Source of the DNA: Candidatus Woesearchaeota archaeon
Lineage (GTDB): Archaea > Nanobdellota > Nanobdellia > Woesearchaeales > JAHWIC01
Assembly (NCBI GenBank): GCA_019322485.1
Contig: JAHWIK010000001.1
Location: 1-54,289 of the forward strand
Direction: 5' to 3'
DNA: 54,289 nt
Shown: one piece after another, positions 1-54,289 of the stretch
How positions within the stretch are numbered: the first letter of the stretch is position 1
Layout: each line of letters opens with the position of its first letter
Made by a program: the position numbers and the translations under genes
Notes under the pieces: model-generated
Database searches by the model: none
What the model saw: the letters and a program-made list of their open reading frames with translations, nothing else
Told to the model about the DNA's origin: nothing

Positions 1-3000
1 AACTGAGTTGGGTCAAAGTTCTCGCTAAACTGCCATATGCTTGTATTGCTTGAGAAATCCTCTTCATCATAAGCAGCACAGACCCAGTAATAAGTTGTTC
101 CATCTGTTGTTGTCCATGTATAGCTGTCATTGCCTAAGTAAGTCATACTGCTTGGGCTTGTTCCACCCCATAGGTAATATGCCAGTGCATCACCATCAAC
201 ATCTGTAGAGCCTGAGCATGACACATTAACTGAGTTTATTGTATAGAATGAATCATTTGCAGGGCTTCTAACACTTGGAGTTGTTGGCGGTGAATTTGTT
301 AGTGTGGTTTCACTTGAATTATATGTTTCTCCATCAGTATAGCCGTCATTTGGCGTTACTGAACACTTCCAGGACTCATGTGTAATTGTTTCATTAGAAC
401 TTAAAGAGCTTAAACCGTTTTGGTAGAGTTTTTTGACTTCATTTGAGTTTAAGGAGCGGTTGAAGATAAGGACTTCGTCTATGGTGCCGTTGAAATAAGC
501 ATTTACTTCAGAGTCCTCTGGGTCATATCCTCCATAGCCTACATAAAGGTTCTCACCACCAGGACTGAATGTTCCAGATACATCTGAATCAGTAGCTACA
601 AGATTTCCATCTGTGTACATCCTTGCTACAGAACCGTCATAAGTGACAGTCACAAAATACCAATTACCAGCTGTCAACCTATTACTATCAGACAAAGATA
701 TTAATTGAACTCCGTAATCTGTATAATAGAAATATAAATCATTTCCATCATCGGTGTTTAGTGAATATGACTGTTCTTGGGCACGTTTAGCTAGAATACT
801 TCCTACATTGCTTGTTGATGCTGGATTTATCCAAGTAGCCATTGTAAAGCTTTCACTTGTTGTCCATGAGAAGTCAGCAGTCTCAATCCTATCATCAACA
901 CCATCAAACTCATAAGCACCAAATCCATCATGACCGCCAGTTTCATCATAAGTTGCACCTTGTACAGAACCCCAGTTCTCATAACCAGAGTAATCCTTTG
1001 CTTCTTCTTCTGAATCAAGGCCTTCTTCGTAGAGTGCTTGGATTTCTGTGGCTGAAAGGCTTCTGTTCCAGATGATTACTTCGTCTATTGTTGCATTAGC
1101 TTGGAGTTCAGGAGGAACTTGCGGATAGCCAGCATCTTGCGTTTTTGCCCCAATAATCAGATCTTCTGTTGAACTATATAGCCCAGTACCATCATATGTA
1201 TCTGTTGTACTTGCTACCTCCCCATTAACATAAAGCTTTATCTCACCATTGCCTGCAACGCCAACAAGGTGATACCATTTATCTTTTTCAGCGAATCCAG
1301 TTCCTGTTTGTGAACTCTGAAAAGTAGAACTATCCCTAAATGAAAATACTATATTGTTTGTGGATATCACAGAGATATGCCATCCAGTAGTACCAGTCTC
1401 AGTATTAGCTATAAATGACTGGGTTTTGTCAACTTCATTCATTTTAACCCATAAAGAAACAGTTAAGGTATCTAATTCAAAAATATCTTCTCCAATATGG
1501 ATGCTGCCGTTTTCAAACTCATAACCCTGCCCAACCTTGCCATCTGTTAGATAAGGGGGAGGGCCACCATAAACAGTCCCATCATTACCATAAACAGTTC
1601 TATCATCTGCATTGCCTTCCATGTACCAAGCACCAACCATATCAGAGTTGTTTATGTCTGTATGTTTTGAGTTAAGGCTTTCAAACGGCATGTTAAGGAC
1701 TGTTATTGATTTATCATCTACATACCAGTTAATAATCGTTTTAACTGAGTCATCATCGTTGTCATCAGAGTTATTTATAGAACATCCTAAGTCATTTGAT
1801 GTGTAAACTTCATAAGCGCCTCTTGAGGAGTTGTATAAGTCGGCTATTTCTGTTGCTGATAAGCTTCTGTTCCAGATGACTACTTCGTCTATTGTGCCGT
1901 TAAAATCATATGTTCCGCCATTTGTGGCTCCAATATACATGTTGGCATTTGCTGGGTCAAAATCCCCGGTTTCATCAACATAGACATTACTTGACTCAAC
2001 TCCATTCACATAAATTTTTCCACTATCTCCTCCATAAGTTCCAACAACGTGATACCATCCTTTGCTTGGAATTACATTATCATCAGAATAGAGCAACTCA
2101 TATCCTCCACCGTCTGTGGTGCCTATACTAAACTGTATTCCATTAATAGGTGCTGGTCCAATATTCCTATCATCAACACCAATATAGAATCCATCATAAG
2201 GTTGCGGGTCTCCAGTAGAAGTGTCAATAAATAACTGCGTATCACCATCAAAATTACCTGGGTCTGCGTAAATCCAAGCTGAAACACTCATCTCAATAGC
2301 GCCTGCTCCATATAAAGGACTTGTTCCAACATTAATCCAGTCATCACCTCCATCAAACTCATAAGCCTGGCCGACTCTTCCAGCATAAGTCTTTGTTGCG
2401 CTTGAAACAGTTCCATTATTAACACCAGTTTCATCATAAGTCCATGAAGAATTACCCCATTCAAAGCGCCATTCTCCAACTAAACCATCAGTTATATCAT
2501 TATGAGCGCCGATATAAGGTATTGAATGAGTTGGCTCTTGGTTTAGCACTAAATCATTTGAGAATAATGTTGTACCACCTATAATGCCGTCGTTTGGTGT
2601 TAAAGCGCAAGACCAGCGCTCATGCTTGTTTGTTTCGTTATGAGATAAAGAGCTTAATCCAAAGCGGTAAAGGTTTCTGATTTCATTTGTGTTTAAGGTT
2701 CTGTTGAAGATAAGGACTTCGTCTATTGAACCATTGAAATAACCTGTAAAGTCATACCCTCTTCCGATTCTTGATGGGGTGCTTGTTGTGTTTACTACCT
2801 GATTATTAATGCTAGATTCAGCTAATGATACCCCATCTACATAACAATTGATGTTTGTAGTGTTTGGTCCATCTTGTGAAAAGACATAATGATGCCACTT
2901 ACTATCATTATAAGAGAAACTGAACTTCCTATTGCCACCATCAATACCAATAAAAATAGTAGTTCCAGACTCAAATATTACGTCATAATCCGATCTGTTT

Positions 3001-6000
3001 CCGCTTGGACCAGCACCCCAGCCAAGAGGCCTTTGGTTATTACCACTCGAGGTTTTAGCCCAAAGACTAATTGTCCTATCTTGGCTTCCAGTTATAGTGA
3101 TATTCTCGCTTGTTTCAATATAATCATCAATTCCATCAAACTCATAAGCACCTTTTCCATCATGGCCAGCACTTCCGTTGAATACAGCGCCAGTAACAGT
3201 TCCATCATTGCTATAGCCGGAATAATCCTCTGTCCAGTTATCATTGTCATGTGTTGAGTTGCCTCTCCATGCCTCAAACGGCATATTAAGAACTGTTATT
3301 GAGGTATCATCTTTGTACCAGTTGTATACTGCCTTTATTGGGTCGCCGTCTCCATCATAGAGGTCATTTCCGCCGCAGCCAATGTCCTGTTCGTCATAGG
3401 CATAGTCGCCTCTGCTTGAGTCATATAAATCAGAGATTTCTGAGGCAGATAAGGAACGGTTCCAAACAATCAACTCATCTATTGTGCCATTGAAGTAATG
3501 GCTGCCCGATGAACCTATACGTGGCAATGCTCCAATTGACACTCCAAGTGTGTTTGTTATTGCATTGCCTCCTGTTGTTAGATTTACACCGTTTATGAAT
3601 ATAGCTCCTTGTTGGCCTGATTCCCATGTAAATGCAATGTGTGTCCATTCACCTGAAACCACATTACTAGCAGGGGCTTCTGCTGATAACTGATAGGCCA
3701 TACTGTCTTCTATCCACCCACTCACATAGGAGCTGTTAATCATGAGCTTTGCACGTACGCCTTCATCAAATATTACATCAGCGGTACCGGATAGTGCATT
3801 ATGGTTGACCCAAGCAGCAATTGTTATGGAAGTTCTGCCAGGATAGTCTGGATCCTGGTTAGTGCTCATATAGTCATCAACACCATCAAACTCATATGCC
3901 TTGCCTACACGACCTCCATCAGTATGGGTTGCACCATAAACTGTGTAGTTTTCTACATCACCATCTGGCTCTATATAATCAGCATATACCCAGGTTGAGT
4001 TGCCCCATTCAAATCTGAACTCATATAATCTGTCAGACTCATACTTATTATGCCCGCCGATGTAGGGGTTGTAATGTGTTGGTGTGGAGCTGATGTTTAT
4101 TGTGTCAGTTTTTGTCTTGTTTATATACCCTGATTTGGAGCAGGTAACATTCCAGCTGTATGTTCCGCCTGAAGAGAAGCTGCGCGTATATTCGTATGTT
4201 CCGCTGCTGTAGCTCATCGAGTTTCCAGTTGAGTCAGCAAAGTTTGCTATGCAGTTTGCTCCTGATATTGAATCGTTTGCAGCGTCTGTGAAGTTGGCAT
4301 AGAACTTGACATCATCCCCAGTGAACACAACATTTGAGCCAGCTTCTGCATCAGTATCATCCCAGATAGACAGGACTTCGCTGGTTAAAGGCAGCCAATC
4401 CCCAATTAATAAGTTTCCGCTGGCGTTATATGGAAGCAGGGTATCACCTACAAAATCACCATCTGTATCACTTCCAAGGTAATCAGACCACCAGTTTCCT
4501 CCTATGCATGAGCCGCCAACTATATTGGGTCCTATTGAGCAGTTGTAGGTTGCGTTCCAGGTATTGTTTGCATTTTCCCAGGCATTGATTCCATTGGTGT
4601 CGAATTTGTTATTATAGACTGTGCTGTCCTCTGAGCCGACAAACCGGATTCCATAATCATCATTGTTTTCAAATGTATTGTTTGTAAAGATATTGTACTC
4701 GCAGCCAGCCCAGACGTAGATTCCTGTGTTGCCATTGTAGCTTATTATATTGTCGTTAATAGTGTTGTTTACAGATGAGGATGAGAAGTACATTCCATAA
4801 TTCGTGTTGTTGTTAAATGAATTTGATGTGAAGTTGCTTTTTATGCTTTGGAAGACATGAGCCCCACGTTCAGTGCTATTGCTTACATTATTGGAGATGA
4901 TGTTGTTATACCCTCCATATTGAATGTAGATTCCGTAGCTGTTGTTGCTTATGGTGTTATATCTAAAGGTACTGTTGAAGACGGCGTTAAAGTCGATTCC
5001 ATGGCTTTTGCCTTCTACATAATTAGAGGTAACTGTATTATCCTTGCTGCCAAAGAGGGAGATTCCATGATTGAGGCTATTGCCTGTTATATTGTTGCCG
5101 TGAATTGTAAAGCCATTGCAGTTGCTGGCTGAATTTATTCCATTTCTGTCGCTTATTAATGTATTTGATGAAATGTTGGCGTATGAACCAGAGGTGATGG
5201 TAATTCCATTCAGGCCATTATAGCTTATATCGTTGAAAATGATGGTATTATTGTCTGAAGTGGAATAGAGGTAAATTCCATCGTACTGGCTGTTAATGGT
5301 ATTCTCTTTGATAAGGTTCAAGTCACCATAGCCGTTGATTCCACGGCCATTGGCAGCGTTTTCGCTTATATTGTTATTAGTGATATTGTTGCGGTTTGAA
5401 TTACTTAAAGTGATACCCTCATCTAGGTTTTTGGTTATCTCGTTGTAGGAAACACTGTTGTTTTGAGTTCCTTGCGACAGCCCAAGTCCAATGCTGCTGA
5501 ACTGTATTGTATTATTGGCAATAATGGTGCGCCCACCGCCGTAGAGTTGCACTCCATAATCTGTGTTGTATATAAATGTGTTATTTGTGATGATGTTGTC
5601 ATAACCACCCAGGTAGAATCCTTCCTCTGTGTTAAAGCTGACATTATTTAGGTGGAAAATGTTGCCCCAGCTGTAAGTGTAGATTCCCTCCCTGTTGTAG
5701 ATTAGGGTATTGCCAGTGTAGTTAGTATAGTGCGCGCTAGTGCCTGTGCCAATTCCATAATTAGTGTTGTTTCTTGCAGTGTTATTGGCAACGACATTTG
5801 ATGGACTGGAAGAGATGTAGATTCCAGTGCCGCCGTAACTTGCTGAATTATTTATGATATGATTGCCAGGTGTATTGCTAGAGAGGTAGATTCCCGTCTG
5901 GCTGTTATTGTTTGCAGTGTTAGAGGTAATGGTGTTGTTTGAGGCAGTATCTAGATAGATTCCATACTGGTTGTTGTTTGCATTATTGGAGGTAAGAGTG

Positions 6001-9000
6001 TTGTAGTGTGCATTGTTGGAGAAGTACATTCCACGTCCAGTGGGAGAGTTGTTTGCTGTATTTGAGGTAAAGGTGTTGTACTTTGCCTCACGAATCCAGA
6101 ATCCACGCAGGCTGCTGCCTTTAACTACATTAGAAGTAACTGTGTTGTTGTGGGCCTGGTAGAGGTAGATTCCATACTGGTTGTCATTTACTGTGTTATT
6201 GGTGATGGTATTGTTCTGGGTTGTGCTTCCGTAAATATAGATTCCATACTGGTTGTCATTTACTGTGTTCCCTGAAACTAGATTATACCTTGCGTTGGTG
6301 CTACTAATGCGGATTCCGTAGTTGGTGTTGTCAATAACTGTATTATTGGTGATATTGCTGTATCTGATGGGATTTCCATAAATTCCATAATAGTTGTAAT
6401 TTATTGTGTTATTTGAAATGAGGTTACTGTCTGCGCTTGTCGCGAAGTAGAACCCATACCAGGTGTTGTTGTTTACTGTGTTATGGGTAAAGGTGTTGTT
6501 TGAGCTTGAAACGATGTAGAATCCACGCTCGTTGCCGTTTACTGTGTTATTTGTGATAGTGTTATAGTTACAGTTAGATTGCAGGTAGATTCCATAATCA
6601 GCGTTGTCATTTGCTGCATTTGAAGTGAAGTTATTATTTTTGGCGTTGGTGGTGAGATAGAATCCATTTTGGGTGTTATTCCTTGCTGTGTTGTTTGTAA
6701 GGACATTGTTTGAGCTGGAGGAGAAATAGAATCCCTGCTGAGTGTTGTTGTTTGCATTATTAGAAGTAAAGGTATTATAGTTCGAATTGGAATAGATGCT
6801 AAATCCATCCCGGTTGTTCTTGTTCGCATTATTGAAAGTAACAGTGTTGTTATGGCTGCTGGATAATAGGATTCCAGCATATCCGCTGTTACTTGCATTA
6901 TTGAGGGTAATGGTGTTGTTATTAGACTCGGCGCCGGCGTAGATTCCATAATAGTTTCCATTTGCTGTATTGGAGGCAAGGTAATTGTATTTTGAAACTT
7001 GGCTGAGGAGGATTCCATAGTTGGTATTGTTGTTTGCATTATTAGATGTAAGGATGTTATTTGAACCTAGGTAGACATAGATTCCACGCTTGTTGTCGTT
7101 TGCTGTGTTGGAAGTAAGAGTGTTGTTGTCTGCCTGGAAATAGATATAGATTCCATAATCAGTGTTGTTGTTTGCTGTGTTGGAAGTAAGGGTGGTGTTT
7201 GAGCTGCTCCAGACGTAGATTCCATACCTGCTGTTGTTATTTGCTGTATTATTTGTGAGAATATTATGATTCGAGCCTTGCCGGACAAGGATTCCATCTT
7301 GGGTGTTAAAAGTTACTGTGTTGGAAGTAAGGTTGTTGTTGTTTGAGCTTAAGAGGTAGATTCCGGTTTCAACGTTGTCGTATGCTGTATTATTAATCAA
7401 TAAGCCGTCATTTGCACCGCCACGCCAGTAGATACCCTGGGTGAAGTTATTTACATTGCAATTCTTAACAGTAACATTATCCTTACCATTATTATCAATT
7501 CCATAGCTTGTGCTTGACTGGTCCCCTGTTATGTTGTGCCCAGCGCAATCCAAAGTTATATCATCAGCACCGATTGTTATACAGGTGCCGGAGCCTGTCT
7601 GGCTTAAATTCTTGCCAAGTGTTGTATCTCCTGTTATTGTGGCACCGCAATCACCAACTTCTATTTGAGCATCGTCGCTTGAGGTTTGTGCTTCATAATC
7701 ATCATGGCTGCAGGTTACATTCCATTCCTGAGTGCCTGGGTCTGAGAAGGTTCTTTCATAGGCATAGGTTTGGTAGAGGTTTTTGTTGAGTTTTTCAACC
7801 TGCCAGTCATAGTATGTGTCGCTTCCACTAAGATTTGTTCCAAAACCAACAACTATTGGATTATCATCAGAATCAACAGCAACTGCATAGGCATACTCCT
7901 GTGTTCCAGTATCACCAGGGCTTGTCCAGTTATACTCCCAAACCAGGCTTCCGCTGGAATTCAGCTTCTGGACATACCAGTCATCGCTGTCGTCTCCTGT
8001 AAGATTTAACCCATAACCAGCAACAATTATATCACCAGAAGAATCAACATCTACTCCCTGAGGTACGTCTGTTGATGGCCCTGTCCAGTTATACTCCCAA
8101 ACCTGGCTTCCGCTGGAATTCAGCTTCTTAACATGCAAGTCAGAGGTGCTGTCTCCTGTAAGATTCGTTCCATAACCAGCAACAATTATATTATCATCAG
8201 AATCAACAGCTACTGAATAGGCATAGTCTGCTCCCCATGCAAGAGGTCCAAATACAGGCCCTGTCCAGTTAAACTCCCACAATTTACTTCCGCTGGAATT
8301 CAGCTTCTCAACATGCCAGTCCCTGTAACTGTCTTCTGAAAGATTACCCCCAAAGCCAGCAACAATTATATTATCATCAGAATCAACAGCTACTGAATAG
8401 GCATAGTCTGCTCCCCCGAAAGCGCCTGCTCCTGGCCCTGTCCAGTTATAATCCCACAACAAACTGCCAGAGGAATTCAGCTTCTCAACATGCCAGTCAG
8501 CGCTGTCGTCTCCTGTAAGATTAACCCCAGTACCAGCAACAATTATATTATCATCAGAATCAACAGCTACTGAATAGACATAGTCTGTTCCTGAAGCTCC
8601 TGCAGGCCCTGTCCAGTTATACCCCCATAATTTACTTCCACTGGAATTCAGCTTCTCCACATGCCAGTCAGTGCTGGTAGAGCCCATAAGTTGCCAGCCA
8701 GAACCAGCAGCTATTACATTACCAGAAGAATCAAAAGCAACTCCATAAACATAGTCTACTGATGACGCAGTCCAGTTATACTCCCATAATTTATCTCCAC
8801 TGGAATTCAGCTTCTCCACATGCCAGTCATAACTAGAGCTTCCAATAAGATTATATCCATAACCTCCAATTACCATGTTATCAGAAGAATCAACATCTAT
8901 TGCCCTACATACGCCTACTCCTGCTACTCCTGCAGGCCCTGTCCAGTTATACATCCATATGAATTTGTTCCACTCATCCATGCTATAGGTTCCGTCACTA

Positions 9001-12000
9001 AAGGTTATATTGCAGTCTGCACCGCTTATGAATTCATCTTCCTCTCCAGTATACTGGCTTGTGTAATTTGCGTAGAAAAAGAGATAATCTCCTGTGTACT
9101 TTGTCTGCGAGCCTTCTTTTGGGTCTGTATCATCCCAGAGCGAAAGACCTGAATCCTTGCCAAAGATATCAATCCCGCTTGAGTTTAATGTGGTTCCTTC
9201 TGTATAGCCGTCATTTGGGGTGATAGAACATTTCCATAACTCATTAGTTACTGTTTCTTCGTAGGAGATTGAACTTAAACCGCTTTGGTAGAGTTTTTCT
9301 ATCTGAGCCGCAGATAGGCTTCTGTTGAAGATAAGGACTTCGTCTATTGTTCCGTTGAAATAACCACTAGTATCATAATCTCTGCCAATCAATACATCCA
9401 AATCGGTTATGTTAGCATGCGAAGGCAAGGAACCTAATGCAAATGTAGTGGGGGTGTGGTTTTCTCCATTTACCCAGATTTCCATGTGTTCATTTCCTTT
9501 GAATCTTGCTACAGCGTGATACCAAGTATCTTTTTGTAAAGCTTGATTGCTGCAAATCAACCCACCGCTAAAAGGGGTGCCTGATTTGGATATTGTCAGT
9601 TCAAGCCTATCTGTTCCGCAGAATTGAGTATCATCGAATGTGAATTCCCATCCTCTTTTAGCTGCTCCAGCATAGTATTTCTGTACTATTCCTTGCCTCT
9701 GTCTTGTTGTGCCCCCTACCAAACTTCTTAGATTTATCCAAGCAGATATTGTGAATTCTGTGCTTACATCTAAGCTATCGTCATCACTTATATTGATATA
9801 AGTTGAATTTCCATCAAACTCATAAGCACCAAAGCCGTCATAACCACCAGTTGAGTTCCAGGTTGAACCATTGACAAACCCATCATTACCATAGCCAGAA
9901 TAATCGATTGCAAAGTCATCTGCATCATGCGTTGCATTGCCCCAGCCCTCAAACGGCATGTTAAGTATTGTTAGCGACTTATCATCAACATACCAGTCGA
10001 TTATTGGCTTGACTGAATCTTCATCTGCATCAGCAGAATTATTTAATGAACAGCCAATGTCATTATCTAGGTAAGCATAGTCTCCTTTGCTTGATTCGTA
10101 TAGTTTTTCAATTTCTGTTGCTGATAAGGAACGGTTCCAGATTATGACTTCATCAATTGTGCCGTTCCAGAAATATGTTTCAGGCGTACCATCTAGGTCA
10201 GCATCATATGCTCCTATCCCTAAGACAATACTTGTTGTAGGAATTCCAGAAGTTTTTGCCTCACCATAAGTATTTGTTCCATTTACGTATATTCTACCAT
10301 AGCCACTAGAATCAAATGTGTATGCAACATGATACCACTTATCATTTTGAGTTATTGAGCCAGTTGACTCAATTACATCTTTATGCCAGACAATTCCCTT
10401 TATTTGTCCAGTAGAAAGAACATCGATTCCATAAGCTCCTGCCTTTGTTGCGATTATTTGCTCCCCAGAAGAATAGTTCTTGGGTTTAATCCAAGCAGCG
10501 ATAGTTAATTCATCGCTTATATCTAAGGGATTGCTATCGGCAATCTTAATATAATCATCAACACCATCAAACTCATAAGCCTGTCCAACACGGCCTTCAT
10601 ATGTGTGGTTGGCGCCACTTACAGTTCCATTATTAACCTCAGTCTCATCGTAAGTCCAAGTAGAATTCCCATATTCAAAGCGCCATTCGCCAACTAAGCC
10701 TGAATCAATCCTGTTGTGCGCTCCAATGTAAGGTGTGGAATGTGTTGGGTCTGTGTTTAGTGTGATGTTATCGCTTGCAGTTTGGCTTTCATAGCTGTCA
10801 TGCTCGCAGCTAACATTCCAGTAATGGGTGCCTGACTCTGAGAAGGTTCTTTCATGTTTGTAAAGTTGCTGGAGTTTGAGGATATACGTATCGCTTGACA
10901 TAGTACCAACTATGACCTTTTCTTTGGAATCTAATGCAACTGAATAACCAAAATAACTTTCTTCAGTTGGGCCAGTCCAATTATACTCTCCTAACTTATT
11001 GCCATCAGAATCAAGCTTCTCCACATGCAGGTCATAATAAATCCTACCTGTAATATCTTGGCCCTCTCCTGAAATAATAATATTATCATTAGAATCAATT
11101 GCAACTGAACGGGCTGAATCATGATCTTGAGTTATGTCACTCCAATTATACCCCCATAACTTATTGCCATCAGAATCAAGTTTTTCTACATGCCAATAAT
11201 ATATGTTACCTGTAGTTCTTCCTCTTCCTACAACAACAATATCATCATTAGAATCCACTGCGACACCATAGGCAATGTCAACGGCAGAACCTGGACTGCT
11301 CCAATTATACCCCCATACCTTACCGCCGCTAGAATTCAACTTCTCCACATGCCAATCAGAAAAACTCTTCTGTCCTGCAACAATAATATCATCATTGGAA
11401 TCAACTGCAACTGAACGAGCATCATCAGTTACACTGCCAGAGCTAGTCCAGTTATACCCCCATAGTTTACTTCCACTAGAATTCAACTTCTCCACATGCC
11501 AGTCATAACCTGAAATAGACATAACCCCTGCAACAATAATATCATCATTGGAATCAACTGCAACTGAATAAGCCACATCAGCAGCTGAGCCACTCCAATT
11601 ATACTCCCAGATTTCGTCACCACTACTATTTAATTTTTTCACATGCCAATCATAGTTTGAACTTCCACTTATGAGGTCATTTCCATATCCTGCAACAATA
11701 ATATCATCATTAGAATCCACTGCAACCCCAACAGCACCTTCTGGGTCTGAATTATTCCATACAAACTCCCACTGCTTTGTACCATTTGAGTAAAGTTTCT
11801 CCACATGCCAATCATAGACAACACCAGCCACATATTGATAATCCCCTGCGAGGATAATCTCATCATTAGAGTCCACTGCAACCGACCTGGCAACATATTC
11901 ATAGATGCTTGGGTCACTTAGATTATAACTCCACAACAAGTGATAACCTTCAGGCATATTATAACTTCCATCACTGAAGTCAATAGTGCAACTTCCGTTG

Positions 12001-15000
12001 CTTATAGGCAGTCCAACCTCACCAGTATATGCATTTGAGTAATTGGCATAGAACATTACATCATCCCCTAATCTTTTGCCTTGTGAACCGCCTTGCGGGT
12101 CATTATCATCCCAGACTGAAAGAGACGAGTCCTTGATGGTATTGGTTTCGCTTGAGTTTAATGCAGTTCCTTCTGTATAGCCGTCAGTTGGGGTGATAGA
12201 ACACTTCCATTCTTCACTATATACTGTTTCGTTGTGAGAGATTGAGCTTAAGCCAGACTGGTAGAGTTTTCTGACTTGGTTTGCGTTTAAGCTTCTATTG
12301 AAGATAAGGACTTCGTCGATTGTTCCGTCGAAATACCTGTTATTAAAATCCAACCCGAACCTAACATCTGCATTAGCACCTATAGTTCCTGATATAGTGC
12401 CTGTTGAGCCAGCAGCATCTAATTCTCCATTAATCCAGGTTTTTGGTGCTTCTCCACTCTTCCAGGTTCCAACGACATGGTACCACGCCCCCGTGCCTAG
12501 TGAGTTACCTGATGAATAGCCATATTTATATGTAGAACCGTTGCCAATATAGAACTCGAGCCTATTATTCGCACCATTACCAGAAAAAAAGACCGCATCA
12601 TTAGTACCACTTCTGGACTCTATTATTGGGTCGGCTATATCAAAATCATCAATATTTATCCATGCTGAAACAGTTGTTTCATCCATGCCATAAAATAAGG
12701 CTTCGCTTATTGTGATATAATCATCACCACCATCAAACTCATAAGCACCCCAGCCATCATAGCCGCCAGTTCTGTTAAAGGTTGCATTTATTACCCTTCC
12801 ACTCTTGTTGTGGGGAGAATAATCCCTTGTCCACCCTATGCCTGCTGAGTTGTTCCATTCAAACGGCATATTCAAGATAGTTAATGATTCACCATCTTTG
12901 TACCAGTTGATTATTGGCTTGACTGAATCACCATCTGCGTCAGCTGAATTATTTAGTGAGCAGCCAATATCACTATCTAGGTAAGCATAATCTCCTTTGC
13001 TTGATTCGTATAGTTTTTCAATTTCTGTTGCTGATAAGGAACGGTTCCAGATGGTTACTTCGTCTATTGTGCCGTTGAAATGATTTGGTATCCCTGCGGA
13101 TGGATAATTTCCGATAGTTACATACCCCGTAGTTGTACCTCCAAATGTAGAGGCATCTTCGAAAAACTCACCATTAACATATAAGCTTGCTTTGGAAGTT
13201 GTGGTATCAAAAACAGCTACAAGGTGAGTCCAATCTGTTGTTATGCTATATGAGGAGTCCCAATAGTTTGCTCCAGTCATCAAAGCAGCTTTCCCATTCT
13301 CTAAAAGTAAGGTCCAATCATAACCTCCGTTATCTGGGCATATAATCCATTGTTTGACAGATGGGCTCTCTGTTTTAACCCACGCACTATAAGTTAATGC
13401 AGATGGTGTAGTGAAAGTAAGGCTAGTTTGTACCCTCTCAGTGCTACTATCAAACCAATAACCCTTACCAACCCTGCCTTCATCAGTATGTGTTGCACCA
13501 GTAACAGTTCCATTATTCCTTCCGGTTTCATCATAAGTCCAGGTAGAATTGCCCCATTCGAAGCGCCATTCGCCAACTAAGCCTGAATCAAGCCGGTTAT
13601 GCGCGCCAATGTAAGGTATTGAATGTGTTGGTGCATTAGTTTCATCATTGTATGCATAACCAACATCACTGCCAAACCTAAACTCTAAAGTAACATGCCC
13701 TTCTTTTAGTTTCAGGCTTGATTCATAGCCAGTTTCATTGCAGGAATAATCTTCAACAAACACAGAACTGTTTCCAGAGCTTCTGTTAATCCAGGTATAA
13801 TTAACTAGAGCATCACCGCACCTAAGCTCAATGAAATTGTAGTTGTAATCTGTTCCATTGTAACCAGCAATATCTGTCCAGGTTGCACCATTAATTGGTG
13901 TTATTGTCAGATTAGCTGTTCCAGTTGTGTTAAACATAACAGTCCAGTTGTCGCCAACCTCAGGATAGCTGATGATATTGAGTATATCTATCTCAGTACC
14001 AAATCCTGAGAAGTGCTCAGCAGTAAAGGTTAATCTGCCATTAACAGGGTCATAGCTTATGTCATGGCATATATCACATTCCTTGCCATTAGCAATAATC
14101 TCCTCCCTTGAGCTGTAGAATCCATCTGCGTAATAGATTTTAGGAATTCCTGAGTACCATACATTCTCTAGGGTTATTGTAACAGAATGATTAAAGCTTT
14201 TATCTAAAGCAGATGAATTTGCAGAAACAAATCCAAAGCCAAGCTTTACATTTGTGTTGTAATCTTCTCTGCTTGTATTCACACCATACTCTTCACCAAA
14301 CTCAATCTTTCCATCACTAGTTGCAAGAGTTAGATTTGTGACATTCTCAAAGTCGCTTATTATCCTAAAGTCAGTGCTTCCTTCAGCTCTGTCAAATTCA
14401 GCAGCAAAAGGAACACCTCTTTCATATGTTTCGCTGTAAGCTACTATGCCAGAGTCCAAACTGAATGCATAATCCTCGCCAGGTGTTATATTCAAGGCTT
14501 CTTCCCAACCACCAGAGCATTCCTGCGAATTAGCATCCCAGCCATCGCATCTGTAAAGTTTATCACCTTTTGCAGTTACATTTACAGCTGCATCTGTAAA
14601 GTTTACCTTGGATGAATCTATTGCATATAGCTCAAACAGCTCTCCTGTTTCATTCAGGTCATCTATGTTAATCAGGTCTGTTGTGTTGGAATAAAGCTCT
14701 ACATCCTTGATGACTATTCCCCTAACAGGATGGTTCTTGAGCCTGATGTTTATATCATAGATTCCTTCTTTTATCTTTATGTAATCCTGCTCAGGCTTTA
14801 AATAAGAGGTATCAAGTATGCTGTCAATAAGCTCTACCACAGCATCCTCAAGCTTTTTGAGCTTTGATGTTTTTACATGCGCAGAGAAGATAATCTCTTT
14901 AGGAATGCCAAACTCGTAAACCTCCAAAGCTTCTTTTTTGCCAATAAGAAGCCAGAATGAGGACTTATCCCAATCAAGAATAGTTAGTCTAACTCGTTCA

Positions 15001-16844
15001 TCTGCTGATGATTCTTTTTTGAGGATATCATACTTAACCTTTCCTTTAACATCAATCTTTAATGTTTCATCAGCATTATGGTGGAAAACAACAACTAAAT
15101 CATTGCCATCCTCATACAATTCATCAATGAAAACATCATAGCCTGGGTTATCCCTGAGCTTCTTATAGCTTACATTCGCACTTATGTTTATCTCAACAAG
15201 AGGCATCAGCCTTGTTATTGTGTAATCAAGGTCATCAACATAGATTGTTGAATCACCTATTAATTCAAATCTTAGCCTATAGGAACTTGCATTAAGGCCG
15301 GCTAATACGCAGGTTTCAATGCAGATATCTGAGAAGTCAATGAATTCAATAAATTTAGCATCAAGGCTTAATGTATCTGAATAGTAAATCTCTGAGTATG
15401 GAACCTCTAAGTCATAATCAGCATAGATTACCTGCGCTGTAACAATATTGCTGAGAGTAGCGCCAAACCTTCCATAGCTTAAATCCAAAGGAGCATCCCA
15501 CCCAGCCTGGAATGGAGCAACTCCAACCAAAGCGCAGCAATCAGCACTGCCTTGGCAAACAACAGTTATCTCTGAGTTCTCTTCAGAATAGATTTCCCAT
15601 TTTGTGCAGAGCTTAGAGTAATCCGCATCAAACCCAAATGTTGTATCTTTTACAGTAAAGTCAATTGCTCTTCTTATGTCTTCAATACCATCATCATCAG
15701 CATCAAAGGTTGTGCCAGGATTATATTTTAAATTAATATTTATTTCTTCTAGTGTTTCATTTACTGGTTCTGTAATGGTTTCATTCACAGATGTTTCATT
15801 TATTTGTTCTGTTTCATTTATTGGTGTTGTTTCGTTTAATGTTTGATTTACTGTTTCATTTATTATTGAATTGTTTTCTATTGATTGATTTGTTGTTTCA
15901 TTGATTATTTCTTCAGTTGTTTCATTCAAAACAACATAGCCAGTAATCGCGGGAGGCTCTTCTATCAGCTCAGAACTGTCAAATATTAAGTATTCAGAGC
16001 CTTCATACTCAAGGTAAACTTTAGCACTGCCGCTTACCTTTCCATCCAGCCTAAGAGATCTTAGCTCACCTGGATATGACATATACCACAAGTATGAAGT
16101 AGAGTTAGCTGCTTTGAAATCAATGTGCTCTGTGTAGTTTATTTCCTCACCTGCAGTAATCCTTCCTACAATTGTAGGCCCTGTTATAAAGACATTTGTC
16201 AGCACTAATGCAATCATCAAAACAAACAGCCAGATTGATATGTTTTTTGTTAGCTGATTGCTTTGTATAGGTTTAACCTTTTCAGGCTTCTTTCTAGCAG
16301 CAGGCTTTTCAATAATTTTATGGATATCAAAAACTTCCTTGCGCCATTCCTTAGCTATCTCCCAATCAATATGCGCAACAAGACTGACATAGGTATCTCT
16401 TAGTTTTGGATATACAACTGCTAGTTTTTGTGAGCCAGCAGCTGACCTTGCCTGAGCTAAGAGCTTATTGAACTGAGATACTTTATGGCTGGTAGACCTG
16501 GGTGCATAATAGCCATAAGCTATAATCATTACAGCAAGAACTGCAATCACAAGCAGGAGTGCTGCTGGTGCAAGCAGTTTTGGCAGGCTAAGCCCCAGTG
16601 ATGCAAAGCCAACAATTGAGGTTTCTGTAAACACAAACACAAAAACCAGAACCAGCAGTATTGCTCCAAGGTACAAGCTGCGGTTAGTAATCTCTTCAAG
16701 CTCATAAGACCTAATCAATCTTTCAGTAGTTTCTACATCATGGCCATAAGCAATAAGGGCTTTCTTAATAGAGCTGATACTATAACCTCTTTCTAAACTG
16801 TTCCTTATGTACTTCTTCAGCCCTTTTTCCTGTTGTTTATCCAT
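1..16844 (-). CDS. Giant cell-surface protein, 3'-truncated by the window edge (at least 5614 aa). Order from N- to C-terminus: cytoplasmic N-module, TM helix, NET-sequon linker, Cys-containing region, LamG_3-type modules interleaved with two SBBP beta-propeller arrays, a long parallel beta-helix, then further LamG_3 modules.
   Basis: ATG at 16844-16842 (minus). The six-frame track lists no minus ORF of 60 aa or more in this frame between 1 and 16844, which fits one stop-free frame leaving the window. Three spot translations all fall in the frame p mod 3 = 2. At 13079 down: FNGTIDEVTIWNRSLSATEI. At 8411 down: ADYAYSVAVDSDDNIIVAGFGGNLSEDS. At 6221 down: TQNNTITNNTVNDNQYGIYLYQAHNNTVTSN. N-terminus translated: MDKQQEKGLKKYIRNSLERGYSISSIKKALIAYGHD...LYLGAILLVLVFVFVF (TM). 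The DEV-I-NRSLS-EI-LY motif is confirmed nine times, at about 13050, 12300, 10130, 9330, 3465, 2710, 1870, 1065 and 460. Confidence 0.85.
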   Translation of the reverse strand, partial: MDKQQEKGLKKYIRNSLERGYSISSIKKALIAYGHDVETTERLIRSYELEEITNRSLYLGAILLVLVFVFVFTETSIVGFASLGLSLPKLLAPAALLLVIAVLAVMIIAYGYYAPRSTSHKVSQFNKLLAQARSAAGSQKLAVVYPKLRDTYVSLVAHIDWEIAKEWRKEVFDIHKIIEKPAARKKPEKVKPIQSNQLTKNISIWLFVLMIALVLTNVFITGPTIVGRITAGEEINYTEHIDFKAANSTSYLWYMSYPGELRSLRLDGKVSGSAKVYLEYEGSEYLIFDSSELIEEPPAITGYVVLNETTEEIINETTNQSIENNSIINETVNQTLNETTPINETEQINETSVNETITEPVNETLEEININLKYNPGTTFDADDDGIEDIRRAIDFTVKDTTFGFDADYSKLCTKWEIYSEENSEITVVCQGSADCCALVGVAPFQAGWDAPLDLSYGRFGATLSNIVTAQVIYADYDLEVPYSEIYYSDTLSLDAKFIEFIDFSDICIETCVLAGLNASSYRLRFELIGDSTIYVDDLDYTITRLMPLVEINISANVSYKKLRDNPGYDVFIDELYEDGNDLVVVFHHNADETLKIDVKGKVKYDILKKESSADERVRLTILDWDKSSFWLLIGKKEALEVYEFGIPKEIIFSAHVKTSKLKKLEDAVVELIDSILDTSYLKPEQDYIKIKEGIYDINIRLKNHPVRGIVIKDVELYSNTTDLINIDDLNETGELFELYAIDSSKVNFTDAAVNVTAKGDKLYRCDGWDANSQECSGGWEEALNITPGEDYAFSLDSGIVAYSETYERGVPFAAEFDRAEGSTDFRIISDFENVTNLTLATSDGKIEFGEEYGVNTSREDYNTNVKLGFGFVSANSSALDKSFNHSVTITLENVWYSGIPKIYYADGFYSSREEIIANGKECDICHDISYDPVNGRLTFTAEHFSGFGTEIDILNIISYPEVGDNWTVMFNTTGTANLTITPINGATWTDIAGYNGTDYNYNFIELRCGDALVNYTWINRSSGNSSVFVEDYSCNETGYESSLKLKEGHVTLEFRFGSDVGYAYNDETNAPTHSIPYIGAHNRLDSGLVGEWRFEWGNSTWTYDETGRNNGTVTGATHTDEGRVGKGYWFDSSTERVQTSLTFTTPSALTYSAWVKTESPSVKQWIICPDNGGYDWTLLLENGKAALMTGANYWDSSYSITTDWTHLVAVFDTTTSKASLYVNGEFFEDASTFGGTTTGYVTIGNYPSAGIPNHFNGTIDEVTIWNRSLSATEIEKLYESSKGDYAYLDSDIGCSLNNSADADGDSVKPIINWYKDGESLTILNMPFEWNNSAGIGWTRDYSPHNKSGRVINATFNRTGGYDGWGAYEFDGGDDYITISEALFYGMDETTVSAWINIDDFDIADPIIESRSGTNDAVFFSGNGANNRLEFYIGNGSTYKYGYSSGNSLGTGAWYHVVGTWKSGEAPKTWINGELDAAGSTGTISGTIGANADVRFGLDFNNRYFDGTIDEVLIFNRSLNANQVRKLYQSGLSSISHNETVYSEEWKCSITPTDGYTEGTALNSSETNTIKDSSLSVWDDNDPQGGSQGKRLGDDVMFYANYSNAYTGEVGLPISNGSCTIDFSDGSYNMPEGYHLLWSYNLSDPSIYEYVARSVAVDSNDEIILAGDYQYVAGVVYDWHVEKLYSNGTKQWEFVWNNSDPEGAVGVAVDSNDDIIVAGYGNDLISGSSNYDWHVKKLNSSGDEIWEYNWSGSAADVAYSVAVDSNDDIIVAGVMSISGYDWHVEKLNSSGSKLWGYNWTSSGSVTDDARSVAVDSNDDIIVAGQKSFSDWHVEKLNSSGGKVWGYNWSSPGSAVDIAYGVAVDSNDDIVVVGRGRTTGNIYYWHVEKLDSDGNKLWGYNWSDITQDHDSARSVAIDSNDNIIISGEGQDITGRIYYDLHVEKLDSDGNKLGEYNWTGPTEESYFGYSVALDSKEKVIVGTMSSDTYILKLQQLYKHERTFSESGTHYWNVSCEHDSYESQTASDNITLNTDPTHSTPYIGAHNRIDSGLVGEWRFEYGNSTWTYDETEVNNGTVSGANHTYEGRVGQAYEFDGVDDYIKIADSNPLDISDELTIAAWIKPKNYSSGEQIIATKAGAYGIDVLSTGQIKGIVWHKDVIESTGSITQNDKWYHVAYTFDSSGYGRIYVNGTNTYGEAKTSGIPTTSIVLGIGAYDADLDGTPETYFWNGTIDEVIIWNRSLSATEIEKLYESSKGDYAYLDNDIGCSLNNSADADEDSVKPIIDWYVDDKSLTILNMPFEGWGNATHDADDFAIDYSGYGNDGFVNGSTWNSTGGYDGFGAYEFDGNSTYINISDDDSLDVSTEFTISAWINLRSLVGGTTRQRQGIVQKYYAGAAKRGWEFTFDDTQFCGTDRLELTISKSGTPFSGGLICSNQALQKDTWYHAVARFKGNEHMEIWVNGENHTPTTFALGSLPSHANITDLDVLIGRDYDTSGYFNGTIDEVLIFNRSLSAAQIEKLYQSGLSSISYEETVTNELWKCSITPNDGYTEGTTLNSSGIDIFGKDSGLSLWDDTDPKEGSQTKYTGDYLFFYANYTSQYTGEEDEFISGADCNITFSDGTYSMDEWNKFIWMYNWTGPAGVAGVGVCRAIDVDSSDNMVIGGYGYNLIGSSSYDWHVEKLNSSGDKLWEYNWTASSVDYVYGVAFDSSGNVIAAGSGWQLMGSTSTDWHVEKLNSSGSKLWGYNWTGPAGASGTDYVYSVAVDSDDNIIVAGTGVNLTGDDSADWHVEKLNSSGSLLWDYNWTGPGAGAFGGADYAYSVAVDSDDNIIVAGFGGNLSEDSYRDWHVEKLNSSGSKLWEFNWTGPVFGPLAWGADYAYSVAVDSDDNIIVAGYGTNLTGDSTSDLHVKKLNSSGSQVWEYNWTGPSTDVPQGVDVDSSGDIIVAGYGLNLTGDDSDDWYVQKLNSSGSLVWEYNWTSPGDTGTQEYAYAVAVDSDDNPIVVGFGTNLSGSDTYYDWQVEKLNKNLYQTYAYERTFSDPGTQEWNVTCSHDDYEAQTSSDDAQIEVGDCGATITGDTTLGKNLSQTGSGTCITIGADDITLDCAGHNITGDQSSTSYGIDNNGKDNVTVKNCNVNNFTQGIYWRGGANDGLLINNTAYDNVETGIYLLSSNNNNLTSNTVTFNTQDGILVRQGSNHNILTNNTANNNSRYGIYVWSSSNTTLTSNTANNNTDYGIYIYFQADNNTLTSNTANDNKRGIYVYLGSNNILTSNNANNNTNYGILLSQVSKYNYLASNTANGNYYGIYAGAESNNNTITLNNASNSGYAGILLSSSHNNTVTFNNANKNNRDGFSIYSNSNYNTFTSNNANNNTQQGFYFSSSSNNVLTNNTARNNTQNGFYLTTNAKNNNFTSNAANDNADYGIYLQSNCNYNTITNNTVNGNERGFYIVSSSNNTFTHNTVNNNTWYGFYFATSADSNLISNNTINYNYYGIYGNPIRYSNITNNTVIDNTNYGIRISSTNARYNLVSGNTVNDNQYGIYIYGSTTQNNTITNNTVNDNQYGIYLYQAHNNTVTSNVVKGSSLRGFWIREAKYNTFTSNTANNSPTGRGMYFSNNAHYNTLTSNNANNNQYGIYLDTASNNTITSNTANNNSQTGIYLSSNTPGNHIINNSASYGGTGIYISSSPSNVVANNTARNNTNYGIGTGTSAHYTNYTGNTLIYNREGIYTYSWGNIFHLNNVSFNTEEGFYLGGYDNIITNNTFIYNTDYGVQLYGGGRTIIANNTIQFSSIGLGLSQGTQNNSVSYNEITKNLDEGITLSNSNRNNITNNNISENAANGRGINGYGDLNLIKENTINSQYDGIYLYSTSDNNTIIFNDISYNGLNGITITSGSYANISSNTLISDRNGINSASNCNGFTIHGNNITGNSLNHGISLFGSKDNTVTSNYVEGKSHGIDFNAVFNSTFRYNTISNNSYGIYIQYGGYNNIISNNVSNSTERGAHVFQSIKSNFTSNSFNNNTNYGMYFSSSSVNNTINDNIISYNGNTGIYVWAGCEYNIFTNNTFENNDDYGIRFVGSEDSTVYNNKFDTNGINAWENANNTWNATYNCSIGPNIVGGSCIGGNWWSDYLGSDTDGDFVGDTLLPYNASGNLLIGDWLPLTSEVLSIWDDTDAEAGSNVVFTGDDVKFYANFTDAANDSISGANCIANFADSTGNSMSYSSGTYEYTRSFSSGGTYSWNVTCSKSGYINKTKTDTINISSTPTHYNPYIGGHNKYESDRLYEFRFEWGNSTWVYADYIEPDGDVENYTVYGATHTDGGRVGKAYEFDGVDDYMSTNQDPDYPGRTSITIAAWVNHNALSGTADVIFDEGVRAKLMINSSYVSGWIEDSMAYQLSAEAPASNVVSGEWTHIAFTWESGQQGAIFINGVNLTTGGNAITNTLGVSIGALPRIGSSGSHYFNGTIDELIVWNRSLSASEISDLYDSSRGDYAYDEQDIGCGGNDLYDGDGDPIKAVYNWYKDDTSITVLNMPFEAWRGNSTHDNDNWTEDYSGYSNDGTVTGAVFNGSAGHDGKGAYEFDGIDDYIETSENITITGSQDRTISLWAKTSSGNNQRPLGWGAGPSGNRSDYDVIFESGTTIFIGIDGGNRKFSFSYNDSKWHHYVFSQDGPNTTNINCYVDGVSLAESSINNQVVNTTSTPSRIGRGYDFTGYFNGSIDEVLIFNRTLNTNEIRNLYRFGLSSLSHNETNKHERWSCALTPNDGIIGGTTLFSNDLVLNQEPTHSIPYIGAHNDITDGLVGEWRFEWGNSSWTYDETGVNNGTVSSATKTYAGRVGQAYEFDGGDDWINVGTSPLYGAGAIEMSVSAWIYADPGNFDGDTQLFIDTSTGDPQPYDGFYIGVDDRNIGPAPINGIQFSIGTTDGGGYELLYSDDNVIPSKGWYHVVGTYGGDSGKIYVNGVESSNVYVDETGDFDPANANMYIGATNGGTYDFNGTIDEVVIWNRSLSATEIADLYNSSRGAYEVYTSNDLGCSINNSDDNDDDSVKTIINWYVDDKSITVLNMPFESLNSKHTDINNSDMVGAWYMEGNADDRTVYGNDGTVYGGPPPYLTDGKVGQGYEFENGSIHIGEDIFELDTLTVSLWVKMNEVDKTQSFIANTETGTTGWHISVISTNNIVFSFRDSSTFQSSQTGTGFAEKDKWYHLVGVAGNGEIKLYVNGEVASTTDTYDGTGLYSSTEDLIIGAKTQDAGYPQVPPELQANATIDEVIIWNRSLSATEIQALYEEGLDSEEEAKDYSGYENWGSVQGATYDETGGHDGFGAYEFDGVDDRIETADFSWTTSESFTMATWINPASTSNVGSILAKRAQEQSYSLNTDDGNDLYFYYTDYGVQLISLSDSNRLTAGNWYFVTVTYDGSVARMYTDGNLVATDSDVSGTFSPGGENLYVGYGGYDPEDSEVNAYFNGTIDEVLIFNRSLNSNEVKKLYQNGLSSLSSNETITHESWKCSVTPNDGYTDGETYNSSETTLTNSPPTTPSVRSPANDSFYTINSVNVSCSGSTDVDGDALAYYLWGGTSPSSMTYLGNDSYTWTTTDGTTYYWVCAAYDEEDFSSNTSIWQFSENFDPTQ
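4500..7500 (-). repeat. Region of ~66-nt periodic repeats encoding a right-handed parallel beta-helix (PbH1 / NosD-like coils, roughly 40-45 turns) within the giant protein.
   Basis: Translation gives a reiterated NNTITNNTVNDNxYGIYLxxSxNNTxTSN pattern. The out-of-frame 166-aa T/Q/M-rich ORF at 6539..7039 is a shadow of this periodicity. Confidence 0.7.
7800..9000 (-). repeat. SBBP-type beta-propeller repeat array 2 (about eight units, several nearly identical at the DNA level) inside the giant gene.
   Basis: Units beginning ccagttatactcccacaa at about 7939, 8085, 8259, 8438, 8606, 8773 and 8945. Long identical stretches, for example atcagaatcaacagctactgaataggcatagtctgctcc near 8197 and 8375. 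Translation: DWHVEKLNSSGSKLWEFNWTGP...ADYAYSVAVDSDDNIIVAG. Confidence 0.75.
10880..11950 (-). repeat. SBBP-type beta-propeller repeat array 1 (about seven units of ~150-170 nt) inside the giant gene.
   Basis: Recurrent DNA units of the form ccaattatacccccata...gaattcaacttctccacatgcca. The protein units read like WHVEKLNSSGxxLWxYNW...YxVAVDSNDDIIVAG. Confidence 0.7.
15735..15930 (-). repeat. Low-complexity stretch of GTTTCATT-like units on the plus strand, encoding Asn-Glu-Thr and Asn-x-Ser/Thr sequon repeats of the giant protein (NETTEEIINETTNQSIENNSIINETVNQTLNETTPINETEQINETSVNETITEPVNETLEE).
   Basis: Direct reading of the repeated tttcatt units and their translation in the giant ORF frame. 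Confidence 0.8.
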
Positions 16845-17292
16845 GCTTGCCTCTTTTAAACTTGGCCCTATGGTAGACTGTCCAGATGTTACGTTCATCT
16901 CGGTTGAGTAGAATGCCTATCTCATGGAAGCTGAGCTTTTTATGGTCCTTAAGCCATTCAACAATGGCTTCAAAACCACTCAAGCTTCTGTCCTTTAGGA
17001 CAGAGATAGGCACACTCAACCGGGGTTTTGGAGCAGAAATTCTCTTAGTAATCTCGCGCTTCTTCCTTACTCTTGAATAAATGGTCCAGATATTGCGCTC
17101 ATCGCGATTAAGAATTAAACCAATCTGGCGGTAGTTGAGTCCTTTTTCTTCTTTCAAATACTCTACAACAGCTTCAAGAATTGCAAGATTAGTATCAAAG
17201 AAAACAGTATTTGGCAGAAGGAGAGCAGTATGATTAGAAGCTTTTTTAATAACATCACTCTTTTTAAGTTCTCCAAAACCCCTTTTAATCAA
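16837..17292 (-). CDS. Small DNA-binding protein with two tandem HTH-like repeats (sigma-70 region 4-like). Its 3' end overlaps the giant gene start by 8 nt.
   Basis: 151 aa. Internal duplication: LEAVVEYLKEEKGLNYRQIGLILNRDERNIWTIYSRVRKK and FEAIVEWLKDHKKLSFHEIGILLNRDERNIWTVYHRAKFK. Stop at 16839-16837, while the giant gene ATG sits at 16844-16842. Confidence 0.55.
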   Translation of the reverse strand: MIKRGFGELKKSDVIKKASNHTALLLPNTVFFDTNLAILEAVVEYLKEEKGLNYRQIGLILNRDERNIWTIYSRVRKKREITKRISAPKPRLSVPISVLKDRSLSGFEAIVEWLKDHKKLSFHEIGILLNRDERNIWTVYHRAKFKRGKHG

Positions 17293-17402
17293 AATACATA
17301 CTATGTATGTATTTTGTTTATAAAGCTTTCGGTTTTTTATGAGTGAAATGGGCCTTTTTCTTTTAGAAAGATTTTTATACTGAAAGGTCAGTGATTATAT
17401 AA

Positions 17403-17786
17403 ATGATATTCATAATTGTTATGATAATCTTATGGTTATTTTTTATATATTTAGTTCACACAATCTTTAGCACAGGATTGGTGTTCTTCATAAATATCTG
17501 CATTATAGCATTAACAGCAACAAGGGCTTCTACTGATCTTAAGAAAGAAAAGATGGCTGGTTTTTACCTTGCTTCTTCATTGTTAACTGTTGCTTTGTTT
17601 GTGGCTGAAGAAACAAAATTAATAAAGCCAATTTTTGATTTTCTTTCAAAGGCTTATGTTCTGCCAATATCAATTGCATTAATTTTCATATTATTCTTTG
17701 CGCATATACTAAAATTAGGTTCTGTTTATGGCAGGCAGTTGGTTGAGTTTTGCAAAGAAAAAATGCAAGCTAAACCTCAAAAATGA
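17403..17786 (+). CDS. Hypothetical small multi-pass membrane protein.
   Basis: 127-aa ORF with several hydrophobic helices. No recognisable motif. Confidence 0.45.
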   Translation: MIFIIVMIILWLFFIYLVHTIFSTGLVFFINICIIALTATRASTDLKKEKMAGFYLASSLLTVALFVAEETKLIKPIFDFLSKAYVLPISIALIFILFFAHILKLGSVYGRQLVEFCKEKMQAKPQK

Positions 17787-17963
17787 GGATTTCTCTTACA
17801 CTAGTATACGTTTTTCCACCGTCAGAACCAAAACATTTTTAAACCGATAATGTCAACTTTTTAGATAGTGGGGGTGGTTCTTAACCACTTGATGGTTGGA
17901 ATCACTATTTTTTTCTGGCAAAACAAAAACATTTAAATAATAATTAAACAGAATTCTGTTTAA

Positions 17964-18275
17964 ATGGAAATAAGCGTTTTTTTTATACTAGCTGTAGTGA
18001 TTTATGGAATTAGTTTGTACCTTGCTCATAAAGGGAAGTTTCTGAAATTCCAGTCAATCCTTATAGCAATACTGATTGCAATATGGCTGATTCTCAGCCA
18101 GCTAAAAAATTTCCTAGCAGCTAGGCTTATATTTGAGGATGTTGGTTTGGTAAAGGCATTGTTGCTGCAGGTCATGGATGCTCTGTTCTTTAATATGGTT
18201 GCACCATTAACAGCCCTGCTTGTAGCTATAGCTAAGAAAGGCCATAAGGAAGCTCCTAAGAAGAGGAAGAAGTAG
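17964..18275 (+). CDS. Hypothetical small membrane protein.
   Basis: 103-aa ORF with hydrophobic helices and a KKRKK tail. Confidence 0.45.
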   Translation: MEISVFFILAVVIYGISLYLAHKGKFLKFQSILIAILIAIWLILSQLKNFLAARLIFEDVGLVKALLLQVMDALFFNMVAPLTALLVAIAKKGHKEAPKKRKK

Positions 18276-18449
18276 ATGCAGAAGGATTTGGTTATAAAGA
18301 TAATATCTATTTTCTTGATTTTTGTAGTAATCCTGAATTTGACCTTATTTGTTTTGAAGCAGATAAAGCCGGGCTTATTCTGGGCTGTAATCATAATTGC
18401 AGCTTTGATTGCTTATAAGGGAATACCAAAGCTGAAATCAATAAAATAA
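18276..18449 (+). CDS. Hypothetical 57-aa two-helix membrane peptide.
   Basis: The ATG follows the previous stop directly. Translation MQKDLVIKIISIFLIFVVILNLTLFVLKQIKPGLFWAVIIIAALIAYKGIPKLKSIK. It falls below the 60-aa cutoff of the ORF track. Confidence 0.3.
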   Translation: MQKDLVIKIISIFLIFVVILNLTLFVLKQIKPGLFWAVIIIAALIAYKGIPKLKSIK

Positions 18450-18679
18450 TCAATTTAAAAAATCAATAATTAAAAATAAATCTGATTTTTGCCTTATTCC
18501 CTTCTTTAAAGCAAAAATCATCTTATGCTGTTTCTTAAGAACCATAAGCAGATGAAAATTTAGTAAACGCAACAATTTTATGAAAAATTGCGTTTACTAT
18601 TTAGTAAGCGAAACAATTGATGATGATAATTTCGCTTACTATAACCTTTATAGCAGTTCTGAAGGGAATTTTCAGATTT
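18448..18679 (+). repeat. Copy A of a conserved three-hairpin intergenic element. It carries a ~100-nt insertion that itself consists of two related hairpins.
   Basis: Shares AATCAAT...AAAATAAATCTGATTTTTGCC-loop-GCAAAAATCATC, then a CATC...GATG hairpin, then GAAAATT...AAGGGAATTTTCAGATTT with the copies at 22977 and 46192. Inserted hairpins: tagtaaacgcaa/ttgcgtttacta and agtaagcgaaa/tttcgcttact. Confidence 0.6.
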
Positions 18680-18757
18680 ATTCTTTTAATAGTTTAAAAT
18701 TAAAAAATAAAAAACCCAATAACAAACTATTTAAATAAAGTAGTGAATTAACTGTTT

Positions 18758-19423
18758 ATGATAAAAGCAATTATTCTGGATTTGGACAATACGTTAATAG
18801 ATTTCTGGAAGATGAAGCATATGTGCTGTGAAGCAGCAATCTCATCAATGATAGATGCTGGCTTGAAAACAAACAAGAAGAAGGCATTAAAACTGTTGTT
18901 CAAGCTTTATGATAAGTACGGCCTGGAAGACCCAAAGATATTCCAGAAATTCCTTAAGAAAACAATGAATAGGGTGGATACTAAGATTCTGGCTCATGGT
19001 GTTGTTGCTTATAGAAAGGTTAAGTTTGGCTTTTTGGAGCCATACCCCCATGTGCATCACGTTCTGTTGGGGTTAAAGCAGAAAGGCATAAAGCTTGCTA
19101 TAGTCACTGATGCGCCTAAGCTAAAAGCCTGGGTAAGGCTTGCTTCTATGAAGATTGGGGATTATTTTGATGTTGTTGTGGCTTTTGAAGATACAAAACA
19201 GCACAAGCCAAGCTCTTTACCATTTGAAGCTGCTTTAAAGAAACTAAAGGTAAAACCAAGGGAATGCCTGATGGTAGGTGACTGGCCAGAAAGGGATATA
19301 GCAGGAGCAAAGAAGCTTGGGATGAAGACCTGCTTTGCAAAGTATGGAAATCCAAAGGTAAAAAGCAGTGGAGCTGACTATGTAATCACTGATGTGAAGG
19401 GACTCCTAGACATAGTAAAATAG
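18758..19423 (+). CDS. HAD-superfamily hydrolase (phosphatase-like).
   Basis: N-terminal IILDLDNTLIDF (DxDxT motif) and a downstream GDWPERDIAGAKKLG (GDxxxD) motif. 221 aa. Confidence 0.7.
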   Translation: MIKAIILDLDNTLIDFWKMKHMCCEAAISSMIDAGLKTNKKKALKLLFKLYDKYGLEDPKIFQKFLKKTMNRVDTKILAHGVVAYRKVKFGFLEPYPHVHHVLLGLKQKGIKLAIVTDAPKLKAWVRLASMKIGDYFDVVVAFEDTKQHKPSSLPFEAALKKLKVKPRECLMVGDWPERDIAGAKKLGMKTCFAKYGNPKVKSSGADYVITDVKGLLDIVK

Positions 19424-19516
19424 CCAATTTTGGCAAAACATTTATAAACTCTACGCATTAATTCTTATATAAAGGATAGTTTTTGGAATATTTATCAATA
19501 TGGAGAGGTGCAAAAA

Positions 19517-19663
19517 ATGCCAAAAGGTAGATGTATGAAGTGCAAAAAAGAAGTTGAGATGAAAGATCCTACAGAAGTAGTTATGAAGAATGGTATGAAA
19601 GCAGCAAAAGGCACATGCCCAGCATGCGGTACTAAAGTTTTCAGGATACTAGGAAAAGCTTAA
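19517..19663 (+). CDS. Small zinc-ribbon protein (DUF5679-like).
   Basis: 48 aa: MPKGRCMKCKKEVEMKDPTEVVMKNGMKAAKGTCPACGTKVFRILGKA. Two CxxC pairs. Preceded by a GGAGAGGTG ribosome-binding-like motif. Confidence 0.5.
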   Translation: MPKGRCMKCKKEVEMKDPTEVVMKNGMKAAKGTCPACGTKVFRILGKA

Positions 19664-19688
19664 ATTTTTTTATTTTCTTCTTTCTTTT

Positions 19689-19922
19689 ATGAAAAAGAAA
19701 AAAGAACCTTATGTTAAGACATCAAGGAATTCTAGGAGAGATGTTCATAAATACTACTATATGAACGATGTCAAGCGGTTTGCTGTTAAGGGCGGCAGAT
19801 GCCATAGATGCGGAAAGATAACTGATGCCTTCTGTGATAAATGCGGCAAATGGGTGTGCAAGACTCATTCTTCTAAGCCAGATAAGGAAGATTATCTCTG
19901 TTATTGTTTGGGCTGCAGGTAG
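19689..19922 (+). CDS. Small Cys-rich zinc-finger protein (hypothetical).
   Basis: 77 aa with CHRCGK...CDKCGKWVC...CYCLGC. Confidence 0.45.
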   Translation: MKKKKEPYVKTSRNSRRDVHKYYYMNDVKRFAVKGGRCHRCGKITDAFCDKCGKWVCKTHSSKPDKEDYLCYCLGCR

Positions 19923-19968
19923 TAACTTTTGGATAGTAAATCTTATAAACTTTTGACAATTCTATACC

Positions 19969-21090
19969 TTGAAGATGGTATATCACAGAAAGCCAGGAAC
20001 AGAATATGTATCCAAAAAGAGATTAGAAGCTGAGGCTTTGAGTAGATACCAAGCAGTTACCAAAAGAATAGAAGATGAGCTTGGACAGCCTGCTTTGGAA
20101 GCAGCAGGCAGGATAAGGGCAGGAACCCATACTATTGATGATGTCTTTCTGTATGGGAACAGGCTGAAGAAGGTATTCGTAGGAACTGGCACTGAGCAGG
20201 TTCTTAGGCATAATTGGCCAGGGATAATTAAGTATTCTGACTCAGCATCAAATGCCGCACCTTTTCTTGTTTCTGACCTTGAAACCAGCATATCAACAGG
20301 GACTACCTATTCTAATGCAGTGCATGGGCTGAGTGTTATTGATGATAGATTTAGTGAAAAACTGGTTGATGTTTTTAGGGGGACATTATACGGAAAAAAG
20401 GCTGATGGCAGCTATAATGTTGCTTTCCCTGCATTATTAACTGCGCTATGGATGCTCAAGGATTTGAGGCCAACTACCTACAAAAACTCTGTTAATGCAG
20501 CCAAGTGGACAGCTCTTCTGGGAGAGGCTGTGAATGCAAACGAGGATATTGGCTTTAGGATTGATATAAGGGAATTATTTATTTATGCACTAGTGCAGAA
20601 TATAGGAATGCTTGATCCTGAGATGCCTTTGGAAGTGCCGGGCAAGGTTTTCAGTGCTGAAGAAAAATCATCCTTGGCTTATCATGGGCCAAAGGGCATC
20701 CAAGTTCTAGATGAATTGGGATTCAATAAGACTTATGCTCTTGCAAATGTAGTAGGATTTCATAGTTCTCCCAGGCAGTACCAGTTTACAGATTTTGAAC
20801 AGCTTATAGCAGCAGAGATTGCATTAAATTCAGGCGCAGAATCTTTTGAAGGAATGTTTTTCAAGAGAGAGCACAGGCCAAAGCAGATGACTCATTTAGA
20901 GGTTGTTGGAGAGATAGGAGGGCAGTTCTTTACTGAGAAGGAGCTGGCTGAGCTGCAGGCTGTTTTTAGGAAAGGCTATACCTGCAGTGCAAAATTAGCC
21001 AGGAAGTATCCGTTCCTTCCCGCTTTCCAGAGGATTAGGCTGGTTGTTGGCGATTTGGACAAACAACTGGAACAGCAGAGAAAACATTAG
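19969..21090 (+). CDS. Hypothetical protein of 373 aa with no recognised family. It looks locally GC-richer than its neighbours.
   Basis: Long ORF with no motif I can assign. Confidence 0.5.
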   Translation: MKMVYHRKPGTEYVSKKRLEAEALSRYQAVTKRIEDELGQPALEAAGRIRAGTHTIDDVFLYGNRLKKVFVGTGTEQVLRHNWPGIIKYSDSASNAAPFLVSDLETSISTGTTYSNAVHGLSVIDDRFSEKLVDVFRGTLYGKKADGSYNVAFPALLTALWMLKDLRPTTYKNSVNAAKWTALLGEAVNANEDIGFRIDIRELFIYALVQNIGMLDPEMPLEVPGKVFSAEEKSSLAYHGPKGIQVLDELGFNKTYALANVVGFHSSPRQYQFTDFEQLIAAEIALNSGAESFEGMFFKREHRPKQMTHLEVVGEIGGQFFTEKELAELQAVFRKGYTCSAKLARKYPFLPAFQRIRLVVGDLDKQLEQQRKH

Positions 21091-21167
21091 AAACCTATGG
21101 AAATTGAAAAGATTTCCAAGGTTCTGAAATTGCCAGGCAATTTCAGAAACTTTTATATACTTTCTAT

Positions 21168-22460
21168 TTGAACTTTAATCTTAAAATGGTAGTTAATATT
21201 GGATTGATTGGAATTGGGACTATAGGCTCTGGGGTAGTTAAGATACTGAAGAAGAATTCTAAAACAATAGAGAAACGCTCTGGGGTAAAGCTGAACCTGA
21301 AGAAGGTTTGCGACTTAAACCATAAAGCAGCTAAAAAGCTGGGAATTCCAAGTTCAAAGCTGACAAAAAAGGTAGATGATGTTGTTAATGATCCTGAGAT
21401 TGATATTGTGATAGAACTGATAGGCGGCTATGAGCCAGCAAGGACATTTATCCTAAAAGCAATGAAAAAGGGGAAGCATGTTGTAACTGCCAATAAGGCT
21501 GTTATTGCAAAGCACGGCCCTGAGCTGTTCAAGGCAGCTGAAAAGAACAAGGTTAATTTCTGTTTTGAGGCAGCTGTTGGAGGCTGCATCCCAATACTTA
21601 AGGCTTTGAAGGAAAGCTATGTTGCTGATAATATTAACTCTATCTATGGTATTGTGAATGGAACAACCAACTATATCTTAACAAGAATGAATGAAGGGAT
21701 GAGCTATGAGGAGGCTTTGAAAAAAGCACAGCAATTAGGCTTTGCAGAAGCTAATCCAGCATTTGATGTGGAAGGAAAGGATGCTGCGCAGAAGCTTGTT
21801 ATCCTGTCTTCGTTGTCATTCAATTCAAGGATTAATGATGATATATTTACAGATGGCATAACTAAGGTAAGCAAGAATGACCTTAAGTATGCCCAGGAGC
21901 TTGGCTATACTATCAAGCTTTTGGCTATAGCAAAAAAGGATGATGGAAAGATTGAGTTAAGGGTACATCCAACAATGATTCCAATAAAGCATGAGCTTGC
22001 TTCTGTTAGCAACGAATTAAACGCAGTATATATTGCAGGAGAGAGTATAGGCAAGGCAATGTTGTACGGAAAGGGGGCTGGCCAGCTGCCAACAGCTACT
22101 GTTGTATTGGGGGATGCTGTTGATATTGGAAAGAGACTTAGCAAGATAGTTGTTAACCCTATGAGCTATTTCAGCAATTCCAAGCTGAAGAAGATGGATG
22201 AGATAAGGTCAAGATATTACTTAAGATATTCTGCTGCTGACAAGCCAGGTGTATTAGCAAAGATATCTGGGATTCTTGGGAAGAATAAGATAAGCATTGC
22301 AGGGGTATGGCAGATGGAAGTGGATAAGAAGGTTGTTCCTGTAATAATGACAACTCACGAAGCTTTAGAAAGAGACCTGCAAAAAGCCATCAAAGAGATA
22401 AACAGGCTTGATGTTATTAAGGATAAGACAGTTGTTATAAGAATAGAGAATATAAGTTAA
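21168..22460 (+). CDS. hom: Homoserine dehydrogenase with a C-terminal ACT domain.
   Basis: NAD-binding NIGLIGIGTIGSGV, a central AAVGGCIPIL-type catalytic region, and a C-terminal ACT-like segment. The true start may be the internal Met at about 21186. Confidence 0.85.
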   Translation: MNFNLKMVVNIGLIGIGTIGSGVVKILKKNSKTIEKRSGVKLNLKKVCDLNHKAAKKLGIPSSKLTKKVDDVVNDPEIDIVIELIGGYEPARTFILKAMKKGKHVVTANKAVIAKHGPELFKAAEKNKVNFCFEAAVGGCIPILKALKESYVADNINSIYGIVNGTTNYILTRMNEGMSYEEALKKAQQLGFAEANPAFDVEGKDAAQKLVILSSLSFNSRINDDIFTDGITKVSKNDLKYAQELGYTIKLLAIAKKDDGKIELRVHPTMIPIKHELASVSNELNAVYIAGESIGKAMLYGKGAGQLPTATVVLGDAVDIGKRLSKIVVNPMSYFSNSKLKKMDEIRSRYYLRYSAADKPGVLAKISGILGKNKISIAGVWQMEVDKKVVPVIMTTHEALERDLQKAIKEINRLDVIKDKTVVIRIENIS

Positions 22461-22480
22461 AGTTTGGGGGGGCAATTAGA

Positions 22481-22978
22481 ATGTTTGTAAACAGATATGA
22501 AAATATCTTTGATATAAAGTTTAACTGGAGAACAGCAAGCCTGCTTTGCTTTTTGGCTGTGTTCCCGAATGTGCTTGGAGCCTTGCACACAACTGTGTGG
22601 GGCGTTAGGATACACTTCTTCCAATACCTTATATTCTTAGCTGCTATAATATACGGCCCTGTTGGAGGGGCAGTATCAGGAGCTTTTGGCTCTGTTTACA
22701 CAGCAATGGCTCTGCATAACCCTTACATTATTGTGGGGAATGTCATTCTTGGAGCAACAGTTGGCTTACTCATTAAGAGATTTAATTTTCACGTGATTTC
22801 TGCTGTTTTGACAGCTTATCTTATACAAATGCCTTGGTTATGGCTAACAGATATCTATTTAGCAGGGATGCCTATGAAGGTTGTGAACAGCATTGTTGTT
22901 GCTTTGCTGGTTAGCGATTTGCTGTGGGGCTCTGTTGCTTTGTTTACTTGGAAGAAGATTAGGGCTATTGTGTCTTAA
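22481..22978 (+). CDS. Membrane protein, possibly an ECF-transporter S-component-like substrate-binding subunit.
   Basis: 165 aa, five or six TM helices, Gly-rich helices. Family assignment is tentative. Confidence 0.35.
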   Translation: MFVNRYENIFDIKFNWRTASLLCFLAVFPNVLGALHTTVWGVRIHFFQYLIFLAAIIYGPVGGAVSGAFGSVYTAMALHNPYIIVGNVILGATVGLLIKRFNFHVISAVLTAYLIQMPWLWLTDIYLAGMPMKVVNSIVVALLVSDLLWGSVALFTWKKIRAIVS

Positions 22979-23125
22979 TCAATAAAAAACTTCATTAGAA
23001 ACAAAAAATAAATATGATTTTTGCCTTAAGTCTACTATAAAGCAAAAATCGTCTACAGTGTTTCTAAAGAACCAAACTAAGATGAAAATTCCTTTACAGA
23101 GGTTGTGAAAGGAATTTTCAGATTT
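22977..23125 (+). repeat. Copy B of the conserved three-hairpin intergenic element.
   Basis: aaataaatatGATTTTTGCC-(17-nt loop)-GCAAAAATCgtc ... GATGAAAATTCCTTTacagaggttgtgAAAGGAATTTTCagattt. It ends 18 nt before the ATG at 23144. Confidence 0.65.
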
Positions 23126-23143
23126 AATTGATATTTTTCAAAA

Positions 23144-23527
23144 ATGAAAAAGCTCACTAAGAAACAAATTACGGATAAGGTAAAAAAAATAGATTTCCCA
23201 AACTTTGACTTAATCATAGCTATAAACCGGGGCGGCTTAAATCCAGCTAAAATCCTGGCTAAACACCTCAAACTGAAAATCAAAACAATCCATATCAATT
23301 ACAGGGATGAAACTCATGCTCCAAAATACAAGAATCCAAAACTGATTAAAACAATAAAAATCAAAAACAAAAAAATATTATTGGTTGATGATGTTTCCAG
23401 AACAGGAAAGACATTAAGAACTGCAAAAAAACTATTAAAAGAAAATAAGGTAAAAACATTTGTTATTAACGGAAAAGCAGATTATTCCTTGTACAACTGC
23501 AAAGAGTGCTTTAAGTTTCCTTGGTAA
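23144..23527 (+). CDS. Small phosphoribosyltransferase-domain protein.
   Basis: PRPP-binding motif KILLVDDVSRTGKTL. Only 127 aa. Confidence 0.55.
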   Translation: MKKLTKKQITDKVKKIDFPNFDLIIAINRGGLNPAKILAKHLKLKIKTIHINYRDETHAPKYKNPKLIKTIKIKNKKILLVDDVSRTGKTLRTAKKLLKENKVKTFVINGKADYSLYNCKECFKFPW

Positions 23528-24850
23528 CTACTTAAAATACTCACTATGCAAAGCCTGTACTGCTTTGTCTGCTTCATCATCATCTACTATAAAGCTGACA
23601 TTGATTTCTGAAGCGCCCTGCGATATCATCTCAACATTAACCTTTGCTTTGCCTAGGGTTGTGAATATCTTTCCAGCTATTCCAGGAATATGATACATGC
23701 CCTCTCCAACAACACAGACAATTGCTTTGCCTTTCTCTACCTTGACATCAGCAATCTCCTTTAGCTGCTCTGCAATCTGGTCCATGCTTTCTTCCTTATC
23801 AACAGTTAGAGATATGCTTGCTTCTGAGGTTGCTATCATGTCAATGCTTTTTGCGTAGTCTTCAAAGATGTCAAATACTCTGGCCAAAAATCCATGCGCG
23901 CCAATCATCCTTGTGGAGACTATACTAACTAGCAGGACGCTCTTCTTGCAGGCTATTGCCTTTATGACTTCTTTGGATTTCTCAGATTTGCGCACAATCA
24001 CAGTTCCTTTATGTGTAGGCTCGTATGTATTGAGAACCCTAACAGGAATATCCTTCTTCATTGCAGGTATGATTGTTTTTGGATGCAGAACCTTGGCACC
24101 AAAGTAAGCAAGCTCTGAGGCTTCTGCAAAGCTAATCTGAGGTATTGTTTTTGCTTCCTTTATAACTCTGGGGTCAGATGTCATGACACCATTAACATCA
24201 GTCCATATCTGTATCTCTTCGGAACCTACAGCTGCGCCTATTATTGCTGCTGTATAATCAGAGCCTCCCCTGCCTAGGGTAGCTACAGTACCTTCTGGTG
24301 TTTTCCCGATAAATCCAGTTACTATCGGCACTAGATCAAGCTTTTTGACATGGTCATCTATCTTTTTGTAGGAATCATTTAAAGGCTCTGCCTTTCCAAA
24401 GTTAGCGTTTGTTATCATGCCAATATCCCATGCATCAAAGGCCTGAGCTTTAACACCGATGCTATTCAGGTGTGCTGCAACGAGCTTAGAAGACATACGC
24501 TCTCCAAAGGACTGAACAAGGTCCATGGCCTGGGTAGAGGCTTCGCTTGCCTCTTCAATATCCTCTATAACCTGCCTGAATTCATCAAGATTTTTCTTAA
24601 CAATGTCTTTATCAAGATTTAGGTCTGCTATAATCTGGTCATGCTTATCACCGATTTCCTTGAGCAGGTTTGAGGTGTTTTCTCCGTCAACTGCAGCATT
24701 AGCTGTTTCAATTAATTTGTCAGTTATACCTTTGACTGCAGAGACAACTACAACAGGCTTTTTATCCAGCCTTGACTTTACAATATTAGCTACATCTTTG
24801 ATTTTTTCTGCATTTGCTACAGAGCTTCCGCCGAACTTCATTACAATCAT
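23528..24850 (-). CDS. lysC: Aspartate kinase (aspartokinase) with tandem ACT domains.
   Basis: MIVMKFGGSSVANAEKI N-terminus, amino-acid-kinase fold motifs and a C-terminal ACT pair. 440 aa. Confidence 0.9.
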   Translation of the reverse strand: MIVMKFGGSSVANAEKIKDVANIVKSRLDKKPVVVVSAVKGITDKLIETANAAVDGENTSNLLKEIGDKHDQIIADLNLDKDIVKKNLDEFRQVIEDIEEASEASTQAMDLVQSFGERMSSKLVAAHLNSIGVKAQAFDAWDIGMITNANFGKAEPLNDSYKKIDDHVKKLDLVPIVTGFIGKTPEGTVATLGRGGSDYTAAIIGAAVGSEEIQIWTDVNGVMTSDPRVIKEAKTIPQISFAEASELAYFGAKVLHPKTIIPAMKKDIPVRVLNTYEPTHKGTVIVRKSEKSKEVIKAIACKKSVLLVSIVSTRMIGAHGFLARVFDIFEDYAKSIDMIATSEASISLTVDKEESMDQIAEQLKEIADVKVEKGKAIVCVVGEGMYHIPGIAGKIFTTLGKAKVNVEMISQGASEINVSFIVDDDEADKAVQALHSEYFK

Positions 24851-24918
24851 TTATTATCACCTTTCCCTCGAGATTAAATCCTCATTTAAAAACATTGTGT
24901 TACTATTAGAACAAAAAA

Positions 24919-26256
24919 CTAAGGTAACTCACTAGCTAGAACAATGACCTGATTTGCGCCTTTCTTAGCAGTAAAAACCAGCTTTCCATCAACTTCAGTT
25001 ATAGCAGAGCCGATGCCTGTGTATTCTTTCCCTATCTCCTGGCCGTCATAAACTATATATCTACTGAGTAGGCCTTCACTAAAAACAATGACCATCTTAT
25101 TATTGACCTCATGTAAAGAAGAGATTCTTCTCTGACCTTCACCAAGCTGCCCTCCACCGAACTCTTTCCCAATCTCCTGTCCATCATAAACTATCAAACG
25201 TCCTTTTTCTTTATTCATTACCATAAAAGCAACCTTATCATCAATTTCAATTATATAGTTGTCAAATAAATGAAGACCTTGATTATCATACTCCTTGCCT
25301 AACTCTCGGCCTTCATAAACTATGAACCATCTTGTATCAAAGTCTCCCTCTAATTTGTTGGTTGCTACATAAGCAATCTTGCCATTTACATCTTGTATAT
25401 TGCTTGCATGCGCATATTCCTTGCCCAATTCCCTACCACCATAGACAATAAACGTCTTGTTGTCTTTCTTTGCTGTATAAGCTAATTTGCCGTTTATTCC
25501 AGTTAAGTCAGATACGCTATCATATTCCTTCCCAATCTCCTGTCCATCATAGACAATAAAGTATTCATCACAAATGAACTTGCCTGCACAACCGACTCCT
25601 GCCTTATATGCTGGTTTTTCATTGACATTTACTAGATCAGACACCCTGTCATATCCTGCTTCAATTACCTGTTCGTCAAGAACAACTACTGTATTGCTGC
25701 TTAACTCTTTCTGGGCAATGAATGCAGCCTTTCCGCCAATAGATACTAATGAGAAAGGAAGTATCTTATAATATGACTCTCCCGTATGCCCGTCACTGTA
25801 TACTATGAAATTGTTTTCGTTATCTGTTCTAGCAGCATAAATAAGCTCTCCATTTGCTTCAATTGGATAGAATGCATCCATATATTCTGATCCAACTTCT
25901 TCATACTCCAGGGTCACTTCTTTCTTTTCTTCTTGGAGGGGTATTATTGGTTCTTCAGGCTCTGGCTCTACAGCAGGTTCTTCGCTTAGAACTAATTGAT
26001 TGTTGTTAGTCGGAACTACTCCAATTGTCTTTCCAGAGAATAAAAAATAAGATGCCCCTATGATCATAATCAGAACAACGAGAATTATCACTACAGGTTT
26101 TGCACTTTTTGCTTGTCTTTTGTTGACAAGATTGATAGCTTCATTGACTTCTTTACTATCATATCCTTGCTTTATCAAGTAATCATATAATTGTTTAACA
26201 GTATATCCCTGTGCTTCTTCAGATTTAATATAATCAATCAGTTGTTGGTTGACCAT
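24919..26256 (-). CDS. Single-pass membrane protein. Its N-terminal cytoplasmic module is homologous to that of the giant protein, and its extracellular part carries about seven ~40-aa repeats (FIVYDGQEIGKEYDxVxDLxxVNGKxAY).
   Basis: N-terminus MVNQQLIDYIKSEEAQGYTVKQLYDYLIKQGYDSKEV, then a TM helix, a PEPEEP linker, then the repeats. Confidence 0.6.
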   Translation of the reverse strand: MVNQQLIDYIKSEEAQGYTVKQLYDYLIKQGYDSKEVNEAINLVNKRQAKSAKPVVIILVVLIMIIGASYFLFSGKTIGVVPTNNNQLVLSEEPAVEPEPEEPIIPLQEEKKEVTLEYEEVGSEYMDAFYPIEANGELIYAARTDNENNFIVYSDGHTGESYYKILPFSLVSIGGKAAFIAQKELSSNTVVVLDEQVIEAGYDRVSDLVNVNEKPAYKAGVGCAGKFICDEYFIVYDGQEIGKEYDSVSDLTGINGKLAYTAKKDNKTFIVYGGRELGKEYAHASNIQDVNGKIAYVATNKLEGDFDTRWFIVYEGRELGKEYDNQGLHLFDNYIIEIDDKVAFMVMNKEKGRLIVYDGQEIGKEFGGGQLGEGQRRISSLHEVNNKMVIVFSEGLLSRYIVYDGQEIGKEYTGIGSAITEVDGKLVFTAKKGANQVIVLASELP

Positions 26257-26280
26257 TTTTTATTGCTGCTACAACTTAAC

Positions 26281-27849
26281 TCAAAGCGAATCAAACAATT
26301 TCACAACACGTTCCTTGCCAATAGTCAGGATAAACGGAGCCAGCTTTGGCCCGCGCTCTTTCTCAATCAAAACCAGGTAAGCTGCTTTAAAGAACTGCTT
26401 GTTTTCGATTCCAGTCTGCTTGCAAACCTCGTAGAATTCATTAAACAATTCCTTTTCTTCAAAGTCTTTTTCCTTCAATGCCTTAGCTAGCAGCTTTAAT
26501 GCTTCCTTTTCCTTAGCACCAATCTTGATATTCTTTGGAACTGTCTTCTGCACCCTAAACTTCATATCAGCTGGAGCATACTCGCGAAGCCAGTTTATTG
26601 CGCATTGAGCACGGATATTAAAGCGCTTTTCATCGTTTTTATTTGCCAGCTCTGCCTTGTAGTGCTTTGCTGCTTCTTTCATGTCATTCTCGTATATCTG
26701 CACAACATTTGTCAGGTGCCTGAAAGAAGGCTGGTAAGGCATATTCCTTGGCACTGCAGCAGGACAAGAAAGCTCGTAAATCCTACTTTGCTTGGCTTTT
26801 TCTTTCTCATTAGCTTCATGCTCATTAAAGTATATGCGCTCACACTTGTCAAAGTCTTCATAGTTTTTTATGACATCCAAATCAAATGATATTGAAAATT
26901 CGGCATTTGGACGGGTTCCAGCAAATAACCAACGAACTAGCTCTGGCTCATAAATCTCGAGTACATCTTTTGGAGAAAAGGCATTTCCTGTTGAGCCTGA
27001 CATCTTTCCGCCAACACCTTTTACACCAATAAAATCATACATCTGGTAGATAGGTTCTTTTTCATTAAACACAGCATTAACAATTTCAACTCCTGTTGTG
27101 CGAGAGCTTCCAGTAGTAGAATGGTCTTTTCCGCCAGGCTCAAAGTCAACCTTTTCGTGTGCCCATCTCATTGGCCAGTCTACACGCCAAGGCAGTTTAA
27201 CAATCCCTTTCTTGCTGAAATCAACCTCTGCTTTATTCCCACATTTGCAGACATATTCAATCTTGTAGTTTCCATCGTAAAAAACAACCTGAGTATCATC
27301 ACGCTTGCATTTCTCACAATAAACATGTAATGGATACCAATTCTCTGACAAATGCTCTTTTCTGTACTTGTTGAGAATCTCCATAACCTTTTTGCGTTCA
27401 TTCATTGCTTTCTTTATTCCATCCTTATATTCGCACTTCTTGTATTTCTCAGACTGTCTTATGAATTCAACATCAAATCCTAGGCCGGCAATGCTGTCCT
27501 CAAGCTCTTTCTCGAAATGCTCTGCATAGCTTTTATGGCACCCAAAAGGGTCAGGAATATCAGAATAAGGCATTCCGATATATTTCTTGAACTCAGCAGG
27601 AACACCAGCAGGCACTTTACGCATTCTATCAAAATCATCCCAGGAATAGATAAACCTAACCTGTTTGCCTTTGTCCTTCAATGCCCTTACAACTAAATCA
27701 GTTGTTATAATCTCACGAAAATTGCCTATATGAATTGTTCCAGAAGGACTAATGCCAGATGCACAGACATATTTGCTTTTGTCTCCTCTTTGGTGTATAA
27801 CTCTTTCTGCAATTGAGTCTGCCCAGTGCTTTACTTTATTATCTGCCAT
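26281..27849 (-). CDS. lysS: Lysyl-tRNA synthetase, class I (archaeal type).
   Basis: HIGH-type motif PSGTIHIGNFRE and KMSKS-like GKMSGSTGN. 522 aa. Confidence 0.9.
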   Translation of the reverse strand: MADNKVKHWADSIAERVIHQRGDKSKYVCASGISPSGTIHIGNFREIITTDLVVRALKDKGKQVRFIYSWDDFDRMRKVPAGVPAEFKKYIGMPYSDIPDPFGCHKSYAEHFEKELEDSIAGLGFDVEFIRQSEKYKKCEYKDGIKKAMNERKKVMEILNKYRKEHLSENWYPLHVYCEKCKRDDTQVVFYDGNYKIEYVCKCGNKAEVDFSKKGIVKLPWRVDWPMRWAHEKVDFEPGGKDHSTTGSSRTTGVEIVNAVFNEKEPIYQMYDFIGVKGVGGKMSGSTGNAFSPKDVLEIYEPELVRWLFAGTRPNAEFSISFDLDVIKNYEDFDKCERIYFNEHEANEKEKAKQSRIYELSCPAAVPRNMPYQPSFRHLTNVVQIYENDMKEAAKHYKAELANKNDEKRFNIRAQCAINWLREYAPADMKFRVQKTVPKNIKIGAKEKEALKLLAKALKEKDFEEKELFNEFYEVCKQTGIENKQFFKAAYLVLIEKERGPKLAPFILTIGKERVVKLFDSL

Positions 27850-27885
27850 AGGACAATAAATAAGAAGTCTGTTTAAATATTTTAC

Positions 27886-29061
27886 TCAAAACTTAAGATT
27901 CTTAATCCTTTCAGCAGCTTTCCTGCAGTCTTCCAGGGTTGGAACTAATGCAAACCTTACATAGCATTCTCCTGGGTTTACACCATTGGCTTTTGTTGAT
28001 ATCCATGCGCCTGGGGTTGTGACTACAGCAACATCTTTGTCCAGTAATTTTTTTGCAAAGTCAACACAGCTGGTTCCATCAGGGGCTTTCTGCCAGATGT
28101 ACAAGGTAGCTCTTGGTGTGCAGTCTTTCAAGCCTGCAGCCATTAGTGCTTCTATCATTATATCGCGTTTTTTCTTGTACTCAGCCCTTGCAGACTCTAC
28201 ATGAGACTCATCCTTTAAAGCTGCAGCAGCTGCATCCTGTATAAATGTAGCAGTCCCGCTATCAATATTTGTCTTTACTTTCTTGAAAACATTAATTATG
28301 TTCTCGTCACCAGCTAGCCAGCCAACCCTATAGCATGTCATACTGCTTCTTTTTGAAAGGCTTTGGACTGCAACAACACCTTCTTTGGTCAGCTCTAGAA
28401 TTGATAATGGCTTTTCATCAAAGTAGATTTCTGTATAGCATTCATCTGAAGCAATGACTATATCATTATCATGGCCAAAATCAATTACTTCTTTTAGGAA
28501 TCCCTTTGTTGCTAGGGCTGATGTTGGGTTATTAGGATAGTTAATCCAGAGTACTTTTGATTTCTTTACAATGTCATTCGGGATACTACCCAAGTCAGGA
28601 AGGAAATTGTTCTCTTCTGTGAGATTGAGGAAATAGGGCTTTCCTTCTGCAAACAAGGTGCCTCTCTCATATGGAGGATATCCTGGATTTGGCATTAAGA
28701 CTATATCACCCGGATTAACAAACCCTTCATGGAAGTTAAATACAGATTCTTTTGCACCAATACTGGAGGAAACCTCAGTATCAGGATTAAGCTTTACTCC
28801 AAATCTTTTCTTTGTCCAGTTTGCAATAGTTTCTCTATACTCCTGAGTACCGATATAACTAGGATAACCAGAGCTTTTGCGCTCATCAAGTGCCTTCTTG
28901 CATGCTGCTCTAACTAACTCAGGTGTAGGGCTTTTTGGGTCACCAACACCAAAGTCTATTGGACTTATACCTAGCTTTTTCAGCTTGGCTACTTCATTAT
29001 CTACATCAGCAAATGCGTAGCTTCCGATTGAACTTATCCTGTTAGATGCTTCTATTTTCAT
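27886..29061 (-). CDS. dapL: Class I/II PLP aminotransferase, probably LL-diaminopimelate aminotransferase given its operon context.
   Basis: Lys-containing SLSKRSSMTCYRVGW motif. It sits between lysA and lysS and overlaps the lysA stop (ATGA-type coupling). Confidence 0.6.
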   Translation of the reverse strand: MKIEASNRISSIGSYAFADVDNEVAKLKKLGISPIDFGVGDPKSPTPELVRAACKKALDERKSSGYPSYIGTQEYRETIANWTKKRFGVKLNPDTEVSSSIGAKESVFNFHEGFVNPGDIVLMPNPGYPPYERGTLFAEGKPYFLNLTEENNFLPDLGSIPNDIVKKSKVLWINYPNNPTSALATKGFLKEVIDFGHDNDIVIASDECYTEIYFDEKPLSILELTKEGVVAVQSLSKRSSMTCYRVGWLAGDENIINVFKKVKTNIDSGTATFIQDAAAAALKDESHVESARAEYKKKRDIMIEALMAAGLKDCTPRATLYIWQKAPDGTSCVDFAKKLLDKDVAVVTTPGAWISTKANGVNPGECYVRFALVPTLEDCRKAAERIKNLKF

Positions 29062-30341
29062 TTCAACCTCTTAGGTACAATTACATTCTTATAGATATCA
29101 TAAATAGTTTCCCTTTCCCTTATTACTTCAGCTTTTCCATCATTAACCAAAACCTCAGCTGCTCTTGGACGTGTGTTGTAGTGTGAAGACATTGAAAATC
29201 CATATGCACCTGCATTTAAGACAGCAAGCAGGTCGCCTTCTTCAATAGCTGGCATAAGCCTGTCTTTTGCAAGCTGGTCTGTGTTCTCGCAAACAGGCCC
29301 TACAATATTCACCTTTTCAGTTGGCTTTTCATTTAGTTTATTTGCAACAACAATCTGATGATATGCATCATACAGCATTGGCCTTAACAGGGTATTCATT
29401 CCTGCATCTACTCCAATAAAATGCTTATATGCTTCTTTGATTGAATGGACTCTTGTTAAAAGCACTGATGAATCGCAGACAATAAATCTTCCTGGCTCCA
29501 TCATCAGGGTTGGATTGCCTAAGTCAAGCTCTTTTACCTTTTTTCCAAAGACCTCTGCCACTTTTTTTGCTGCTGCTTCTACATCAAGGTCATGCTCACC
29601 AGGCTCATAACTGACGCCCAGGCCGCCGCCTATATCAATGATTTCAAACTCTATCCCAAGCTCTTTTCTTATGTTTCCTGCAATATCCAGGAGCTTTGAA
29701 GAGGCCTCCTCAAAGTAGTTTGGATCAGTAACACAGCTTCCAGTCATCATATGCATTCCAAATCTTTTAACGCCAGCTTCTTTTGCAATCCTATAGGCTT
29801 CCAGGGCATTATTTTCTATTATCCCAAATTTAGCATCTTCGCCAGCAAACACAAGACCTTTTATAGAGCCTCCTGAGATGCCTGGGTTTATCCTGAAGCT
29901 TATGAATTCAGGCACACCAAATTTCAATAGTCTTTTTACCTGGGAGATTCCTTCCAGATTAATCTTAACCCCTGCTTTTAGGGCGTATGCCAGTTCTTCA
30001 TTCCTATGATATACCCCTGAGTATAAAATCTCATCAGGCTTAGCACCTGCTTCCAAAGCCAGGTGGATTTCTTCAGGAGCTGCAGCATCAAAGCCGTCTG
30101 CCTCCTGCTTTATGATTTTAAGTATAGCAAGATTATTATTGGCTTTAACAGCATAGTACATCTTAAAGTTAGGATAGTATCTATTGAAAGCAGCCTTTAC
30201 CCTCTTTACATTATCTCTTATTCGCTTTTCAGAATAGACATACAAAGGGGTATCGAATTCCTTGGCTAACTCTAGAGCATTAGCTCCTTCAATGTAGAGT
30301 ATTCCTTTTCTGTTTTCCAAGGGTTCTTTTATTTCGTACAT
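29058..30341 (-). CDS. lysA: Diaminopimelate decarboxylase.
   Basis: Fold-III PLP decarboxylase motifs (YAVKANNN, GGGLG, and C-terminal EPGR/CDS residues) within a dap cluster. 427 aa. Confidence 0.85.
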   Translation of the reverse strand: MYEIKEPLENRKGILYIEGANALELAKEFDTPLYVYSEKRIRDNVKRVKAAFNRYYPNFKMYYAVKANNNLAILKIIKQEADGFDAAAPEEIHLALEAGAKPDEILYSGVYHRNEELAYALKAGVKINLEGISQVKRLLKFGVPEFISFRINPGISGGSIKGLVFAGEDAKFGIIENNALEAYRIAKEAGVKRFGMHMMTGSCVTDPNYFEEASSKLLDIAGNIRKELGIEFEIIDIGGGLGVSYEPGEHDLDVEAAAKKVAEVFGKKVKELDLGNPTLMMEPGRFIVCDSSVLLTRVHSIKEAYKHFIGVDAGMNTLLRPMLYDAYHQIVVANKLNEKPTEKVNIVGPVCENTDQLAKDRLMPAIEEGDLLAVLNAGAYGFSMSSHYNTRPRAAEVLVNDGKAEVIRERETIYDIYKNVIVPKRLK

Positions 30342-30394
30342 TTAAACCGCATTCCTTTATTTACCATTTTATCATAATAGTATATAAAATTAAC

Positions 30395-31273
30395 TTAAAG
30401 AAGCTTCATGTCTTGAAGAATCTTCTTCCATTTCTCTTTATTAGCTGCAGACATCTCGCACATTGGAAGACGATAGACTTCTTCGCACATTCCTTTCCAT
30501 GCGAGGGCTAATTTGATTGGGATTGGATTTGTTTCTATGAACTCACCTTCAAAAAATGCAGCCAGTTCATTGTTAAGTTTTTCAGCTTCATCCATGTTTC
30601 CATTAAGTGCAGCATCAACAAATGCAACCATCTTGTCTGGGATAAAATTTGATGCAACTGAAACAACACCATTACCCCCAGCTTTGATTAAGTCAAGAGT
30701 AATGCCATCATCACCAGATAAAACACTAAATCCATCAGGCCTTTGCGCAATGACATCCTTCATCTGGTCAAGGTTTCCAGAGGCTTCTTTTACAGCATTT
30801 ATATTGCTGCAGTCCTTTACCAATCTCATTAATGTAGGGGTTTCTACATTAATCCCTGTCCTCCCTTTGATATTGTACACAACAATTGGAATACTTACTG
30901 CATCTGCGACAGCCTTAAAGTGCCTGTACAACCCTTCCTGAGTAGGCTTGTTATAGTAAGGGTTAACAACCAAGCAGGCATCTGCACCAGCTTCAGCAGC
31001 GTGTTTTGTCAGCCTTATTGCTTCAGCAGTTGCATTTGAGCCTGTTCCAGCTATAACTGTACATCTTTTGTTGACCCATTCAATGACTTTTCCAATTACC
31101 TCATCATGCTCTTCATGACTTAGGGTTGGGCTCTCACCAGTTGTACCCATTGGCACTATGCCAGCTACCTTATTCTCTATTTGAAACTCTACAAGTTTCT
31201 TTAAAGCATCCCAATCAACAGAGCCATCCCCCTTGAATGGCGTTACAATAGCAGTAAAAACTCCTTTGAACAT
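30395..31273 (-). CDS. dapA: 4-hydroxy-tetrahydrodipicolinate synthase.
   Basis: GTTGE, YNxP and catalytic Lys motifs. 292 aa. Confidence 0.9.
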   Translation of the reverse strand: MFKGVFTAIVTPFKGDGSVDWDALKKLVEFQIENKVAGIVPMGTTGESPTLSHEEHDEVIGKVIEWVNKRCTVIAGTGSNATAEAIRLTKHAAEAGADACLVVNPYYNKPTQEGLYRHFKAVADAVSIPIVVYNIKGRTGINVETPTLMRLVKDCSNINAVKEASGNLDQMKDVIAQRPDGFSVLSGDDGITLDLIKAGGNGVVSVASNFIPDKMVAFVDAALNGNMDEAEKLNNELAAFFEGEFIETNPIPIKLALAWKGMCEEVYRLPMCEMSAANKEKWKKILQDMKLL

Positions 31274-31288
31274 TTTGTTAACCTCCGA

Positions 31289-32053
31289 TTATTTTATAAC
31301 ATCAACCATCATATCGTTTATCTCAAAAAATCCTTTTTTGTCGTTAATCCATTCAGCAGCCATTAATGCTCCTAAAGCAAAGCCATTTCTGCTGCGGGCA
31401 GTATGCTTAAGCTCAATTGTGTCGGCTGTGCTGTCAAAGCCAACAACATGCGTGCCTGGGATATCACCGCCGCGGACACTGGCGAAATGAAGCTCATCTG
31501 GTTCTATTTTACGTGCAAGCTTGTCAAATACCAGTTTATTCTTCCTGTCAATATTATCAACCAAAATCTTGCCGATTGATTTTGCTGTCCCTGACGGGCT
31601 GTCTTTCTTTCTGTTATGGTGCAGTTCGTAGCCGAATATGTCGTAATCTTCAATATTATTGATTATTTTGGCAGCAACCCTGGCAATCCTATAAAATACA
31701 TTGACCCCTATTGAAAAGTTTGATGCATAGACAAAGCCGGTCTCTGATTTTTCGATTACCCTCTTTGCTTCATCGAGCTTATCCAGCCAGCCGGTTGTGG
31801 CCATAACGTGATTCTTTCCAAGCTCTGCGATTCTTTTGGCATTCGCAACAGCAACCTCTGGGAGGGAAAACTCTATGCAGACATCTACATCATTCAATGA
31901 TTCCCCATTAATCTCCTTATGTGTAGCTCCATCTGCTATCGGGTCTATTATTGACTTGATTGTTATTCCTTTCTCTATAGCGAGCTTTTCAACCATATGC
32001 CCCATTTTGCCGTATCCGATTATTGCAATGTTTATCTTGACCACCCCGGTCAC
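31289..32053 (-). CDS. dapB: 4-hydroxy-tetrahydrodipicolinate reductase.
   Basis: N-terminal IAIIGYGKMG Rossmann motif and the characteristic DapB core. 254 aa. Confidence 0.85.
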   Translation of the reverse strand: MTGVVKINIAIIGYGKMGHMVEKLAIEKGITIKSIIDPIADGATHKEINGESLNDVDVCIEFSLPEVAVANAKRIAELGKNHVMATTGWLDKLDEAKRVIEKSETGFVYASNFSIGVNVFYRIARVAAKIINNIEDYDIFGYELHHNRKKDSPSGTAKSIGKILVDNIDRKNKLVFDKLARKIEPDELHFASVRGGDIPGTHVVGFDSTADTIELKHTARSRNGFALGALMAAEWINDKKGFFEINDMMVDVIK

Positions 32054-32269
32054 TGATATTTAATGTTGATTTATATAATTTTATGTGTTCGAAAATACTC
32101 TTTTAGCTAGCTAGAAAAGGGAAAACTTTAAATATAGATATAAACCTGATGTTATAATAGTAACAAAAAGTTCGCAATCAATAAAATAGGCAAACTTTTT
32201 GAACTTAAAGCTTCGTCTATCCATATTTATTTTAGCGAACCTTTAAGTAACGAATTGTGAGATAATAGG

Positions 32270-32944
32270 ATGGTAACTGTAAGCCACTTGGTAAAGAAGA
32301 TAATTAATGACAAGCCTTTCCTAGAAGAAGCTCTAAGCCAGAAGCTGATAAGCTACGGCAACCTTGCTGAGCAGATAAAGTCAAAGATAGAAGAAGAGCT
32401 TGGCAAAGAGGTAAAGCATTCTGCTATTGTTATGGCTTTACGCCGCTATTCGGATGAGATTGAGGAAAAACACATAAAGACAGCTCCTTTTGATTACAGC
32501 TCTGAGATTACTATGAAGACTAATCTCTGTGATTTCTGTGTTGTAAAAAGCCCAAGCCTGCTTGCAAAGTTAAGGCAGCTATACAGCCTGGTTAATTTTG
32601 AGCGCGGCGATACCTTAAATGTTATTTTGGGCAACTATGAGATTTCAATAATCATCAATGAGCGGTATAAGGATAAACTAACCAAATTCCTTAAGGGAGA
32701 GAAGATATTGGGGAAGGAATCTAATCTAGCTGCCCTCACCATTGGGTTCAAGGGTGACTTTTTGCACACACCTGGAATAGTATTTAATGTTGTCAGGAAG
32801 CTTGCATGGGAGAATATCAACATATATGAGATAGTTTCAACACTGACAGAACTCACGCTTATACTGAGCAAGAAGGATTCTATAAAGGCATATGATTCAT
32901 TATATAATCTGGTAGGCAAAGAGAAAAAGAAGAAATCAAAGTAG
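32270..32944 (+). CDS. Hypothetical protein with a C-terminal ACT-like segment. It is divergent from the dap operon and may be regulatory.
   Basis: 224 aa. The C-terminal ALTIGFKGDFLHTPGIVFNVVRKLAWENINIYEIVSTLTELTLIL resembles aspartate-kinase ACT modules. Confidence 0.35.
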   Translation: MVTVSHLVKKIINDKPFLEEALSQKLISYGNLAEQIKSKIEEELGKEVKHSAIVMALRRYSDEIEEKHIKTAPFDYSSEITMKTNLCDFCVVKSPSLLAKLRQLYSLVNFERGDTLNVILGNYEISIIINERYKDKLTKFLKGEKILGKESNLAALTIGFKGDFLHTPGIVFNVVRKLAWENINIYEIVSTLTELTLILSKKDSIKAYDSLYNLVGKEKKKKSK

Positions 32945-33991
32945 CTATCTATTTACAAGTAATCTTGCGATTAGGTATATCAATAGGCCTACTCCAATGG
33001 TTGAGCCTATTAAGAGGGTAAGTATTGATGACCCGCTGAATGAACTTCTTTCAGTTGTAACCCTTCCTCCACTTGTTGGGGTAATGTAATTTACAGGCTG
33101 CGTTGGCTGCGTTGGCTGTGTTGTTACATATGTGCCTGGCTGGGTTTGTGTTGGCGGCTGTTGCTGCGTGAAGGTTTGTGTTCCAGTGGATTGTGTGCTG
33201 CATCCCTCCTTTTTTATTGTGAGTGTTCTTCTGACACTTGTTTTGTCGTCGTTGCAGTATGCAAGGATATAGAGGTAATATTCACCATTTGGCATATTGT
33301 ATGTGTTTATTGTTTCTGTTATTGGGGTGATATCGCCTTCATCCATATTCAAATCACTTTTTTCAATGTGAACCCCTATTGCGCTGTTCTCTATTAAATA
33401 CCTCACATCCTTTTCATTGGCGCCTCCTGTGTTTATGATGTCAAATGAAAGAGTGACACTTGGATCGCATACAATACTGCTCTTGCTTAGTTTAAGATTG
33501 TTTATTGCTAATTCATGCTCTGGTTTGCGTATTTCTATCCTGTGGTCAAATATAAATTCATAATTATCGTTGTCCTCTGATTCAGCATCTACCTCTAATT
33601 CAACTTTGAAATCATTATCATATGTTGCAAACGGAATCTCAAATTCCAGGATTATGGTGCCGCTTTCTTCCGGCTTTACCTCAACATCATCATCAGTTCG
33701 GAGGCTCCTGCCGTCATTAATATCCCTGATTTCTCCTTCTAATGCAACATCAATATCAATATCTTCCTCTTCAGTGAACTCATTCTTGAATGTGCCTTTT
33801 ATTTGAAGCAGTGAGCCAGGGCGCACAATAATCTCTTCGTTTTCCTCAAGCTTGTCTCTTTCACCGTTAACAATTGCATACACAGCCTCAATAACAAAAT
33901 TCCCGTCTCCGCTGGTATACCTCTGGGCACTTGCAAAACTGCTTAATAGAATCAGATACACTACTATAAATGTAAGTTCTTTAAACCTCAT
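32945..33991 (-). CDS. Secreted or surface protein with an N-terminal signal peptide, an acidic domain, a Thr/Pro/Gln-rich linker and a C-terminal TM anchor (resembling an archaeosortase-type sorting signal, though without a PGF motif).
   Basis: MRFKELTFIVVYLILLSSFASAQ signal. C-terminus TQQQPPTQTQPGTY...SSFSGSSILTLLIGSTIGVGLLIYLIARLLVNR. Confidence 0.6.
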   Translation of the reverse strand: MRFKELTFIVVYLILLSSFASAQRYTSGDGNFVIEAVYAIVNGERDKLEENEEIIVRPGSLLQIKGTFKNEFTEEEDIDIDVALEGEIRDINDGRSLRTDDDVEVKPEESGTIILEFEIPFATYDNDFKVELEVDAESEDNDNYEFIFDHRIEIRKPEHELAINNLKLSKSSIVCDPSVTLSFDIINTGGANEKDVRYLIENSAIGVHIEKSDLNMDEGDITPITETINTYNMPNGEYYLYILAYCNDDKTSVRRTLTIKKEGCSTQSTGTQTFTQQQPPTQTQPGTYVTTQPTQPTQPVNYITPTSGGRVTTERSSFSGSSILTLLIGSTIGVGLLIYLIARLLVNR

Positions 33992-34062
33992 AATGCCCCC
34001 ACGTTAGCACTTAAGTGTAGTTATTATATTTAAAGGTTTGCTTAAATAGCCTAACAGGGGGT

Positions 34063-35190
34063 TTACCCCCAAGAAATGTACCTGATGCTGTAGCTGTACT
34101 CTGTACCATAGTCAGAAGTCTTTAGCATTAATCCAGTGCCGGGGGGAATTACAAATTCTTCATTGATTTCCTTCATAGACCTGTATTCTTTTATGGAGTC
34201 TATACTCTTTCTTTTTATACAGTCTTGCTGTGCATCATCATATGTTACAAAATAAGCGCTGATACCTTTGGTTGATTCTAGCTCAAACCTTACTTTAATG
34301 TCTTTGTCAAAAGGCAGGTTCTCATTGTATATTTTTGCTACTCCACTACATTGCTTGGGTTCCATTTCTCCTTCTGCACTAAACTCACTTACAGAAAGGA
34401 AGCCAACTGCCACAACCAATTTGTCCTTTAGATAGACGCCTATTCCAATATCAGAGTATTGCTCAAGCAGCTTTTCTTTTGCCCAAGGGTCCTTAAACCA
34501 GGAGATTACAATTTGTTCTGCAATATAGTCCTCATCTTTTGTTGTGCTTAGTTCTTCTCCATAGATTACTCCATCTGTGTAGAATGTGAATATATTCTCT
34601 TTGCTTAGTGTTTCTAAAGCTGATTTCTTATCAGAAGGCTTAAAGCCAGGGCTTCCTACTTTTTCTGCATACTCTCTTGCGCTGTCTGCAATCCTGCTTG
34701 ATGACTTTAATTCACTAAGGCCCTGGTTCTTTCTTCTTGTGTTAATGTAACCAACAACCTTTGACTCAATCTCACTGTAATCTAGTTTAGAAGCATCGAA
34801 TTTGATGTTGCTCATATAATCTTTTTTAATGTAGAATCCTTTCCCTTCCCGCTTTAAATCATCTTCTTCAAGCTGAAATTGAGTTTCATAGCCTCTGCCT
34901 TTGTATTCCCATTTCAGGGTTATTATCCCTTCTGACAGCTCATTTACATCAGCTTCAAGTGTTCCGTTTGAGGTTTTTCCGAGGTATTTGCTTCCCAGAT
35001 ATACATCTCCATTAAGGGCCTCTTTTGTGTCTTCTGCAAAGAATGTTATTGTATATCCATCAGAAGGCTCTGGAAGAAGAAAACCAATGATAACCAACAA
35101 AATAATTAAGCCAAAGAAGATACCAACACTCCAAATAGCAAACCTCTTTATTTTTCCCAAGATGTTGAGATTTTGCTTCTTTTTTTTCAT
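34063..35190 (-). CDS. Membrane-anchored extracellular protein with a CAP (SCP/PR-1-like) domain.
   Basis: N-terminal TM helix. CAP-like YINTRRKNQGLSELKSSSRIADSAREYAEK...DIGIGV segment. Confidence 0.5.
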   Translation of the reverse strand: MKKKKQNLNILGKIKRFAIWSVGIFFGLIILLVIIGFLLPEPSDGYTITFFAEDTKEALNGDVYLGSKYLGKTSNGTLEADVNELSEGIITLKWEYKGRGYETQFQLEEDDLKREGKGFYIKKDYMSNIKFDASKLDYSEIESKVVGYINTRRKNQGLSELKSSSRIADSAREYAEKVGSPGFKPSDKKSALETLSKENIFTFYTDGVIYGEELSTTKDEDYIAEQIVISWFKDPWAKEKLLEQYSDIGIGVYLKDKLVVAVGFLSVSEFSAEGEMEPKQCSGVAKIYNENLPFDKDIKVRFELESTKGISAYFVTYDDAQQDCIKRKSIDSIKEYRSMKEINEEFVIPPGTGLMLKTSDYGTEYSYSIRYISWG

Positions 35191-35268
35191 AGTGTATTGT
35201 AATGGATTATACTATATAAATGTTGATGTTGTAGCAAGGGATACGACAAGTGAAATATAAGAAAAAAA

Positions 35269-35390
35269 TGGGCTCAAAGGGACTTTCGTGCCGTATTGCT
35301 GTGCAATTAACGGCGTTCGAACCCTCGACCTATCGCTTTCTTCCTTATGGGTAAGAGGCGATCGCTCTAACCAGGCTGAGCTATGAGCCC
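35269..35390 (-). tRNA. tRNA-Lys(CUU) with two predicted introns: a 14-nt intron at canonical position 37/38 and a ~33-nt intron in the T-loop (59/60). No encoded CCA. Followed by a T7 tract.
   Basis: Reverse complement reads GGGCTCA TA GCTC AGCCTGGTTA GAGC G ATCGC CTCTTA[CCCATAAGGAAGAA]A GCGAT AGGTC GAGGG TTCGAA[CGCCGTTAATTGCACAGCAATACGGCACGAAAG]T CCCTT TGAGCCC A. All four stems pair. U33 is present. The T-loop is TTCGAAT after intron removal. The second intron forms the hairpin GCCGT...ACGGC. Confidence 0.75.
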
Positions 35391-35412
35391 ATACCTTCTA
35401 AGAATTAATAAT

Positions 35413-35425
35413 CACTTTAAAAAAC
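35413..35425 (-). promoter_or_regulatory. TATA-box-like element (TTTAAA) about 27 nt upstream of the tRNA 5' end.
   Basis: The minus strand reads ttttttaaagtgattattaattcttagaaggtat followed by GGGCTC. Confidence 0.4.
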
Positions 35426-35437
35426 TTTTCAAAAGAA

Positions 35438-35782
35438 TCAAACCATCTTCAGTTTTCCGGTAACTTTGTCAATCTCTTTCTCTTCATCTGGGCCTATCCC
35501 TAAGCAGGTTACTGTTCCTGGCTCTACAACTGTTTTCCCAGCGTCTTCTACAACTGCTGTTACAAGGCCGGCATCATCTGCTTCCTGCTTGTATTTGAAC
35601 AACTCATCTACATCTTTTACCTTTAGAACAATCTTCTTCATCCCAGCATCTTTCCAGTCAGCAATAAGCGCTTTGCTGCTTTTCAATAAAGCACCAACAG
35701 AAGCATGGCTAACCTGGGCTGCAAGCTTTCCTTTTGGAAGCTTTAGGTCCTGCCTGACTAATATAACCTGTTTTAATGCCAT
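35438..35782 (-). CDS. pth2: Peptidyl-tRNA hydrolase, PTH2 (archaeal/eukaryotic type).
   Basis: MALKQVILVRQDLKLPKGKLAAQVSHASVGA, typical PTH2. 114 aa. Confidence 0.85.
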   Translation of the reverse strand: MALKQVILVRQDLKLPKGKLAAQVSHASVGALLKSSKALIADWKDAGMKKIVLKVKDVDELFKYKQEADDAGLVTAVVEDAGKTVVEPGTVTCLGIGPDEEKEIDKVTGKLKMV

Positions 35783-35989
35783 ATCCTAGAACCACATTTG
35801 GTTGTTTTTATACTTTTCGATAGTAAAATACATGTGCCCACTCTTGGTTCCTAATAAATCTTTAAATAAAATACATTCATATAAATTATCATGAGAGATA
35901 ATAAAAACAATCTTAAGGATTGGGGGAATATATATCCAGACATTGAGCTTCCTAAATGGATGAGAGAGCCTAGGTCCTTAAAAGAAAAG

Positions 35990-37060
35990 CTAGATTTCTA
36001 ATTTCTTTCCATCAACCTTGATTACAGGATCCTTAAATACCTGGTCCAGGTGTATTATAGAATAGATTGAGCCGCCAAACCAATGGTTTGAGCCAATGCC
36101 TATATGGGCAGTTCCCAGGGTTTTCTCGTCTATCACTGTTGAGCCGATAATGCTTGCCTTTGGGTTAACGCCTATACCGAATTCACCAATCCTCCTTACC
36201 ATGTTTGGATGCTTTGACTTAGCTGCAGCCCAGCTGAGCGTGCGCTCAAGTTTTTCTGCCTCCTCTCCGCCGTGGATATGCGCGATGCTTCCGTCTTCTA
36301 TGACTAAGGTGATTGGTTTTTTAATCAAGGTGGTATACTTATGGGTTCTTGAGCTTCCATCAATCACAATCCTTCCTTCAGCCCTTCTCCCATTTATGGG
36401 TATGTACACCTCTCCAGCAGGCAGGTTGCCGCCATAACCCGGTGAGGCGTAAGCGCCGTCTGCAGAGACTGCTTTCATGCCGTTCACATTAAAATGAAGG
36501 TCTGTTCCAGCCTTTGTTTTTATATGCAGGTCTGAACCTACATCCAGTATTTGTTTTATTTTTTCCTGCTGCGTCTGCAGAGGCTTATAATTAATATCAA
36601 TAGCAGATATAATAGAACTTACCTGATTTGTAGGCAGGCAGCCAAGGCTCATTGCTGATACGAACCTGAAATTCTTTTTTATGCACAGTTTCCTAAAACT
36701 TTTTCCCAGGTCTTCCAGGGAACCAAGTTTGTCTGAGCCATTGACGATTACTACGCTGTTCTCTTCCAGGTTTTCCAGCGCAGTTATGACATCATCATCA
36801 GCTTGCTGCCCGCGGCTCTTAATGTTCTGCAGGACAAGTTTTGTGTTTAGTCTCAGGGATTCAGCTGCAAGGTAGTAACCAGCTGATAAGGCTGCAGCTA
36901 CTCTTCTGCTCTTCAAACCTTTATCGCCTACTATCAACACCTTTTCATTCTGAACACCTAAGCAGGGGGTGAAGATATTCTTTAAAGAGAAAGAGGCATT
37001 CCTTGCAAGCTCGTATAGGTTATTCTTTCTGACCCATTCCAATGATTCAACAGTCTCCAT
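35990..37060 (-). CDS. Putative aminopeptidase (M29 / AmpS-like family).
   Basis: 356 aa. EGRIVIDG and TAHIGIGSN motifs resemble thermophilic aminopeptidase T. Assignment is by memory only. Confidence 0.4.
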   Translation of the reverse strand: METVESLEWVRKNNLYELARNASFSLKNIFTPCLGVQNEKVLIVGDKGLKSRRVAAALSAGYYLAAESLRLNTKLVLQNIKSRGQQADDDVITALENLEENSVVIVNGSDKLGSLEDLGKSFRKLCIKKNFRFVSAMSLGCLPTNQVSSIISAIDINYKPLQTQQEKIKQILDVGSDLHIKTKAGTDLHFNVNGMKAVSADGAYASPGYGGNLPAGEVYIPINGRRAEGRIVIDGSSRTHKYTTLIKKPITLVIEDGSIAHIHGGEEAEKLERTLSWAAAKSKHPNMVRRIGEFGIGVNPKASIIGSTVIDEKTLGTAHIGIGSNHWFGGSIYSIIHLDQVFKDPVIKVDGKKLEI

Positions 37061-37118
37061 AGTGATATCAGTTAGGGTGCGGGTTTTTAAATTTTTTTAT
37101 TTTAATGGAGTAGTAGAA

Positions 37119-37616
37119 TTAGGCTTCAAGCTCTTTTATCCTTTCTTTGATGTTATCTATTGTTTTACCATTATCCTGCTGATTTAATAGGGAGCCGCAT
37201 TCTGGGCATTTAAACTGAGATTCAGTAGCCTGGTCAAAATCAAGCCTTGCGCAGGCCTTGGTGCATATGAAGAAATTTCCTTTGTTTTCCTCTTCCCGTT
37301 TTAATTGATCCTTTAATTTCTCTAATTTTTCTCTCTTTAGCCTGTCCATAAGGTCTTTTACCCTTTTCCTGTTGAATGTCCAGTAGCTTATATACCATCC
37401 TTTCTTCCTGTCTTTCTTTCTTATGTATGATGCTACATTAAAATCATTAAGCTTGTAAAGTATATGCCTGGTTGTCTGCATGTCAAGTTTTGTTTTTTCA
37501 GCAACTAAGAACTCAGAAACATTCTTTCTGTCCTTTAGATATTTAACTATTACAATGCCGGGTTCTCCAACAATCCCTTCTATTACTTCGAATAGCTTTT
37601 TATTGGTCAGTATCAT
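37119..37616 (-). CDS. tfe: Transcription factor E (TFIIE-alpha homolog).
   Basis: N-terminal winged helix (EPGIVIVKYLKDRKNVSEFLVAEKTKLDMQTTRHILYKL) plus a C-terminal Zn ribbon (CTKACARLDFDQATESQFKCPECGS). 165 aa. Confidence 0.8.
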   Translation of the reverse strand: MILTNKKLFEVIEGIVGEPGIVIVKYLKDRKNVSEFLVAEKTKLDMQTTRHILYKLNDFNVASYIRKKDRKKGWYISYWTFNRKRVKDLMDRLKREKLEKLKDQLKREEENKGNFFICTKACARLDFDQATESQFKCPECGSLLNQQDNGKTIDNIKERIKELEA

Positions 37617-37826
37617 TTTTTCATTACACTATCTAACCTATCTTCTCCCCTTTTTAAATACCCCCTTAGAACCAGTGAGGTCCTAGTATTACTTCCTTGT
37701 AATAACTTATATATAAATGTTTCGGTATTTTAAGGTTTATATAATTACATTTAACTACTCCATAGTAGTCAAAAATAGAAAGATTTATATACTAGTTCCA
37801 CTTATGTATGTATAGAATATGTATAA

Positions 37827-38594
37827 ATGAAAATGTACGGAAAACCAGAATTTGTTGTTTCAGTGAAAACAGATGTGGAAAAAGGAATTTATAAAGGCAC
37901 TCAATTAAGATTCTATATACAGAAACTTTCACAGGGTGGAGATGATTTAGTATGGCAAGTTTATTTTTTCTCAAGAGCCCAGCGTGAGCTTGTAGGCAGA
38001 TTAATTGGTGATGTTGTAGAAAGTGGTTATGACATTGATGAGGAATATAGTTTGTTTACACAAGGCTTTCAGCCTAGTGTAGCTGGAACATGTATTGTGA
38101 AGGATGGGCAAGAAACTATGGGAGCTATAGCTGCTATGAGGACAATGATTGATTTGTGCCCTGATGAGCAAAGGGACACCTTGGAAGATGCCTTATATGC
38201 AAGGGATAAGGACAAGGTAGCAGAATTAGTGGCAGGAATTCCCTCACTTTCAGAATGCCATAGAACGTATACAGAATATGTAGCTAAAGAGAGACTCGCT
38301 AAATTGTCTCCTTTTGAGAGTCCTACAAACTATACACCTACACCAGATGACTTTAATCTAGTGAGATCTGTTTGTGTTTTTCCTGGAGAGATTGCTAATC
38401 TTGCAAGACTTGTGGGTGCAGTTAGTGGTGAAGGGAGTAGGAGGAATGTAGCTAGCCCAGAGAAAGCGCAATCTAATATCGCTCTTAAAGCCGCATCTGG
38501 TCACTATCTGAATGATGAAAAGTATAGGTCTTTGGGCACAGTCTTGGTTAGAGATGTAACTAAAACTAAAGCTTATTTAGAAGGAATACAATAA
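37827..38594 (+). CDS. Hypothetical protein (255 aa). First gene of a tightly packed eight-gene co-directional block.
   Basis: ORF with no recognisable motif. The downstream genes abut or overlap it. Confidence 0.5.
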   Translation: MKMYGKPEFVVSVKTDVEKGIYKGTQLRFYIQKLSQGGDDLVWQVYFFSRAQRELVGRLIGDVVESGYDIDEEYSLFTQGFQPSVAGTCIVKDGQETMGAIAAMRTMIDLCPDEQRDTLEDALYARDKDKVAELVAGIPSLSECHRTYTEYVAKERLAKLSPFESPTNYTPTPDDFNLVRSVCVFPGEIANLARLVGAVSGEGSRRNVASPEKAQSNIALKAASGHYLNDEKYRSLGTVLVRDVTKTKAYLEGIQ

Positions 38595-38595
38595 T

Positions 38596-38739
38596 ATGAA
38601 AACATTCACTTTAACCAAAAAAATTGCAAAACACGGTTCTCAATCTATTATAGTTATACCTAGGCTTTTGGAGGATGAGCTAAGGCCGCAGACTATTGTA
38701 AAGCTGACTATAGATATACTTAAAAAACCAACAAAATGA
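38596..38739 (+). CDS. Small AbrB/MazE-like (swapped-hairpin) putative DNA-binding protein, 47 aa.
   Basis: MKTFTLTKKIAKHGSQSIIVIPRLLEDELRPQTIVKLTID. Its ATG is 1 nt after the upstream stop, and its stop overlaps the next ATG (ATGA). Confidence 0.4.
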   Translation: MKTFTLTKKIAKHGSQSIIVIPRLLEDELRPQTIVKLTIDILKKPTK

Positions 38740-38891
38740 AAGAGCAAATATTAAATAAACTTGGAAACATTAATGATTATGATAGTTTTGAAGAGGTTTA
38801 TACTATATTTAGGAATATAGAACTTATGCTTAAATTAAAAAAGAAAGGTTTTAAATCAGAAAACAAATTTGCAGGTTATAAGGCATCGTAA
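38736..38891 (+). CDS. Hypothetical 51-aa protein.
   Basis: MKEQILNKLGNINDYDSFEEVYTIFRNIELMLKLKKKGFKSENKFAGYKAS. Translationally coupled on both sides. Confidence 0.3.
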   Translation: MKEQILNKLGNINDYDSFEEVYTIFRNIELMLKLKKKGFKSENKFAGYKAS

Positions 38892-38892
38892 A

Positions 38893-39339
38893 ATGGGATA
38901 TCAAGCAAATCACGGACCAGGCCAGAATGCAAGCTACCAGCACGGGGATGCTGGACCAAATGAGGCTTATTTTGATAAAGAGGGAGATGATTCTCCTTTT
39001 GAACATTATAAAGACAGTCAGTATGATAAGAAGGATGACAATCCTCTTAGTGGCGATTATACCAAGAACCAGGAAGAGGAGCAGAAAAAGGGTGAAGAAA
39101 AGAAAGAAAACACACTTATAGACAACATCAAGAAAGAGGAGGAGAAATCAAAGGAAAGAGGAGGTTCATCTGGAGGCAGTATTTCAAAGAAAGCAGCTGA
39201 TGAAATAAGGCATGAGCAGATGGCTGCAAGCAATAGATTAGCTAATCCTGCTAAAAAGAAGACTGAATCACATAAATCAATAGATGAGGCAATAAGGGAT
39301 GCTTCCAAGGATAAGAAAGAGGTTTTTGTGCTAAAATAA
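38893..39339 (+). CDS. Highly charged, low-complexity (intrinsically disordered-like) protein.
   Basis: MGYQANHGPGQNASYQHGD...EEEQKKGEEKKEN...GGSSGGS. The track ORF starts at an upstream TTG (38869), but the ATG at 38893 directly follows the previous stop. Confidence 0.45.
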   Translation: MGYQANHGPGQNASYQHGDAGPNEAYFDKEGDDSPFEHYKDSQYDKKDDNPLSGDYTKNQEEEQKKGEEKKENTLIDNIKKEEEKSKERGGSSGGSISKKAADEIRHEQMAASNRLANPAKKKTESHKSIDEAIRDASKDKKEVFVLK

Positions 39340-39340
39340 A

Positions 39341-39832
39341 ATGGGATGCAACAACTGCTACAATGTAAGCTATCACCCTTGTAATTCAAACTATGCATTT
39401 TCAGGTGACTGCAATGTTGTAGCTGAATATTTCTTGAATAGCGACCTTCCTGCCTATACTGCTAGATTTTACAGCCCAACACCCCAGGAGGTTTTTAGCG
39501 ACTTTAGGTATGACAGGGTTGGTCTTGATTATTCTGGTTCAAAAGAAATGGTTGAGGCTGCTAGAGGCTTAGATGTAGATATTCCAAGAGGCTCTGTGGT
39601 CATTGAAGGCGGAGGTGCACCTAGTTCAAGGGCTTTGATTCCTTTGCCTAAGAATGAGGTTGCGGATGAGGTTCAAAAGGAGATAAGAAAAGCGCAGGAA
39701 GAAGTAGCTGGAAAAGAGCTTGTTTTAAGGGAATTACAGGTTGATGAGCTAATCCTAAGAAGGATACGAAAAAGAGAGATTGTTATTAAGGACAGCAAAG
39801 ATAAGAAGTCAAGGAAGATAATTGACCAGTAA
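39341..39832 (+). CDS. Hypothetical protein with a Cys-rich N-terminus (MGCNNCYNVSYHPCNSNYAFSGDC) and a basic C-terminal tail.
   Basis: 163-aa ORF starting 1 nt after the previous stop. Confidence 0.45.
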   Translation: MGCNNCYNVSYHPCNSNYAFSGDCNVVAEYFLNSDLPAYTARFYSPTPQEVFSDFRYDRVGLDYSGSKEMVEAARGLDVDIPRGSVVIEGGGAPSSRALIPLPKNEVADEVQKEIRKAQEEVAGKELVLRELQVDELILRRIRKREIVIKDSKDKKSRKIIDQ

Positions 39833-39864
39833 TCTTTATATAATACTCTCTAATTTCTTTTTTT

Positions 39865-40434
39865 ATGCTTGGTAAGATAAAAGAGCTTGTGAATATAAAA
39901 GAGGATATTAAAGCAGTTTCTAAGGATTTTGACCAGTTAAAGAGGGAAGTATCATCATTTAAAGAAGAAATCAATAAACTAAAAGAATCATTGAATGACA
40001 CTAATTCCACCCAAAAACAATTTCTAAAAAATCTTGAAAATGATATGGGTATAATAAATGAGTCAAAGGAATCATTCAAGAAAGAGGTCTATGATTTTAA
40101 ATTATTGAAATCTCAGCTGCAGAACAAGCTGCTTCAAAAGTTCGAGGAAGAGCTTGGAAAAGAGCTTAAGGTAAATATCGATAAATTAAAAGAGGATTAT
40201 GGTGGCTATGCTGAGCTTAAGGATAAGGTCGATGCCATAAAGCCAAAGATAGACGAGCTGAATAAAACAATATCTAAATTATCAGATGTAAGCAAAAGCC
40301 TGAAAAAAGAGGATTTTGAGCTGACAAAGTTTGCAAACCAGATTCTTGCAGTTGACAAGGAAAAACTAGAGCTTATGAGGAAGATAGATACTCTTGAAAG
40401 GCTAATATCCAAGATGAGAAGATCTGCCAGATGA
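39865..40434 (+). CDS. Coiled-coil protein (hypothetical).
   Basis: 189 aa with heptad-rich K/E/L sequence. Confidence 0.5.
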   Translation: MLGKIKELVNIKEDIKAVSKDFDQLKREVSSFKEEINKLKESLNDTNSTQKQFLKNLENDMGIINESKESFKKEVYDFKLLKSQLQNKLLQKFEEELGKELKVNIDKLKEDYGGYAELKDKVDAIKPKIDELNKTISKLSDVSKSLKKEDFELTKFANQILAVDKEKLELMRKIDTLERLISKMRRSAR

Positions 40435-41150
40435 ATAGGAAGATAATTGTTAATATCATTGCTGTTCTGTTAATACTTAGCATTCCTTTGATTCTTTATC
40501 TCCTTAACTTCAGGTTGATATTGTCTGATACGGATTTTTATGAGGCTGAATTTGAAAAACATGGTGTTTATGAAAGGTTTGGAAAAGAGGATGTAGATAA
40601 GACTAATTCAGGATTACTGGCCTATTTTGAAGATGGAAGAAAGAACAGCCTGCATGATGATGACTTTTTCGATTTTGGAGAAAAGAGGCATTTACTTGAT
40701 GTTAAGAATGCTGTTCAGGCTGCATCATCTCTGCTTGTATGGGTTGTTTGTATTGTTATATTCTTATTGATACTTTTTTATTTTACGGATTTTAAGAGAT
40801 TAACAGAATATATCCCTTTGATATTAATCTTCAGCGGAGCAGTAACCTTAATCTTTGGGTTAATCTTGCTAGTATTTGTCAGGCTTAACTTTGATTTGCC
40901 GTTTGCATTTTTGCATAAGATGCTCTTTGAAGAAGGCACATGGCTGTTTTCAGGCGACAGCAACCTGATTGGCATGTATCCGATTGGCTTTTTTTATGAT
41001 TTCTCCAGGAGCATATTTTTCAATGCAGCGCTCCACGGCTTTGTTCTGGTATTAATTGGATTTCTTATCAGGATATTGTTATTGGGGAAAATAATCAAAA
41101 AAGAAAGATATTTAAACATCAGAAAAAAGAAGAAAATCAATAAAAAATAA
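40431..41150 (+). CDS. Integral membrane protein, possibly of the TIGR01906 / DUF1461 family.
   Basis: 239 aa. An N-terminal TM helix, an extracytoplasmic segment, then three or four TM helices. Overlaps the upstream stop (ATGA). Confidence 0.4.
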   Translation: MNRKIIVNIIAVLLILSIPLILYLLNFRLILSDTDFYEAEFEKHGVYERFGKEDVDKTNSGLLAYFEDGRKNSLHDDDFFDFGEKRHLLDVKNAVQAASSLLVWVVCIVIFLLILFYFTDFKRLTEYIPLILIFSGAVTLIFGLILLVFVRLNFDLPFAFLHKMLFEEGTWLFSGDSNLIGMYPIGFFYDFSRSIFFNAALHGFVLVLIGFLIRILLLGKIIKKERYLNIRKKKKINKK

Positions 41151-41161
41151 TCATTAGAAAA

Positions 41162-41905
41162 ATGCGTATACCAATAATAGCCGGCAACTGGAAGATGAAC
41201 AAATCAATAGGAGAAGCTGTTTCTTTAGTTAAGGAATTAAGGGACTTGGTTGCTGATGTTAAAGATAGGGAGATTATTGTCTGCCCTTCATTTACTGCTT
41301 TGTCTTCTGTTAAAGCAGAGCTGTCCACGTCAAATGTGAAGGTTGGGGCTCAAAACATTTACTTTGAGGAGGAAGGTGCTTTTACTGGAGAGATTTCTCC
41401 TATAATGCTTAAAGAGCTTTGCAGTCATGTAATAATAGGCCATTCAGAGAGAAGAGCGTATTTCAATGAAACTAATGAATTGGTGAATAAAAAAATAAAG
41501 ATTGCTTTGAAGAATGGCTTGACACCAATTGTTTGTGTAGGAGAAAGGCTTGAGGAGCGGGAATTAGACCAGACAAATAATATTATCAGGGAGCATGTTG
41601 AGAATGGATTAGCTGGGCTGTCAAAGAAAGATATGGCTGAGGTAATAATTGCTTATGAGCCTGTTTGGGCTATTGGGACTGGAAAGACAGCAACTCCAGA
41701 ACAGGCTGAAGAGGTTCATGTTTTCATAAGAGGTTTATTGAAAGATATGTTTGGGGATGTTTCTGAAAAGATAAGAATTTTATATGGCGGCTCTGTTAAG
41801 CCAAAGAACATAAAAGAGCTTATGGCAAAGGACAACATTGACGGCGGCCTTGTTGGCGGAGCAAGCCTTGACGCGAAAAGCTTCTCAGATATAGTGCATT
41901 ATTAG
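41162..41905 (+). CDS. tpiA: Triosephosphate isomerase, bacterial/eukaryotic type.
   Basis: IIAGNWKMN, active-site IGHSERR, and IAYEPVWAIGTGKTATPEQAEEVH. 247 aa, longer than the ~225-aa archaeal type. Confidence 0.9.
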   Translation: MRIPIIAGNWKMNKSIGEAVSLVKELRDLVADVKDREIIVCPSFTALSSVKAELSTSNVKVGAQNIYFEEEGAFTGEISPIMLKELCSHVIIGHSERRAYFNETNELVNKKIKIALKNGLTPIVCVGERLEERELDQTNNIIREHVENGLAGLSKKDMAEVIIAYEPVWAIGTGKTATPEQAEEVHVFIRGLLKDMFGDVSEKIRILYGGSVKPKNIKELMAKDNIDGGLVGGASLDAKSFSDIVHY

Positions 41906-41921
41906 AAATATTTGTTCTTAT

Positions 41922-42497
41922 TTAAGGTACTACAACATATATCTTGTTTTTGCCGTAGTCTTCAGTACATGCTGCATGAGCACAGGTAACTGTAACAGTA
42001 ATGACATGCTTTCCAGCGCTTGCGCCTCTTGGAACATCCACTAGTATGCCAAACTTTTTCTCTTCATTATTTTCAAGAGAGTCTGTTCTGCCTGTGGTTA
42101 AAAGAGTGTCTGGGAGAACAACCAATGGGTCTCCTCCAGCACCAACACCATAAGCTGTGATAGTGTATTCGCCCTTTAGAATCACACCCTCAAGCTCAGC
42201 TGTAACAGTGAAGTCTACCTCACCCTCAACATTAAGAACATTAAGCACCCTAACCCCAAAGACAGCGTGATTGCCTTTCCTTAGTGTTCTTGTACGGGTC
42301 CCAAGACAGACCCGCTCATCACCAGGGCACATGATGTCTTCTATTCTATCATCAAGCTCATCTTCAGCCATCTTGGTTAGGTCCTCAGCACCGCCTAACA
42401 GCATATATGCAAATCTGAGGCCAAAACCAAATACAGTTATAGCTAGAATAAAGATAACTATGAAATTTATTGATAGTTCGATACCTTTCTTATACAT
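41922..42497 (-). CDS. Type IV pilin-like protein with a class III (prepilin) signal peptide.
   Basis: MYKKG|IELSINFIVIFILAITVFGFGL N-terminus. Thr/Gly-rich beta-rich C-domain with paired Cys. Confidence 0.55.
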   Translation of the reverse strand: MYKKGIELSINFIVIFILAITVFGFGLRFAYMLLGGAEDLTKMAEDELDDRIEDIMCPGDERVCLGTRTRTLRKGNHAVFGVRVLNVLNVEGEVDFTVTAELEGVILKGEYTITAYGVGAGGDPLVVLPDTLLTTGRTDSLENNEEKKFGILVDVPRGASAGKHVITVTVTCAHAACTEDYGKNKIYVVVP

Positions 42498-42540
42498 TTT
42501 AATTAGGATTTGTTCTTAAAAAAGAAAATAAAAAAATATT

Positions 42541-42777
42541 TTATTTAATTATCTCGTATTCCCTTACAATAAGTACCATGAACAATACAAGAACAATTGC
42601 CCCTGAGATTATCCATGTCAATCCCCTTAGGATTCCTGTCTGGAACATCTGATAAAGTCCATATGCCATTATAATGAAGCCAAGCAGTAAGAACTTGTCA
42701 AGCACAAGCTTCATTATGTCAAATTCCTGTTGTGCTGTTAATCGTTTTTTCATTCGAGCCATTTTTTTACACCTCAT
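42541..42777 (-). CDS. Small two-TM membrane protein (hypothetical) between the two pilin genes.
   Basis: 78 aa. Its stop overlaps the next gene. Confidence 0.4.
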   Translation of the reverse strand: MRCKKMARMKKRLTAQQEFDIMKLVLDKFLLLGFIIMAYGLYQMFQTGILRGLTWIISGAIVLVLFMVLIVREYEIIK

Positions 42778-43268
42778 GAAGATATCTTTACAGAGAAATC
42801 ACGCGAAGTTGTTCCATATGTAAGGCCGCAGTCAATCGTTGCAGTGCAAAGGTAGGTCCCTGCTGTTAGTTCGGAAGGCACAATTATCTTCCAGATAGAG
42901 ATTTCGTCTGAGACTACACCTCTTGCAGTTCCGCTAAAAGCTAGGTTTGGAGAAATTGTGCAACCAGCAACAGACAAAGTACAGCTAGCATCCGCACCGA
43001 ATGTATTCAAAAATCCAATCAGAACTGATTTCTGCTCTCTTGACCTCATTACTGTATCTGCTGGCTGGGTAATCATTACATTGTTACGCGTAGGCGGGTT
43101 GATTAGCTGCTCTACACCCAATGCACCAGATGCTCTGTCTTCCATCTTCTGGAACATTCCCCTTACAAAAGCCAGACCTAAACCGAGCATAGAAAACGCA
43201 AGAATAAGAATAACTATAGCGTTTATACTTAAGCTCAGAGAAGCTCTTTTACTCTTAGATAGTCTCAT
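42774..43268 (-). CDS. Type IV pilin-like protein paralogous to 41922..42497.
   Basis: MRLSKSKRA|SLSLSINAIVILILAFSMLGLGLAF N-terminus. Shares the LSIN-IVI-ILA signature with the other pilin. Confidence 0.55.
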   Translation of the reverse strand: MRLSKSKRASLSLSINAIVILILAFSMLGLGLAFVRGMFQKMEDRASGALGVEQLINPPTRNNVMITQPADTVMRSREQKSVLIGFLNTFGADASCTLSVAGCTISPNLAFSGTARGVVSDEISIWKIIVPSELTAGTYLCTATIDCGLTYGTTSRDFSVKISS

Positions 43269-43404
43269 ATGGCTACACCTCTTTTTTATTATTCTTTTTT
43301 TATTATATATATTCTACTCTGAAACAACTCATTTATAAATTTTTCTATATTTTAGCTTGTATTACCTAGGGATGGGTAAAAACACAAGCATCAAAAATTA
43401 AAAA

Positions 43405-43500
43405 TTTTTGAGGTTCGAAACCACTTTGCGGTTTCGAAACCTTACGAAAAATATAGTTTTTCTAAGGTTAAAAAATCGCAAAAGCGATTTTCGAAACCTT
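43405..43500. promoter_or_regulatory. Array of three GTTTCGAAAC-type perfect palindromes plus two small hairpins in the divergent intergenic region between the pilin operon and rpl10e. Candidate operator array.
   Basis: gaGGTTCGAAACCac at ~43411, cGGTTTCGAAACCtt at ~43429, gaTTTTCGAAACCtt at ~43488. Hairpins cgaaaaatatagtttttc and aaaatcgcaaaagcgatttt lie between them. Confidence 0.5.
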
Positions 43501-43529
43501 TAAAAACCACTCATAATTCCTGAAAAACT

Positions 43530-44054
43530 ATGCCAAGAATAAGGAAAGGTTGCTCTTACCACAAGTTGGAAAGACCATACACAAGGATATCTAAGTTTAG
43601 ACAGAAGTCTTTTATTAGAGCAAACCCTGCCCTGAGGGTAGTAAGGTTTAATATGGGGAATGATAAGAAGAAGTATAAATATACACTCAGCTTGCGTTCA
43701 AACAGAGACATCCAGATAAGGGACAATGCATTAGAGAGTGCAAGGCAAACCTCAAATAGAGTATTGGAAAAGGTTCTTGGTGCAGCGGGATATTTCATGA
43801 AGGTTAAGCTTTATCCTCATCATGTTCTAAGGGAGAATCCATTGGCAGCTGGTGCTGGTGCAGACAGGTTTAGTACTGGTATGCAGAAGGCTTTTGGCAA
43901 GCCCTTGGGCAGCGCAGCAAGGGTTAAGAAAGGCCAGGTCTTATTTGAGCTTAGGGTAAACAAAGCCAGCCTGGAACTTGCAAGGAAGGCACTTACGAGA
44001 GCAGCAAAGAAGCTACCTTGTTCATGCCTTATTGAGATAAAGGAAAACAAATAA
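43530..44054 (+). CDS. rpl10e: 50S ribosomal protein L10e (uL16).
   Basis: MPRIRKGCSYHKLERPYTRISKFRQKSFIRANPALRVVRFNMGN, typical L10e. 174 aa. Confidence 0.9.
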   Translation: MPRIRKGCSYHKLERPYTRISKFRQKSFIRANPALRVVRFNMGNDKKKYKYTLSLRSNRDIQIRDNALESARQTSNRVLEKVLGAAGYFMKVKLYPHHVLRENPLAAGAGADRFSTGMQKAFGKPLGSAARVKKGQVLFELRVNKASLELARKALTRAAKKLPCSCLIEIKENK

Positions 44055-44089
44055 TAAAGTTTAAATATAATCTAGTTCTCGTTACCCAT

Positions 44090-45172
44090 ATGGCAAGTGA
44101 ATATGTTGGTGAGATAAACCAGACAATAGGAGTGATTTCTTCTGTACTTGAACATTATTTATACTGGATGCCTCCATACCTCCAGTCCTTAGCAATCTTG
44201 TTTGGTTTCTTCGTATTGGCGTGGGGGTTGATGAAGCTATTACAGAAGATATTCTTAACGCTTGCAAGAAAGACAAAGATAAAGCTTGATGAGGTGCTTA
44301 TTGAACGCACGAACAAGCCCTTAGCTCTTTTGCTTTTACTGTTTGGTGTAAGGTTGTCAATAATACCCCTTGGTTTGCTTGAATCTATTAACATATTTTC
44401 TGACCGATTGGTCCTTTCATTAATAATAGTTGTTACAGCTTATTTGGTTGTAGTGATATTTGATGCTATTATAGAAGCAAGCAGCAGGCGCTGGGCCCAG
44501 AGAACTTCAGTAATAAAACTTTTCTATAGGTTTTCAAGAATAGTTATAGTATTATTATTCTTAGCAGCTGTGCTTGACCTTTGGGGCATTAGGGTTGGTC
44601 CTTTGCTTGCTGGTTTGGGGGTAGCTGGTATTGCAATAGCATTTGCATTGCAAACCACTTTAGGCAATATCTTTGGCGGTGTTTCTTTAATCATGGATAA
44701 TGCCTATAGGGTTGGTGATATTGTAAAGCTTGAATCAGGAGAGATGGGAACTGTATATAAGGTCGGTTTGAGAAGCACGAAGATACAGACATGGGATAAT
44801 GAAATCATAATTGTGCCTAATGGAAAGATTGCTGATTCAAGAATACAAAACCTAGTGCAGCCTGACAGGAAGATAAGGGTACTAGTTAATTTTGGTGTTG
44901 AGTACGGCTCTGATGTTGATAAGGTTAAGAAGGTTGTCAGGGGTATCATTGGGAAATTGGATATAATGAAGGACCCTGCACCACAAGTGCTTTTCCTTGA
45001 GATGGGTGATTTTGCTTTGCAGTTTAGTGCAAGGTTCTGGGTTGACGACATAACAAAAAGATTTCTGACAAGGGAGCAGGCTGTATGTGATATATACAAA
45101 ACCCTTGGAAAGGCAGGCATAAAAATAGCATTCCCAACAAGCACTGTTTATGTTAAGAAAGGGAAGAAATAA
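44090..45172 (+). CDS. mscS: Small-conductance mechanosensitive channel (MscS family).
   Basis: Three N-terminal TM helices, then LAGLGVAGIAIAFALQTTLGNIFGGVSLIMDNAYRVGDIV. Confidence 0.8.
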   Translation: MASEYVGEINQTIGVISSVLEHYLYWMPPYLQSLAILFGFFVLAWGLMKLLQKIFLTLARKTKIKLDEVLIERTNKPLALLLLLFGVRLSIIPLGLLESINIFSDRLVLSLIIVVTAYLVVVIFDAIIEASSRRWAQRTSVIKLFYRFSRIVIVLLFLAAVLDLWGIRVGPLLAGLGVAGIAIAFALQTTLGNIFGGVSLIMDNAYRVGDIVKLESGEMGTVYKVGLRSTKIQTWDNEIIIVPNGKIADSRIQNLVQPDRKIRVLVNFGVEYGSDVDKVKKVVRGIIGKLDIMKDPAPQVLFLEMGDFALQFSARFWVDDITKRFLTREQAVCDIYKTLGKAGIKIAFPTSTVYVKKGKK

Positions 45173-46127
45173 GTTTTTCTTTTAGTTCATCTGGGTTTGT
45201 TATAATCTTGTATTTCTTTTTGAAATCAGCTATTTTTTCTTTTTCTAGAACATCGCCTTTGCTTGCATATATTATTATCTCTTTTTCAAGCTTCTTTAGG
45301 CTTTTTAATAATAACTCCTGGTCTTTTAATGGGAATGGTTCTGTCAGGTCAAAGATGTAGACAATCAAGTCTGCGCAGTAATCTATTGCTAAGTATGCCT
45401 GTTTCTCTATATTGTTCATCTTGTTGAATCTATTCAGTGTTCCAGGTGTGTCTAGAATCTGTATCCTCTTATCCTTGGTTTTTATGTAGCTTATGTTGAT
45501 GTTTTTTGTTGTGAAAGAATAGCTGTTTATCTCTGGCTTTGAGCCAGTTAGTTTGTAAAGCAAGGTTGTTTTTCCTACATTTGGAAAGCCAATGACTGCT
45601 GCTGTTTTTACTGAGGTTTTTATTGCAGGATAACCTTTCATTATCTTCCTGCATTCTTCGAGGTATTCCAGCTCTTCTTTTATCCTCTTAACTACTGAAG
45701 AGATCCTGCCGTAGAACTCCCTCCTGTAATCATTTACCTTTTCCAAGACATTTGTCTTTGCTATCTTGCTTTGGTAGAGCCTGAAGAAATCATTCACTTT
45801 CTTTGCTGCCCAGTTGACTGCTCCTAATGATTTCTTTAAAGCAGCATAATCCACAGTGCATTTTACAAGCTCCCTGTAGAATGGTGGCAAGCTATCGATG
45901 CTTGGGAACGATGTTAGAATTTCAGTTAATCTGTCATAAAGAATATTCCTTATTGTGCTTATTCTTTCTGTTTCTATTTTCTTTGATTTCTCTAATCTGG
46001 GGTCCCTTGATTTCTCATTAATCTTGGTTTTTTCTCTAACCTTTTCTACTGTTTTCTTTGCTTTCCCGAAAGCTATATCCAGATATGTGTCTGGTGTTTC
46101 TATATGTGTTAGATTCTGGAAGTTCAT
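45153..46127 (-). CDS. NOG1-family GTP-binding protein (Obg/HflX-related GTPase).
   Basis: G1 GFPNVGKTTLL, G3 DTPG, and an N-terminal NOG1-like region. 324 aa. Confidence 0.7.
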   Translation of the reverse strand: MNFQNLTHIETPDTYLDIAFGKAKKTVEKVREKTKINEKSRDPRLEKSKKIETERISTIRNILYDRLTEILTSFPSIDSLPPFYRELVKCTVDYAALKKSLGAVNWAAKKVNDFFRLYQSKIAKTNVLEKVNDYRREFYGRISSVVKRIKEELEYLEECRKIMKGYPAIKTSVKTAAVIGFPNVGKTTLLYKLTGSKPEINSYSFTTKNINISYIKTKDKRIQILDTPGTLNRFNKMNNIEKQAYLAIDYCADLIVYIFDLTEPFPLKDQELLLKSLKKLEKEIIIYASKGDVLEKEKIADFKKKYKIITNPDELKEKLISSLS

Positions 46128-46191
46128 ATTAAAGAGGGGTATTTATCTATATATAAAGGTAATTAAAGCAAAAGATTTAAAATAGAACAAA

Positions 46192-46353
46192 AATCAATAT
46201 CAATGAAGTCAATTTAAAAAAATCAATAACGAAAATAAATAAATCTGATTTTTGCTTTATTTCTTACTTAAGGCAAAAATCATCCGCAGTCATGAAGTAA
46301 AGTAAGCGGATGAAAATTCCTTTAACTCGGTTGTGAAAGGAATTTTCAGATTG
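46192..46353 (+). repeat. Copy C of the conserved three-hairpin intergenic element.
   Basis: aaataaatctGATTTTTGCT...GGCAAAAATCatc, CATCCGC...GCGGATG, GAAAATTCCTTTaactcggttgtgAAAGGAATTTTCagattg. It ends 37 nt before the ATG at 46390. Confidence 0.65.
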
Positions 46354-46389
46354 AAAAGTCATTGTTTATTGAAAAATTAAAGTGATAAT

Positions 46390-47436
46390 ATGGAATTAAA
46401 GAGTCCTGCGATGTTTATTGGTGTGCATGGAGATGGAGTAATCTCATTTGGTTCTGGACAGCCTGACCTGCCTCCTCCTGAGGAAGTCTGCAAGGTTATA
46501 CCCCAGCCAAGAGCATTTAAGTACGGCTTAATCCAGGGGAATAAGAATCTAAGGCATGAGCTCTCTAAACAGGAATACTTCAAAGGAACTGACGAGCATA
46601 ATTTTGTTATAACTAATGGTGCTTCTGAGGCTATTGATTTGGTATTTAGAAGCCTTGGTTCTGGAAAAGTACTTTTGCACAGCCCTTATTATTACTCGTA
46701 TCCACCGCTTGTTAAAGCAGCTGGTCTTGAGCCTGTTTTTACTGAAACTGTTAATGGCAAAATAGATATTGATGATTTTGACAAGAAGGTCAGAGACTGC
46801 AAAGCTGTTTTGATTAATTCTCCGTCTAATCCAACCGGCAGGATTCAGGATATTAAGACATTGAAAGAGATTGAAAAATTAACAAAGGATTTAGGAATCA
46901 TATTAGTATCAGATGAGGTTTACAAGGATTTGATTTATGAGCGGGAGAATTATATGCTTAGTGGCCCGCAGGTTATTACTGTTAATTCTTTTTCAAAGAC
47001 ATTTGCAATGTGCGGCTTAAGGGTTGGTTATCTTTATTCTAATGACAAGGAAATTGTTAATAAAGTTATTGAATTAAAGACGCACACTTCAATGAACACA
47101 AATGTGCTTGCGCAGGATATGGCTTACCAGGCTTTGAAGGCTCCAAAGTCTTATACTGAGAAGCAGCATAAGATTTGGCAGGAAAGGCGCGATTTAATCT
47201 ATAAAGGACTTTGTGATTTAGGTTTAGAGTTGTGGAAACCAGAAGGGGCATTCTATGTTTTCCCTAAGGTTAAGGACCCAAAGAAAACAGTCTGGGAATT
47301 GTATAAGAAGCATAAGGTGATTACTTATCTTGGTGAATGGTTTGGTGATTCTGAAAGGATAAGGCTGAGTTATGCTCTTGATAAGGCTGATATTGAGGAA
47401 GGATTAAAAAGAATCGAGAAATATTTGAAAGGATAA
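46390..47436 (+). CDS. Class I/II PLP-dependent aminotransferase (aspartate/aromatic aminotransferase-like).
   Basis: NSFSKTFAMCGLRVGY PLP-Lys motif. 348 aa. Confidence 0.75.
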   Translation: MELKSPAMFIGVHGDGVISFGSGQPDLPPPEEVCKVIPQPRAFKYGLIQGNKNLRHELSKQEYFKGTDEHNFVITNGASEAIDLVFRSLGSGKVLLHSPYYYSYPPLVKAAGLEPVFTETVNGKIDIDDFDKKVRDCKAVLINSPSNPTGRIQDIKTLKEIEKLTKDLGIILVSDEVYKDLIYERENYMLSGPQVITVNSFSKTFAMCGLRVGYLYSNDKEIVNKVIELKTHTSMNTNVLAQDMAYQALKAPKSYTEKQHKIWQERRDLIYKGLCDLGLELWKPEGAFYVFPKVKDPKKTVWELYKKHKVITYLGEWFGDSERIRLSYALDKADIEEGLKRIEKYLKG

Positions 47437-47475
47437 GCTTTATTAATAAGTAGATAATCAAAAATTCTGAGGTGG

Positions 47476-48237
47476 TTGAACATGTTTGGTTTAGGAACAA
47501 CTGGTTTTATAGGTTTTTGGGTTGTAGTTATTTTATTAGCTAGCTTAAAGGTAGTCAAGCAGTATGAGCGAGGTGTTAAGTTTACTCTAGGTAGGTTCTC
47601 TTGTATTATGGAGCCTGGATTAAGAATAGTTATACCACTCATACAAACATTTGAACGAGTTGATATTCGTATAAAGGCTGTTGATGTTCCAAGCCAGGAA
47701 TGCGTTTCAAAGGATAATGTTTCTTTGAAAGTTAATGCAGTTCTATATTATAAGATAATGGATTCTAAAAAAGCAATTATCGAGGTTGAGCACTTCAATT
47801 ATGCAGTTTCACAGCTTGCACAAACAACAATGAGGAATATTGTTGGCGAGTTTGAATTAGATGAAATCCTGCAGAAGAGAGAAGAGATTTCCAGTAAAAT
47901 CCAGGAGATTGTTGATAAAGCAACAGACCCCTGGGGTGTAAAGGTTGACAAAATCGAGATAAAGGATATTGAATTACCGGATGCAATGAAGCGTGCAATG
48001 GCACACCAGGCTGAGGCAGAAAGAGACAGAAGAGCAAGGATTACCTTAGCTCTAGGTGAATCACAAGCTGCTAAAAAGCTTGCAGAAGCAGGAAAGATGA
48101 TTTCAGGTCAGCCTGAAGCTTTGCAGCTTAGATTATTCCAGACAATGACTGATATCTCAGCTGAGAAGAACAGCACAATAATCCTGCCTGTTCCGACTGA
48201 GCTTTTGGAGTATCTTAAGAAAGGCGCAAACAAATAA
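47476..48237 (+). CDS. SPFH / band 7 (stomatin-prohibitin-like) membrane protein.
   Basis: N-terminal TM helix, SPFH core and a C-terminal EAERDRRARI coiled coil. 253 aa. Confidence 0.8.
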   Translation: MNMFGLGTTGFIGFWVVVILLASLKVVKQYERGVKFTLGRFSCIMEPGLRIVIPLIQTFERVDIRIKAVDVPSQECVSKDNVSLKVNAVLYYKIMDSKKAIIEVEHFNYAVSQLAQTTMRNIVGEFELDEILQKREEISSKIQEIVDKATDPWGVKVDKIEIKDIELPDAMKRAMAHQAEAERDRRARITLALGESQAAKKLAEAGKMISGQPEALQLRLFQTMTDISAEKNSTIILPVPTELLEYLKKGANK

Positions 48238-48265
48238 TTTTATTTTTCTTTTACTTTTTATTCTT

Positions 48266-48562
48266 ATGTTAAATCCTAAGACATTCAATTGCGAGAGATG
48301 CGGTGAGTGCTGTAAAAAGCTGTATATTATTCTTAATGATTCTGATATAAAGAATATTGAAAAACATGGTTATCAGCTGGACTCTTTCTCTGAGACTGAG
48401 CAGGTTGGCGAGTATAAGGGAAAGAGGGTTTTGAAAAAGATTAATGGAAGATGTGTTTTTTTGACTAATGATAGTTTATGCAAAATCTATGATTCAAGGC
48501 CTGAAATCTGCAAAAAGTATCCGTTTTTTGAGAAAGAAGTTGATAGCTGTTTAGGGCAGTAA
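48266..48562 (+). CDS. YkgJ-family Zn/Fe-chelating (CxxCxxCC) small protein.
   Basis: FNCERCGECCKK...CVFL...CKIY...PEIC pattern. 98 aa. Confidence 0.6.
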   Translation: MLNPKTFNCERCGECCKKLYIILNDSDIKNIEKHGYQLDSFSETEQVGEYKGKRVLKKINGRCVFLTNDSLCKIYDSRPEICKKYPFFEKEVDSCLGQ

Positions 48563-48626
48563 ATTAACCAAAGACTTTTTAAATAACCATTTATTCTCAG
48601 ACTAAAACTAAGAGGAGGTTTTTACT

Positions 48627-49220
48627 ATGGCAGATTTCAAATTAACAATAGCTGACCCAAAAACAGGCAAATGCTACCAGAAGGAAGTTAAGGATGCAGA
48701 GGCAAGCCCATTTATTGGATTGAACATTGGCGAGCCAATAAAGGGAGATGGCTTTGGTCTGGCTGGCTACGAGTTTAAGATAACTGGTGGCTCAGATTAC
48801 TGCGGTTTTCCTATGAGGAGCGGCATCCTTGGAATCAGGAAAAGAGTTGTTCTCTATGGCGGTGTTGGCTTTTGCGGCAAGATGAGGCCCTTGAGAAAAG
48901 GAAAGAAAAGAAGGGGTCAGTTTGGCCTGAGAAAGAGAAGGACTGTATGCGGCCATAAAATAAATGAGAATGTAACCCAGATTAATCTTTCGGTTTTAAA
49001 GGAAGGCTCAAAGAAGCTTGCTGATGCGCTTGGTGCAAAGGAAGGCGAGAAAGCAGATGCTAAGCCAGCAGAGAAGCCTGCTGAAAAGCCAAAAGCTGAA
49101 GCAAAGCCTGCTGAAACAAAAGAAGAGCAAAGCTCTTCTAAGCCTCAGAAACCTGCGGTTTCTGAGAAGCCAAAGGAAGCTCCTAAGGAAGAAAAGAAGG
49201 AAGAAGCCAAAAAAGAATAA
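48627..49220 (+). CDS. rps6e: 30S ribosomal protein S6e with a ~60-aa Lys/Ala/Pro/Glu-rich C-terminal extension.
   Basis: MADFKLTIADPKTGKCYQKEV...GFPMRSG core. The tail reads KEGEKADAKPAEKPAEKPKAEAKPAETKEE...KEEKKEEAKKE. Confidence 0.85.
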   Translation: MADFKLTIADPKTGKCYQKEVKDAEASPFIGLNIGEPIKGDGFGLAGYEFKITGGSDYCGFPMRSGILGIRKRVVLYGGVGFCGKMRPLRKGKKRRGQFGLRKRRTVCGHKINENVTQINLSVLKEGSKKLADALGAKEGEKADAKPAEKPAEKPKAEAKPAETKEEQSSSKPQKPAVSEKPKEAPKEEKKEEAKKE

Positions 49221-49223
49221 AAT

Positions 49224-50462
49224 ATGCCAGATAAAAACATTGAAAAAGATCAGCCGGAATTAAACATCGGCATGATTGGTCATGTTGACCATGGAAAAAC
49301 TACACTGTTAGAAAGACTTAGCGGGAAGTGGGCAGATACTCATTCTGAGGAATTAAGGCGAGGCATTACAATAAGGCTTGGTTATGCAGATGCTGTTTTT
49401 AGGAAATGTTCTAAATGCGATACCTACACGACAAAAAAGAAATGCCCTGATTGCAAGGGCGAGACAAAACCATTGAGGAAGGTAAGCTTTGTAGATGCTC
49501 CTGGGCATGAGTCACTGATGGCAACTATGCTGTCCGGCGCTACAATAATGGATGGCGCCCTGCTTCTTATAGCTGCTAATGAGGAATGCCCTCAGCCGCA
49601 GACAAGAGAGCATTTAATGGCTTTGGAGATAATAGGTGTGGAGAAAATAGTTATAGTGCAGAATAAGATTGATTTGATTAGCGAAGAAGATGCTATGAAG
49701 AATTACAAGCACATCAAGGATTTTGTTAAAGATTCTAAGTATAAGGATGCGCCTATAATCCCGATGTCCGCGCAGCATAGTGTTGGATTAAGTTCCCTGA
49801 TAGAGGCTATTAATAATACAGTTCCTACACCAAAGAGAGACCTTTCAAAAGAGCCGTTAATGCTTGTAGCAAGGAGTTTTGATATAAACAAACCAGGCAC
49901 AAAGGTAAAAGACCTTACAGGCGGGGTTTTGGGAGGCTCATTAAAACAAGGCGTTATAAAAGATAAGGAAGAGATTGAGATAAAGCCTGGTTATGAGGTA
50001 GAGGAAAAAAACAAGAAGGTTTGGAAACCCATCAAGACAAAGATTACTGCACTAAAGTCTGGCGGTGCAGGTGTTAAAGAGGTAAGGCCAGGAGGTTCTT
50101 TTGGCATTATGACGTCCTTGGACCCGGCTATTGTAAAATCTGATAAGCTTACTGGCTCTGTTGTCGGAAAGCCTGGAAAGCTGCCTGATGTTTTCTATGA
50201 GTTCATGCTTGAGACGCATCTGCTTGAGAGGGTTGTTGGAACTAAAGAAGAGCTTAAGGTAGACCCAATCAAGATGGGAGAGGCTTTAATGCTTAATGTT
50301 AATGCTGCTGCCACAGTTGGTGTGGTTATAGGGCTGAAGAAAGACCATGCAAAGTGCAAGCTTAAACTGCCTGTTTGCGCTGAACCTGGCTCAAGGGTAA
50401 CTATTTCTAGAATGGTTGGGAACAGGTTTAGGTTGATTGGTTACGGGATAATTAAGAAATAA
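49224..50462 (+). CDS. eif2g: Translation initiation factor aIF-2 gamma subunit.
   Basis: NIGMIGHVDHGKTTL G1, DAPGH G3, NKID G4, and a zinc knuckle CSKCDTYTTKKKCPDC. 412 aa. Confidence 0.9.
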   Translation: MPDKNIEKDQPELNIGMIGHVDHGKTTLLERLSGKWADTHSEELRRGITIRLGYADAVFRKCSKCDTYTTKKKCPDCKGETKPLRKVSFVDAPGHESLMATMLSGATIMDGALLLIAANEECPQPQTREHLMALEIIGVEKIVIVQNKIDLISEEDAMKNYKHIKDFVKDSKYKDAPIIPMSAQHSVGLSSLIEAINNTVPTPKRDLSKEPLMLVARSFDINKPGTKVKDLTGGVLGGSLKQGVIKDKEEIEIKPGYEVEEKNKKVWKPIKTKITALKSGGAGVKEVRPGGSFGIMTSLDPAIVKSDKLTGSVVGKPGKLPDVFYEFMLETHLLERVVGTKEELKVDPIKMGEALMLNVNAAATVGVVIGLKKDHAKCKLKLPVCAEPGSRVTISRMVGNRFRLIGYGIIKK

Positions 50463-50499
50463 TTTTCACTTAACTAAAATAAAAAAGTTTAAATATTAA

Positions 50500-50690
50500 G
50501 TATAGAAATATTGCTCTGTAGGCGGAGCAACTCAGGGAGGTGATGAATACTTCGGTATTTGTTGAAAAGAATCTTAGGAAACTTTTCGTCCTGGGCTTTG
50601 ACGCCTATTGCGGAAGACAAAACATTTATTGAATACTTTTGTCTTCCTGACATAAGTAGCGGAATTATTCATATCTATTATTTAGTTCCG
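50500..50690. other. Hairpin-dense intergenic region between convergent genes. Candidate small structured RNA and/or bidirectional terminator.
   Basis: Outer stem TAGGCG...CGCCTA encloses a GAATAC-UUCG-GUAUUC tetraloop hairpin and a GAAAAG...CTTTTC hairpin. Then an 11-bp stem GGAAGACAAAA/TTTTGTCTTCC. Then TAGCGGAA/TTCCGCTA overlapping the stop of the minus-strand gene. Confidence 0.4.
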
Positions 50691-51331
50691 CTATTATGTT
50701 TCTTTATTTTTTTGTATTCAAAATAAGAATAGAAAATAGGATAGAAAGCAGCAAACAGAACAGGAACAAGGAAAATCCATATTGCATATTTTTGCAGGAA
50801 TAAGCCGGATAAGGCAATTACTCCAGCTGCCTTGAACAGTTTTGCAGCAAGCTTATGCGTTTTGTTCCATACCTCATCACTGCTTAAGGTCCATGGTGTT
50901 TTGATTCCAATAAACCAGTTTCTTTTGCAGTTCTCGACGAGGATTCCAATGTAGTAAATCAATATCCCAAAAGCAGGAATAATCATCACAGTCATGTTAA
51001 ACCTGTAGTCAAGGTTCCAGAATATTGTCAGAAGATAAACATAGAACATAAACGCGATAAACAAGGCGATAAACCAGTCATAGTATTTTCTGAACTTTTC
51101 GACATTCTTTTTCAATGGGTCTATTCTTGGAAGGAAAATAAAAAGCAGGAAACAAAAGGTAACAACGATTGGCATCAGGAATAAGCCCCAGAACCTTGAC
51201 ATATAGCCGTCAACTTCCCCCTGGCTGTTCCAGTGAGATGCCATTCTGTCTGGCATCTGGGGGTAGAGGTAAATGCTAACAGCAAAAGATATTATGATTA
51301 TTGCTAAGGCAAAGATTGTTGTTTTTTTCAT
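50678..51331 (-). CDS. SdpI/YhfL-family membrane protein (DUF1648 plus an SdpI-like region).
   Basis: MPDRMASHWNSQGEVDGYMSRFWGLFLMP and NCKRNWFIGIKTPWTLSSDEVWNKTHKLAAKLF motifs. Four to six TM helices. Confidence 0.65.
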   Translation of the reverse strand: MKKTTIFALAIIIISFAVSIYLYPQMPDRMASHWNSQGEVDGYMSRFWGLFLMPIVVTFCFLLFIFLPRIDPLKKNVEKFRKYYDWFIALFIAFMFYVYLLTIFWNLDYRFNMTVMIIPAFGILIYYIGILVENCKRNWFIGIKTPWTLSSDEVWNKTHKLAAKLFKAAGVIALSGLFLQKYAIWIFLVPVLFAAFYPIFYSYFEYKKIKKHNSGTK

Positions 51332-51373
51332 ATTTGATTATTTTATTTTAAGGTTTAATAAAGTTTCTTTTTT

Positions 51374-52441
51374 CTATTCGCGCGCTTCTAAGGTCTCTTT
51401 TTTTCCGTATAAATCAAATAATATATTTAAAATATCTCCCTTACTTATGGGGGCTATTCCTCTGTATTCCTCCAACTGCCTCTGGCCTACCCTGGATTCG
51501 AGGGGAGTTGCTGAGCGATTTTTGACAAAATTCCAATGGGTTTTATAGTTGCCACATTGGCTTGCAAGCCAGGCCATACTAACATGTGGCCTGCCAGTCT
51601 CTAGTTTTTCCCTAAAAATGCCTTCCAGTTCTGTGTAGACTGCCCTTAATTCCATGAGATGATGCAAATAATCCAAACTAAAGGTGTCGGGACTTATGCT
51701 CTGGTAACAAAGGCGGTCATTACCTAAGTTAACCCCTTCAGACCAATCTTCGCAGTGCTTTAGTTCATGTCTTATTAAGCTTCTAAAATCAGCATCATTC
51801 TTTATACCTGATGAAGGTGAAAAAACCCTTCTTCTAACTGCTATATATTCTGACATTCCCTCTCCGAATAAACCCACTGTTGCTGGAAGGACTGTTGCAT
51901 ATGCACCTTCAGCTCTTTCATATGTTAAATGGTATCCCTTAACTGCTTCGCTAACTCTTGCTTGAATCACTTTCTCATCACTCAATTTGGCAGAAATTAC
52001 TTCTCTTAGAACCCTTTCTAATGTTTCATCAGTTGGTTCACATAGAAGTCCCCTCAACAGGCCTCTTTGTTTTGCATCAGCGACTTCTGGTGAGCTGTAC
52101 TCTTGGAGAAATCTTCCGATTAATTCGGGGTTATTGCAAGCTTGTGCAAAGGTTAATCCTGGATCAGGACCAGATGCTTGTGACTCTAGAGCTGAGCCAT
52201 TGCTCTGGGCGGATATATGTACATCACTCTGTTTTCGAGAATTATATGCAAACCTAAAAACAGCATAGCTTCCAAGCAAAAGAACTCCAGCAGCTGCTCC
52301 AATTGGAATTATGTAAGTCCACATAGATGGCTTTGATACTTTTTCTTCCTCTTTCTTTTGGGTTCTAGCTTGGTTATTGAGAGCATTGCCTATTGGTCCT
52401 ACTGGTCTTTTTTTCTTTCTTTTGCCCTTTGTTCTTGCCAT
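51374..52441 (-). CDS. Hypothetical membrane-anchored protein with an HExxH motif (possible zincin-like metallopeptidase). Locally GC-richer.
   Basis: Basic N-terminus, one TM helix, and IRHELKHCEDW. 355 aa. Confidence 0.4.
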   Translation of the reverse strand: MARTKGKRKKKRPVGPIGNALNNQARTQKKEEEKVSKPSMWTYIIPIGAAAGVLLLGSYAVFRFAYNSRKQSDVHISAQSNGSALESQASGPDPGLTFAQACNNPELIGRFLQEYSSPEVADAKQRGLLRGLLCEPTDETLERVLREVISAKLSDEKVIQARVSEAVKGYHLTYERAEGAYATVLPATVGLFGEGMSEYIAVRRRVFSPSSGIKNDADFRSLIRHELKHCEDWSEGVNLGNDRLCYQSISPDTFSLDYLHHLMELRAVYTELEGIFREKLETGRPHVSMAWLASQCGNYKTHWNFVKNRSATPLESRVGQRQLEEYRGIAPISKGDILNILFDLYGKKETLEARE

Positions 52442-52728
52442 TATTGGGTCTAGAAACAGGAGGTATTTATAAAACTTTGCTAGATAGTTACTATGTAGTG
52501 GTTAATTGTCAAAAGATTTATACAATCTCTTTTATTCAATCCGGAGTACCAATGTTTCAGTCCCAAGACATTAATATTCTCGTGTCCTGTTGCCCTTAAT
52601 GCTTGAATCTGCATTGTATCTGCAAGGCTTTATTTTGCTATTTCTTGCAAACTTTATTCCGATAGTTGTCGTCGAGTTTCCTTGCATGTATATAGGAAGA
52701 GACTAAGTACTATTTAAAGTCTGCTCTT

Positions 52729-52798
52729 CCAATCGGAAGTTCAATAAGACCCTAAAATAGCACTAGAAACAGCAGTTTTGTTCCAATCGGAAGTTCAG
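52729..52798. promoter_or_regulatory. Two exact copies of the 17-mer TTCCAATCGGAAGTTCA (TTCC-N4-GGAA half-palindrome). A third variant lies at ~53991-54007. Candidate operator sites.
   Basis: Exact 17-mers at 52729 and 52782. ATTATCGGAAGTTCAACAAGACCTAAGAT at 53991 matches ATCGGAAGTTCAATAAGACCCTAAAAT at 52733. Confidence 0.4.
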
Positions 52799-52944
52799 CA
52801 CTAAAAAATGTCCAAAAAAGTTACATTATTTTTGACAAAAAAAGTTACAAGAAATTGTCAAATGTTCTTTGTGTAGAAATAGTTCAATTCAATATTACTC
52901 GGGGCAGGCTTTATTTAAGAATTTACTTTTTAATGAGGGACTGT

Positions 52945-53790
52945 TTAATGATCAAATCTAGATACTGGCTTATCTTCTTCTTTTATATGTGGAAGAAATT
53001 TTAAGTATATTTCAGGGGAATATCCTCTTTCTAATTCTAGTCTTGCAAAAAAATCACCAATCTTAAAATTGTCCGCTCTTCTTTTTCTGTATGTCTCTCC
53101 ACCAGAAAAGTAATCTCTCATCTGTGCTTTTTGCTCAGGAGTCATGTCAAATCCCCATCCCTTGCCTAAGAGAGGATCTTTATAACTCATAACATTAGGA
53201 ATCTCTCCTACATAATCCTCAAGACCATCATTTGTATAAGCGTGAGTATGCCATAATCCTGCCAAATGTCCGATTTCATGGACAAGAGTACTTCCTCTTT
53301 CAGTTTTTTCATATTCCTTTCCAAATGCCACCATAAACCTATCTGACAAGAATATTACTCTATCAGAAACCATTCCTAATGCAGTATTTTTTCTTTTGTT
53401 GAAAAAATTAAGCCAATCTTCAATGCCTCGATTTCTAAATTCCTCATCATGAATAAACTGAGTGAAAAGGGAATATCTTGCATAATCAGCTGCAGGCACC
53501 TCCATGATAGCTACTTTTGTTCTTACATCAAAGTCAGGCATTGCTTTCTCTAATTCACTTCTGCTGCAGTATTCGACTCCTGCATCTACCCCTACCTCTT
53601 CCCTTAGGTAATCCATAGCATGTTCAAATACTTCAGGTCTCCATCTAGACCTTTTCATTCGAGCAACATAGAATGTAGTTTCATGTTTAGTTTCTGCAAT
53701 CGCTTCTAAAGGAGCTAAAGCTGCTCCTGCTCCAGCTACCAACAATCTCTTCAAGAATACTCTTCTGCCTTCATCAACTACTTCAGTCAT
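52945..53790 (-). CDS. Tat-secreted metzincin-type zinc metallopeptidase.
   Basis: Twin-arginine signal GRRVFLKRLLVAGAGAALA. HEIGHLAGLWH (HExxHxxGxxH) and a downstream Met-turn-like NVMSY. 281 aa. Confidence 0.7.
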   Translation of the reverse strand: MTEVVDEGRRVFLKRLLVAGAGAALAPLEAIAETKHETTFYVARMKRSRWRPEVFEHAMDYLREEVGVDAGVEYCSRSELEKAMPDFDVRTKVAIMEVPAADYARYSLFTQFIHDEEFRNRGIEDWLNFFNKRKNTALGMVSDRVIFLSDRFMVAFGKEYEKTERGSTLVHEIGHLAGLWHTHAYTNDGLEDYVGEIPNVMSYKDPLLGKGWGFDMTPEQKAQMRDYFSGGETYRKRRADNFKIGDFFARLELERGYSPEIYLKFLPHIKEEDKPVSRFDH

Positions 53791-53926
53791 TCTTCACCTT
53801 CTTAATCAATTCACTTGCAGCTATTTCAAAGAAATGAGATTTATTTCTATAAGTCTTAGACCTCAGCAAATCCTGTATTCTGAATATAGTATCCTCATCT
53901 ATAGTTATGCTTAATTTATGCCTCAT
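53783..53926 (-). CDS. Ribbon-helix-helix (CopG-like) small DNA-binding protein, overlapping the metzincin start by 8 nt.
   Basis: MRHKLSITIDEDTIFRIQDLLRSKTYRNKSHFFEIAASELIKKVKND (47 aa). Below the ORF-track cutoff. Confidence 0.5.
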   Translation of the reverse strand: MRHKLSITIDEDTIFRIQDLLRSKTYRNKSHFFEIAASELIKKVKND

Positions 53927-54260
53927 AATATAGCATATTATACTACTACTATTTAAATCTTTCGATTTGTAACTACCTACTAGTAGTAATACATTATCGG
54001 AAGTTCAACAAGACCTAAGATTATCAAGAACTTTTCTAGAATTCAAGCTTTCTCTCGTCGACAATCATATCAAAATCGGAATATAATGGTCACTATGTTC
54101 CTATATGATTTATTTTTAAATCAGCTTAAATAGTATATAAAGGGTGTTGCGATTTTTATTCCGATAACTACGGAGCTTTATTCCAATCAGAATATTTTCA
54201 TCAAGAACTTATTTAAATAAGAATTTCAAGAATTAATTAAAAAACAATAAAGGTGGTATT

Positions 54261-54289
54261 ATGACAAAGGAAAGATATTTTGTGACATC
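54261..54289 (+). CDS. 5' end of a plus-strand gene (partial; MTKERYFVT...).
   Basis: ATG preceded by aaaggtggt. Only 9 codons visible. Confidence 0.2.

What the first reader, a model, noticed from the sequence alone, without database searches (positions are those of the whole stretch)
1..16844. Giant (>5,600 aa, gene longer than 16.8 kb) modular surface protein running off the window: LamG_3 x9, SBBP propellers x2, long beta-helix
One stop-free frame spans the whole first 16.8 kb on the minus strand, and the protein continues beyond the window. The domain grammar suggests a host- or substrate-attachment organelle of the kind reported in small-genome episymbiotic archaea: an N-in signal-anchor, a glycosylation-sequon linker, repeated ConA-like jelly-roll modules (DEVxIWNRSLSAxEIxxLY), two probable 7-bladed SBBP propellers and a ~1000-aa NosD-like beta-helix. 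The full length, the missing C-terminal end and the exact module order are not visible here.
Basis: partly seen in the sequence, partly recalled or inferred. Interest (0 to 1): 0.8.

Follow-up and report, generated by a model that had tools for sequence, protein, structure and literature searches.

The report
Very large Woesearchaeota lectin-like surface protein
The first 16.8 kb of this contig encode the first 5,614 residues of a membrane-anchored, sequon-rich surface protein of a Woesearchaeota (DPANN) archaeon, built from sugar-binding-type modules; it is a real and well-built example of a kind already reported in small-celled archaea.

Summary
The minus-strand frame 3..16916 has 5,638 codons and no stop (chance about 1e-169). 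The likely start is ATG 16844, giving 5,614 aa that run off the end. The window is the whole 54,289-bp contig, and the protein is already public as MBW2979781.1, an auto-annotated partial beta-helix repeat protein from Candidatus Woesearchaeota.

The domain grammar holds:
- Nine Laminin_G_3 domains.
- A NosD-type beta-helix of about 1,075 aa (41 coils detected).
- Two seven-bladed propellers. These pass NCBIfam delta-60 repeat, but Pfam SBBP is below its cutoff.
- A sequon-rich linker.

Corrections and additions:
- The N-terminal anchor has three hydrophobic segments behind a small cytoplasmic domain.
- Each propeller is inserted inside an Ig-like module.
- The first ~1,070 aa form a conserved stem. 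It contains a six-cysteine Ig-like domain that no Pfam or NCBIfam model covers, yet it occurs in at least 616 protein clusters.
- The syntenic ortholog in a sister genome keeps the stem (53% identity) but carries a different distal array.

The most likely role is multivalent glycan-binding adhesion; this is inferred, not shown. It is a new member of a known kind, of moderate interest.

The parts
3..16844 (-). Visible coding sequence of the very large protein (aa 1-5614; 3' end missing because the contig ends)
   Evidence: Stop-free frame. Identical to MBW2979781.1 / P0135, which ends at the same residue.
16837..17292 (-). Upstream 151-aa protein with two helix-turn-helix-like repeats; its stop overlaps the large gene's start by 8 nt
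   Evidence: Sigma70_r4_2 at 23.1 bits, below the 25.7 cutoff. Internal duplication seen in the sequence. ATGGATAA junction. 87% identical and syntenic in L002.
16680..16844 (-). N-terminal cytoplasmic mini-domain (aa 1-55)
   Evidence: Conserved in P0001, P0230 and P0158. About 9-10 family members match this stretch. No Pfam or NCBIfam hit.
16173..16676 (-). Membrane anchor: hydrophobic segments aa 57-80, 88-112 and 201-224, with a basic loop at aa 113-200
   Evidence: Kyte-Doolittle windows above 1.8. The loop has K+R 18 against D+E 8, while the region after the third segment has 6 against 17. The topology is inferred from the positive-inside rule.
15885..16148 (-). D1, first ectodomain module (aa 233-320), flanked by ITG[YF]-type motifs
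   Evidence: Aligned with P0001-P0005. About 115 family proteins match it.
15729..15884 (-). N-x-S/T sequon linker (aa 321-372)
   Evidence: 8 sequons in 52 aa. Its length varies among homologs.
15189..15728 (-). CysD: conserved six-cysteine Ig-like domain (aa 373-552), the signature of the family
13635..15188 (-). Rest of the conserved stem (aa 553-1070), including blocks M3 (aa 690-805) and M4 (aa 950-1066)
   Evidence: BLASTP depth among family members is about 23 for M3 and about 42 for M4. No family hit and no solved homolog. Collinear at 53% identity with ortholog P0158.
12150..13634 (-). LamG unit 1: LamG1 (aa 1132-1275), then an 'NWYxD...WxCxxTPxDG' module with LamG2 (aa 1371-1524) between its halves
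   Evidence: The nesting of LamG2 is only weakly supported.
10758..12122 (-). Ig-like module 1 split by seven-bladed propeller 1 (Ig halves aa 1575-1630 and 1993-2029; propeller between them)
   Evidence: Blade HMM. TIGR02608 at 78.0 against 76.5. AlphaFold2 gives 28 strands with pLDDT above 90. Best solved match is CylK, 7roo, E = 9e-22. Split alignment to the intact copy.
9165..10748 (-). LamG unit 2: LamG3 (aa 2093-2245) and LamG4 (aa 2344-2515)
7665..9146 (-). Ig-like module 2 split by seven-bladed propeller 2 (Ig halves aa 2567-2627 and 3023-3060)
   Evidence: Blade HMM. TIGR02608 at 123.3 bits. Split alignment. No structure model was made for this copy.
4440..7664 (-). Right-handed parallel beta-helix (aa 3061-4135), at least 41 coils of 23-24 aa
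   Evidence: NosD and Beta_helix. Coil HMM. 55 sequons. Weak sequence match to the AlgG epimerase helix, E = 1.8e-5.
4089..4376 (-). Ig-like module 3, the uninterrupted copy (aa 4157-4252)
270..4082 (-). LamG units 3 and 4: LamG5-9 (aa 4320-4470, 4570-4722, 4831-5000, 5111-5268, 5314-5470)
3..269 (-). Last visible module (aa 5526-5614), a small beta-sandwich-type domain cut at the contig end
   Evidence: By eye it resembles a domain of P0225 ('...DSDALTYLYWG...TYTWKC...'). Not tested further.

Best explanation
This is the 5' 16.8 kb of a native chromosomal gene of a Woesearchaeota (DPANN) archaeon. It encodes a cell-surface protein of at least 5,614 aa (at least 617 kDa before any glycan).

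Shown:
- A small N-terminal domain and three hydrophobic segments.
- A conserved stem of about 850 aa (D1, a sequon linker, the six-cysteine Ig-like CysD, and blocks M3 and M4).
- A distal array: two [LamG, LamG, Ig-like module with an inserted seven-bladed delta-60/SBBP propeller] units, a 41-coil beta-helix rod, one intact Ig-like module and five more LamG domains.
- N-x-S/T sequons at twice the density expected from composition.

Inferred:
- The N-terminus stays in the cytoplasm and anchors the protein, and everything after residue 224 is outside the cell and N-glycosylated.
- The beta-helix acts as a rigid spacer. At the usual ~4.8 A rise per coil of parallel beta-helices (my own knowledge), 41 coils give roughly 20 nm.
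- The many ConA-like jelly rolls and propellers act together as a multivalent lectin that binds glycans on another cell's envelope (a host or partner) or on polysaccharide particles.
- The stem is the constant, cell-proximal part. The distal array is the exchangeable, specificity-determining part.
- The missing C-terminus probably ends in a hydrophobic segment with a basic tail, as in complete relatives.
For: - Frame and start.
- Domains: Laminin_G_3 x9, NosD and Beta_helix; delta-60 repeat above cutoff in both arrays; a seven-bladed fold with 28 strands that matches the CylK propeller.
- Insertion of the propellers into an Ig-like module: the intact copy aligns to each split copy in two pieces breaking at model positions 54-58.
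- Extracellular, glycosylated nature: 199 sequons against 102 +/- 8.7 in shuffles (z = 11). The density is 3.5 per 100 aa, against 0.37 in the other ORFs and 0.9 in the N-terminal 232 aa. The charge bias fits N-in, ectodomain-out.
- Native gene: GC and GC3 resemble the housekeeping genes, and the gene sits at the same place next to the same upstream gene in the sister genome L002.
- Conserved stem, swapped distal array: ortholog P0158 is collinear at 53% identity over aa 1-1130 only, whereas flanking housekeeping proteins are mostly 80-91% identical.
- Family: CysD occurs in 616 cluster representatives. All members that carry an organism name are Woesearchaeota, Nanoarchaeota or Nanoarchaeia. 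Several are 3,200-5,600 aa long.
- C-terminal anchor in complete relatives.
- Published analogy: LamG-rich and giant surface proteins are proposed to mediate host recognition in cultivated DPANN (PMC10266531, PMC5498576; bioRxiv 10.1101/2023.10.27.564410).
Against: - No experiment or expression data bears on function, and no binding partner is known.
The contig encodes a full lysine pathway, aspartate kinase and homoserine dehydrogenase, so dependence on a host is not shown.
- LamG_3, beta-helix and propeller folds are also common in glycoside hydrolases, lyases and S-layer-associated proteins.
- The distal end, which would be the functional tip of an N-anchored protein, is missing.
- The complete family member P0005 (1,457 aa) has no C-terminal hydrophobic segment, so a second anchor is not universal in the family.
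- Whether the third hydrophobic segment is cleaved as a signal peptide was not determined.
Confidence: 0.6

Rival explanations
1. It is a substrate-capture and degradation protein. The beta-helix would be a catalytic CASH / pectin-lyase-like domain, and the LamG and propeller modules would act as carbohydrate-binding modules that hold polysaccharide or a prey or host cell wall for digestion.
For: NosD and Beta_helix families belong to the carbohydrate-binding and sugar-hydrolase type of helix. There is a weak sequence match to the AlgG mannuronan epimerase helix. One LamG stretch matches an arabinanase module at E = 0.0016. Similar 'pectin lyase-like' surface proteins of Nanobdella were proposed to degrade the host wall (10.1101/2023.10.27.564410).
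Against: The helix is a very regular array of 41 coils carrying 55 sequons. It has no insertion or domain that matches a catalytic family above threshold. The only solved match is weak (26 bits) and covers 148 of 1,075 residues. No glycoside hydrolase or lyase family was hit anywhere in the protein.
Confidence: 0.15
2. It is a structural envelope component: a glycocalyx- or S-layer-associated coat protein that protects or shapes the cell, with no specific partner.
For: [quoted passage not shown] 2002) is cited in the reference list of PMC5498576, read. A LamG unit matches an 'S-layer domain-containing protein' structure, 4qvs, at E = 1.5e-7. Sequon density is very high. Complete relatives look anchored at both ends.
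Against: A housekeeping coat protein would be expected to be conserved. Here the distal array is replaced between sister genomes, and even the stem is only 53% identical against 80-91% for neighbouring genes. Family members differ greatly in length and content.
Confidence: 0.15
3. It is a SPEARE-like conduit. As proposed for nanohaloarchaeal giant proteins, the ectodomain would bind the host and a C-terminal membrane and ATPase part would move effectors.
For: It is of comparable size and also comes from a DPANN archaeon. The C-terminus is unseen, so an ATPase domain cannot be excluded (PMC10266531, read).
Against: The N-terminus differs: a polytopic anchor rather than a Sec signal peptide. No VirB4/TraG or other secretion gene lies in the 37 kb beyond the gene's 5' end, the only flanking DNA the contig holds. 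Complete members of this protein's own family end in a hydrophobic segment plus a short basic tail, with no ATPase-sized cytoplasmic domain.
Confidence: 0.05
4. It is an assembly artefact: a chimeric or collapsed join of several repeat-containing genes.
For: The contig ends inside the gene. Relatives are also often cut at contig ends, which shows that such genes are hard to assemble.
Against: There is one frame with no stop over 16.9 kb. Internal DNA repeats are at most 87% identical. GC and GC3 are uniform. The stem is collinear with an independently assembled ortholog. Complete relatives reach 5,598 aa with the same kinds of modules.
Confidence: 0.03

Closest known systems
MBI4439939.1, 'LamG domain-containing protein [Candidatus Woesearchaeota archaeon]' (P0237, 5,598 aa, complete)
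   Same: Same family. It has an N-terminal hydrophobic segment, D1, CysD and block M4 (39% identity over aa 951-1066). It then carries 11 LamG domains set in the same 'NWFxD...W.ANVTPNDG' modules, with dense sequons.
   Different: It has no propellers, and my LamG and blade HMM scan found only LamG there; I did not scan it for a beta-helix. Its N-terminus is a single hydrophobic segment without the mini-domain. It is complete and ends in a hydrophobic segment plus a basic tail.
MBW2984264.1 (P0158), the syntenic ortholog in Woesearchaeota MAG Yap2000.bin4.8 (contig JAHWIC010000009.1 = L002)
   Same: It sits at the same genomic position, next to the same upstream HTH gene. It has the same mini-domain, three hydrophobic segments and stem, collinear at 53% identity over about 1,130 aa.
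   Different: After the stem it has a Cys/Asp-rich region of about 550 aa that is absent here, then an FN3-like region and a LamG. It is also cut by its contig end, at 1,984 aa.
Nanohaloarchaeal giant surface ('SPEARE') proteins, e.g. SVXNc_0300 (9,409 aa) (PMC10266531)
   Same: Very large, membrane-associated, mostly extracellular modular proteins of DPANN archaea, proposed to bind the host. LamG-rich surface proteins are encoded in the same genomes.
   Different: SPEARE proteins have a Sec signal peptide, long Ig/FN3 arrays, and a C-terminal membrane part with a VirB4/TraG-like ATPase next to a second ATPase gene. None of these is seen here, and the stem with CysD is not described there.
LamG-like jelly-roll expansions and PKD/YVTN/CARDB surface proteins of 'Ca. 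Mancarchaeum acidiphilum' Mia14 (PMC5498576), and the lectin-like and pectin-lyase-like proteins of Nanobdella aerobiophila (10.1101/2023.10.27.564410)
   Same: The same building blocks (LamG or lectin-like modules, beta-propellers, parallel beta-helix, Ig-like folds, many sequons) and the same proposed role in contact with the host.
   Different: In those organisms the modules are spread over several proteins of about 1,000-3,000 aa. Here they are concatenated in one chain of more than 5,600 aa with nested domains.
CylK C-terminal seven-bladed propeller (PDB 7roo), the best solved match to the propeller
   Same: Seven-bladed propeller, Foldseek E = 9e-22, 21-23% identity.
   Different: CylK is a cyanobacterial Friedel-Crafts alkylating enzyme with an additional Ca-binding domain. 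Nothing suggests that chemistry here.

Membership tests
Pfam PF13385 Laminin_G_3 (ConA-like lectin/glucanase superfamily) | Score above the Pfam gathering cutoff (27.6 bits), with full-length domain matches | tested here: met
   Whole-piece scores are 151, 162 and 376 bits, with 2 + 2 + 5 stretches, most covering profile positions 1-150 of 151. My own HMM gives nine domains with E from 1e-39 to 1e-61.
Pfam PF05048 NosD / PF13229 Beta_helix (right-handed parallel beta-helix) | Score above the gathering cutoffs (23.6 and 25.9 bits) and tandem coils of about 22-24 aa | tested here: met
   NosD scores 316 and 239 bits; Beta_helix scores 245 and 207 bits. 41 coils with modal spacing of 23-24 aa.
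Pfam PF06739 SBBP beta-propeller repeat | Score above the gathering cutoff (20.5 bits) | tested here: not met
   17.9 bits. DUF5122 scores 24.0 against 27, and NHL 16-17 against 20. However, most of the 120 listed homologs of this region carry precomputed PF06739 and/or PF17164.
NCBIfam TIGR02608 delta-60 repeat domain | Score above the curated cutoff (76.5 bits) | tested here: met
   Array 1 scores 78.0 bits and array 2 scores 123.3 bits.
Seven-bladed beta-propeller fold | 28 strands in seven four-stranded blades, with similarity to solved seven-bladed propellers | tested here: met
   AlphaFold2 on array 1 gives 28 strands, with pLDDT mostly above 90. The best solved match is the CylK propeller, E = 9e-22. 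Array 2 rests on the blade count only.
Unnamed 'CysD-stem' family of Woesearchaeota/Nanoarchaeota surface proteins (defined here) | A hydrophobic segment, then D1, a sequon linker, and CysD with six conserved cysteines near the N-terminus | tested here: met
   Alignments A2, A3 and A4. 616 representatives. 141 of 167 have a hydrophobic segment upstream of CysD, and the median CysD start is residue 175.
Unnamed 'CysD-stem' family | C-terminal hydrophobic segment plus basic tail (seen in the complete large members) | not testable with these tools
   The contig ends inside the gene. The exact DNA of the contig end is absent from the other collections.
Nanohaloarchaeal SPEARE / giant secretion-associated proteins | An N-terminal Sec signal peptide followed directly by Ig-like arrays | tested here: not met
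   The N-terminus is a 55-aa soluble domain plus three hydrophobic segments and an 88-aa basic loop.
Nanohaloarchaeal SPEARE / giant secretion-associated proteins | A C-terminal VirB4/TraG-like ATPase domain and an adjacent VirB4-like ATPase gene | not testable with these tools
   The C-terminus and the downstream DNA are missing. No such gene lies in the 37 kb beyond the gene's 5' end.
Diversity-generating retroelement (DGR) target protein | A nearby reverse transcriptase and a template/variable repeat pair with adenine-specific mismatches | tested here: not met
   No reverse transcriptase among the contig's ORFs. The best internal repeat pair has mixed mismatches. The unseen 3' end, where variable regions usually lie, could not be tested.
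'Giant gene' in the sense of West-Roberts et al. (over 30 kb, over 10,000 aa) | Length above 10,000 aa | tested here: inconclusive
   5,614 aa are visible and the end is missing. By that paper's wording it is a 'very large' (>= 5,000 aa) protein (10.1101/2023.11.21.568195).

The most novel reading that the evidence does not exclude
The CysD stem marks a widespread, so far unnamed system in Woesearchaeota and Nanoarchaeota. A constant membrane-proximal stem, often anchored at both ends of the chain, would carry exchangeable distal cassettes of lectin-type modules. These cassettes would be swapped between closely related genomes and would act as the partner- or host-specificity determinant of these uncultivated archaea. 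The nested propeller-in-Ig and LamG-in-module designs would be part of a cassette-shuffling grammar.
Probability: 0.3. Interest if true: 0.6.

Novelty: new member of a known kind. Interest (0 to 1): 0.4.

Why it matters
As far as I know, Woesearchaeota are abundant but have no cultivated member, and their partners are unknown (my own knowledge, not checked here). A surface protein this large is an obvious candidate for the molecule that decides what these cells stick to, because its stem is conserved across hundreds of relatives while its distal lectin array differs between sister genomes. The conserved CysD stem, which no domain database covers, gives a simple handle for finding the whole family in metagenomes. 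Comparing distal arrays with co-occurring organisms then becomes possible. None of this changes how DPANN surface proteins are understood in general. It adds a well-dissected example and a searchable family signature.

Tried and rejected
- Extending the contig failed. The first 60 bases of the window have no exact match in genome contigs or metagenome contigs. A neighbouring HAD protein is not on record. The window later turned out to be the whole contig.
- There are no tRNA or Rfam matches anywhere in the window.
- CP070655.1, an 'Omnitrophota chromosome' of 1.14 Mb, looked like a close complete relative. It shares only a 2.1-kb stretch at 83% nucleotide identity next to runs of N, so I do not use it as evidence of a small genome.
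- The DGR idea was rejected for the visible part: no reverse transcriptase, and no adenine-specific mismatches.
- Foreign-island origin was rejected: GC and GC3 match the housekeeping genes, and the locus is syntenic in L002.
- The claim that LamG domains are nested inside the 'NWYxD...WxCxxTPxDG' module remains inconclusive. An intact-looking copy from P0225 aligns on both sides of each LamG, but the E-values are only 1e-3 to 0.3. The motif positions fit.
- The two Ig half-segments flanking propeller 1 were not resolved by AlphaFold2 (pLDDT below 50), because the alignment had no depth there. The insertion claim rests on sequence only.
- CysD was tested for a new fold. It is a generic Ig/FN3-like sandwich.
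- Residues 553-1070 have no family hit and no solved relative.
- The Woesearchaeota genomics papers I checked do not mention such proteins. Castelle et al. 2015 is not held in the library.
Full report
Yes. On the minus strand, one frame runs from window position 16916 down to position 3 without a stop: 5,638 codons. With this strand's base composition a random codon is a stop with probability 0.067, so the chance of such a run is about 1e-169. Two ATGs lie near the top of the frame. The residues that follow it (MDKQQEKGLKKYIRNSLERGYS...) form a small domain conserved at the N-terminus of homologs. This ATG also overlaps the stop codon of the upstream gene (ATGGATAA) and has a GAGG 8-11 nt upstream. 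From that start the visible protein is 5,614 aa, about 617 kDa, with a calculated pI of 4.3.

**2. Where does it come from, and why does it stop?**
An exhaustive profile search returned a protein of exactly 5,614 aa that is identical to the window's translation and ends at the same residue. It is NCBI MBW2979781.1, 'right-handed parallel beta-helix repeat-containing protein, partial [Candidatus Woesearchaeota archaeon]'. Its only contig is 54,289 bp long, which is the length of the window. So the window is the whole contig, and the gene is cut by the contig end. That explains why the contig's terminal DNA could not be found elsewhere.

The rest of the contig is ordinary archaeal chromosome:
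- TFIIE-alpha, eIF2-gamma, ribosomal proteins S6e and L10e, NOG1 GTPase, PTH2 and a class I lysyl-tRNA synthetase.
- A complete DAP lysine pathway, with aspartate kinase and homoserine dehydrogenase.

The closest relative among species-representative genomes is the Woesearchaeota MAG Yap2000.bin4.8. Its contig (L002) is syntenic with window 16.8-37.6 kb, mostly at 80-91% protein identity. The gene's GC (0.404) and GC3 (0.357) resemble those of housekeeping genes (0.398 and 0.372). It is therefore a native gene, not a recent island.

**3. Anatomy**
Residues are numbered from the ATG at 16844.

N-terminus and anchor:
- Residues 1-55 are a small soluble domain.
- Hydrophobic segments lie at 57-80, 88-112 and 201-224.
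- The loop at 113-200 has 18 K+R against 8 D+E. The 96 residues after the third segment have 6 against 17. This fits a cytoplasmic N-terminus and loop, with everything after residue 224 outside. The topology is inferred from the positive-inside rule.

Stem:
- D1 (233-320).
- A linker with 8 N-x-S/T sequons in 52 residues (321-372).
- CysD (373-552), a domain with six conserved cysteines.
- About 520 further residues containing two blocks shared with relatives, M3 (690-805) and M4 (950-1066).
- None of the first 1,100 residues matches a Pfam or NCBIfam model above cutoff. Residues 553-1070 have no solved relative.

Distal array:
- LamG1 and LamG2.
- An Ig-like module carrying propeller 1.
- LamG3 and LamG4.
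- An Ig-like module carrying propeller 2.
- A beta-helix (3061-4135).
- One intact Ig-like module (4157-4252).
- LamG5 to LamG9.
- The start of another small sandwich domain at the contig edge.

**4.
- Laminin_G_3 is found in 2 + 2 + 5 = 9 stretches, far above the Pfam cutoff. An HMM built from one copy recovers the same nine. The motif DE[VL]x[IV][WF]NR occurs nine times.
- NosD and Beta_helix score between 207 and 316 bits. A coil HMM finds 41 coils with modal spacing of 23-24 residues.
- For the propellers, Pfam SBBP, DUF5122 and NHL all fall below their cutoffs. So the refutation test 'HMM searches return none of the named families' is narrowly not met for SBBP itself.
- The substance of the propeller call still holds. 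NCBIfam TIGR02608 (delta-60 repeat) passes its cutoff in both arrays. Most homologs of the region carry PF06739 and/or PF17164. Each array has seven blade units with a closing strand. An AlphaFold2 model of array 1 has 28 strands at high confidence, and its best solved match is the seven-bladed propeller of CylK (E = 9e-22).

**5. Nested design**
The roughly 96-residue Ig-like module occurs once uninterrupted (4157-4252). When that copy is used as a query, it aligns to each of the other two copies in two pieces that break at query positions 54-58:
- Copy 1: residues 1575-1630 and 1993-2029, with 362 residues in between.
- Copy 2: residues 2567-2627 and 3023-3060, with 395 residues in between.

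The piece E-values range from 2e-11 to 4e-7. The inserted residues are the propellers. This shows domain insertion at the sequence level. The structure model did not resolve the flanking halves, because the alignment had no depth there.

A second small module (NWYxD ... WxCxxTPxDG) brackets LamG2, LamG4, LamG6 and the pair LamG8-9. Intact-looking copies exist in relatives, but the split alignment is statistically weak. That nesting is plausible but unproven.

**6. Extracellular, glycosylated character**
The protein has 199 N-x(not P)-S/T sequons, against 102 +/- 8.7 in composition-preserving shuffles (z = 11). That is 3.5 per 100 residues. The other ORFs of the contig have 0.37 per 100, and the N-terminal 232 residues have 0.9. 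Sequon enrichment is the expected signature of an archaeal N-glycosylated surface protein (established knowledge). Glycosylation itself is not shown.

**7. Assembly quality**
Internal direct DNA repeats reach at most 87% identity over 218 nt, and most are 60-85%. Nothing suggests collapse in the visible part. The gene nevertheless broke the assembly, as do many of its relatives.

**8. The family**
A word-indexed search with the first 1,100 residues found only five homologs. An exhaustive HMM search with a CysD profile found 616 cluster representatives at E <= 1e-3, of which 530 score at or below 1e-10.

Among 167 sequences analysed:
- CysD starts at a median position of 175.
- 141 have a hydrophobic segment upstream of CysD.
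- Lengths range up to 5,614 aa, and many are fragments.
- 17 are at least 3,000 aa long.

Every member that carries an organism name is labelled Woesearchaeota, Nanoarchaeota or Nanoarchaeia. The distal parts differ widely, for example 11 LamG domains in P0237 and FG-GAP repeats in P0005.

The complete large members P0237, P0209, P0251, P0274, P0229, P0247 and P0231 end in a hydrophobic segment followed by a basic tail. Those proteins therefore appear tethered at both ends, or C-terminally anchored if the N-terminal segment is cleaved. One complete smaller member (P0005) lacks this feature. By analogy the missing C-terminus here probably contains such an anchor, but this cannot be tested on this contig.

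**9. Evolution**
The syntenic ortholog in the sister genome (P0158, MBW2984264.1, on the L002 contig) is collinear with this protein only over residues 1-1130, at 53% identity. It then continues with a Cys/Asp-rich region of about 550 aa that has no counterpart here, followed by a LamG domain. Flanking housekeeping proteins are mostly 80-91% identical. The stem is thus conserved but fast-evolving, and the distal array has been replaced. This pattern is expected for a molecule engaged with a changing external partner. It argues against a constant structural coat.

**10. How it most likely works**
- Shown: the domain content, order and nesting; the sequon enrichment; the anchor-like N-terminus; the conserved stem; and the swapped distal array.
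- Inferred: the protein is an N-anchored, N-glycosylated fibre. Its beta-helix acts as a rigid spacer of roughly 20 nm (41 coils at about 4.8 A each, from general knowledge of parallel beta-helices). Its nine ConA-like jelly rolls and two propellers act as a multivalent lectin for glycans on a partner cell or on particulate polysaccharide.
- Basis for the inference: the known roles of these folds, and published proposals for cultivated DPANN archaea, where LamG-rich and giant surface proteins are held to mediate host recognition (PMC10266531, PMC5498576, 10.1101/2023.10.27.564410).
- Confidence: I put about 0.6 on this model. The rivals are a polysaccharide-degrading role for the helix (0.15), a structural coat (0.15), a SPEARE-like secretion conduit (0.05) and an assembly artefact (0.03).

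**11. Comparison with what is known, and novelty**
Very large DPANN surface proteins and LamG expansions are documented. The propeller, Ig and beta-helix grammar of archaeal surface proteins has been known since the Methanosarcina work cited in PMC5498576. By the size classes of West-Roberts et al. (10.1101/2023.11.21.568195), the visible part is 'very large' (>= 5,000 aa), not 'giant' (> 10,000 aa).

It is not a SPEARE protein. The N-terminus differs, and no secretion ATPase gene is nearby, although the C-terminus cannot be checked. The protein is already in public databases with an automatic name.

Four things are new here:
- The dissection of the protein.
- The recognition of a widespread, unmodelled stem family.
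- The sequence-level proof of propeller-in-Ig insertion.
- The stem-constant, array-swapped pattern between sister genomes.

I file it as a new member of a known kind, with interest 0.4.

Noticed in passing
window 24919-26256 (-): A 445-aa ORF with no Pfam family above cutoff. Its N-terminus (LIDYIKSEEAQGYTVKQLYDYLIKQGYDSKEV, then a hydrophobic segment) resembles the large protein's N-terminal mini-domain plus anchor (phmmer E = 0.012 among the window's ORFs). It is followed by about eight repeats of the type 'FIVYDGxExGKEYD...NGKxAY'. This may be a second surface protein that uses the same cytoplasmic tag.
   Followed up: partly
window 16837-17292 (-): A 151-aa protein made of two copies of a roughly 45-aa helix-turn-helix-like unit (LEAxVEYLK...RNIWTxYxR). 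Its stop overlaps the large gene's start by 8 nt. It is 87% identical and in the same position in the sister genome L002, so it is possibly a co-transcribed regulator.
   Followed up: partly
window 23528-32053: The class I lysyl-tRNA synthetase gene (26281-27849) sits inside a lysine biosynthesis cluster: aspartate kinase, an aminotransferase, DAP decarboxylase, DHDPS and DapB. Homoserine dehydrogenase is nearby. This is more biosynthetic capacity than I would expect from a strongly reduced episymbiont, on my general knowledge of DPANN genomes.
   Followed up: no
L001 9423-11566 (CP070655.1, 'Candidatus Omnitrophota bacterium isolate bin81 chromosome'): This bacterial 'chromosome' record holds a 2.1-kb stretch that is 83% identical in DNA to this archaeal contig (LysRS plus part of the aminotransferase). 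It lies next to 400 N, and no further synteny is seen. The most likely explanation is a mis-binned or chimeric scaffold.
   Followed up: partly
window 32945-33991 (-) and 19969-21090 (+): Two more genes diverge much faster than their neighbours: 44% and 42% identity to L002, against 80-91%. The first has a signal-peptide-like N-terminus, a T/Q/P-rich linker and a C-terminal hydrophobic segment plus basic tail, so it is another surface protein. The second has no family hit.
   Followed up: no
window 15885-16244 (aa 201-320) and homologs P0001-P0005: A short motif, (I/L)TG(Y/F/L)x(V/T), follows the last hydrophobic segment and recurs right after D1 in this protein and its homologs (e.g. ITGPTIV / ITGYVV here). 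Its meaning (a strand start or a processing site) is unknown.
   Followed up: no
window 6539-7039 (-): A 166-aa ATG ORF lies in another frame of the same strand, inside the beta-helix coding region. It is most likely a by-product of the repetitive, stop-poor sequence.
   Followed up: no
P0209, P0274, P0246 (relatives): Some complete family members carry a 'TPGFSYFAI' motif before the C-terminal hydrophobic segment. P0246 is named 'PGF-pre-PGF domain-containing protein' by NCBI. This hints at a C-terminal module typical of archaeal surface proteins.
   Followed up: no

What the first reader, a model, noticed from the sequence alone, without database searches (positions are those of the whole stretch)
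16700..16844. Shared ~40-aa N-terminal cytoplasmic module plus TM on two different surface proteins
The giant protein N-terminus is QQEKGLKKYIRNSLERGYSISSIKKALIAYGHDVETTERLI. The 445-aa repeat protein at 24919..26256 begins QQLIDYIKSEEAQGYTVKQLYDYLIKQGYDSKEVNEAINLV. The two align with identical spacing (YI[RK]-x5-GY[ST]-x11-G[YH]D), and each is followed by a single TM helix. This looks like a lineage-specific signal-anchor or sorting domain, or possibly a small HTH-like fold, shared by type II surface proteins.
Basis: seen in the sequence. Interest (0 to 1): 0.55.

Follow-up and report, generated by a model that had tools for sequence, protein, structure and literature searches.

The report
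Cytoplasmic three-helix tail domain family
Two unrelated surface proteins of this Woesearchaeote start with the same small three-helix domain, which belongs to a large family missing from Pfam and NCBIfam and sits on the predicted cytoplasmic end of thousands of membrane proteins in ultrasmall CPR bacteria and DPANN archaea; its function is unknown.

Summary
Both genes lie on the minus strand: a giant protein (start 16844, at least 5,614 aa) and a 445-aa repeat protein (24919..26256). Both begin with a homologous ~45-aa module.

- **Pairwise similarity is modest.** BLASTP E=8e-4; 17 of 20,000 shuffles reach the score.
- **Profile evidence is strong.** A profile of 176 modules from other proteins scores the giant N-terminus at E=1.2e-6. 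The next window ORF scores E=1.2.
- **Not curated.** No Pfam or NCBIfam model reaches its cutoff.
- **Not lineage-specific.** 6,904 clusters at 50% identity match. Labelled genomes are mostly Patescibacteria/CPR, plus Woese- and Nanoarchaeota.
- **Not N-terminal only.** Archaeal giant proteins carry tandem arrays of 2-8 copies after a C-terminal TM helix. The module always lies on the side of the membrane opposite the ectodomain.
- **One correction.** The giant has three hydrophobic segments, not one.

Most likely it is a cytoplasmic docking or anchoring domain for envelope proteins. That function is inferred, not shown. I rate it a new member of a known kind, of moderate interest.

The parts
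16683..16844 (-). N-terminal three-helix module of the giant protein (aa 1-54). The near-invariant family positions are kept: G20, L30, G34, and H35 in place of the usual W/Y.
16605..16676 (-). Giant protein, first hydrophobic (TM) segment, about aa 57-80.
   Evidence: Kyte-Doolittle 19-residue window, peak 2.45 at aa 62-80.
16515..16577 (-). Giant protein, second hydrophobic (TM) segment, about aa 90-110.
   Evidence: Kyte-Doolittle peak 3.06 at aa 90-108.
16242..16514 (-). Giant protein, basic loop of about 90 aa (aa 111-201). It is predicted to be cytoplasmic.
   Evidence: The sequence is K/R-rich. It lies between TM2 and TM3. The cytoplasmic location is inferred from the positive-inside rule.
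16185..16241 (-). Giant protein, third hydrophobic (TM) segment, aa 202-220.
   Evidence: Kyte-Doolittle peak 2.59.
3..16184 (-). Giant protein ectodomain (aa 221 to at least 5,614; the gene runs off the window). It contains 9 Laminin_G_3 stretches and about 10 NosD/Beta_helix stretches.
   Evidence: Pfam scan: Laminin_G_3 1.2e-94 and 1e-103, NosD 5.8e-130, Beta_helix 2.7e-107.
26116..26256 (-). N-terminal three-helix module of the 445-aa protein (aa 1-47).
26038..26094 (-). Single TM segment of the 445-aa protein (aa 55-73). It is preceded by K/R-rich NKRQAKSAKP.
   Evidence: Kyte-Doolittle peak 3.03. Four K/R residues on the N-side flank versus one on the C-side, read from the sequence.
24919..26028 (-). 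Ectodomain of the 445-aa protein, made of repeats of the type FIVYDGxEIGKEYD...GKxAY. No Pfam family matches.
   Evidence: Translation. No Pfam hit. 134 homologues at E<=0.001, 120 of them listed; most of those listed have other N-termini such as signal peptides, lipobox-like sequences or PG_binding_1.

Best explanation
The shared element is one member of a large protein domain family that Pfam and NCBIfam do not cover. It is a ~45-aa, autonomously folding three-helix bundle. The consensus is M-[VI]-N-Q-Q-L-[LIV]-D-Y-I-K-x2-L-x2-G-[YV]-S-x3-I-x3-L-x3-G-[WY]-x3-[DE]-[IV]-x-E-A-[FIL].

A flexible linker joins it to the cytoplasmic end of membrane proteins. It occurs in three settings:
- before the first TM helix of N-in single-pass or polytopic proteins, as in the two window proteins;
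- as N-terminal tandems of 2-7 copies;
- as arrays of 2-8 copies in the cytoplasmic tail, after the C-terminal TM anchor of giant signal-peptide-bearing surface proteins.

Shown here: homology of the two window copies, the predicted fold, the size of the family, its presence in both CPR bacteria and DPANN archaea, and its constant position next to a TM segment on the side opposite the ectodomain.

Inferred: the module is a cytoplasmic protein-protein docking or anchoring handle. It would let many different envelope proteins engage one common cytoplasmic partner, or each other, with tandem copies giving multivalency. It would act after insertion, not as a cleaved or targeting signal.
For: - **Homology and significance:**
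- **Family size:** 6,904 clusters with E<=1e-3 and 521 with E<=1e-10, from a 6-sequence profile that did not include the giant.
- **Association with the membrane:** all 82 complete module ORFs from GTDB genomes have a hydrophobic segment 5-167 aa after the module; 51 have one TM and 31 have several. Among the top hits with N-terminal copies, 84 of 111 have one; most of the rest are short fragments, and a few also carry module copies near their C-terminal end.
- **Side of the membrane:** K+R counts are higher on the module side of the first TM in 53 proteins, lower in 18, and tied in 11.
- **C-terminal arrays:** 33 of 35 have a TM segment 13-168 aa upstream of the array, and 20 of 35 also have an N-terminal signal-like segment. 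An example is P0134: ectodomain, TM, HRK, then 4 modules.
- **Diverse fusion partners:** LamG/beta-helix, novel beta repeats, CARDB, PD40, PsbP_2, RDD, DUF4190, UPF0259. This is typical of a mobile adaptor domain.
- **Conservation pattern:** conserved positions are mainly core hydrophobics and two turn glycines.
- **Distribution:** 50 of 80 labelled GTDB loci are CPR, including a closed Parcubacteria genome, and 8 are explicitly Woese- or Nanoarchaeota. Three array-bearing proteins lie on archaeal contigs next to Topo VI, Cdc6, aIF5B, Nop5 and fibrillarin.
Against: - No partner is known and no experiment exists. The docking function rests only on fold class, topology and architecture.
- Topology comes from my own hydropathy and positive-inside counts, not a dedicated predictor. 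18 of 82 proteins show the opposite charge bias.
- Conservation is mostly of core residues, so no obvious binding surface is defined.
- The nearest structural neighbours (RecX, wHTH/RRE domains, homeodomains) include many nucleic-acid or peptide binders, so the ligand class is open.
- A few family members lack any TM segment (for example P0124 and P0222).
Confidence: 0.55

Rival explanations
1. Topogenic or insertion aid. A fast-folding domain ahead of the first TM helix locks the N-terminus in the cytoplasm. It would enforce N-in/C-out orientation, or serve as a recognition handle for the targeting or insertion machinery. This is essentially the first reader's 'signal-anchor or sorting domain'.
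For: - 80 of the 176 full-length modules start exactly at Met1.
- A TM segment always follows.
- Both window proteins lack a cleavable signal peptide and carry very large ectodomains.
Against: - The same module occurs after the last TM helix, in C-terminal tails of signal-peptide-bearing proteins, in 2-8 copies. There it cannot act in N-terminal targeting or orientation.
- N-terminal tandems of up to 7 copies are unnecessary for a topological lock.
- Linkers of up to 167 aa separate the module from the TM segment.
Confidence: 0.15
2. Membrane-tethered nucleic-acid-binding HTH. The module would bind DNA or RNA. It would either tether the nucleoid to envelope proteins or act as a membrane-bound regulator of the ToxR or RodZ type.
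For: - The best structural matches are RecX repeats and other HTH-type domains.
- There are weak Pfam hits to RecX_HTH1/2/3, HTH_33 and RepB_primase_C.
- Some array copies are strongly basic, up to +10 net charge.
Against: - N-terminal single copies are on average acidic, with a mean net charge of -2.2. The window copies are -1 and +1.
- No HTH family cutoff is reached.
- Fusion to giant adhesin-like ectodomains and arrays of 2-8 copies is atypical for transcription factors.
Confidence: 0.12
3. Extracellular wall- or surface-binding repeat, like the CW_7 repeats of the Cpl-7 lysozyme or the Ltp HTH repeats.
For: - phmmer of the 445-aa module hits the three CW_7 repeats of 5i8l, with a summed E of 1.1e-5.
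- Foldseek lists 4cvd.
- Like CW_7, the module occurs in tandem arrays.
Against: - No individual CW_7 repeat match is significant (i-Evalue 18-100).
- Pfam CW_7 is not among the 25 most-matched of the 69 families hit by the 105 members.
- The module is always on the opposite side of the TM segment from recognisably extracellular domains. It has no preceding signal peptide when N-terminal, and the K/R bias points to the cytoplasm.
Confidence: 0.03
4. Chance or compositional resemblance between two K/E/Q-rich helical N-termini, with no homology.
For: Pairwise identity is only 26% over 34 aa. A first 6-sequence profile gave the giant only 10.5 bits, E=0.016.
Against: - The larger independent profile gives E=1.2e-6, with a 19-bit gap to the next ORF.
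- In the shuffle test only 17 of 20,000 shuffles (about 8.5e-4) reach the observed score.
Confidence: 0.02

Closest known systems
RecX three-helix repeats (Pfam RecX_HTH1 PF21982, RecX_HTH2 PF02631, RecX_HTH3 PF21981; PDB 3c1d, 3e3v)
   Different: The Pfam cutoff is not reached (24.2 bits against 26). The PDB profile E-value is only 0.016. From general knowledge, RecX is a soluble protein of three repeats that regulates RecA. Here the unit is tethered to membrane proteins, in 1-8 copies, with its own conserved motif (G17, L27, G31-W/Y32).
Pex14 N-terminal domain (PDB 4bxu, 2w84, 5aon)
   Different: Foldseek E=2, which is not significant. Sequence identity is 12-15%. Pex14_N is not among the 25 most-matched Pfam families. 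Pex14 is a eukaryotic peroxisomal protein.
UBA and UBA-like domains (PF00627, PF18039, PF22567)
   Same: A three-helix bundle of about 40-45 aa, often in tandem, that acts as a protein-protein interaction module. 3-4 of the 105 members give weak hits. The CBL UBA domain gives E 0.07-0.17 in the PDB profile search.
   Different: All hits are below cutoffs. The UBA signature loop is not evident. No ubiquitin-like system is implied in CPR bacteria.
Small promiscuous cytoplasmic N-terminal domains of bacterial membrane proteins (the RodZ HTH; zinc-ribbon or GYF_2 domains in front of RDD or DUF4190 membrane domains). This comparison is from general knowledge, not tested here.
   Same: The architecture is the same: a small folded cytoplasmic domain, a linker, a TM segment, then a variable membrane or extracellular part. 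Some family members carry RDD, DUF4190 or DUF4870 membrane domains.
   Different: The sequence family is unrelated. The distribution appears centred on CPR and DPANN. C-terminal tail arrays on giant surface proteins are not a feature of those domains.

Membership tests
RecX three-helix repeat (Pfam PF21982 / PF02631 / PF21981) | Sequence score at or above the Pfam gathering cutoff | tested here: not met
   The 445-aa module scores 24.2 bits against a cutoff of 26. Only 26 of 105 family members reach even E<=0.1 for RecX_HTH1, 11 for RecX_HTH3 and 6 for RecX_HTH2. In the scan of the giant's first 181 aa, no RecX family appears at E<=10.
RecX three-helix repeat (Pfam PF21982 / PF02631 / PF21981) | Three-helix fold superposable on a RecX repeat | tested here: met
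RecX three-helix repeat (Pfam PF21982 / PF02631 / PF21981) | Soluble protein of about 150 aa with three repeats that acts on RecA | tested here: not met
   Here the module is joined to TM segments and large ectodomains, in 1-8 copies. RecA binding is not testable with these tools.
Pex14 N-terminal domain (PF04695) | Sequence match to the family, or a significant structural match | tested here: not met
UBA domain (PF00627 and relatives) | Sequence score at or above the Pfam cutoff | tested here: not met
   3-4 of 105 members hit with E>=0.014, all below cutoffs.
CW_7 cell-wall-binding repeat (Cpl-7; PF08230) | Significant per-repeat sequence match and an extracellular location | tested here: not met
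   Per-repeat i-Evalues are 18-100. It is not among the 25 most-matched Pfam families. The module lies on the side of the TM segment opposite the ectodomain.
   35 of the 146 top hits with a scored module carry it only more than 100 aa from the N-terminus. 33 of these have it after a TM segment, mostly at the C-terminal end. Linkers reach 167 aa.
DNA-binding helix-turn-helix | Nucleic-acid binding through a recognition helix, usually with a basic surface | tested here: inconclusive
   The mean net charge of N-terminal single copies is -2.2, and array copies range from -9 to +10. Binding itself is not testable with these tools.
The new family itself (CPR/DPANN membrane-tail three-helix module) | Match to a family HMM built without the query; conserved G17, L27 and G31-aromatic32; adjacency to a TM segment | tested here: met
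   445-aa protein: 65.5 bits. Giant: 23.9 bits, E=1.2e-6. The giant keeps G20, L30, G34 and H35. TM segments follow both modules.

The most novel reading that the evidence does not exclude
The module is the common cytoplasmic 'plug' of a docking system specific to ultrasmall episymbiotic prokaryotes. Many surface adhesins and envelope proteins of CPR bacteria and DPANN archaea would be coupled through this three-helix tail domain, multivalently in giant proteins, to one shared intracellular partner or lattice. That lattice would position, cluster or mechanically anchor them at the host-contact site. The module would have been exchanged between the two domains of life.
Probability: 0.2. Interest if true: 0.75.

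Novelty: new member of a known kind. Interest (0 to 1): 0.45.

Why it matters
CPR bacteria and DPANN archaea depend on contact with host cells, and their surface proteomes are largely unannotated. This module is compact and easy to recognise. It marks the cytoplasmic end of thousands of their membrane proteins, including giant adhesin-like proteins.

It has three practical uses:
- It helps assign membrane topology.
- It gives a handle for finding a shared cytoplasmic partner, by pull-downs or AF-multimer screens in the genetically tractable Saccharibacteria.
- It is a candidate for a new curated domain family.

Its presence in both bacterial and archaeal ultrasmall lineages also bears on gene exchange or convergent needs between these groups. 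Without a demonstrated function, it remains a well-supported domain of unknown function rather than a new mechanism.

Tried and rejected
- **Short-query word-index searches.** The two ~76-80-aa N-termini gave 1 hit and 0 hits. This reflects the method's limit, not absence. The exhaustive HMMER search found thousands.
- **First small profile.** Six sequences gave the giant only E=0.016. It was superseded by the 176-sequence profile.
- **Pfam and NCBIfam.** Scans of the window proteins, five homologues and 105 modules found no family above its cutoff.
- **PDB sequence searches.** Only de novo designed helical proteins matched significantly, with RecX marginal at E=0.016.
- **Foldseek against PDB.** Nothing scored below E=2. 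The afdb50 library was unavailable.
- **The search for related loci.** A narrower alignment, A3, worked but samples only N-terminal copies starting M[VIA]NQ[QE].., so the taxonomic census is biased.
- **Cluster look-up.** Ten hits gave no organism names.
- **Cultured-organism and viral collections.** The consensus found nothing by tblastn in 72,556 plasmids or 50,697 phage genomes, and nothing in IMG/VR.
- **Literature.** Two full-text searches and one paper (PMC8204110) gave no description of this module.
- **Polytopic CPR members.** A Pfam scan gave only sub-threshold UPF0259, GPDPase_memb and T2SSG hints.
- **Rejected readings.** Extracellular CW_7-like repeat (wrong topology), pure chance similarity (statistics), and an N-terminal sorting signal as the sole role (C-terminal arrays).

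Full report
**1. What is in the window**

The window is a contig of a Candidatus Woesearchaeota archaeon. The 445-aa protein is identical to NCBI KY360_00070, which lies on a 54,289-bp contig. Neighbouring ORFs read as archaeal (for example a TFE-like protein, ribosomal proteins and a translation-factor GTPase); this is my reading of the translations, not a family scan.

Both proteins named in the finding are encoded on the minus strand.

- **The giant ORF** starts at ATG 16844 and runs off the window start, so it is at least 5,614 aa. The start is supported by an AGAGG motif 7 nt upstream. It also overlaps the stop of the preceding ORF by 8 nt (ATGGATAA).
- **The second ORF** is 24919..26256, 445 aa.
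- Both quoted peptides are present, and the motif spacing YI[RK]-x5-GY[ST]-x11-G[YH]D is identical in the two.

**2. Is the similarity more than chance?**

The pairwise evidence is modest. BLASTP gives 26% identity over 34 aa, E=8e-4. In a permutation test only 17 of 20,000 shuffles reach the observed local score, z=4.85.

The decisive test uses independent sequences.

- I searched with the full 445-aa protein and found five further proteins with the same N-terminus (P0088, P0101, P0105, P0110, P0120).
- A 6-sequence profile without the giant (A1) was run against 1.84 billion representative proteins. It returned 6,904 proteins at E<=1e-3 and 521 at E<=1e-10.
- From the best 150 I extracted 176 full-length modules and built a new HMM.
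- Against all 807 six-frame ORFs of the window, this HMM scores the 445-aa protein at 65.5 bits and the giant N-terminus at 23.9 bits (E=1.2e-6). The next ORF scores 4.7 bits (E=1.2).

The two N-termini are therefore homologous. The giant's copy is the more divergent, mainly in helix 3. There is no third copy in the window.

**3. Fold**

- AlphaFold2 on the 445-aa module with a 105-sequence alignment gives pLDDT 88.9 and three helices: 4-16, 20-30 and 34-47.
- A single-sequence prediction of giant residues 1-56 is independent of the family alignment. It gives pLDDT 86.2 and helices 3-19, 23-32 and 37-54. This is the same register, with turns at the conserved glycines.
- Lower hits include peptide-binding RRE/PqqD domains, Ltp and Pex14-N.
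- Foldseek finds nothing significant. Its best hit is Pex14-N, with E=2 and query TM-score 0.67.

**4. Is it a known family?**

No Pfam-A or NCBIfam model reaches its cutoff on the window proteins, on five homologues or on 105 diverse modules.

- The commonest weak hit is RecX_HTH1. It reaches E<=0.1 in 26 of 105 members, and its best score is 24.2 bits against a cutoff of 26.
- A PDB profile search gives only designed helical proteins, then RecX at E=0.016.
- The CW_7 repeats of the Cpl-7 lysozyme appear only as a sum of individually insignificant matches.
- Two literature searches and one paper gave no description of the module.

I therefore treat it as an uncurated family with a RecX-repeat-like fold. 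It is not a RecX family member.

**5. Architecture and topology across the family**

N-terminal copies:
- Among the top 150 hits, the module occurs as a single N-terminal copy or as N-terminal tandems of 2-7 copies.
- In 82 complete ORFs from GTDB genomes, a hydrophobic segment follows the module in every case, 5-167 aa downstream. 51 have one TM segment and 31 have several.
- K+R counts are higher on the module side of the first TM in 53 proteins, lower in 18 and tied in 11.

C-terminal arrays:
- The module also occurs as arrays of 2-8 copies placed more than 100 aa from the N-terminus, in proteins of up to 5,173 aa.
- In 33 of 35 such proteins a TM segment lies 13-168 aa upstream of the array.
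- 20 of 35 also begin with a signal-peptide-like hydrophobic segment.

The module is thus always on the side of the membrane opposite the large, recognisably extracellular part. That is the cytoplasmic side by standard topology rules. This is an inference from my own hydropathy scan, not from a dedicated predictor.

In the window:
- The 445-aa protein is a simple N-in single-pass protein. Its TM segment is aa 55-73, with a +4 K/R flank on the N side.
- The giant has three hydrophobic segments (aa 62-80, 90-108, 202-220) and a basic ~90-aa loop between the second and third. This still places the module inside and the ectodomain outside. The ectodomain has 9 Laminin_G_3 and about 10 NosD/beta-helix stretches.

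**6. Partners and distribution**

The parts fused to the module are highly diverse and mostly unannotated. Examples are CARDB, PD40, PsbP_2, PepSY, RDD, DUF4190, DUF4870 and UPF0259.

Conversely, homologues of the 445-aa ectodomain mostly carry other N-termini, such as signal peptides, lipobox-like sequences or PG_binding_1. This is domain shuffling.

A GTDB scan was restricted by its pattern to copies starting M[VIA]NQ[QE][LI][ILV]D[YF]. It confirmed 116 loci. The 80 listed break down as follows:

| Record label | Loci |
|---|---|
| Explicitly Patescibacteria/CPR (Saccharibacteria, Parcubacteria, Nomura-, Adler-, Ames-, Uhr-bacteria, CPR2 and others, including a closed genome) | 50 |
| Archaeal: 8 Woese-/Nanoarchaeota or unclassified archaeon, plus one MAG contig labelled Methanosarcinales | 9 |
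| Unclassified 'bacterium' | 16 |
| Unexpected bacterial labels (Gammaproteobacteria, Spirochaetia), not verified | 5 |

- One CPR2 locus is flanked by miaA- and miaB-like genes.
- Three array-bearing proteins lie on archaeal contigs, next to Topo VI, Cdc6, aIF5B, Nop5 and fibrillarin.
- Several MAGs have more than one module gene.
- The consensus has no tblastn match in plasmid or phage collections, and none in IMG/VR.

**7. How it most likely works**

Shown: a small, independently folding three-helix domain is tethered by a flexible linker to the membrane-proximal end, on the side opposite the ectodomain, of many unrelated envelope proteins. It is sometimes present in multiple copies.

Conserved positions are mostly core hydrophobics (L6, Y9, I10, L14, I23, L27, I/V37, A40, F41), two turn glycines (G17, G31) and an aromatic residue after G31. 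The mean net charge of single N-terminal copies is -2.2.

Inferred: the module is a docking or anchoring handle. It would connect envelope proteins to a common cytoplasmic partner or to each other, with tandem copies adding valency.

Rivals:
- **Topogenic or targeting role (0.15).** It is weakened by the C-terminal arrays.
- **Membrane-tethered nucleic-acid binding (0.12).** It is suggested by the HTH-like neighbours and some very basic copies, and weakened by the acidic average charge and the architectures.
- **Extracellular CW_7-like binding (0.03).** It is contradicted by the topology.
- **Chance (0.02).** It is contradicted by the statistics.

**8. Verdict**

It is a cytoplasmic, HTH-like small domain next to a TM segment. 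It is not lineage-specific and not primarily a signal-anchor.

The feature is a new, large, apparently uncurated member of the class of small helical cytoplasmic domains. Its distribution appears centred on CPR bacteria and DPANN archaea. I rate the interest as moderate. The feature is solid and useful for annotation and for designing partner screens, but its function is not established.

Noticed in passing
window 16837..17292 (-): A 151-aa ORF lies immediately upstream of the giant gene, and its stop overlaps the giant's start by 8 nt (ATGGATAA). It contains two internal repeats (…LNYRQIGLILNRDERNIWTIYSRVRKK… and …LSFHEIGILLNRDERNIWTVYHRAKFK…) with a sub-threshold Sigma70_r4_2 match (23.1 bits against a cutoff of 25.7). 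It may be a small HTH protein co-transcribed with the giant surface protein.
   Followed up: partly
window 40431..41150 (+): A 239-aa polytopic membrane protein matches Pfam Lit (lipoprotein intramolecular transacylase, PF07314) at E=4e-22. Finding this family in a Woesearchaeote is unexpected.
   Followed up: no
window 24919..26028 (-): The ectodomain of the 445-aa protein consists of about 9 repeats of the type FIVYDGxEIGKEYD…GKxAY, with no Pfam match. 134 homologues (E<=0.001) occur in CPR bacteria, Woesearchaeota and Altiarchaeota. They carry alternative N-termini such as signal peptides, lipobox-like Cys or PG_binding_1. This repeat family itself looks uncurated.
   Followed up: partly
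window 3..16184 (-): The giant protein (at least 5,614 aa, truncated by the window edge) combines 9 Laminin_G_3 and about 10 NosD/beta-helix stretches. It also has repeated '…DWHVEKLNSSG.KLW.YNW…AVDSNDDIIVAG' units and an N-x-T/S-rich linker at aa 300-375.
   Followed up: partly
window 41922..42497 (-) and 42774..43268 (-): Two small proteins have short basic N-termini followed by a hydrophobic stretch (MYKKGIELSINFIVIFILAI…, MRLSKSKRASLSLSINAIVILILAF…). These resemble archaeal type IV pilin-like (class III) signal peptides. This was read from the sequence only.
   Followed up: no
L005, L007, L012, L014, L016, L027, L028, L034 (module ORFs starting near position 3001 or as listed): A recurrent CPR protein type of about 420-460 aa (L028 is longer, 670 aa, with a PsbP_2 domain) has the N-terminal module followed by 5-6 or more hydrophobic segments at similar positions in most of them. 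There are sub-threshold UPF0259 and GPDPase_memb matches, and a weak T2SSG (pilin-like) hint at the C-terminus. It may be a conserved polytopic family that always carries the module.
   Followed up: partly
L041 (3001-3957 and 4063-4584), L047 (3001-3858 and 5526-6008), L052: Two module-bearing genes lie within a few kb of each other in several CPR MAG contigs. Three MAGs contribute two separate loci each (DBS1-1.bin14, Yes71-31, AM-2014-D8_bin-0749). The module is therefore multi-copy per genome, as in the window.
   Followed up: partly
L038, L043, L049, L060 (labelled Gammaproteobacteria), L072 (Spirochaetia), L002 (Methanosarcinales): Six module loci come from MAG contigs whose record titles name lineages outside CPR and DPANN. 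I did not check whether this reflects mis-binning or mislabelling, or a genuinely wider distribution.
   Followed up: no

What the first reader, a model, noticed from the sequence alone, without database searches (positions are those of the whole stretch)
18448..18679. Three-copy conserved intergenic element with three hairpins and compensatory substitutions (candidate structured RNA family or miniature repeat element)
Copies at 18448, 22977 and 46192 are all on the plus strand, and each lies immediately upstream of a plus-strand gene. They share a 5' AATCAAT/AAAATAAAT box and a 9-bp stem GATTTTTGC/GCAAAAATC with variable loops. A middle stem is preserved by covariation: CAUCUUAUG/CAUAAG..GAUG in A, UCGUCU/AGAUGA with a G-U pair in B, CAUCCGC/GCGGAUG in C. 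A 12-bp stem GAAAATTCCTTT/AAAGGAATTTTC has a conserved GGTTGTG loop. Copy A carries a ~100-nt insertion that is itself a tandem of two hairpins preserved by compensatory changes (AGTAAACGCAA/TTGCGTTTACT versus AGTAAGCGAAA/TTTCGCTTACT). Stems conserved while loops drift argues for selection on structure. The candidates are a cis-regulatory leader, a small RNA, or a MITE-like element.
Basis: seen in the sequence. Interest (0 to 1): 0.7.

Follow-up and report, generated by a model that had tools for sequence, protein, structure and literature searches.

The report
Dispersed hairpin repeat of a Woesearchaeon
The three look-alike intergenic stretches are real, but they are copies of a small non-coding repeat present about 75 or more times in the genome of an uncultivated DPANN archaeon (Woesearchaeota), so this is a miniature mobile or mosaic element and not a gene-specific regulatory RNA.

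Summary
Three plus-strand copies (A 18435-18679, B 22977-23125, C 46192-46353) share an A-rich box region and three hairpins. Copy A carries an 84-nt two-hairpin insert inside the third stem.

The window is archaeal and syntenic (76-82% nt identity) with Woesearchaeota MAG Yap2000.bin4.8. That MAG holds 64 exact-pattern copies, about 75 by covariance model. All are intergenic, lie in both orientations, and occur in co-directional, divergent and convergent spacers in background proportions. Downstream genes are unrelated, and 25 of 65 are on the other strand.

The element is pseudo-palindromic with ends of about 15 nt that resemble terminal inverted repeats (TIRs). Its core folds as a perfect four-way junction. 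Stems 1 and 3 are nearly invariant in sequence, while the loops and stem 2 are almost all unique and reshuffled between copies.

Related genomes show presence/absence and module-replacement differences at orthologous sites. Pairing does matter: there is a compensated stem-1 subfamily and a Y-R covariation in stem 2. But G·T and C·A mismatches are equally common, so nothing points to one transcribed strand. Rfam has no match.

Verdict: a MITE/REP-BIME/BOX-like mosaic repeat. No transposase and no fixed target-site duplication (TSD) were found. Interest is moderate to low.

The parts
18435..18483 (+). Copy A: A-rich 'ATCAAT' box region ending in the left end AAATCT. It overlaps the last codons and the stop codon of the upstream 58-aa ORF.
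   Evidence: The boxes are confined to the elements in this window.
18484..18519 (+). Copy A stem-loop 1 (GATTTTTGC...GCAAAAATC).
18520..18553 (+). Copy A stem-loop 2, the variable middle hairpin (ATCTTATG.../...CATAAGCAGAT).
18554..18673 (+). Copy A stem-loop 3. The left arm GAAAATT|CCTTT is split by the insert. The right arm is AAGGGAATTTTC.
18561..18644 (+). 84-nt nested insert (INS): two tandem hairpins, TAGTAAACGCAA/TTGCGTTTACTA and TAGTAAGCGAAA/TTTCGCTTACTA. It is found only at this exact position of stem 3, in 11 family members.
18674..18679 (+). Copy A right end AGATTT, the inverted counterpart of AAATCT.
22977..23015 (+). Copy B: A-rich box region plus left end (AAATAT). It starts at the stop codon of ORF 22481-22978.
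23016..23125 (+). Copy B core: stem-loop 1 (23016-23050), stem-loop 2 (23051-23083), stem-loop 3 (23084-23119), right end AGATTT. The ATG of the next gene is at 23144.
   Evidence: (111 bits).
46192..46246 (+). Copy C: A-rich box region (TCAATTTAAAAAAATCAATAACGAAAATAAATAAATCT).
46247..46353 (+). Copy C core: stem-loop 1 (46247-46281), stem-loop 2 (46282-46311), stem-loop 3 (46312-46347), right end AGATTG. The predicted fold is a perfect four-way junction.
   Evidence: -38 kcal/mol, z = -6.9; 121.5 bits.

Best explanation
The three stretches are members of a dispersed, non-coding, hairpin-forming intergenic repeat family of Woesearchaeota (DPANN archaea). In kind, it is a miniature non-autonomous element comparable to MITEs, REP/BIME and pneumococcal BOX elements.

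Anatomy. A copy consists of:
- 2-5 A-rich 'ATCAAT' boxes;
- a 105-120-nt core whose ends (AAATCYGATTTTTGC versus AAATCYGAAAATTCC on the other strand) are imperfect inverted repeats;
- three hairpins that, with the ends, form a four-way junction.
Optional hairpin modules are inserted at fixed points at the foot or in the loop of stem 3.

Shown:
- high copy number;
- strictly intergenic position with no preference for spacer type or gene function;
- presence/absence and module replacement between related genomes;
- mosaic reshuffling of the variable segments;
- maintenance of base pairing in stems 1 and 2.

Inferred:
- Copies arise and are reshuffled at the DNA level.
- One route would be mobilisation in trans by an as yet unidentified enzyme that recognises the invariant hairpins. 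A hairpin-specific single-strand transposase of the IS200/IS605-RAYT type is the most natural candidate.
- The other route is ectopic recombination or gene conversion between copies.
- Any effect on neighbouring genes (TATA-like box, T-tracts, hairpins in read-through transcripts) is a by-product or a secondary domestication.
For: Copy number and spread:
- 57 loci with about 64 exact matches, all but two in one MAG.
- About 75 distinct copies by covariance model in 450 kb of that MAG.
- The same element occurs in about 12 further sediment contigs from other relatives.

Position:
- 70 copies, none inside a gene.
- 39 in co-directional spacers (26 in the genes' orientation, 13 against), 13 divergent, 9 convergent.
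- The background for all spacers is 69/15/16%.

Ends:
- Flank profiles give a TIR-like AAAWWAAATCYGA on both sides.
- The reverse strand matches the model at 44-63 bits.

Turnover between related genomes:
- MAG copy L023:7794-7933 has no counterpart in window 35385-35440.
- Copy B and its two flanking genes are absent from the MAG.
- L098 and L056 have reciprocal filled and empty sites.
- At the orthologous sites of copies A and C the variable modules differ completely.
- Contig L089 joins the left flank and left part of the core of L021 (99.8% identity) to a right flank of L035 type.

Mosaicism: there are 53 distinct versions of loop 1, 62 of stem 2 and 52 of loop 3 among 63 copies, in shuffled combinations. 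Stems 1 and 3 are invariant.

Pairing:
- Stem 1 has a compensated subfamily GAGTTTTGC/GCAAAACTC: 6 copies versus 76 canonical.
- A stem-2 pair covaries with Fisher p = 1e-4.

Nested, site-specific modules:
- INS is always at GAAAATT|CCTTT.
- A GC-richer module sits in the stem-3 loop.
- Truncated copies break exactly at the stem 2/stem 3 junction.

No Rfam family matches.

Literature: a MITE census names 'a Woesearchaea genome' (105 MITEs/Mb) among the most MITE-dense archaeal genomes (PMC11602168).
Against: - No transposase or other multi-copy protein was found in the window or in 450 kb of loci.
- No target-site duplication of fixed length was found. There is only a weak excess of flanking direct repeats (permutation p about 0.015) and one perfect 15-nt pair.
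- Very few decayed copies exist: about 3 of 75. The stems are sequence-invariant across species whose coding DNA is only 70-82% identical. This could mean each copy is under host selection.
- Copies A and C are retained upstream of the same genes in two species.
- A TATA-like TTTAAAAA begins 32-34 nt before the first G of stem 1 in 25 of the 59 copies in which a TATA-like motif was found.
- There is a mild orientation bias, 26 versus 13 in co-directional spacers.
Confidence: 0.62

Rival explanations
1. A multi-copy family of independently transcribed small RNAs. The A-rich boxes would be BRE/TATA promoters that start transcription at or just before stem 1. The three-hairpin RNA would end at the T-tract after stem 3. 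The hypervariable loops would carry copy-specific information (guide- or decoy-like).
For: - TATA-like TTTAAAAA lies at a modal 32-34 nt before the stem-1 G, preceded by ATCAAT, which resembles a BRE (my reading).
- 32 of 62 copies have a run of five or more T within 40 nt downstream. One relative ends in T14.
- Invariant stems combine with nearly unique loops.
- Folds are strongly stable.
Against: - No strand asymmetry in mismatches: T.G 10 versus C.A 9 in stem 2, and 16 C.A in the closing helix.
- Both strands fold about equally well.
- A conserved T5 lies in the first 10 nt of the putative RNA.
- There is no Rfam match.
- Loops 1 and 3 show no complementarity beyond chance.
- Box distance is bimodal, and 13 of 72 copies lack the motif.
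- No expression data are available.
Confidence: 0.15
2. A host-recruited punctuation element. It would act as a bidirectional transcription terminator or insulator, or as an mRNA-end-stabilising hairpin cluster between genes. This is not exclusive with a mobile origin.
For: - The design is symmetric. From either side a transcript meets A-rich boxes, then hairpins containing T5/T4 runs, then (on exit) the T-rich complement of the boxes.
- Many copies begin right at the stop codon of the upstream gene: copies A and B in the window, and distances of 14-60 nt.
- In copy B only 19 nt separate the core from the next ATG, so read-through transcription of the element is almost unavoidable.
Against: - 13 copies lie between divergent genes, where nothing needs terminating.
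- The spacer-type distribution equals the background.
- Archaeal termination needs only oligo-T, not a 110-nt four-way junction (general knowledge).
- Orthologous spacers do without the element.
Confidence: 0.15
3. A cis-regulatory leader or riboswitch controlling the gene downstream.
For: - In the window all three copies precede a + strand gene.
- Copies A and C precede the same genes in the related MAG.
Against: - 25 of 65 downstream genes are on the other strand, and 9 copies lie between convergent genes.
- Downstream genes are functionally unrelated.
- Many downstream genes have their own TATA box between the element and the ATG.
- There is no conserved unpaired core. The unpaired parts are the most variable.
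- No Rfam family matches.
Confidence: 0.03
4. Clustered double-stranded DNA binding sites (inverted repeats plus phased A-tracts) for a chromatin or regulatory protein.
For: - Half-sites are sequence-invariant.
- A-tract boxes occur at a period of about 11-13 bp.
Against: - The spacing between the half-sites varies (14-24 bp for stem 1, 12-20 for stem 3), which changes helical phase.
- The compensated GAG/CTC change in stem 1 argues for base pairing rather than recognition of two identical half-sites.
Confidence: 0.05

Closest known systems
MITEs (miniature inverted-repeat transposable elements) of bacteria and archaea, such as the Sulfolobus SM elements. A 2024 census reports 105 MITEs/Mb in 'a Woesearchaea genome' (PMC11602168).
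   Same: It is small and non-coding, present in tens of copies, and strictly intergenic. It has inverted-repeat ends and strong secondary structure, and related genomes differ by insertion.
   Different: No fixed-length target-site duplication and no parent IS with matching ends were found. The body is a modular three-hairpin junction with hypervariable segments, not a deleted transposon.
REP / BIME / REPIN elements with their RAYT transposases (gamma-proteobacteria, Pseudomonas). Sources: PMC2817692, PMC3116915, PMC3733652.
   Same: Both are highly repeated extragenic palindromes with invariant stems. They are assembled into mosaics with other short motifs in both orientations. Other small elements insert into them. 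Pairing is maintained by compensatory change.
   Different: REPs are 20-40 nt with a GTAG or CGTC tag at the foot of the hairpin. No such tag is present here and the unit is 3-5 times larger. No RAYT-like gene was seen. REP/RAYT systems have been described in bacteria, as far as I know.
BOX elements of Streptococcus pneumoniae (boxA-boxB(n)-boxC) and Correia/NEMIS elements of Neisseria. From my own knowledge.
   Same: They share a modular build from a small set of hairpin modules and number about 100 copies. They lie next to genes, where they can supply promoters, terminators or processing sites.
   Different: There is no sequence relationship. The hosts here are archaeal, the core is a four-way junction, and the nested inserts sit at exact junction positions.
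PATEs, the non-autonomous derivatives of IS200/IS605 (known from haloarchaea and cyanobacteria). From my own knowledge.
   Same: They have subterminal hairpins at both ends, no obvious target duplication, and site-specific insertion at the foot of a hairpin. The 84-nt INS module looks most like this.
   Different: No conserved tetra- or pentanucleotide target next to the left end could be defined. No TnpA or TnpB gene was found in the sampled DNA.

Membership tests
MITE | Short (<~600 bp) and non-coding. | tested here: met
   Box region plus core is about 150-250 nt. The only reading frame is an 8-codon ORF broken by stop codons in other copies.
MITE | Many dispersed copies in one genome. | tested here: met
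   About 64 exact-pattern matches on 31 contigs of one MAG. About 75 copies by covariance model.
MITE | Terminal inverted repeats. | tested here: met
   Left AAAWWAAATCYGA(TTTTTGC) versus the complement of the right end, AAAWTTAAATCTGA(AAATTCC). The reverse strand scores 44-63 bits on the model. The repeats are imperfect.
MITE | Target-site duplication of fixed length. | tested here: inconclusive
   The filled/empty pair L098/L056 shows a perfect 15-nt flanking direct repeat. Family-wide there is only a weak excess (p about 0.015) and no common length. The AT-rich flanks hide short duplications.
MITE | A parent autonomous element or transposase with the same ends. | not testable with these tools
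   None was found in the window or in 450 kb of loci.
MITE | Insertion polymorphism between related genomes. | tested here: met
REP/BIME (REPIN-RAYT) | A 20-40-nt imperfect palindrome with a GTAG/CGTC tag. | tested here: not met
   The stems are GATTTTTGC and GAAAATTCC with no such tag. The unit is about 110 nt.
REP/BIME (REPIN-RAYT) | An associated single-copy RAYT (Y1 HUH transposase). | not testable with these tools
   Not seen in the sampled loci, but these cover only about 30% of the genome.
Riboswitch / cis-regulatory leader | Fixed position and orientation in the 5' UTR of functionally related genes. | tested here: not met
   The downstream gene is on the same strand in 40 of 65 cases. 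9 copies are in convergent and 13 in divergent spacers, and gene functions are unrelated.
Riboswitch / cis-regulatory leader | A conserved unpaired core plus covarying helices, or a match to a curated family. | tested here: not met
   The unpaired parts are the most variable. Rfam has no hit at gathering threshold, and the best E-value is 0.67.
Box C/D or H/ACA guide sRNA | C/D boxes (RUGAUGA...CUGA) flanking 10-12-nt variable guides, or a pseudouridylation pocket plus an ANA box. | tested here: not met
   GAUGA and CAGA flank stem 3, but the 'guides' between them are invariant and self-complementary. Stems 1 and 3 have no internal pocket. Only chance-level snoRNA hits were found.
Integron attC / gene-cassette array | Sites in one orientation at the 3' end of each cassette, in an array next to an integrase. 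| tested here: not met
   Copies are scattered over 31 contigs among housekeeping genes, in both orientations.

The most novel reading that the evidence does not exclude
The family may be the substrate of an undescribed archaeal hairpin-specific DNA processing system. This would be a functional counterpart of REPIN-RAYT or IS200/IS605, or of an attC-like folded single-strand recombination. Such a system would insert and exchange hairpin modules exactly at the arms of a four-way junction. That would explain four features:
- the sequence-invariant stems;
- the hypervariable loops;
- the nested inserts at fixed positions;
- the truncations at the junction.

Alternatively, the roughly 75 copies are promoter-equipped small RNA genes with copy-specific loops.
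Probability: 0.15. Interest if true: 0.7.

Novelty: new member of a known kind. Interest (0 to 1): 0.35.

Why it matters
DPANN archaea have small, streamlined genomes. Even so, about 1% of this one is a single family of structured intergenic repeats that marks sites of gene gain, loss and rearrangement between species.

For annotation, the practical lesson is that these look-alike 'leaders' should be masked as repeats and not called as regulatory RNAs.

For biology, three points bear on how genomes of uncultivated archaea are reshuffled:
- what mobilises the element is unknown;
- the module insertions are exact to the junction;
- the element may donate promoters or terminators to neighbouring genes.

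The family could also serve as a lineage marker for binning. It exposes two probably mis-binned contigs.

Tried and rejected
**RNA family searches**
- Rfam over the window, 16 loci and two close-ups found nothing above chance.

**Specific RNA readings**
- Small ORF: MKIPLQRL* (copy B) and MKIPLTRL* (copy C) overlap stem 3. Rejected because the loop carries stop codons in other copies and copy A reads MKI*.
- Box C/D or K-turn reading of GAUGA...CAGA: rejected because the intervening 'guides' are invariant and pair with each other.
- H/ACA: rejected because there are no pockets.
- tRNA-like punctuation element: the arms are far too long and the closing helix is weak (16 of 53 C.A at its innermost pair).
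- Kissing interaction between loops 1 and 3: permutation test negative, 72 of 300.

**Search for a partner enzyme or carrier**
- Autonomous element with separated left and right ends: none in the loci.
- Multi-copy (transposase-like) proteins: none.
- Viral carriers: none. The 5 IMG/VR hits share only a chance palindrome.

**Source of the window**
- Exact-protein look-ups gave no record.

**Other tests**
- Fixed TSD: not demonstrable.
- Contig L089 as proof of ectopic recombination: kept only as suggestive, because a metagenome assembler can join contigs at repeats. However, its stem-3 loop matches neither putative parent.

Full report
**1. The observation**

- All three have GATTTTTGC...GCAAAAATC.
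- B and C have GAAAATTCCTTT...AAAGGAATTTTC followed by AGATT. A 36-base pattern built on that stem occurs twice, against 0.00 expected in shuffles.
- Predicted folds are far more stable than shuffled controls, with z from -4.3 to -6.9.
- In copy C the minimum-energy fold is a four-way junction without unpaired junction bases. It consists of a short closing helix (AAUCU/AGAUU), stem 1, stem 2 and stem 3.
- Copy A carries an 84-nt insert (18561-18644). The insert splits the left arm of stem 3 between GAAAATT and CCTTT, so stem 3 is still there.

**2. Whose genome, and how many copies**

The window is archaeal. It encodes a NOG1-type GTPase, class I LysRS, TFE-alpha, L10e and a DAP-pathway lysine operon.

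A scan of one genome per species with a pattern spanning stems 1 and 2 returned 57 loci with about 64 matches.
- 55 of the loci are from one MAG, Candidatus Woesearchaeota archaeon Yap2000.bin4.8 (JAHWIC01), on 31 of its contigs and on both strands.
- The window is syntenic with contig JAHWIC010000009 of that MAG at 76-82% nucleotide identity, so it comes from a related species.

A covariance model built from 53 copies gave these results:
- In the window it finds only the three known copies. The next best hit scores 13 bits.
- In 450 kb of the MAG it finds about 75 distinct copies.

A metagenome scan found the element in 64 sediment contigs. Most are identical to the MAG, and about a dozen come from other relatives with the same stems. 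IMG/VR viruses have none. No Rfam family matches.

**3. Anatomy of the family**

*Left side.* Two to five A-rich boxes (…AATCAATTTAAAAAATCAATAGAAA…AATAAATCY) precede the core.

*Core.*
- Stem 1 is GATTTTTGCYTTA / TAARGCAAAAATC.
- Stem 2 is CATCYGC… / …GCRGATG. It comes in a short (~30 nt) form and a long (~45 nt) form with an inner TTCCTTTA/TAAAGGAA hairpin.
- Stem 3 is GAAAATTCCTTT / AAAGGAATTTTC.
- The right end is RGATTT.

*Symmetry.* The two ends are imperfect inverted repeats of about 15 nt. The reverse complement of a copy matches the model at 44-63 bits, so the element is pseudo-palindromic.

*Right side.* One of the following occurs:
- the inverted, T-rich copy of the boxes;
- a second repeat module (D1), which has a TATA-like stretch, a GCACAACTAATTGTGC hairpin and GTGATAA motifs;
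- a third module of two hairpins (D2).

*Optional inserts.*
- The 84-nt INS is in 11 copies, always at the same phosphodiester of stem 3.
- A GC-richer module of about 125 nt sits in the stem-3 loop in L006, L021 and L036.
- Truncated copies end or begin exactly at the stem 2/stem 3 junction.

**4. What varies and what does not**

Among 63 copies there are 53 different versions of loop 1, 62 of stem 2 and 52 of loop 3, combined in shuffled ways. Stems 1 and 3 are almost invariant as sequence.

Part of that invariance is ascertainment, because my patterns demanded it. The model search is more tolerant, yet it found very few decayed copies.

It did find one informative variant: six copies carry GAGTTTTGC/GCAAAACTC, a T-A to G-C change compensated on both arms.

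In stem 2 one pair covaries: T-A 32, C-G 21, T.G 10, C.A 9, Fisher p = 1e-4.

Over the whole proposed structure the covariation measures exceed column shuffles only modestly. The closing helix has 16 C.A mismatches in 53 copies.

T.G and C.A mismatches are equally frequent, and both strands fold about equally well. Base pairing is therefore selected, but nothing says it is the RNA of one strand that folds.

**5. Position relative to genes**

I used codon-usage-scored gene calls.
- None of 70 copies lies in a gene.
- Of the 61 copies with a called gene on both sides, 39 are in co-directional spacers (26 in the genes' orientation, 13 against), 13 in divergent spacers and 9 in convergent spacers.
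- The background for all spacers in the same loci is 69/15/16%, so the distribution is indistinguishable from it.
- The downstream gene is on the element's strand in 40 of 65 cases.
- Many downstream genes have their own TTTATATA box about 30 nt before the ATG, lying between the element and the gene.

'Upstream of a plus-strand gene' in the window is thus three out of three by luck or by a mild bias, not a rule. The riboswitch/leader reading fails.

**6. Turnover**

Orthologous comparisons show the following:
- Copies A and C sit before the same genes in the MAG (L035, L018), but with entirely different variable segments and different optional modules.
- Copy B and its two flanking genes are absent from the MAG, where homoserine dehydrogenase and aspartate kinase abut.
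- MAG copy L023:7794-7933 has no counterpart in window 35385-35440.
- L098 and L056 are about 80% identical and syntenic, and they have reciprocal filled and empty sites. The L098 copy is flanked by a perfect 15-nt direct repeat.
- Contig L089 is 99.8% identical to the left flank and left core of L021, and then continues as the right flank of L035. This is an ectopic recombinant or an assembly chimera.

Family-wide there is only a weak excess of flanking direct repeats (p about 0.015) and no fixed length.

**7. Interpretation**

The data fit a non-autonomous, hairpin-based repeat that spreads and is reshuffled at the DNA level.

The features that recall REP/RAYT and IS200/IS605-type single-strand systems are:
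- invariant, pairing-dependent stems;
- free loops;
- module insertions at hairpin feet;
- lack of an obvious target duplication.

The inverted-repeat ends recall MITEs, and the Lego-like build recalls BIME and BOX elements.

I could not find the enzyme. There is no multi-copy ORF in the loci and no transposase in the window. The rest of the MAG was out of reach.

Features that keep host-function rivals alive:
- the near absence of decayed copies;
- the retention of A and C across species;
- a TATA-like TTTAAAAA starting 32-34 nt before the stem-1 G in 25 of 59 copies;
- T-tracts after stem 3 in half the copies;
- the 19-nt gap between copy B and the next ATG, which makes read-through of the element nearly certain.

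**8. Novelty**

A 2024 census already lists 'a Woesearchaea genome' with 105 MITEs/Mb among the densest archaeal genomes (PMC11602168). I found no description of this family or its architecture.

It is a new member of a known kind of thing. Its unusual points are the four-way-junction core, the nested site-specific mini-inserts and the unknown mobiliser.

Noticed in passing
window 3-16916 (-): One open reading frame of at least 5,638 codons runs off the left end of the window. It is full of internal repeats with periods of about 69, 159-180 and about 2,200-2,900 nt. It is presumably a giant repetitive surface protein. It explains why the first 17 kb shows almost no listed ORFs.
   Followed up: partly
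window 35262-35390 (-): A tRNA-like gene was missed by ARAGORN. It scores below threshold in Rfam (21.8 bits against a gathering score of 29). By eye it is a tRNA (anticodon CTT, Lys) with a 16-nt intron in the anticodon loop and a second intron in the T arm.
   Followed up: partly
window 22461-23534: The segment holding ORF 22481-22978 (weak ECF-transporter S-component hits), repeat copy B and the phosphoribosyltransferase gene is absent from the syntenic MAG contig. There, homoserine dehydrogenase and aspartate kinase are only about 38 nt apart.
   Followed up: partly
L002:195-290, L011:6890-6990, L050:4895-4990 and about 30 other places in the MAG loci: This is a second repeat family (D1): TAATTGTTTTAAAGTTTAGATTAAAGTGATAAAAACACAACCAAGTGCACAACTAATTGTG...CCTAGTGATAA. 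It is usually attached to either end of the core, pointing outward. It is often followed by an SD-like GGTGAT and an ATG, but in 8 cases by the end of a convergent gene. Its nature is unknown.
   Followed up: partly
L045:3870-4110, L052:440-680, L016:~6000-6240 (-), L021:2190-2310: This is a GC-richer structured module. It has a hairpin, then CCTCCCC..AGTGCACAAC.., then TGTCCCGCCCCT. It occurs both inside the stem-3 loop of three core copies and on its own just upstream of SD and ATG of genes. It has no Rfam match. The CCTCC stretch could pair with Shine-Dalgarno sequences.
   Followed up: partly
L015:1246-1300, L021:2326-2380, L035:5983-6036, L041, L043, L047: This is a third module (D2), found directly after the right end of six cores. 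It has two hairpins: GTGTATAAATTAT..ATAATTTACTACAC and GAAAAATGCGTCAGCATTTTTC.
   Followed up: no
L034 (CP070655.1, 'Omnitrophota bacterium bin81 chromosome') and L022 (CAYXTQ010000097.1, 'Methanosarcinales archaeon'): Both records carry the Woesearchaeal repeat. L034 also encodes proteins 85-93% identical to proteins of the Woesearchaeota MAG and contains a run of N. These stretches are probably mis-binned or chimeric.
   Followed up: partly
window 18276-18449 (+) versus L035: The 58-aa membrane-protein ORF upstream of copy A takes its last three codons and its stop codon from the first box of the repeat (…KLKSIK* versus …KLKSKK* in the MAG). In the MAG an extra gene of about 960 nt lies between this ORF and the repeat.
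   Followed up: partly
L037:5437-5520, L030:7340-7372, L039:1667-1740, L021:2015-2090, L026, L047, L054: Box segments are bracketed by direct repeats of the core ends: AAGGAATTTTCRGATT on the right and AAATCYGATTTTTGCC on the left. It looks as if boxes and core ends were duplicated together. The left 'solo end' forms a mini-hairpin GATTTTtgccccAAAATC.
   Followed up: no

What the first reader, a model, noticed from the sequence alone, without database searches (positions are those of the whole stretch)
35269..35390. tRNA-Lys(CUU) with a second, non-canonical intron in the T-loop
Besides a 14-nt intron at 37/38, the only way to close the T-stem (GAGGG/CCCTT) and get a 7-nt TTCGAAT loop is to splice out ~33 nt between positions 59 and 60. 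The inserted sequence forms its own hairpin, as expected for a bulge-helix-bulge substrate. Multiple and non-canonical tRNA introns are restricted to particular archaeal lineages, so this is both a lineage marker and something standard tRNA finders may miss or mis-call.
Basis: seen in the sequence. Interest (0 to 1): 0.55.

Follow-up and report, generated by a model that had tools for sequence, protein, structure and literature searches.

The report
Lysine tRNA gene with two introns
A lysine tRNA gene of an uncultured Woesearchaeota (DPANN) archaeon is interrupted twice, next to the anticodon and inside the T-loop; the call is correct and ordinary tRNA finders miss the gene, but this gene architecture is already known in archaea.

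Summary
On the minus strand, window 35390..35269 encodes a 122-nt pre-tRNA-Lys(CUU). It has a 14-nt intron at 37/38 (35351-35338) and a 33-nt intron at 59/60 in the T-loop (35315-35283). It lies between an archaeal BRE/TATA-like box and a T7 run.

The T-loop intron folds into a near-canonical bulge-helix-bulge. The 4-bp helix is UUCG/CGAA, the 3-nt bulges are AAC and AGU, and there is an outer hairpin plus one extra unpaired A.

ARAGORN and Rfam do not detect the unspliced gene. After splicing in silico, ARAGORN calls tRNA-Lys(ctt). The spliced sequence is 71/75 identical to an intronless ortholog that scores 70 bits on Rfam tRNA.

Syntenic orthologs downstream of PTH2 and 14 species-representative genomes carry an intron at the same site. 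Across these, 18 distinct genes have introns of 15-110 nt, and 16 of the 18 keep all four helix pairs. Close relatives have a third intron, in the D-loop.

The host is a Candidatus Woesearchaeota MAG. Introns at 59/60, multi-intron tRNAs and disrupted tRNAs in DPANN are all published. This is a new member of a known kind, of modest interest. Splicing itself is inferred: no endonuclease gene lies in the window and no RNA data were available.

The parts
35416..35430 (-). Putative archaeal promoter: purine-rich BRE-like GAAAAG (35430-35425) and TATA-like TTTTTTAAA (35424-35416), at -40 to -26 from tRNA position 1.
   Evidence: Read from the sequence. The same AAAAG/TTTTTAAA box lies upstream of the orthologs in L001, L002, L003, L083 and L084. 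Function is inferred, not tested.
35352..35390 (-). Exon 1: acceptor 5' strand, D arm, anticodon stem 5' strand, and loop positions 32-37 (CUCUUA, anticodon CUU).
   Evidence: The first 21 nt are identical in 73 DPANN and other archaeal loci.
35338..35351 (-). Intron 1: 14 nt (CCCAUAAGGAAGAA) at 37/38, with a relaxed BHB (bulge-helix-loop type). Placing the boundaries at 36/37 gives the same mature RNA. A slipped register would give 38/39 with C38.
   Evidence: Related 13-15-nt introns in L001, L026, L019, L037, L070 and L071 show the canonical register (xGAG + 2 nt + A38).
35316..35337 (-). Exon 2: A38, anticodon stem 3' strand, variable loop AGGUC, T stem 5' strand GAGGG, and T-loop positions 54-59 (UUCGAA).
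35283..35315 (-). Intron 2: 33 nt at 59/60 in the T-loop.
- Central helix H: U54-G57 (35321-35318) paired with CGAA (35288-35285).
- 5' bulge: A58 A59 C (35317-35315).
- 3' bulge: A G U60 (35284-35282).
- Outer helix h': GCCGU/ACGGC (35314-35310 with 35294-35290).
- One extra unpaired A (35289).
- Inner hairpin: AUUGC-ACA-GCAAU.
   Evidence: The MFE fold of the whole precursor and of the isolated T arm shows this structure. RNAalifold on 6 family members recovers it, with compensatory changes in the T stem. An intron sits at the same site in 18 distinct genes.
35269..35282 (-). Exon 3: U60, T stem 3' strand CCCUU, acceptor 3' strand UGAGCCC, discriminator A. CCA is not encoded.
35262..35268 (-). 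T7 run immediately after the discriminator, a likely archaeal transcription terminator.
   Evidence: Read from the sequence. T-rich tracts follow the orthologs too. Inferred.

Best explanation
This is a functional, twice-interrupted tRNA-Lys(CUU) gene of a Candidatus Woesearchaeota (DPANN) archaeon.

Proposed pathway:
1. The gene is transcribed from its own BRE/TATA promoter to the T7 run as a precursor of about 122 nt (inferred).
2. In the precursor, T-loop nucleotides U54-G57 pair with CGAA near the 3' end of the 33-nt insert. This forms the 4-bp central helix of a bulge-helix-bulge motif (shown by folding and comparison).
3. The T stem forms one outer helix and an intron hairpin forms the other.
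4. The archaeal splicing endonuclease (EndA) cuts between the 2nd and 3rd nucleotide of each 3-nt bulge, that is after A59 and before U60 (inferred from the established BHB rule).
5. EndA likewise cuts the relaxed BHB at 37/38.
6. An RtcB-type ligase joins the three exons, CCA is added, and class I LysRS, encoded 7.5 kb away, charges the tRNA (inferred).

The predicted cuts restore exactly the UUCGAAU T-loop and CUCUUAA anticodon loop seen in intronless orthologs.
For: - The cloverleaf plus hBHBh' appears in the unconstrained MFE, z = -4.2.
- The in-silico spliced product is called tRNA-Lys(ctt) by ARAGORN, while the unspliced gene is invisible to ARAGORN and scores 21.8 bits on Rfam against a cut-off of 29.
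- The spliced RNA is 71/75 identical to the intronless tRNA-Lys(CUU) of L017, which scores 70.2 bits on RF00005.
- Syntenic orthologs directly downstream of PTH2 in independent assemblies (L001-L005, L083, L084) carry an intron at the same 59/60 site. They share the 3' end (G/A)CGAAA(G/U)|U, vary in the inner hairpin, and show compensatory T-stem changes.
- Among species-representative genomes, 14 loci have a 59/60 intron in this tRNA, with lengths of 15-110 nt. Of the 18 distinct intron-bearing genes, 16 keep 4/4 central-helix pairs.
- The host is archaeal (PTH2, TFE-alpha, ribosomal protein S6e and L10e, aIF2-gamma) and is labelled Woesearchaeota.
- Literature: 59/60 is a recurrent non-canonical site, and an ARMAN-2 pre-tRNA-Cys 59/60 intron was cleaved in vitro by its EndA (PMC3239211). 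DPANN EndAs carrying the L3 loop are associated with more disrupted tRNA genes (PMC5829648).
Against: - No RNA data are available, so splicing is inferred.
- No EndA or RtcB gene lies in the 54-kb window (Pfam). The rest of the genome is not available.
- Intron 1 has an imperfect BHB: a C.A mismatch in the canonical register, and the MFE prefers a slipped register.
- Intron 2 has one unpaired A opposite the 5' bulge, so it is not a textbook 3-4-3 motif.
- tRNAscan-SE in archaeal mode and SPLITS could not be run.
- The contig is from a metagenome-assembled genome.
Confidence: 0.9

Rival explanations
1. A tRNA-Lys pseudogene inactivated by an insertion in the T-loop. The insert is not removed and the locus is decaying.
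For: General tRNA finders reject it. No expression data exist.
Against: - All four stems are intact.
- The insert ends exactly where a BHB cut restores UUCGAAU.
- Orthologs in many independent assemblies keep the site and the helix while the insert interior diverges, with compensatory T-stem changes.
- The promoter box and terminator are conserved.
Confidence: 0.04
2. A single-intron tRNA whose 3' part is read differently, as in the Rfam sub-threshold alignment ending at 35302, with the downstream sequence unrelated.
For: Rfam RF00005 aligns 35390-35302 at 21.8 bits, E = 0.03.
Against: - That alignment has non-canonical pairs in the acceptor and T stems and falls below the 29-bit cut-off.
- The two-intron reading gives 12/12 pairs in those stems and an ARAGORN tRNA-Lys call.
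- Orthologs support the two-intron reading.
Confidence: 0.02
3. The T-loop insert is a relic of recombination or of integration of a mobile element at the T-loop-to-3'-end att region. It is removed, if at all, by something other than EndA.
For: Extra downstream copies of the tRNA 3' segment, starting at about position 59/60, occur in 9 related loci. Mobile-element integration has been proposed as a source of tRNA introns (PMC3293823).
Against: - The window gene has no extra 3' copy within 3 kb.
- 33 nt is too short for a self-splicing intron.
- The BHB geometry is conserved.
- An integration origin would not exclude EndA splicing today.
Confidence: 0.03
4. The anticodon is not CUU. For example, ARAGORN's intron placement gives CUA (a 'tRNA-Pyl' or suppressor).
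For: ARAGORN -i on the sequence lacking intron 2 reports (cta) i(39,14).
Against: - ARAGORN does not model BHB.
- Neither BHB register yields CUA.
- All 46 related genes, including the intronless ones, read CUCUUA-A.
- The body is 71/75 identical to a bona fide tRNA-Lys(CUU).
Confidence: 0.01

Closest known systems
[quoted passage not shown] 2011, PMC3239211)
   Same: A DPANN host, the same non-canonical insertion site (59/60) in the T-loop, a BHB-type junction, and coexistence with other introns in the genome's tRNAs.
   Different: - Different isotype and phylum.
- The ARMAN-2 Cys intron is a relaxed hBH, whereas this one is close to a strict hBHBh'.
- ARMAN-2 uses an epsilon2 EndA and cleavage was shown in vitro. 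Here the enzyme is unknown and nothing has been tested.
Multi-intron tRNA genes of Thermoproteales and other Crenarchaeota and Thaumarchaeota (Marck & Grosjean 2003; Sugahara et al. 2007, 2008; summarised in PMC8450103 and PMC4090602)
   Same: Up to three BHB introns per gene at canonical and non-canonical positions, and rapid gain and loss among relatives. Relatives of the window gene have three introns (D-loop, 37/38, 59/60).
   Different: - Different superphylum (TACK versus DPANN).
- Those lineages use (alpha-beta)2 EndA with the Crenarchaea-specific loop.
- The tRNAscan-SE BHB models were trained on those clades, not on DPANN.
[quoted passage not shown] 2018, PMC5829648)
   Same: The same phylum was surveyed. 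The paper links L3-loop alpha4-type EndAs in DPANN with increased tRNA gene disruption and notes that tRNA sets there are incompletely predicted.
   Different: The text available to me gives no per-gene description, and this particular tRNA-Lys(CUU) intron family is not described there.
Canonical archaeal 37/38 BHB intron
   Same: Intron 1 sits at the canonical site and is removed by the same predicted mechanism.
   Different: Its central helix carries a mismatch and there is essentially no outer intron helix (bulge-helix-loop type).

Membership tests
Archaeal BHB (EndA-spliced) tRNA intron: intron 2, 59/60 | A 4-bp central helix flanked by two 3-nt bulges on opposite strands, with the cut sites inside the bulges | tested here: met
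   UUCG/CGAA helix with bulges AAC and AGU in the MFE of the full precursor and of the T arm. There is one extra unpaired A opposite the 5' bulge. 16 of 18 homologous introns keep 4/4 pairs.
Archaeal BHB (EndA-spliced) tRNA intron: intron 2, 59/60 | Outer helices h (exon side) and h' (intron side) | tested here: met
   h is the T stem GAGGG/CCCUU. h' is GCCGU/ACGGC. RNAalifold recovers both, with compensatory changes in the T stem.
Archaeal BHB (EndA-spliced) tRNA intron: intron 2, 59/60 | Excision at the BHB-defined sites restores a standard tRNA | tested here: met
   The spliced product has a 7-nt UUCGAAU T-loop, gets an ARAGORN tRNA-Lys(ctt) call, and is 71/75 identical to an intronless ortholog scoring 70.2 bits on RF00005.
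Archaeal BHB (EndA-spliced) tRNA intron: intron 1, 37/38 | A 3-4-3 BHB at the exon-intron junctions | tested here: inconclusive
   The canonical register gives a proper 3-nt 3' bulge but a C34.A mismatch in the helix and almost no h'. The MFE uses a slipped 4-bp helix. Homologous short introns in relatives show the canonical register. This is a relaxed (BHL-like) motif.
Archaeal BHB (EndA-spliced) tRNA intron | The host encodes a splicing endonuclease (EndA) and an RtcB-type ligase | not testable with these tools
   Neither is among the window's ORFs (Pfam), and only this contig of the genome is available.
Archaeal BHB (EndA-spliced) tRNA intron | The spliced mature RNA is observed, or cleavage is shown in vitro | not testable with these tools
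   No transcript data.
tRNA-Lys(CUU) | A 7-nt anticodon loop with U33, anticodon CUU and a purine at 37, in a standard cloverleaf; orthology to annotated tRNA-Lys | tested here: met
   Loop CUCUUAA after splicing. ARAGORN calls tRNA-Lys(ctt). The intronless orthologs L017 and L015 are called tRNA-Lys(ctt).
Split or permuted tRNA gene | Exons encoded at separate loci or in permuted order | tested here: not met
   All three exons are contiguous and collinear within 122 nt.

The most novel reading that the evidence does not exclude
The 59/60 intron of tRNA-Lys(CUU) in Woesearchaeota may belong to a fast-turnover system driven by recombination at the T-loop-to-3'-end segment.

In 9 related loci, one or two extra copies of the 3' exon lie 45-200 nt downstream of the gene. 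Most are preceded by a hairpin and a YGAA(A/G) string that could again pair with the T-loop as a BHB 3' half. In L003 it is the downstream copy that sits in the ancestral flanking context.

These could be snapshots of T-loop introns being born (the upstream 3' copy decays and becomes intron) or replaced. That would give a concrete, testable mechanism for non-canonical intron gain in DPANN.
Probability: 0.15. Interest if true: 0.55.

Novelty: new member of a known kind. Interest (0 to 1): 0.3.

Why it matters
- Annotation: ARAGORN and Rfam find no tRNA in the whole 54-kb contig, and neither detects any of the homologous genes with a T-loop intron. tRNA-Lys(CUU) would therefore be scored as missing in such DPANN genomes. 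This bears on completeness estimates and on claims of reduced translation capacity.
- Biology: the finding adds Woesearchaeota tRNA-Lys(CUU) to the catalogue of 59/60 and multi-intron tRNAs. It implies an EndA able to act outside the anticodon loop in this lineage.
- Evolution: close relatives carry 0-3 introns in the same gene. That makes a compact natural series for studying intron gain and loss.
- None of this changes current understanding of archaeal tRNA splicing.

Tried and rejected
- ARAGORN default on the window found 0 genes.
- Rfam at gathering threshold found 0 hits.
- An Rfam E-value scan of the locus gave only a sub-threshold tRNA alignment with the wrong 3' end.
- An Rfam E-value scan of the whole window gave only a weak C/D-box hit inside a giant ORF.
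- ARAGORN with introns at a relaxed threshold gave 86 obviously spurious calls and was discarded.
- ARAGORN -i on the half-spliced sequence mis-set the intron (CUA); rejected on comparative grounds.
- Motif search for other hidden tRNAs: the only other GGTTCGAA lies in an intergenic repeat region (43269-43529) with no tRNA features.
- An exact look-up of the window's PTH2 returned nothing. Its homologs did.
- The metagenome pattern scan for the intron family returned a single chance match in a non-tRNA context.
- PTH2 neighbours at 78% identity (L006-8, L085, L086) no longer have the tRNA next to PTH2.
- No EndA was found in the window by Pfam.
- My parser produced false 'long introns' when it skipped intronless T-loops. 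This was corrected, and the artefact led to the 3'-exon-duplication observation.
- No supplementary tables were held for Kaneta et al. 2018.

Full report
**What is there.** The feature lies on the minus strand. Read 5'->3' from 35390 to 35269, the 122 nt are:

GGGCUCA UA GCUC AGCCUGGUUA GAGC G AUCGC CUCUUA [CCCAUAAGGAAGAA] A GCGAU AGGUC GAGGG UUCGAA [CGCCGUUAAUUGCACAGCAAUACGGCACGAAAG] U CCCUU UGAGCCC A

| Segment | Window coordinates | Length |
|---|---|---|
| Exon 1 | 35390-35352 | 39 nt |
| Intron 1 | 35351-35338 | 14 nt |
| Exon 2 | 35337-35316 | 22 nt |
| Intron 2 | 35315-35283 | 33 nt |
| Exon 3 | 35282-35269 | 14 nt |

A run of seven T follows the discriminator (35268-35262). CCA is not encoded. 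Upstream, GAAAAG-TTTTTTAAA (35430-35416, -40 to -26) looks like an archaeal BRE/TATA box. The same box precedes the orthologs.

**Is it more than chance?**
- Unconstrained RNAfold of the 122 nt gives the acceptor stem, D arm, anticodon stem and T stem plus the intron structures. Energy is -47.1 kcal/mol, z = -4.2, and no shuffle of 200 folds as well.
- Twelve consecutive pairs closing the T and acceptor stems at a fixed place have a chance of about 1e-5.
- A shuffled intron forms the 4-bp central helix with P = 0.035, and forms it together with an outer helix of at least 4 bp with P = 5e-4.
- ARAGORN and Rfam at gathering threshold find no tRNA in the entire window. Rfam's best local alignment is 21.8 bits against a cut-off of 29, with a wrong 3' end and non-canonical pairs.
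- After both inserts are deleted in silico, ARAGORN calls tRNA-Lys(ctt). With the T-loop insert left in, nothing is found.
- The spliced 75-mer is 71/75 identical to the intronless tRNA-Lys(CUU) of a Nanoarchaeota MAG (L017). ARAGORN calls that gene tRNA-Lys(ctt), and it scores 70.2 bits on RF00005.

**The T-loop intron.** The MFE shows the following:
- U54-G57 (35321-35318) pair with CGAA (35288-35285).
- A58, A59 and the first intron nucleotide (35317-35315) form a 3-nt bulge.
- The last two intron nucleotides and U60 (35284-35282) form the other 3-nt bulge.
- The T stem is the exon-side helix.
- GCCGU/ACGGC is the intron-side helix, capped by a second small hairpin (AUUGC-ACA-GCAAU).
- One A (35289) is unpaired opposite the 5' bulge, so the motif is very close to, but not exactly, the strict 3-4-3 hBHBh'.

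The established rule is that EndA cuts between the 2nd and 3rd bulge nucleotide on each strand (general knowledge; the motif is described in PMC5829648 and PMC3239211). Applying it puts the cuts after A59 and before U60. This regenerates UUCGAAU, the T-loop of the intronless orthologs.

**The anticodon intron.** By homology with short introns in relatives (L001, L019, L026, L037, L070, L071...xGAG + 2 nt + A38), the canonical register applies: C32-G, U33-A, C34.A, U35.G, with a clean 3-nt 3' bulge (AAA) and little intron-side helix. The MFE instead prefers a slipped 4-bp helix, UCUU/AAGA. That register would move the cut to 38/39 and give C38. A38 is invariant in all about 45 related tRNA-Lys(CUU) genes, including the intronless ones, so I keep 37/38. 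Placing it at 36/37 gives the same mature sequence. I flag the one-nucleotide ambiguity. Either way the anticodon is CUU. ARAGORN's alternative '(cta) i(39,14)' ignores BHB geometry and is contradicted by every ortholog.

**Host and context.** The adjacent PTH2 (35438-35782, minus strand) is 100% identical to an NCBI protein of a 'Candidatus Woesearchaeota archaeon' on a 54,289-bp contig, which is this window. NCBI places the phylum under Archaea; Nanobdellati, that is DPANN. Neighbouring genes are archaeal: TFE-alpha, ribosomal protein S6e and L10e, aIF2-gamma. No EndA or RtcB gene is in the window.

**Relatives.** The gene order TFE - M29-like peptidase - PTH2 - tRNA-Lys is conserved in metagenome contigs whose PTH2 is 84-93% identical. 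All of these carry the 59/60 intron. They share the 3' end (G/A)CGAAA(G/U)|U and differ in the inner hairpin (ATTGC-ACA-GCAAT, ATCC-GCAA-GGAT, AAATTTGC-GTCA-GCAAATTT, and others).

RNAalifold on six of them recovers T stem / 4-bp helix / 3-nt bulge / intron helix. Six of the 17 predicted pairs show double compensatory changes, three of them in the T stem.

L001, L003-5 and L039/L083 have in addition a 30-32-nt intron in the D-loop. Its precise removal gives the window's D-loop AGCCUGGUUA. In L019 that D-loop intron is a strict BHB (GCCU/GGGC helix with bulges GGU and AAU). The window gene is therefore the two-intron version of a gene that has three introns in its nearest relatives.

A scan of one genome per species for the first 21 nt of the gene found 73 loci. 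Parsing them gives the following:

| tRNA-Lys(CUU) genes, distinct sequences | Count |
|---|---|
| With a 59/60 intron (15-110 nt; includes the window and the metagenome contigs) | 18 |
| Of those, with 4/4 central-helix pairs | 16 |
| Without a 59/60 intron | 28 |

None of the genes with a T-loop intron that I scanned is detected by ARAGORN or by Rfam at gathering threshold.

**Comparison with what is known.**
- Position 59/60 is a recurrent non-canonical intron site. ARMAN-2 pre-tRNA-Cys(GCA) carries a 13-nt 59/60 intron that its epsilon2 EndA cleaves in vitro, and ARMAN-2 tRNA-Pro(GGG) has strict-BHB introns at 53/54 and 59/60 (PMC3239211).
- Up to three introns per tRNA gene are well documented, mainly in Thermoproteales and Thaumarchaeota. 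tRNAscan-SE 2.0 searches for them by default in archaeal mode, with BHB models trained on Crenarchaeota/Euryarchaeota and on Thaumarchaeota (PMC8450103).
- Kaneta et al. 2018 surveyed a Woesearchaeota genome. [quoted passage not shown]

The finding is therefore a correct, cleanly supported new example of a known architecture. It is not a new kind of element.

**Verdict.**
- Observation: confirmed.
- Interpretation: supported.
- Mechanism: BHB recognition and cleavage by EndA, then ligation. This is inferred from structure, comparison and literature, not from RNA data. Confidence 0.9.
- Novelty: new member of a known kind.
- Interest: 0.3. The value lies mainly in annotation and in the intron-turnover series among close relatives.

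**Side observation.** I followed this only partly. In 9 of the related loci the last 12 or more nucleotides of the tRNA (T-stem 3' strand and acceptor 3' strand) recur 45-200 nt downstream of the gene, and never upstream. The repeat usually starts near position 59/60. It is often preceded by a hairpin and a GGUGAAAA- or CGAAAG-like string that could again pair with the T-loop. In L003-5 the distal copy sits in the flanking context shared with L083, while the proximal copy carries an L002-like trailer. This suggests replacement of a gene segment by recombination. It resembles the mobile-element model of tRNA intron gain proposed for Caldiarchaeum (PMC3293823). The window gene shows no such copy.

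Noticed in passing
window 1-16898 (minus strand): One open reading frame of at least 5,632 codons that starts at 16898 and runs off the contig end. Pfam on its N-terminal 1,000 aa gives only a sub-threshold Nup98-type autopeptidase hit. It may be one of the giant proteins typical of DPANN genomes.
   Followed up: partly
window 21168-32053: A lysine-themed neighbourhood 3-14 kb from the tRNA-Lys gene: homoserine dehydrogenase (21168-22460), aspartate kinase (23528-24850), class I lysyl-tRNA synthetase (26281-27849), an aminotransferase (27886-29061), a diaminopimelate-decarboxylase-like enzyme (29058-30341), DapA (30395-31273) and DapB (31289-32053).
   Followed up: partly
L001 1185-1337; L003 2892-3081; L039; L019; L014; L029; L065: Close relatives of the window gene carry a third intron of 29-32 nt in the D-loop. 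It is a strict BHB in L019, and its precise removal gives the window's D-loop. The window lineage has either lost it or never gained it.
   Followed up: partly
L003 (about 3070-3190), L015, L024, L027, L044, L050, L051, L069, L076: One or two extra copies of the tRNA 3' terminal segment lie 45-200 nt downstream of the tRNA gene. They start near T-loop position 59/60 and are often preceded by a hairpin plus a YGAA(A/G)-type string that could re-form a BHB half with the T-loop. In L003 the distal copy is in the ancestral flank. This may be a trace of intron birth or of gene-segment replacement.
   Followed up: partly
L002, L003, L014, L020, L053, L077, L084 (anticodon introns): A conserved family of anticodon introns of about 39-46 nt in tRNA-Lys(CUU). 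Each has two hairpins and, in most members, an end similar to ...CUGAAGUA. It replaces the 14-nt intron of the window gene in otherwise near-identical genes. I did not check for box C/D-like function.
   Followed up: no
L006-L008, about 2880-3050: In PTH2 loci at 78% identity, the tRNA-Lys is replaced downstream of PTH2 by a strongly self-complementary element of about 170 nt (GGGAGGATAGAC...GTCTATTCTCCCTA) of unknown nature.
   Followed up: no
window 43269-43529: An intergenic region upstream of the ribosomal protein L10e gene contains repeated TTTCGAAACC palindromes and hairpins. It has no tRNA features and only chance-level Rfam hits.
   Followed up: partly
window 16224-16292 (minus strand): A weak Rfam C/D-box snoRNA-like match (snoZ267, 27.4 bits, E = 0.39) inside the giant ORF, probably chance.
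   Followed up: no
L014, L021, L030, L032, L035, L037, L038, L052, L069, L071, L076, L077, L079: Many species-representative MAGs titled 'uncultured Methanosarcinales archaeon' carry Woesearchaeota-like tRNA-Lys genes. The organism labels of these records look unreliable.
   Followed up: no
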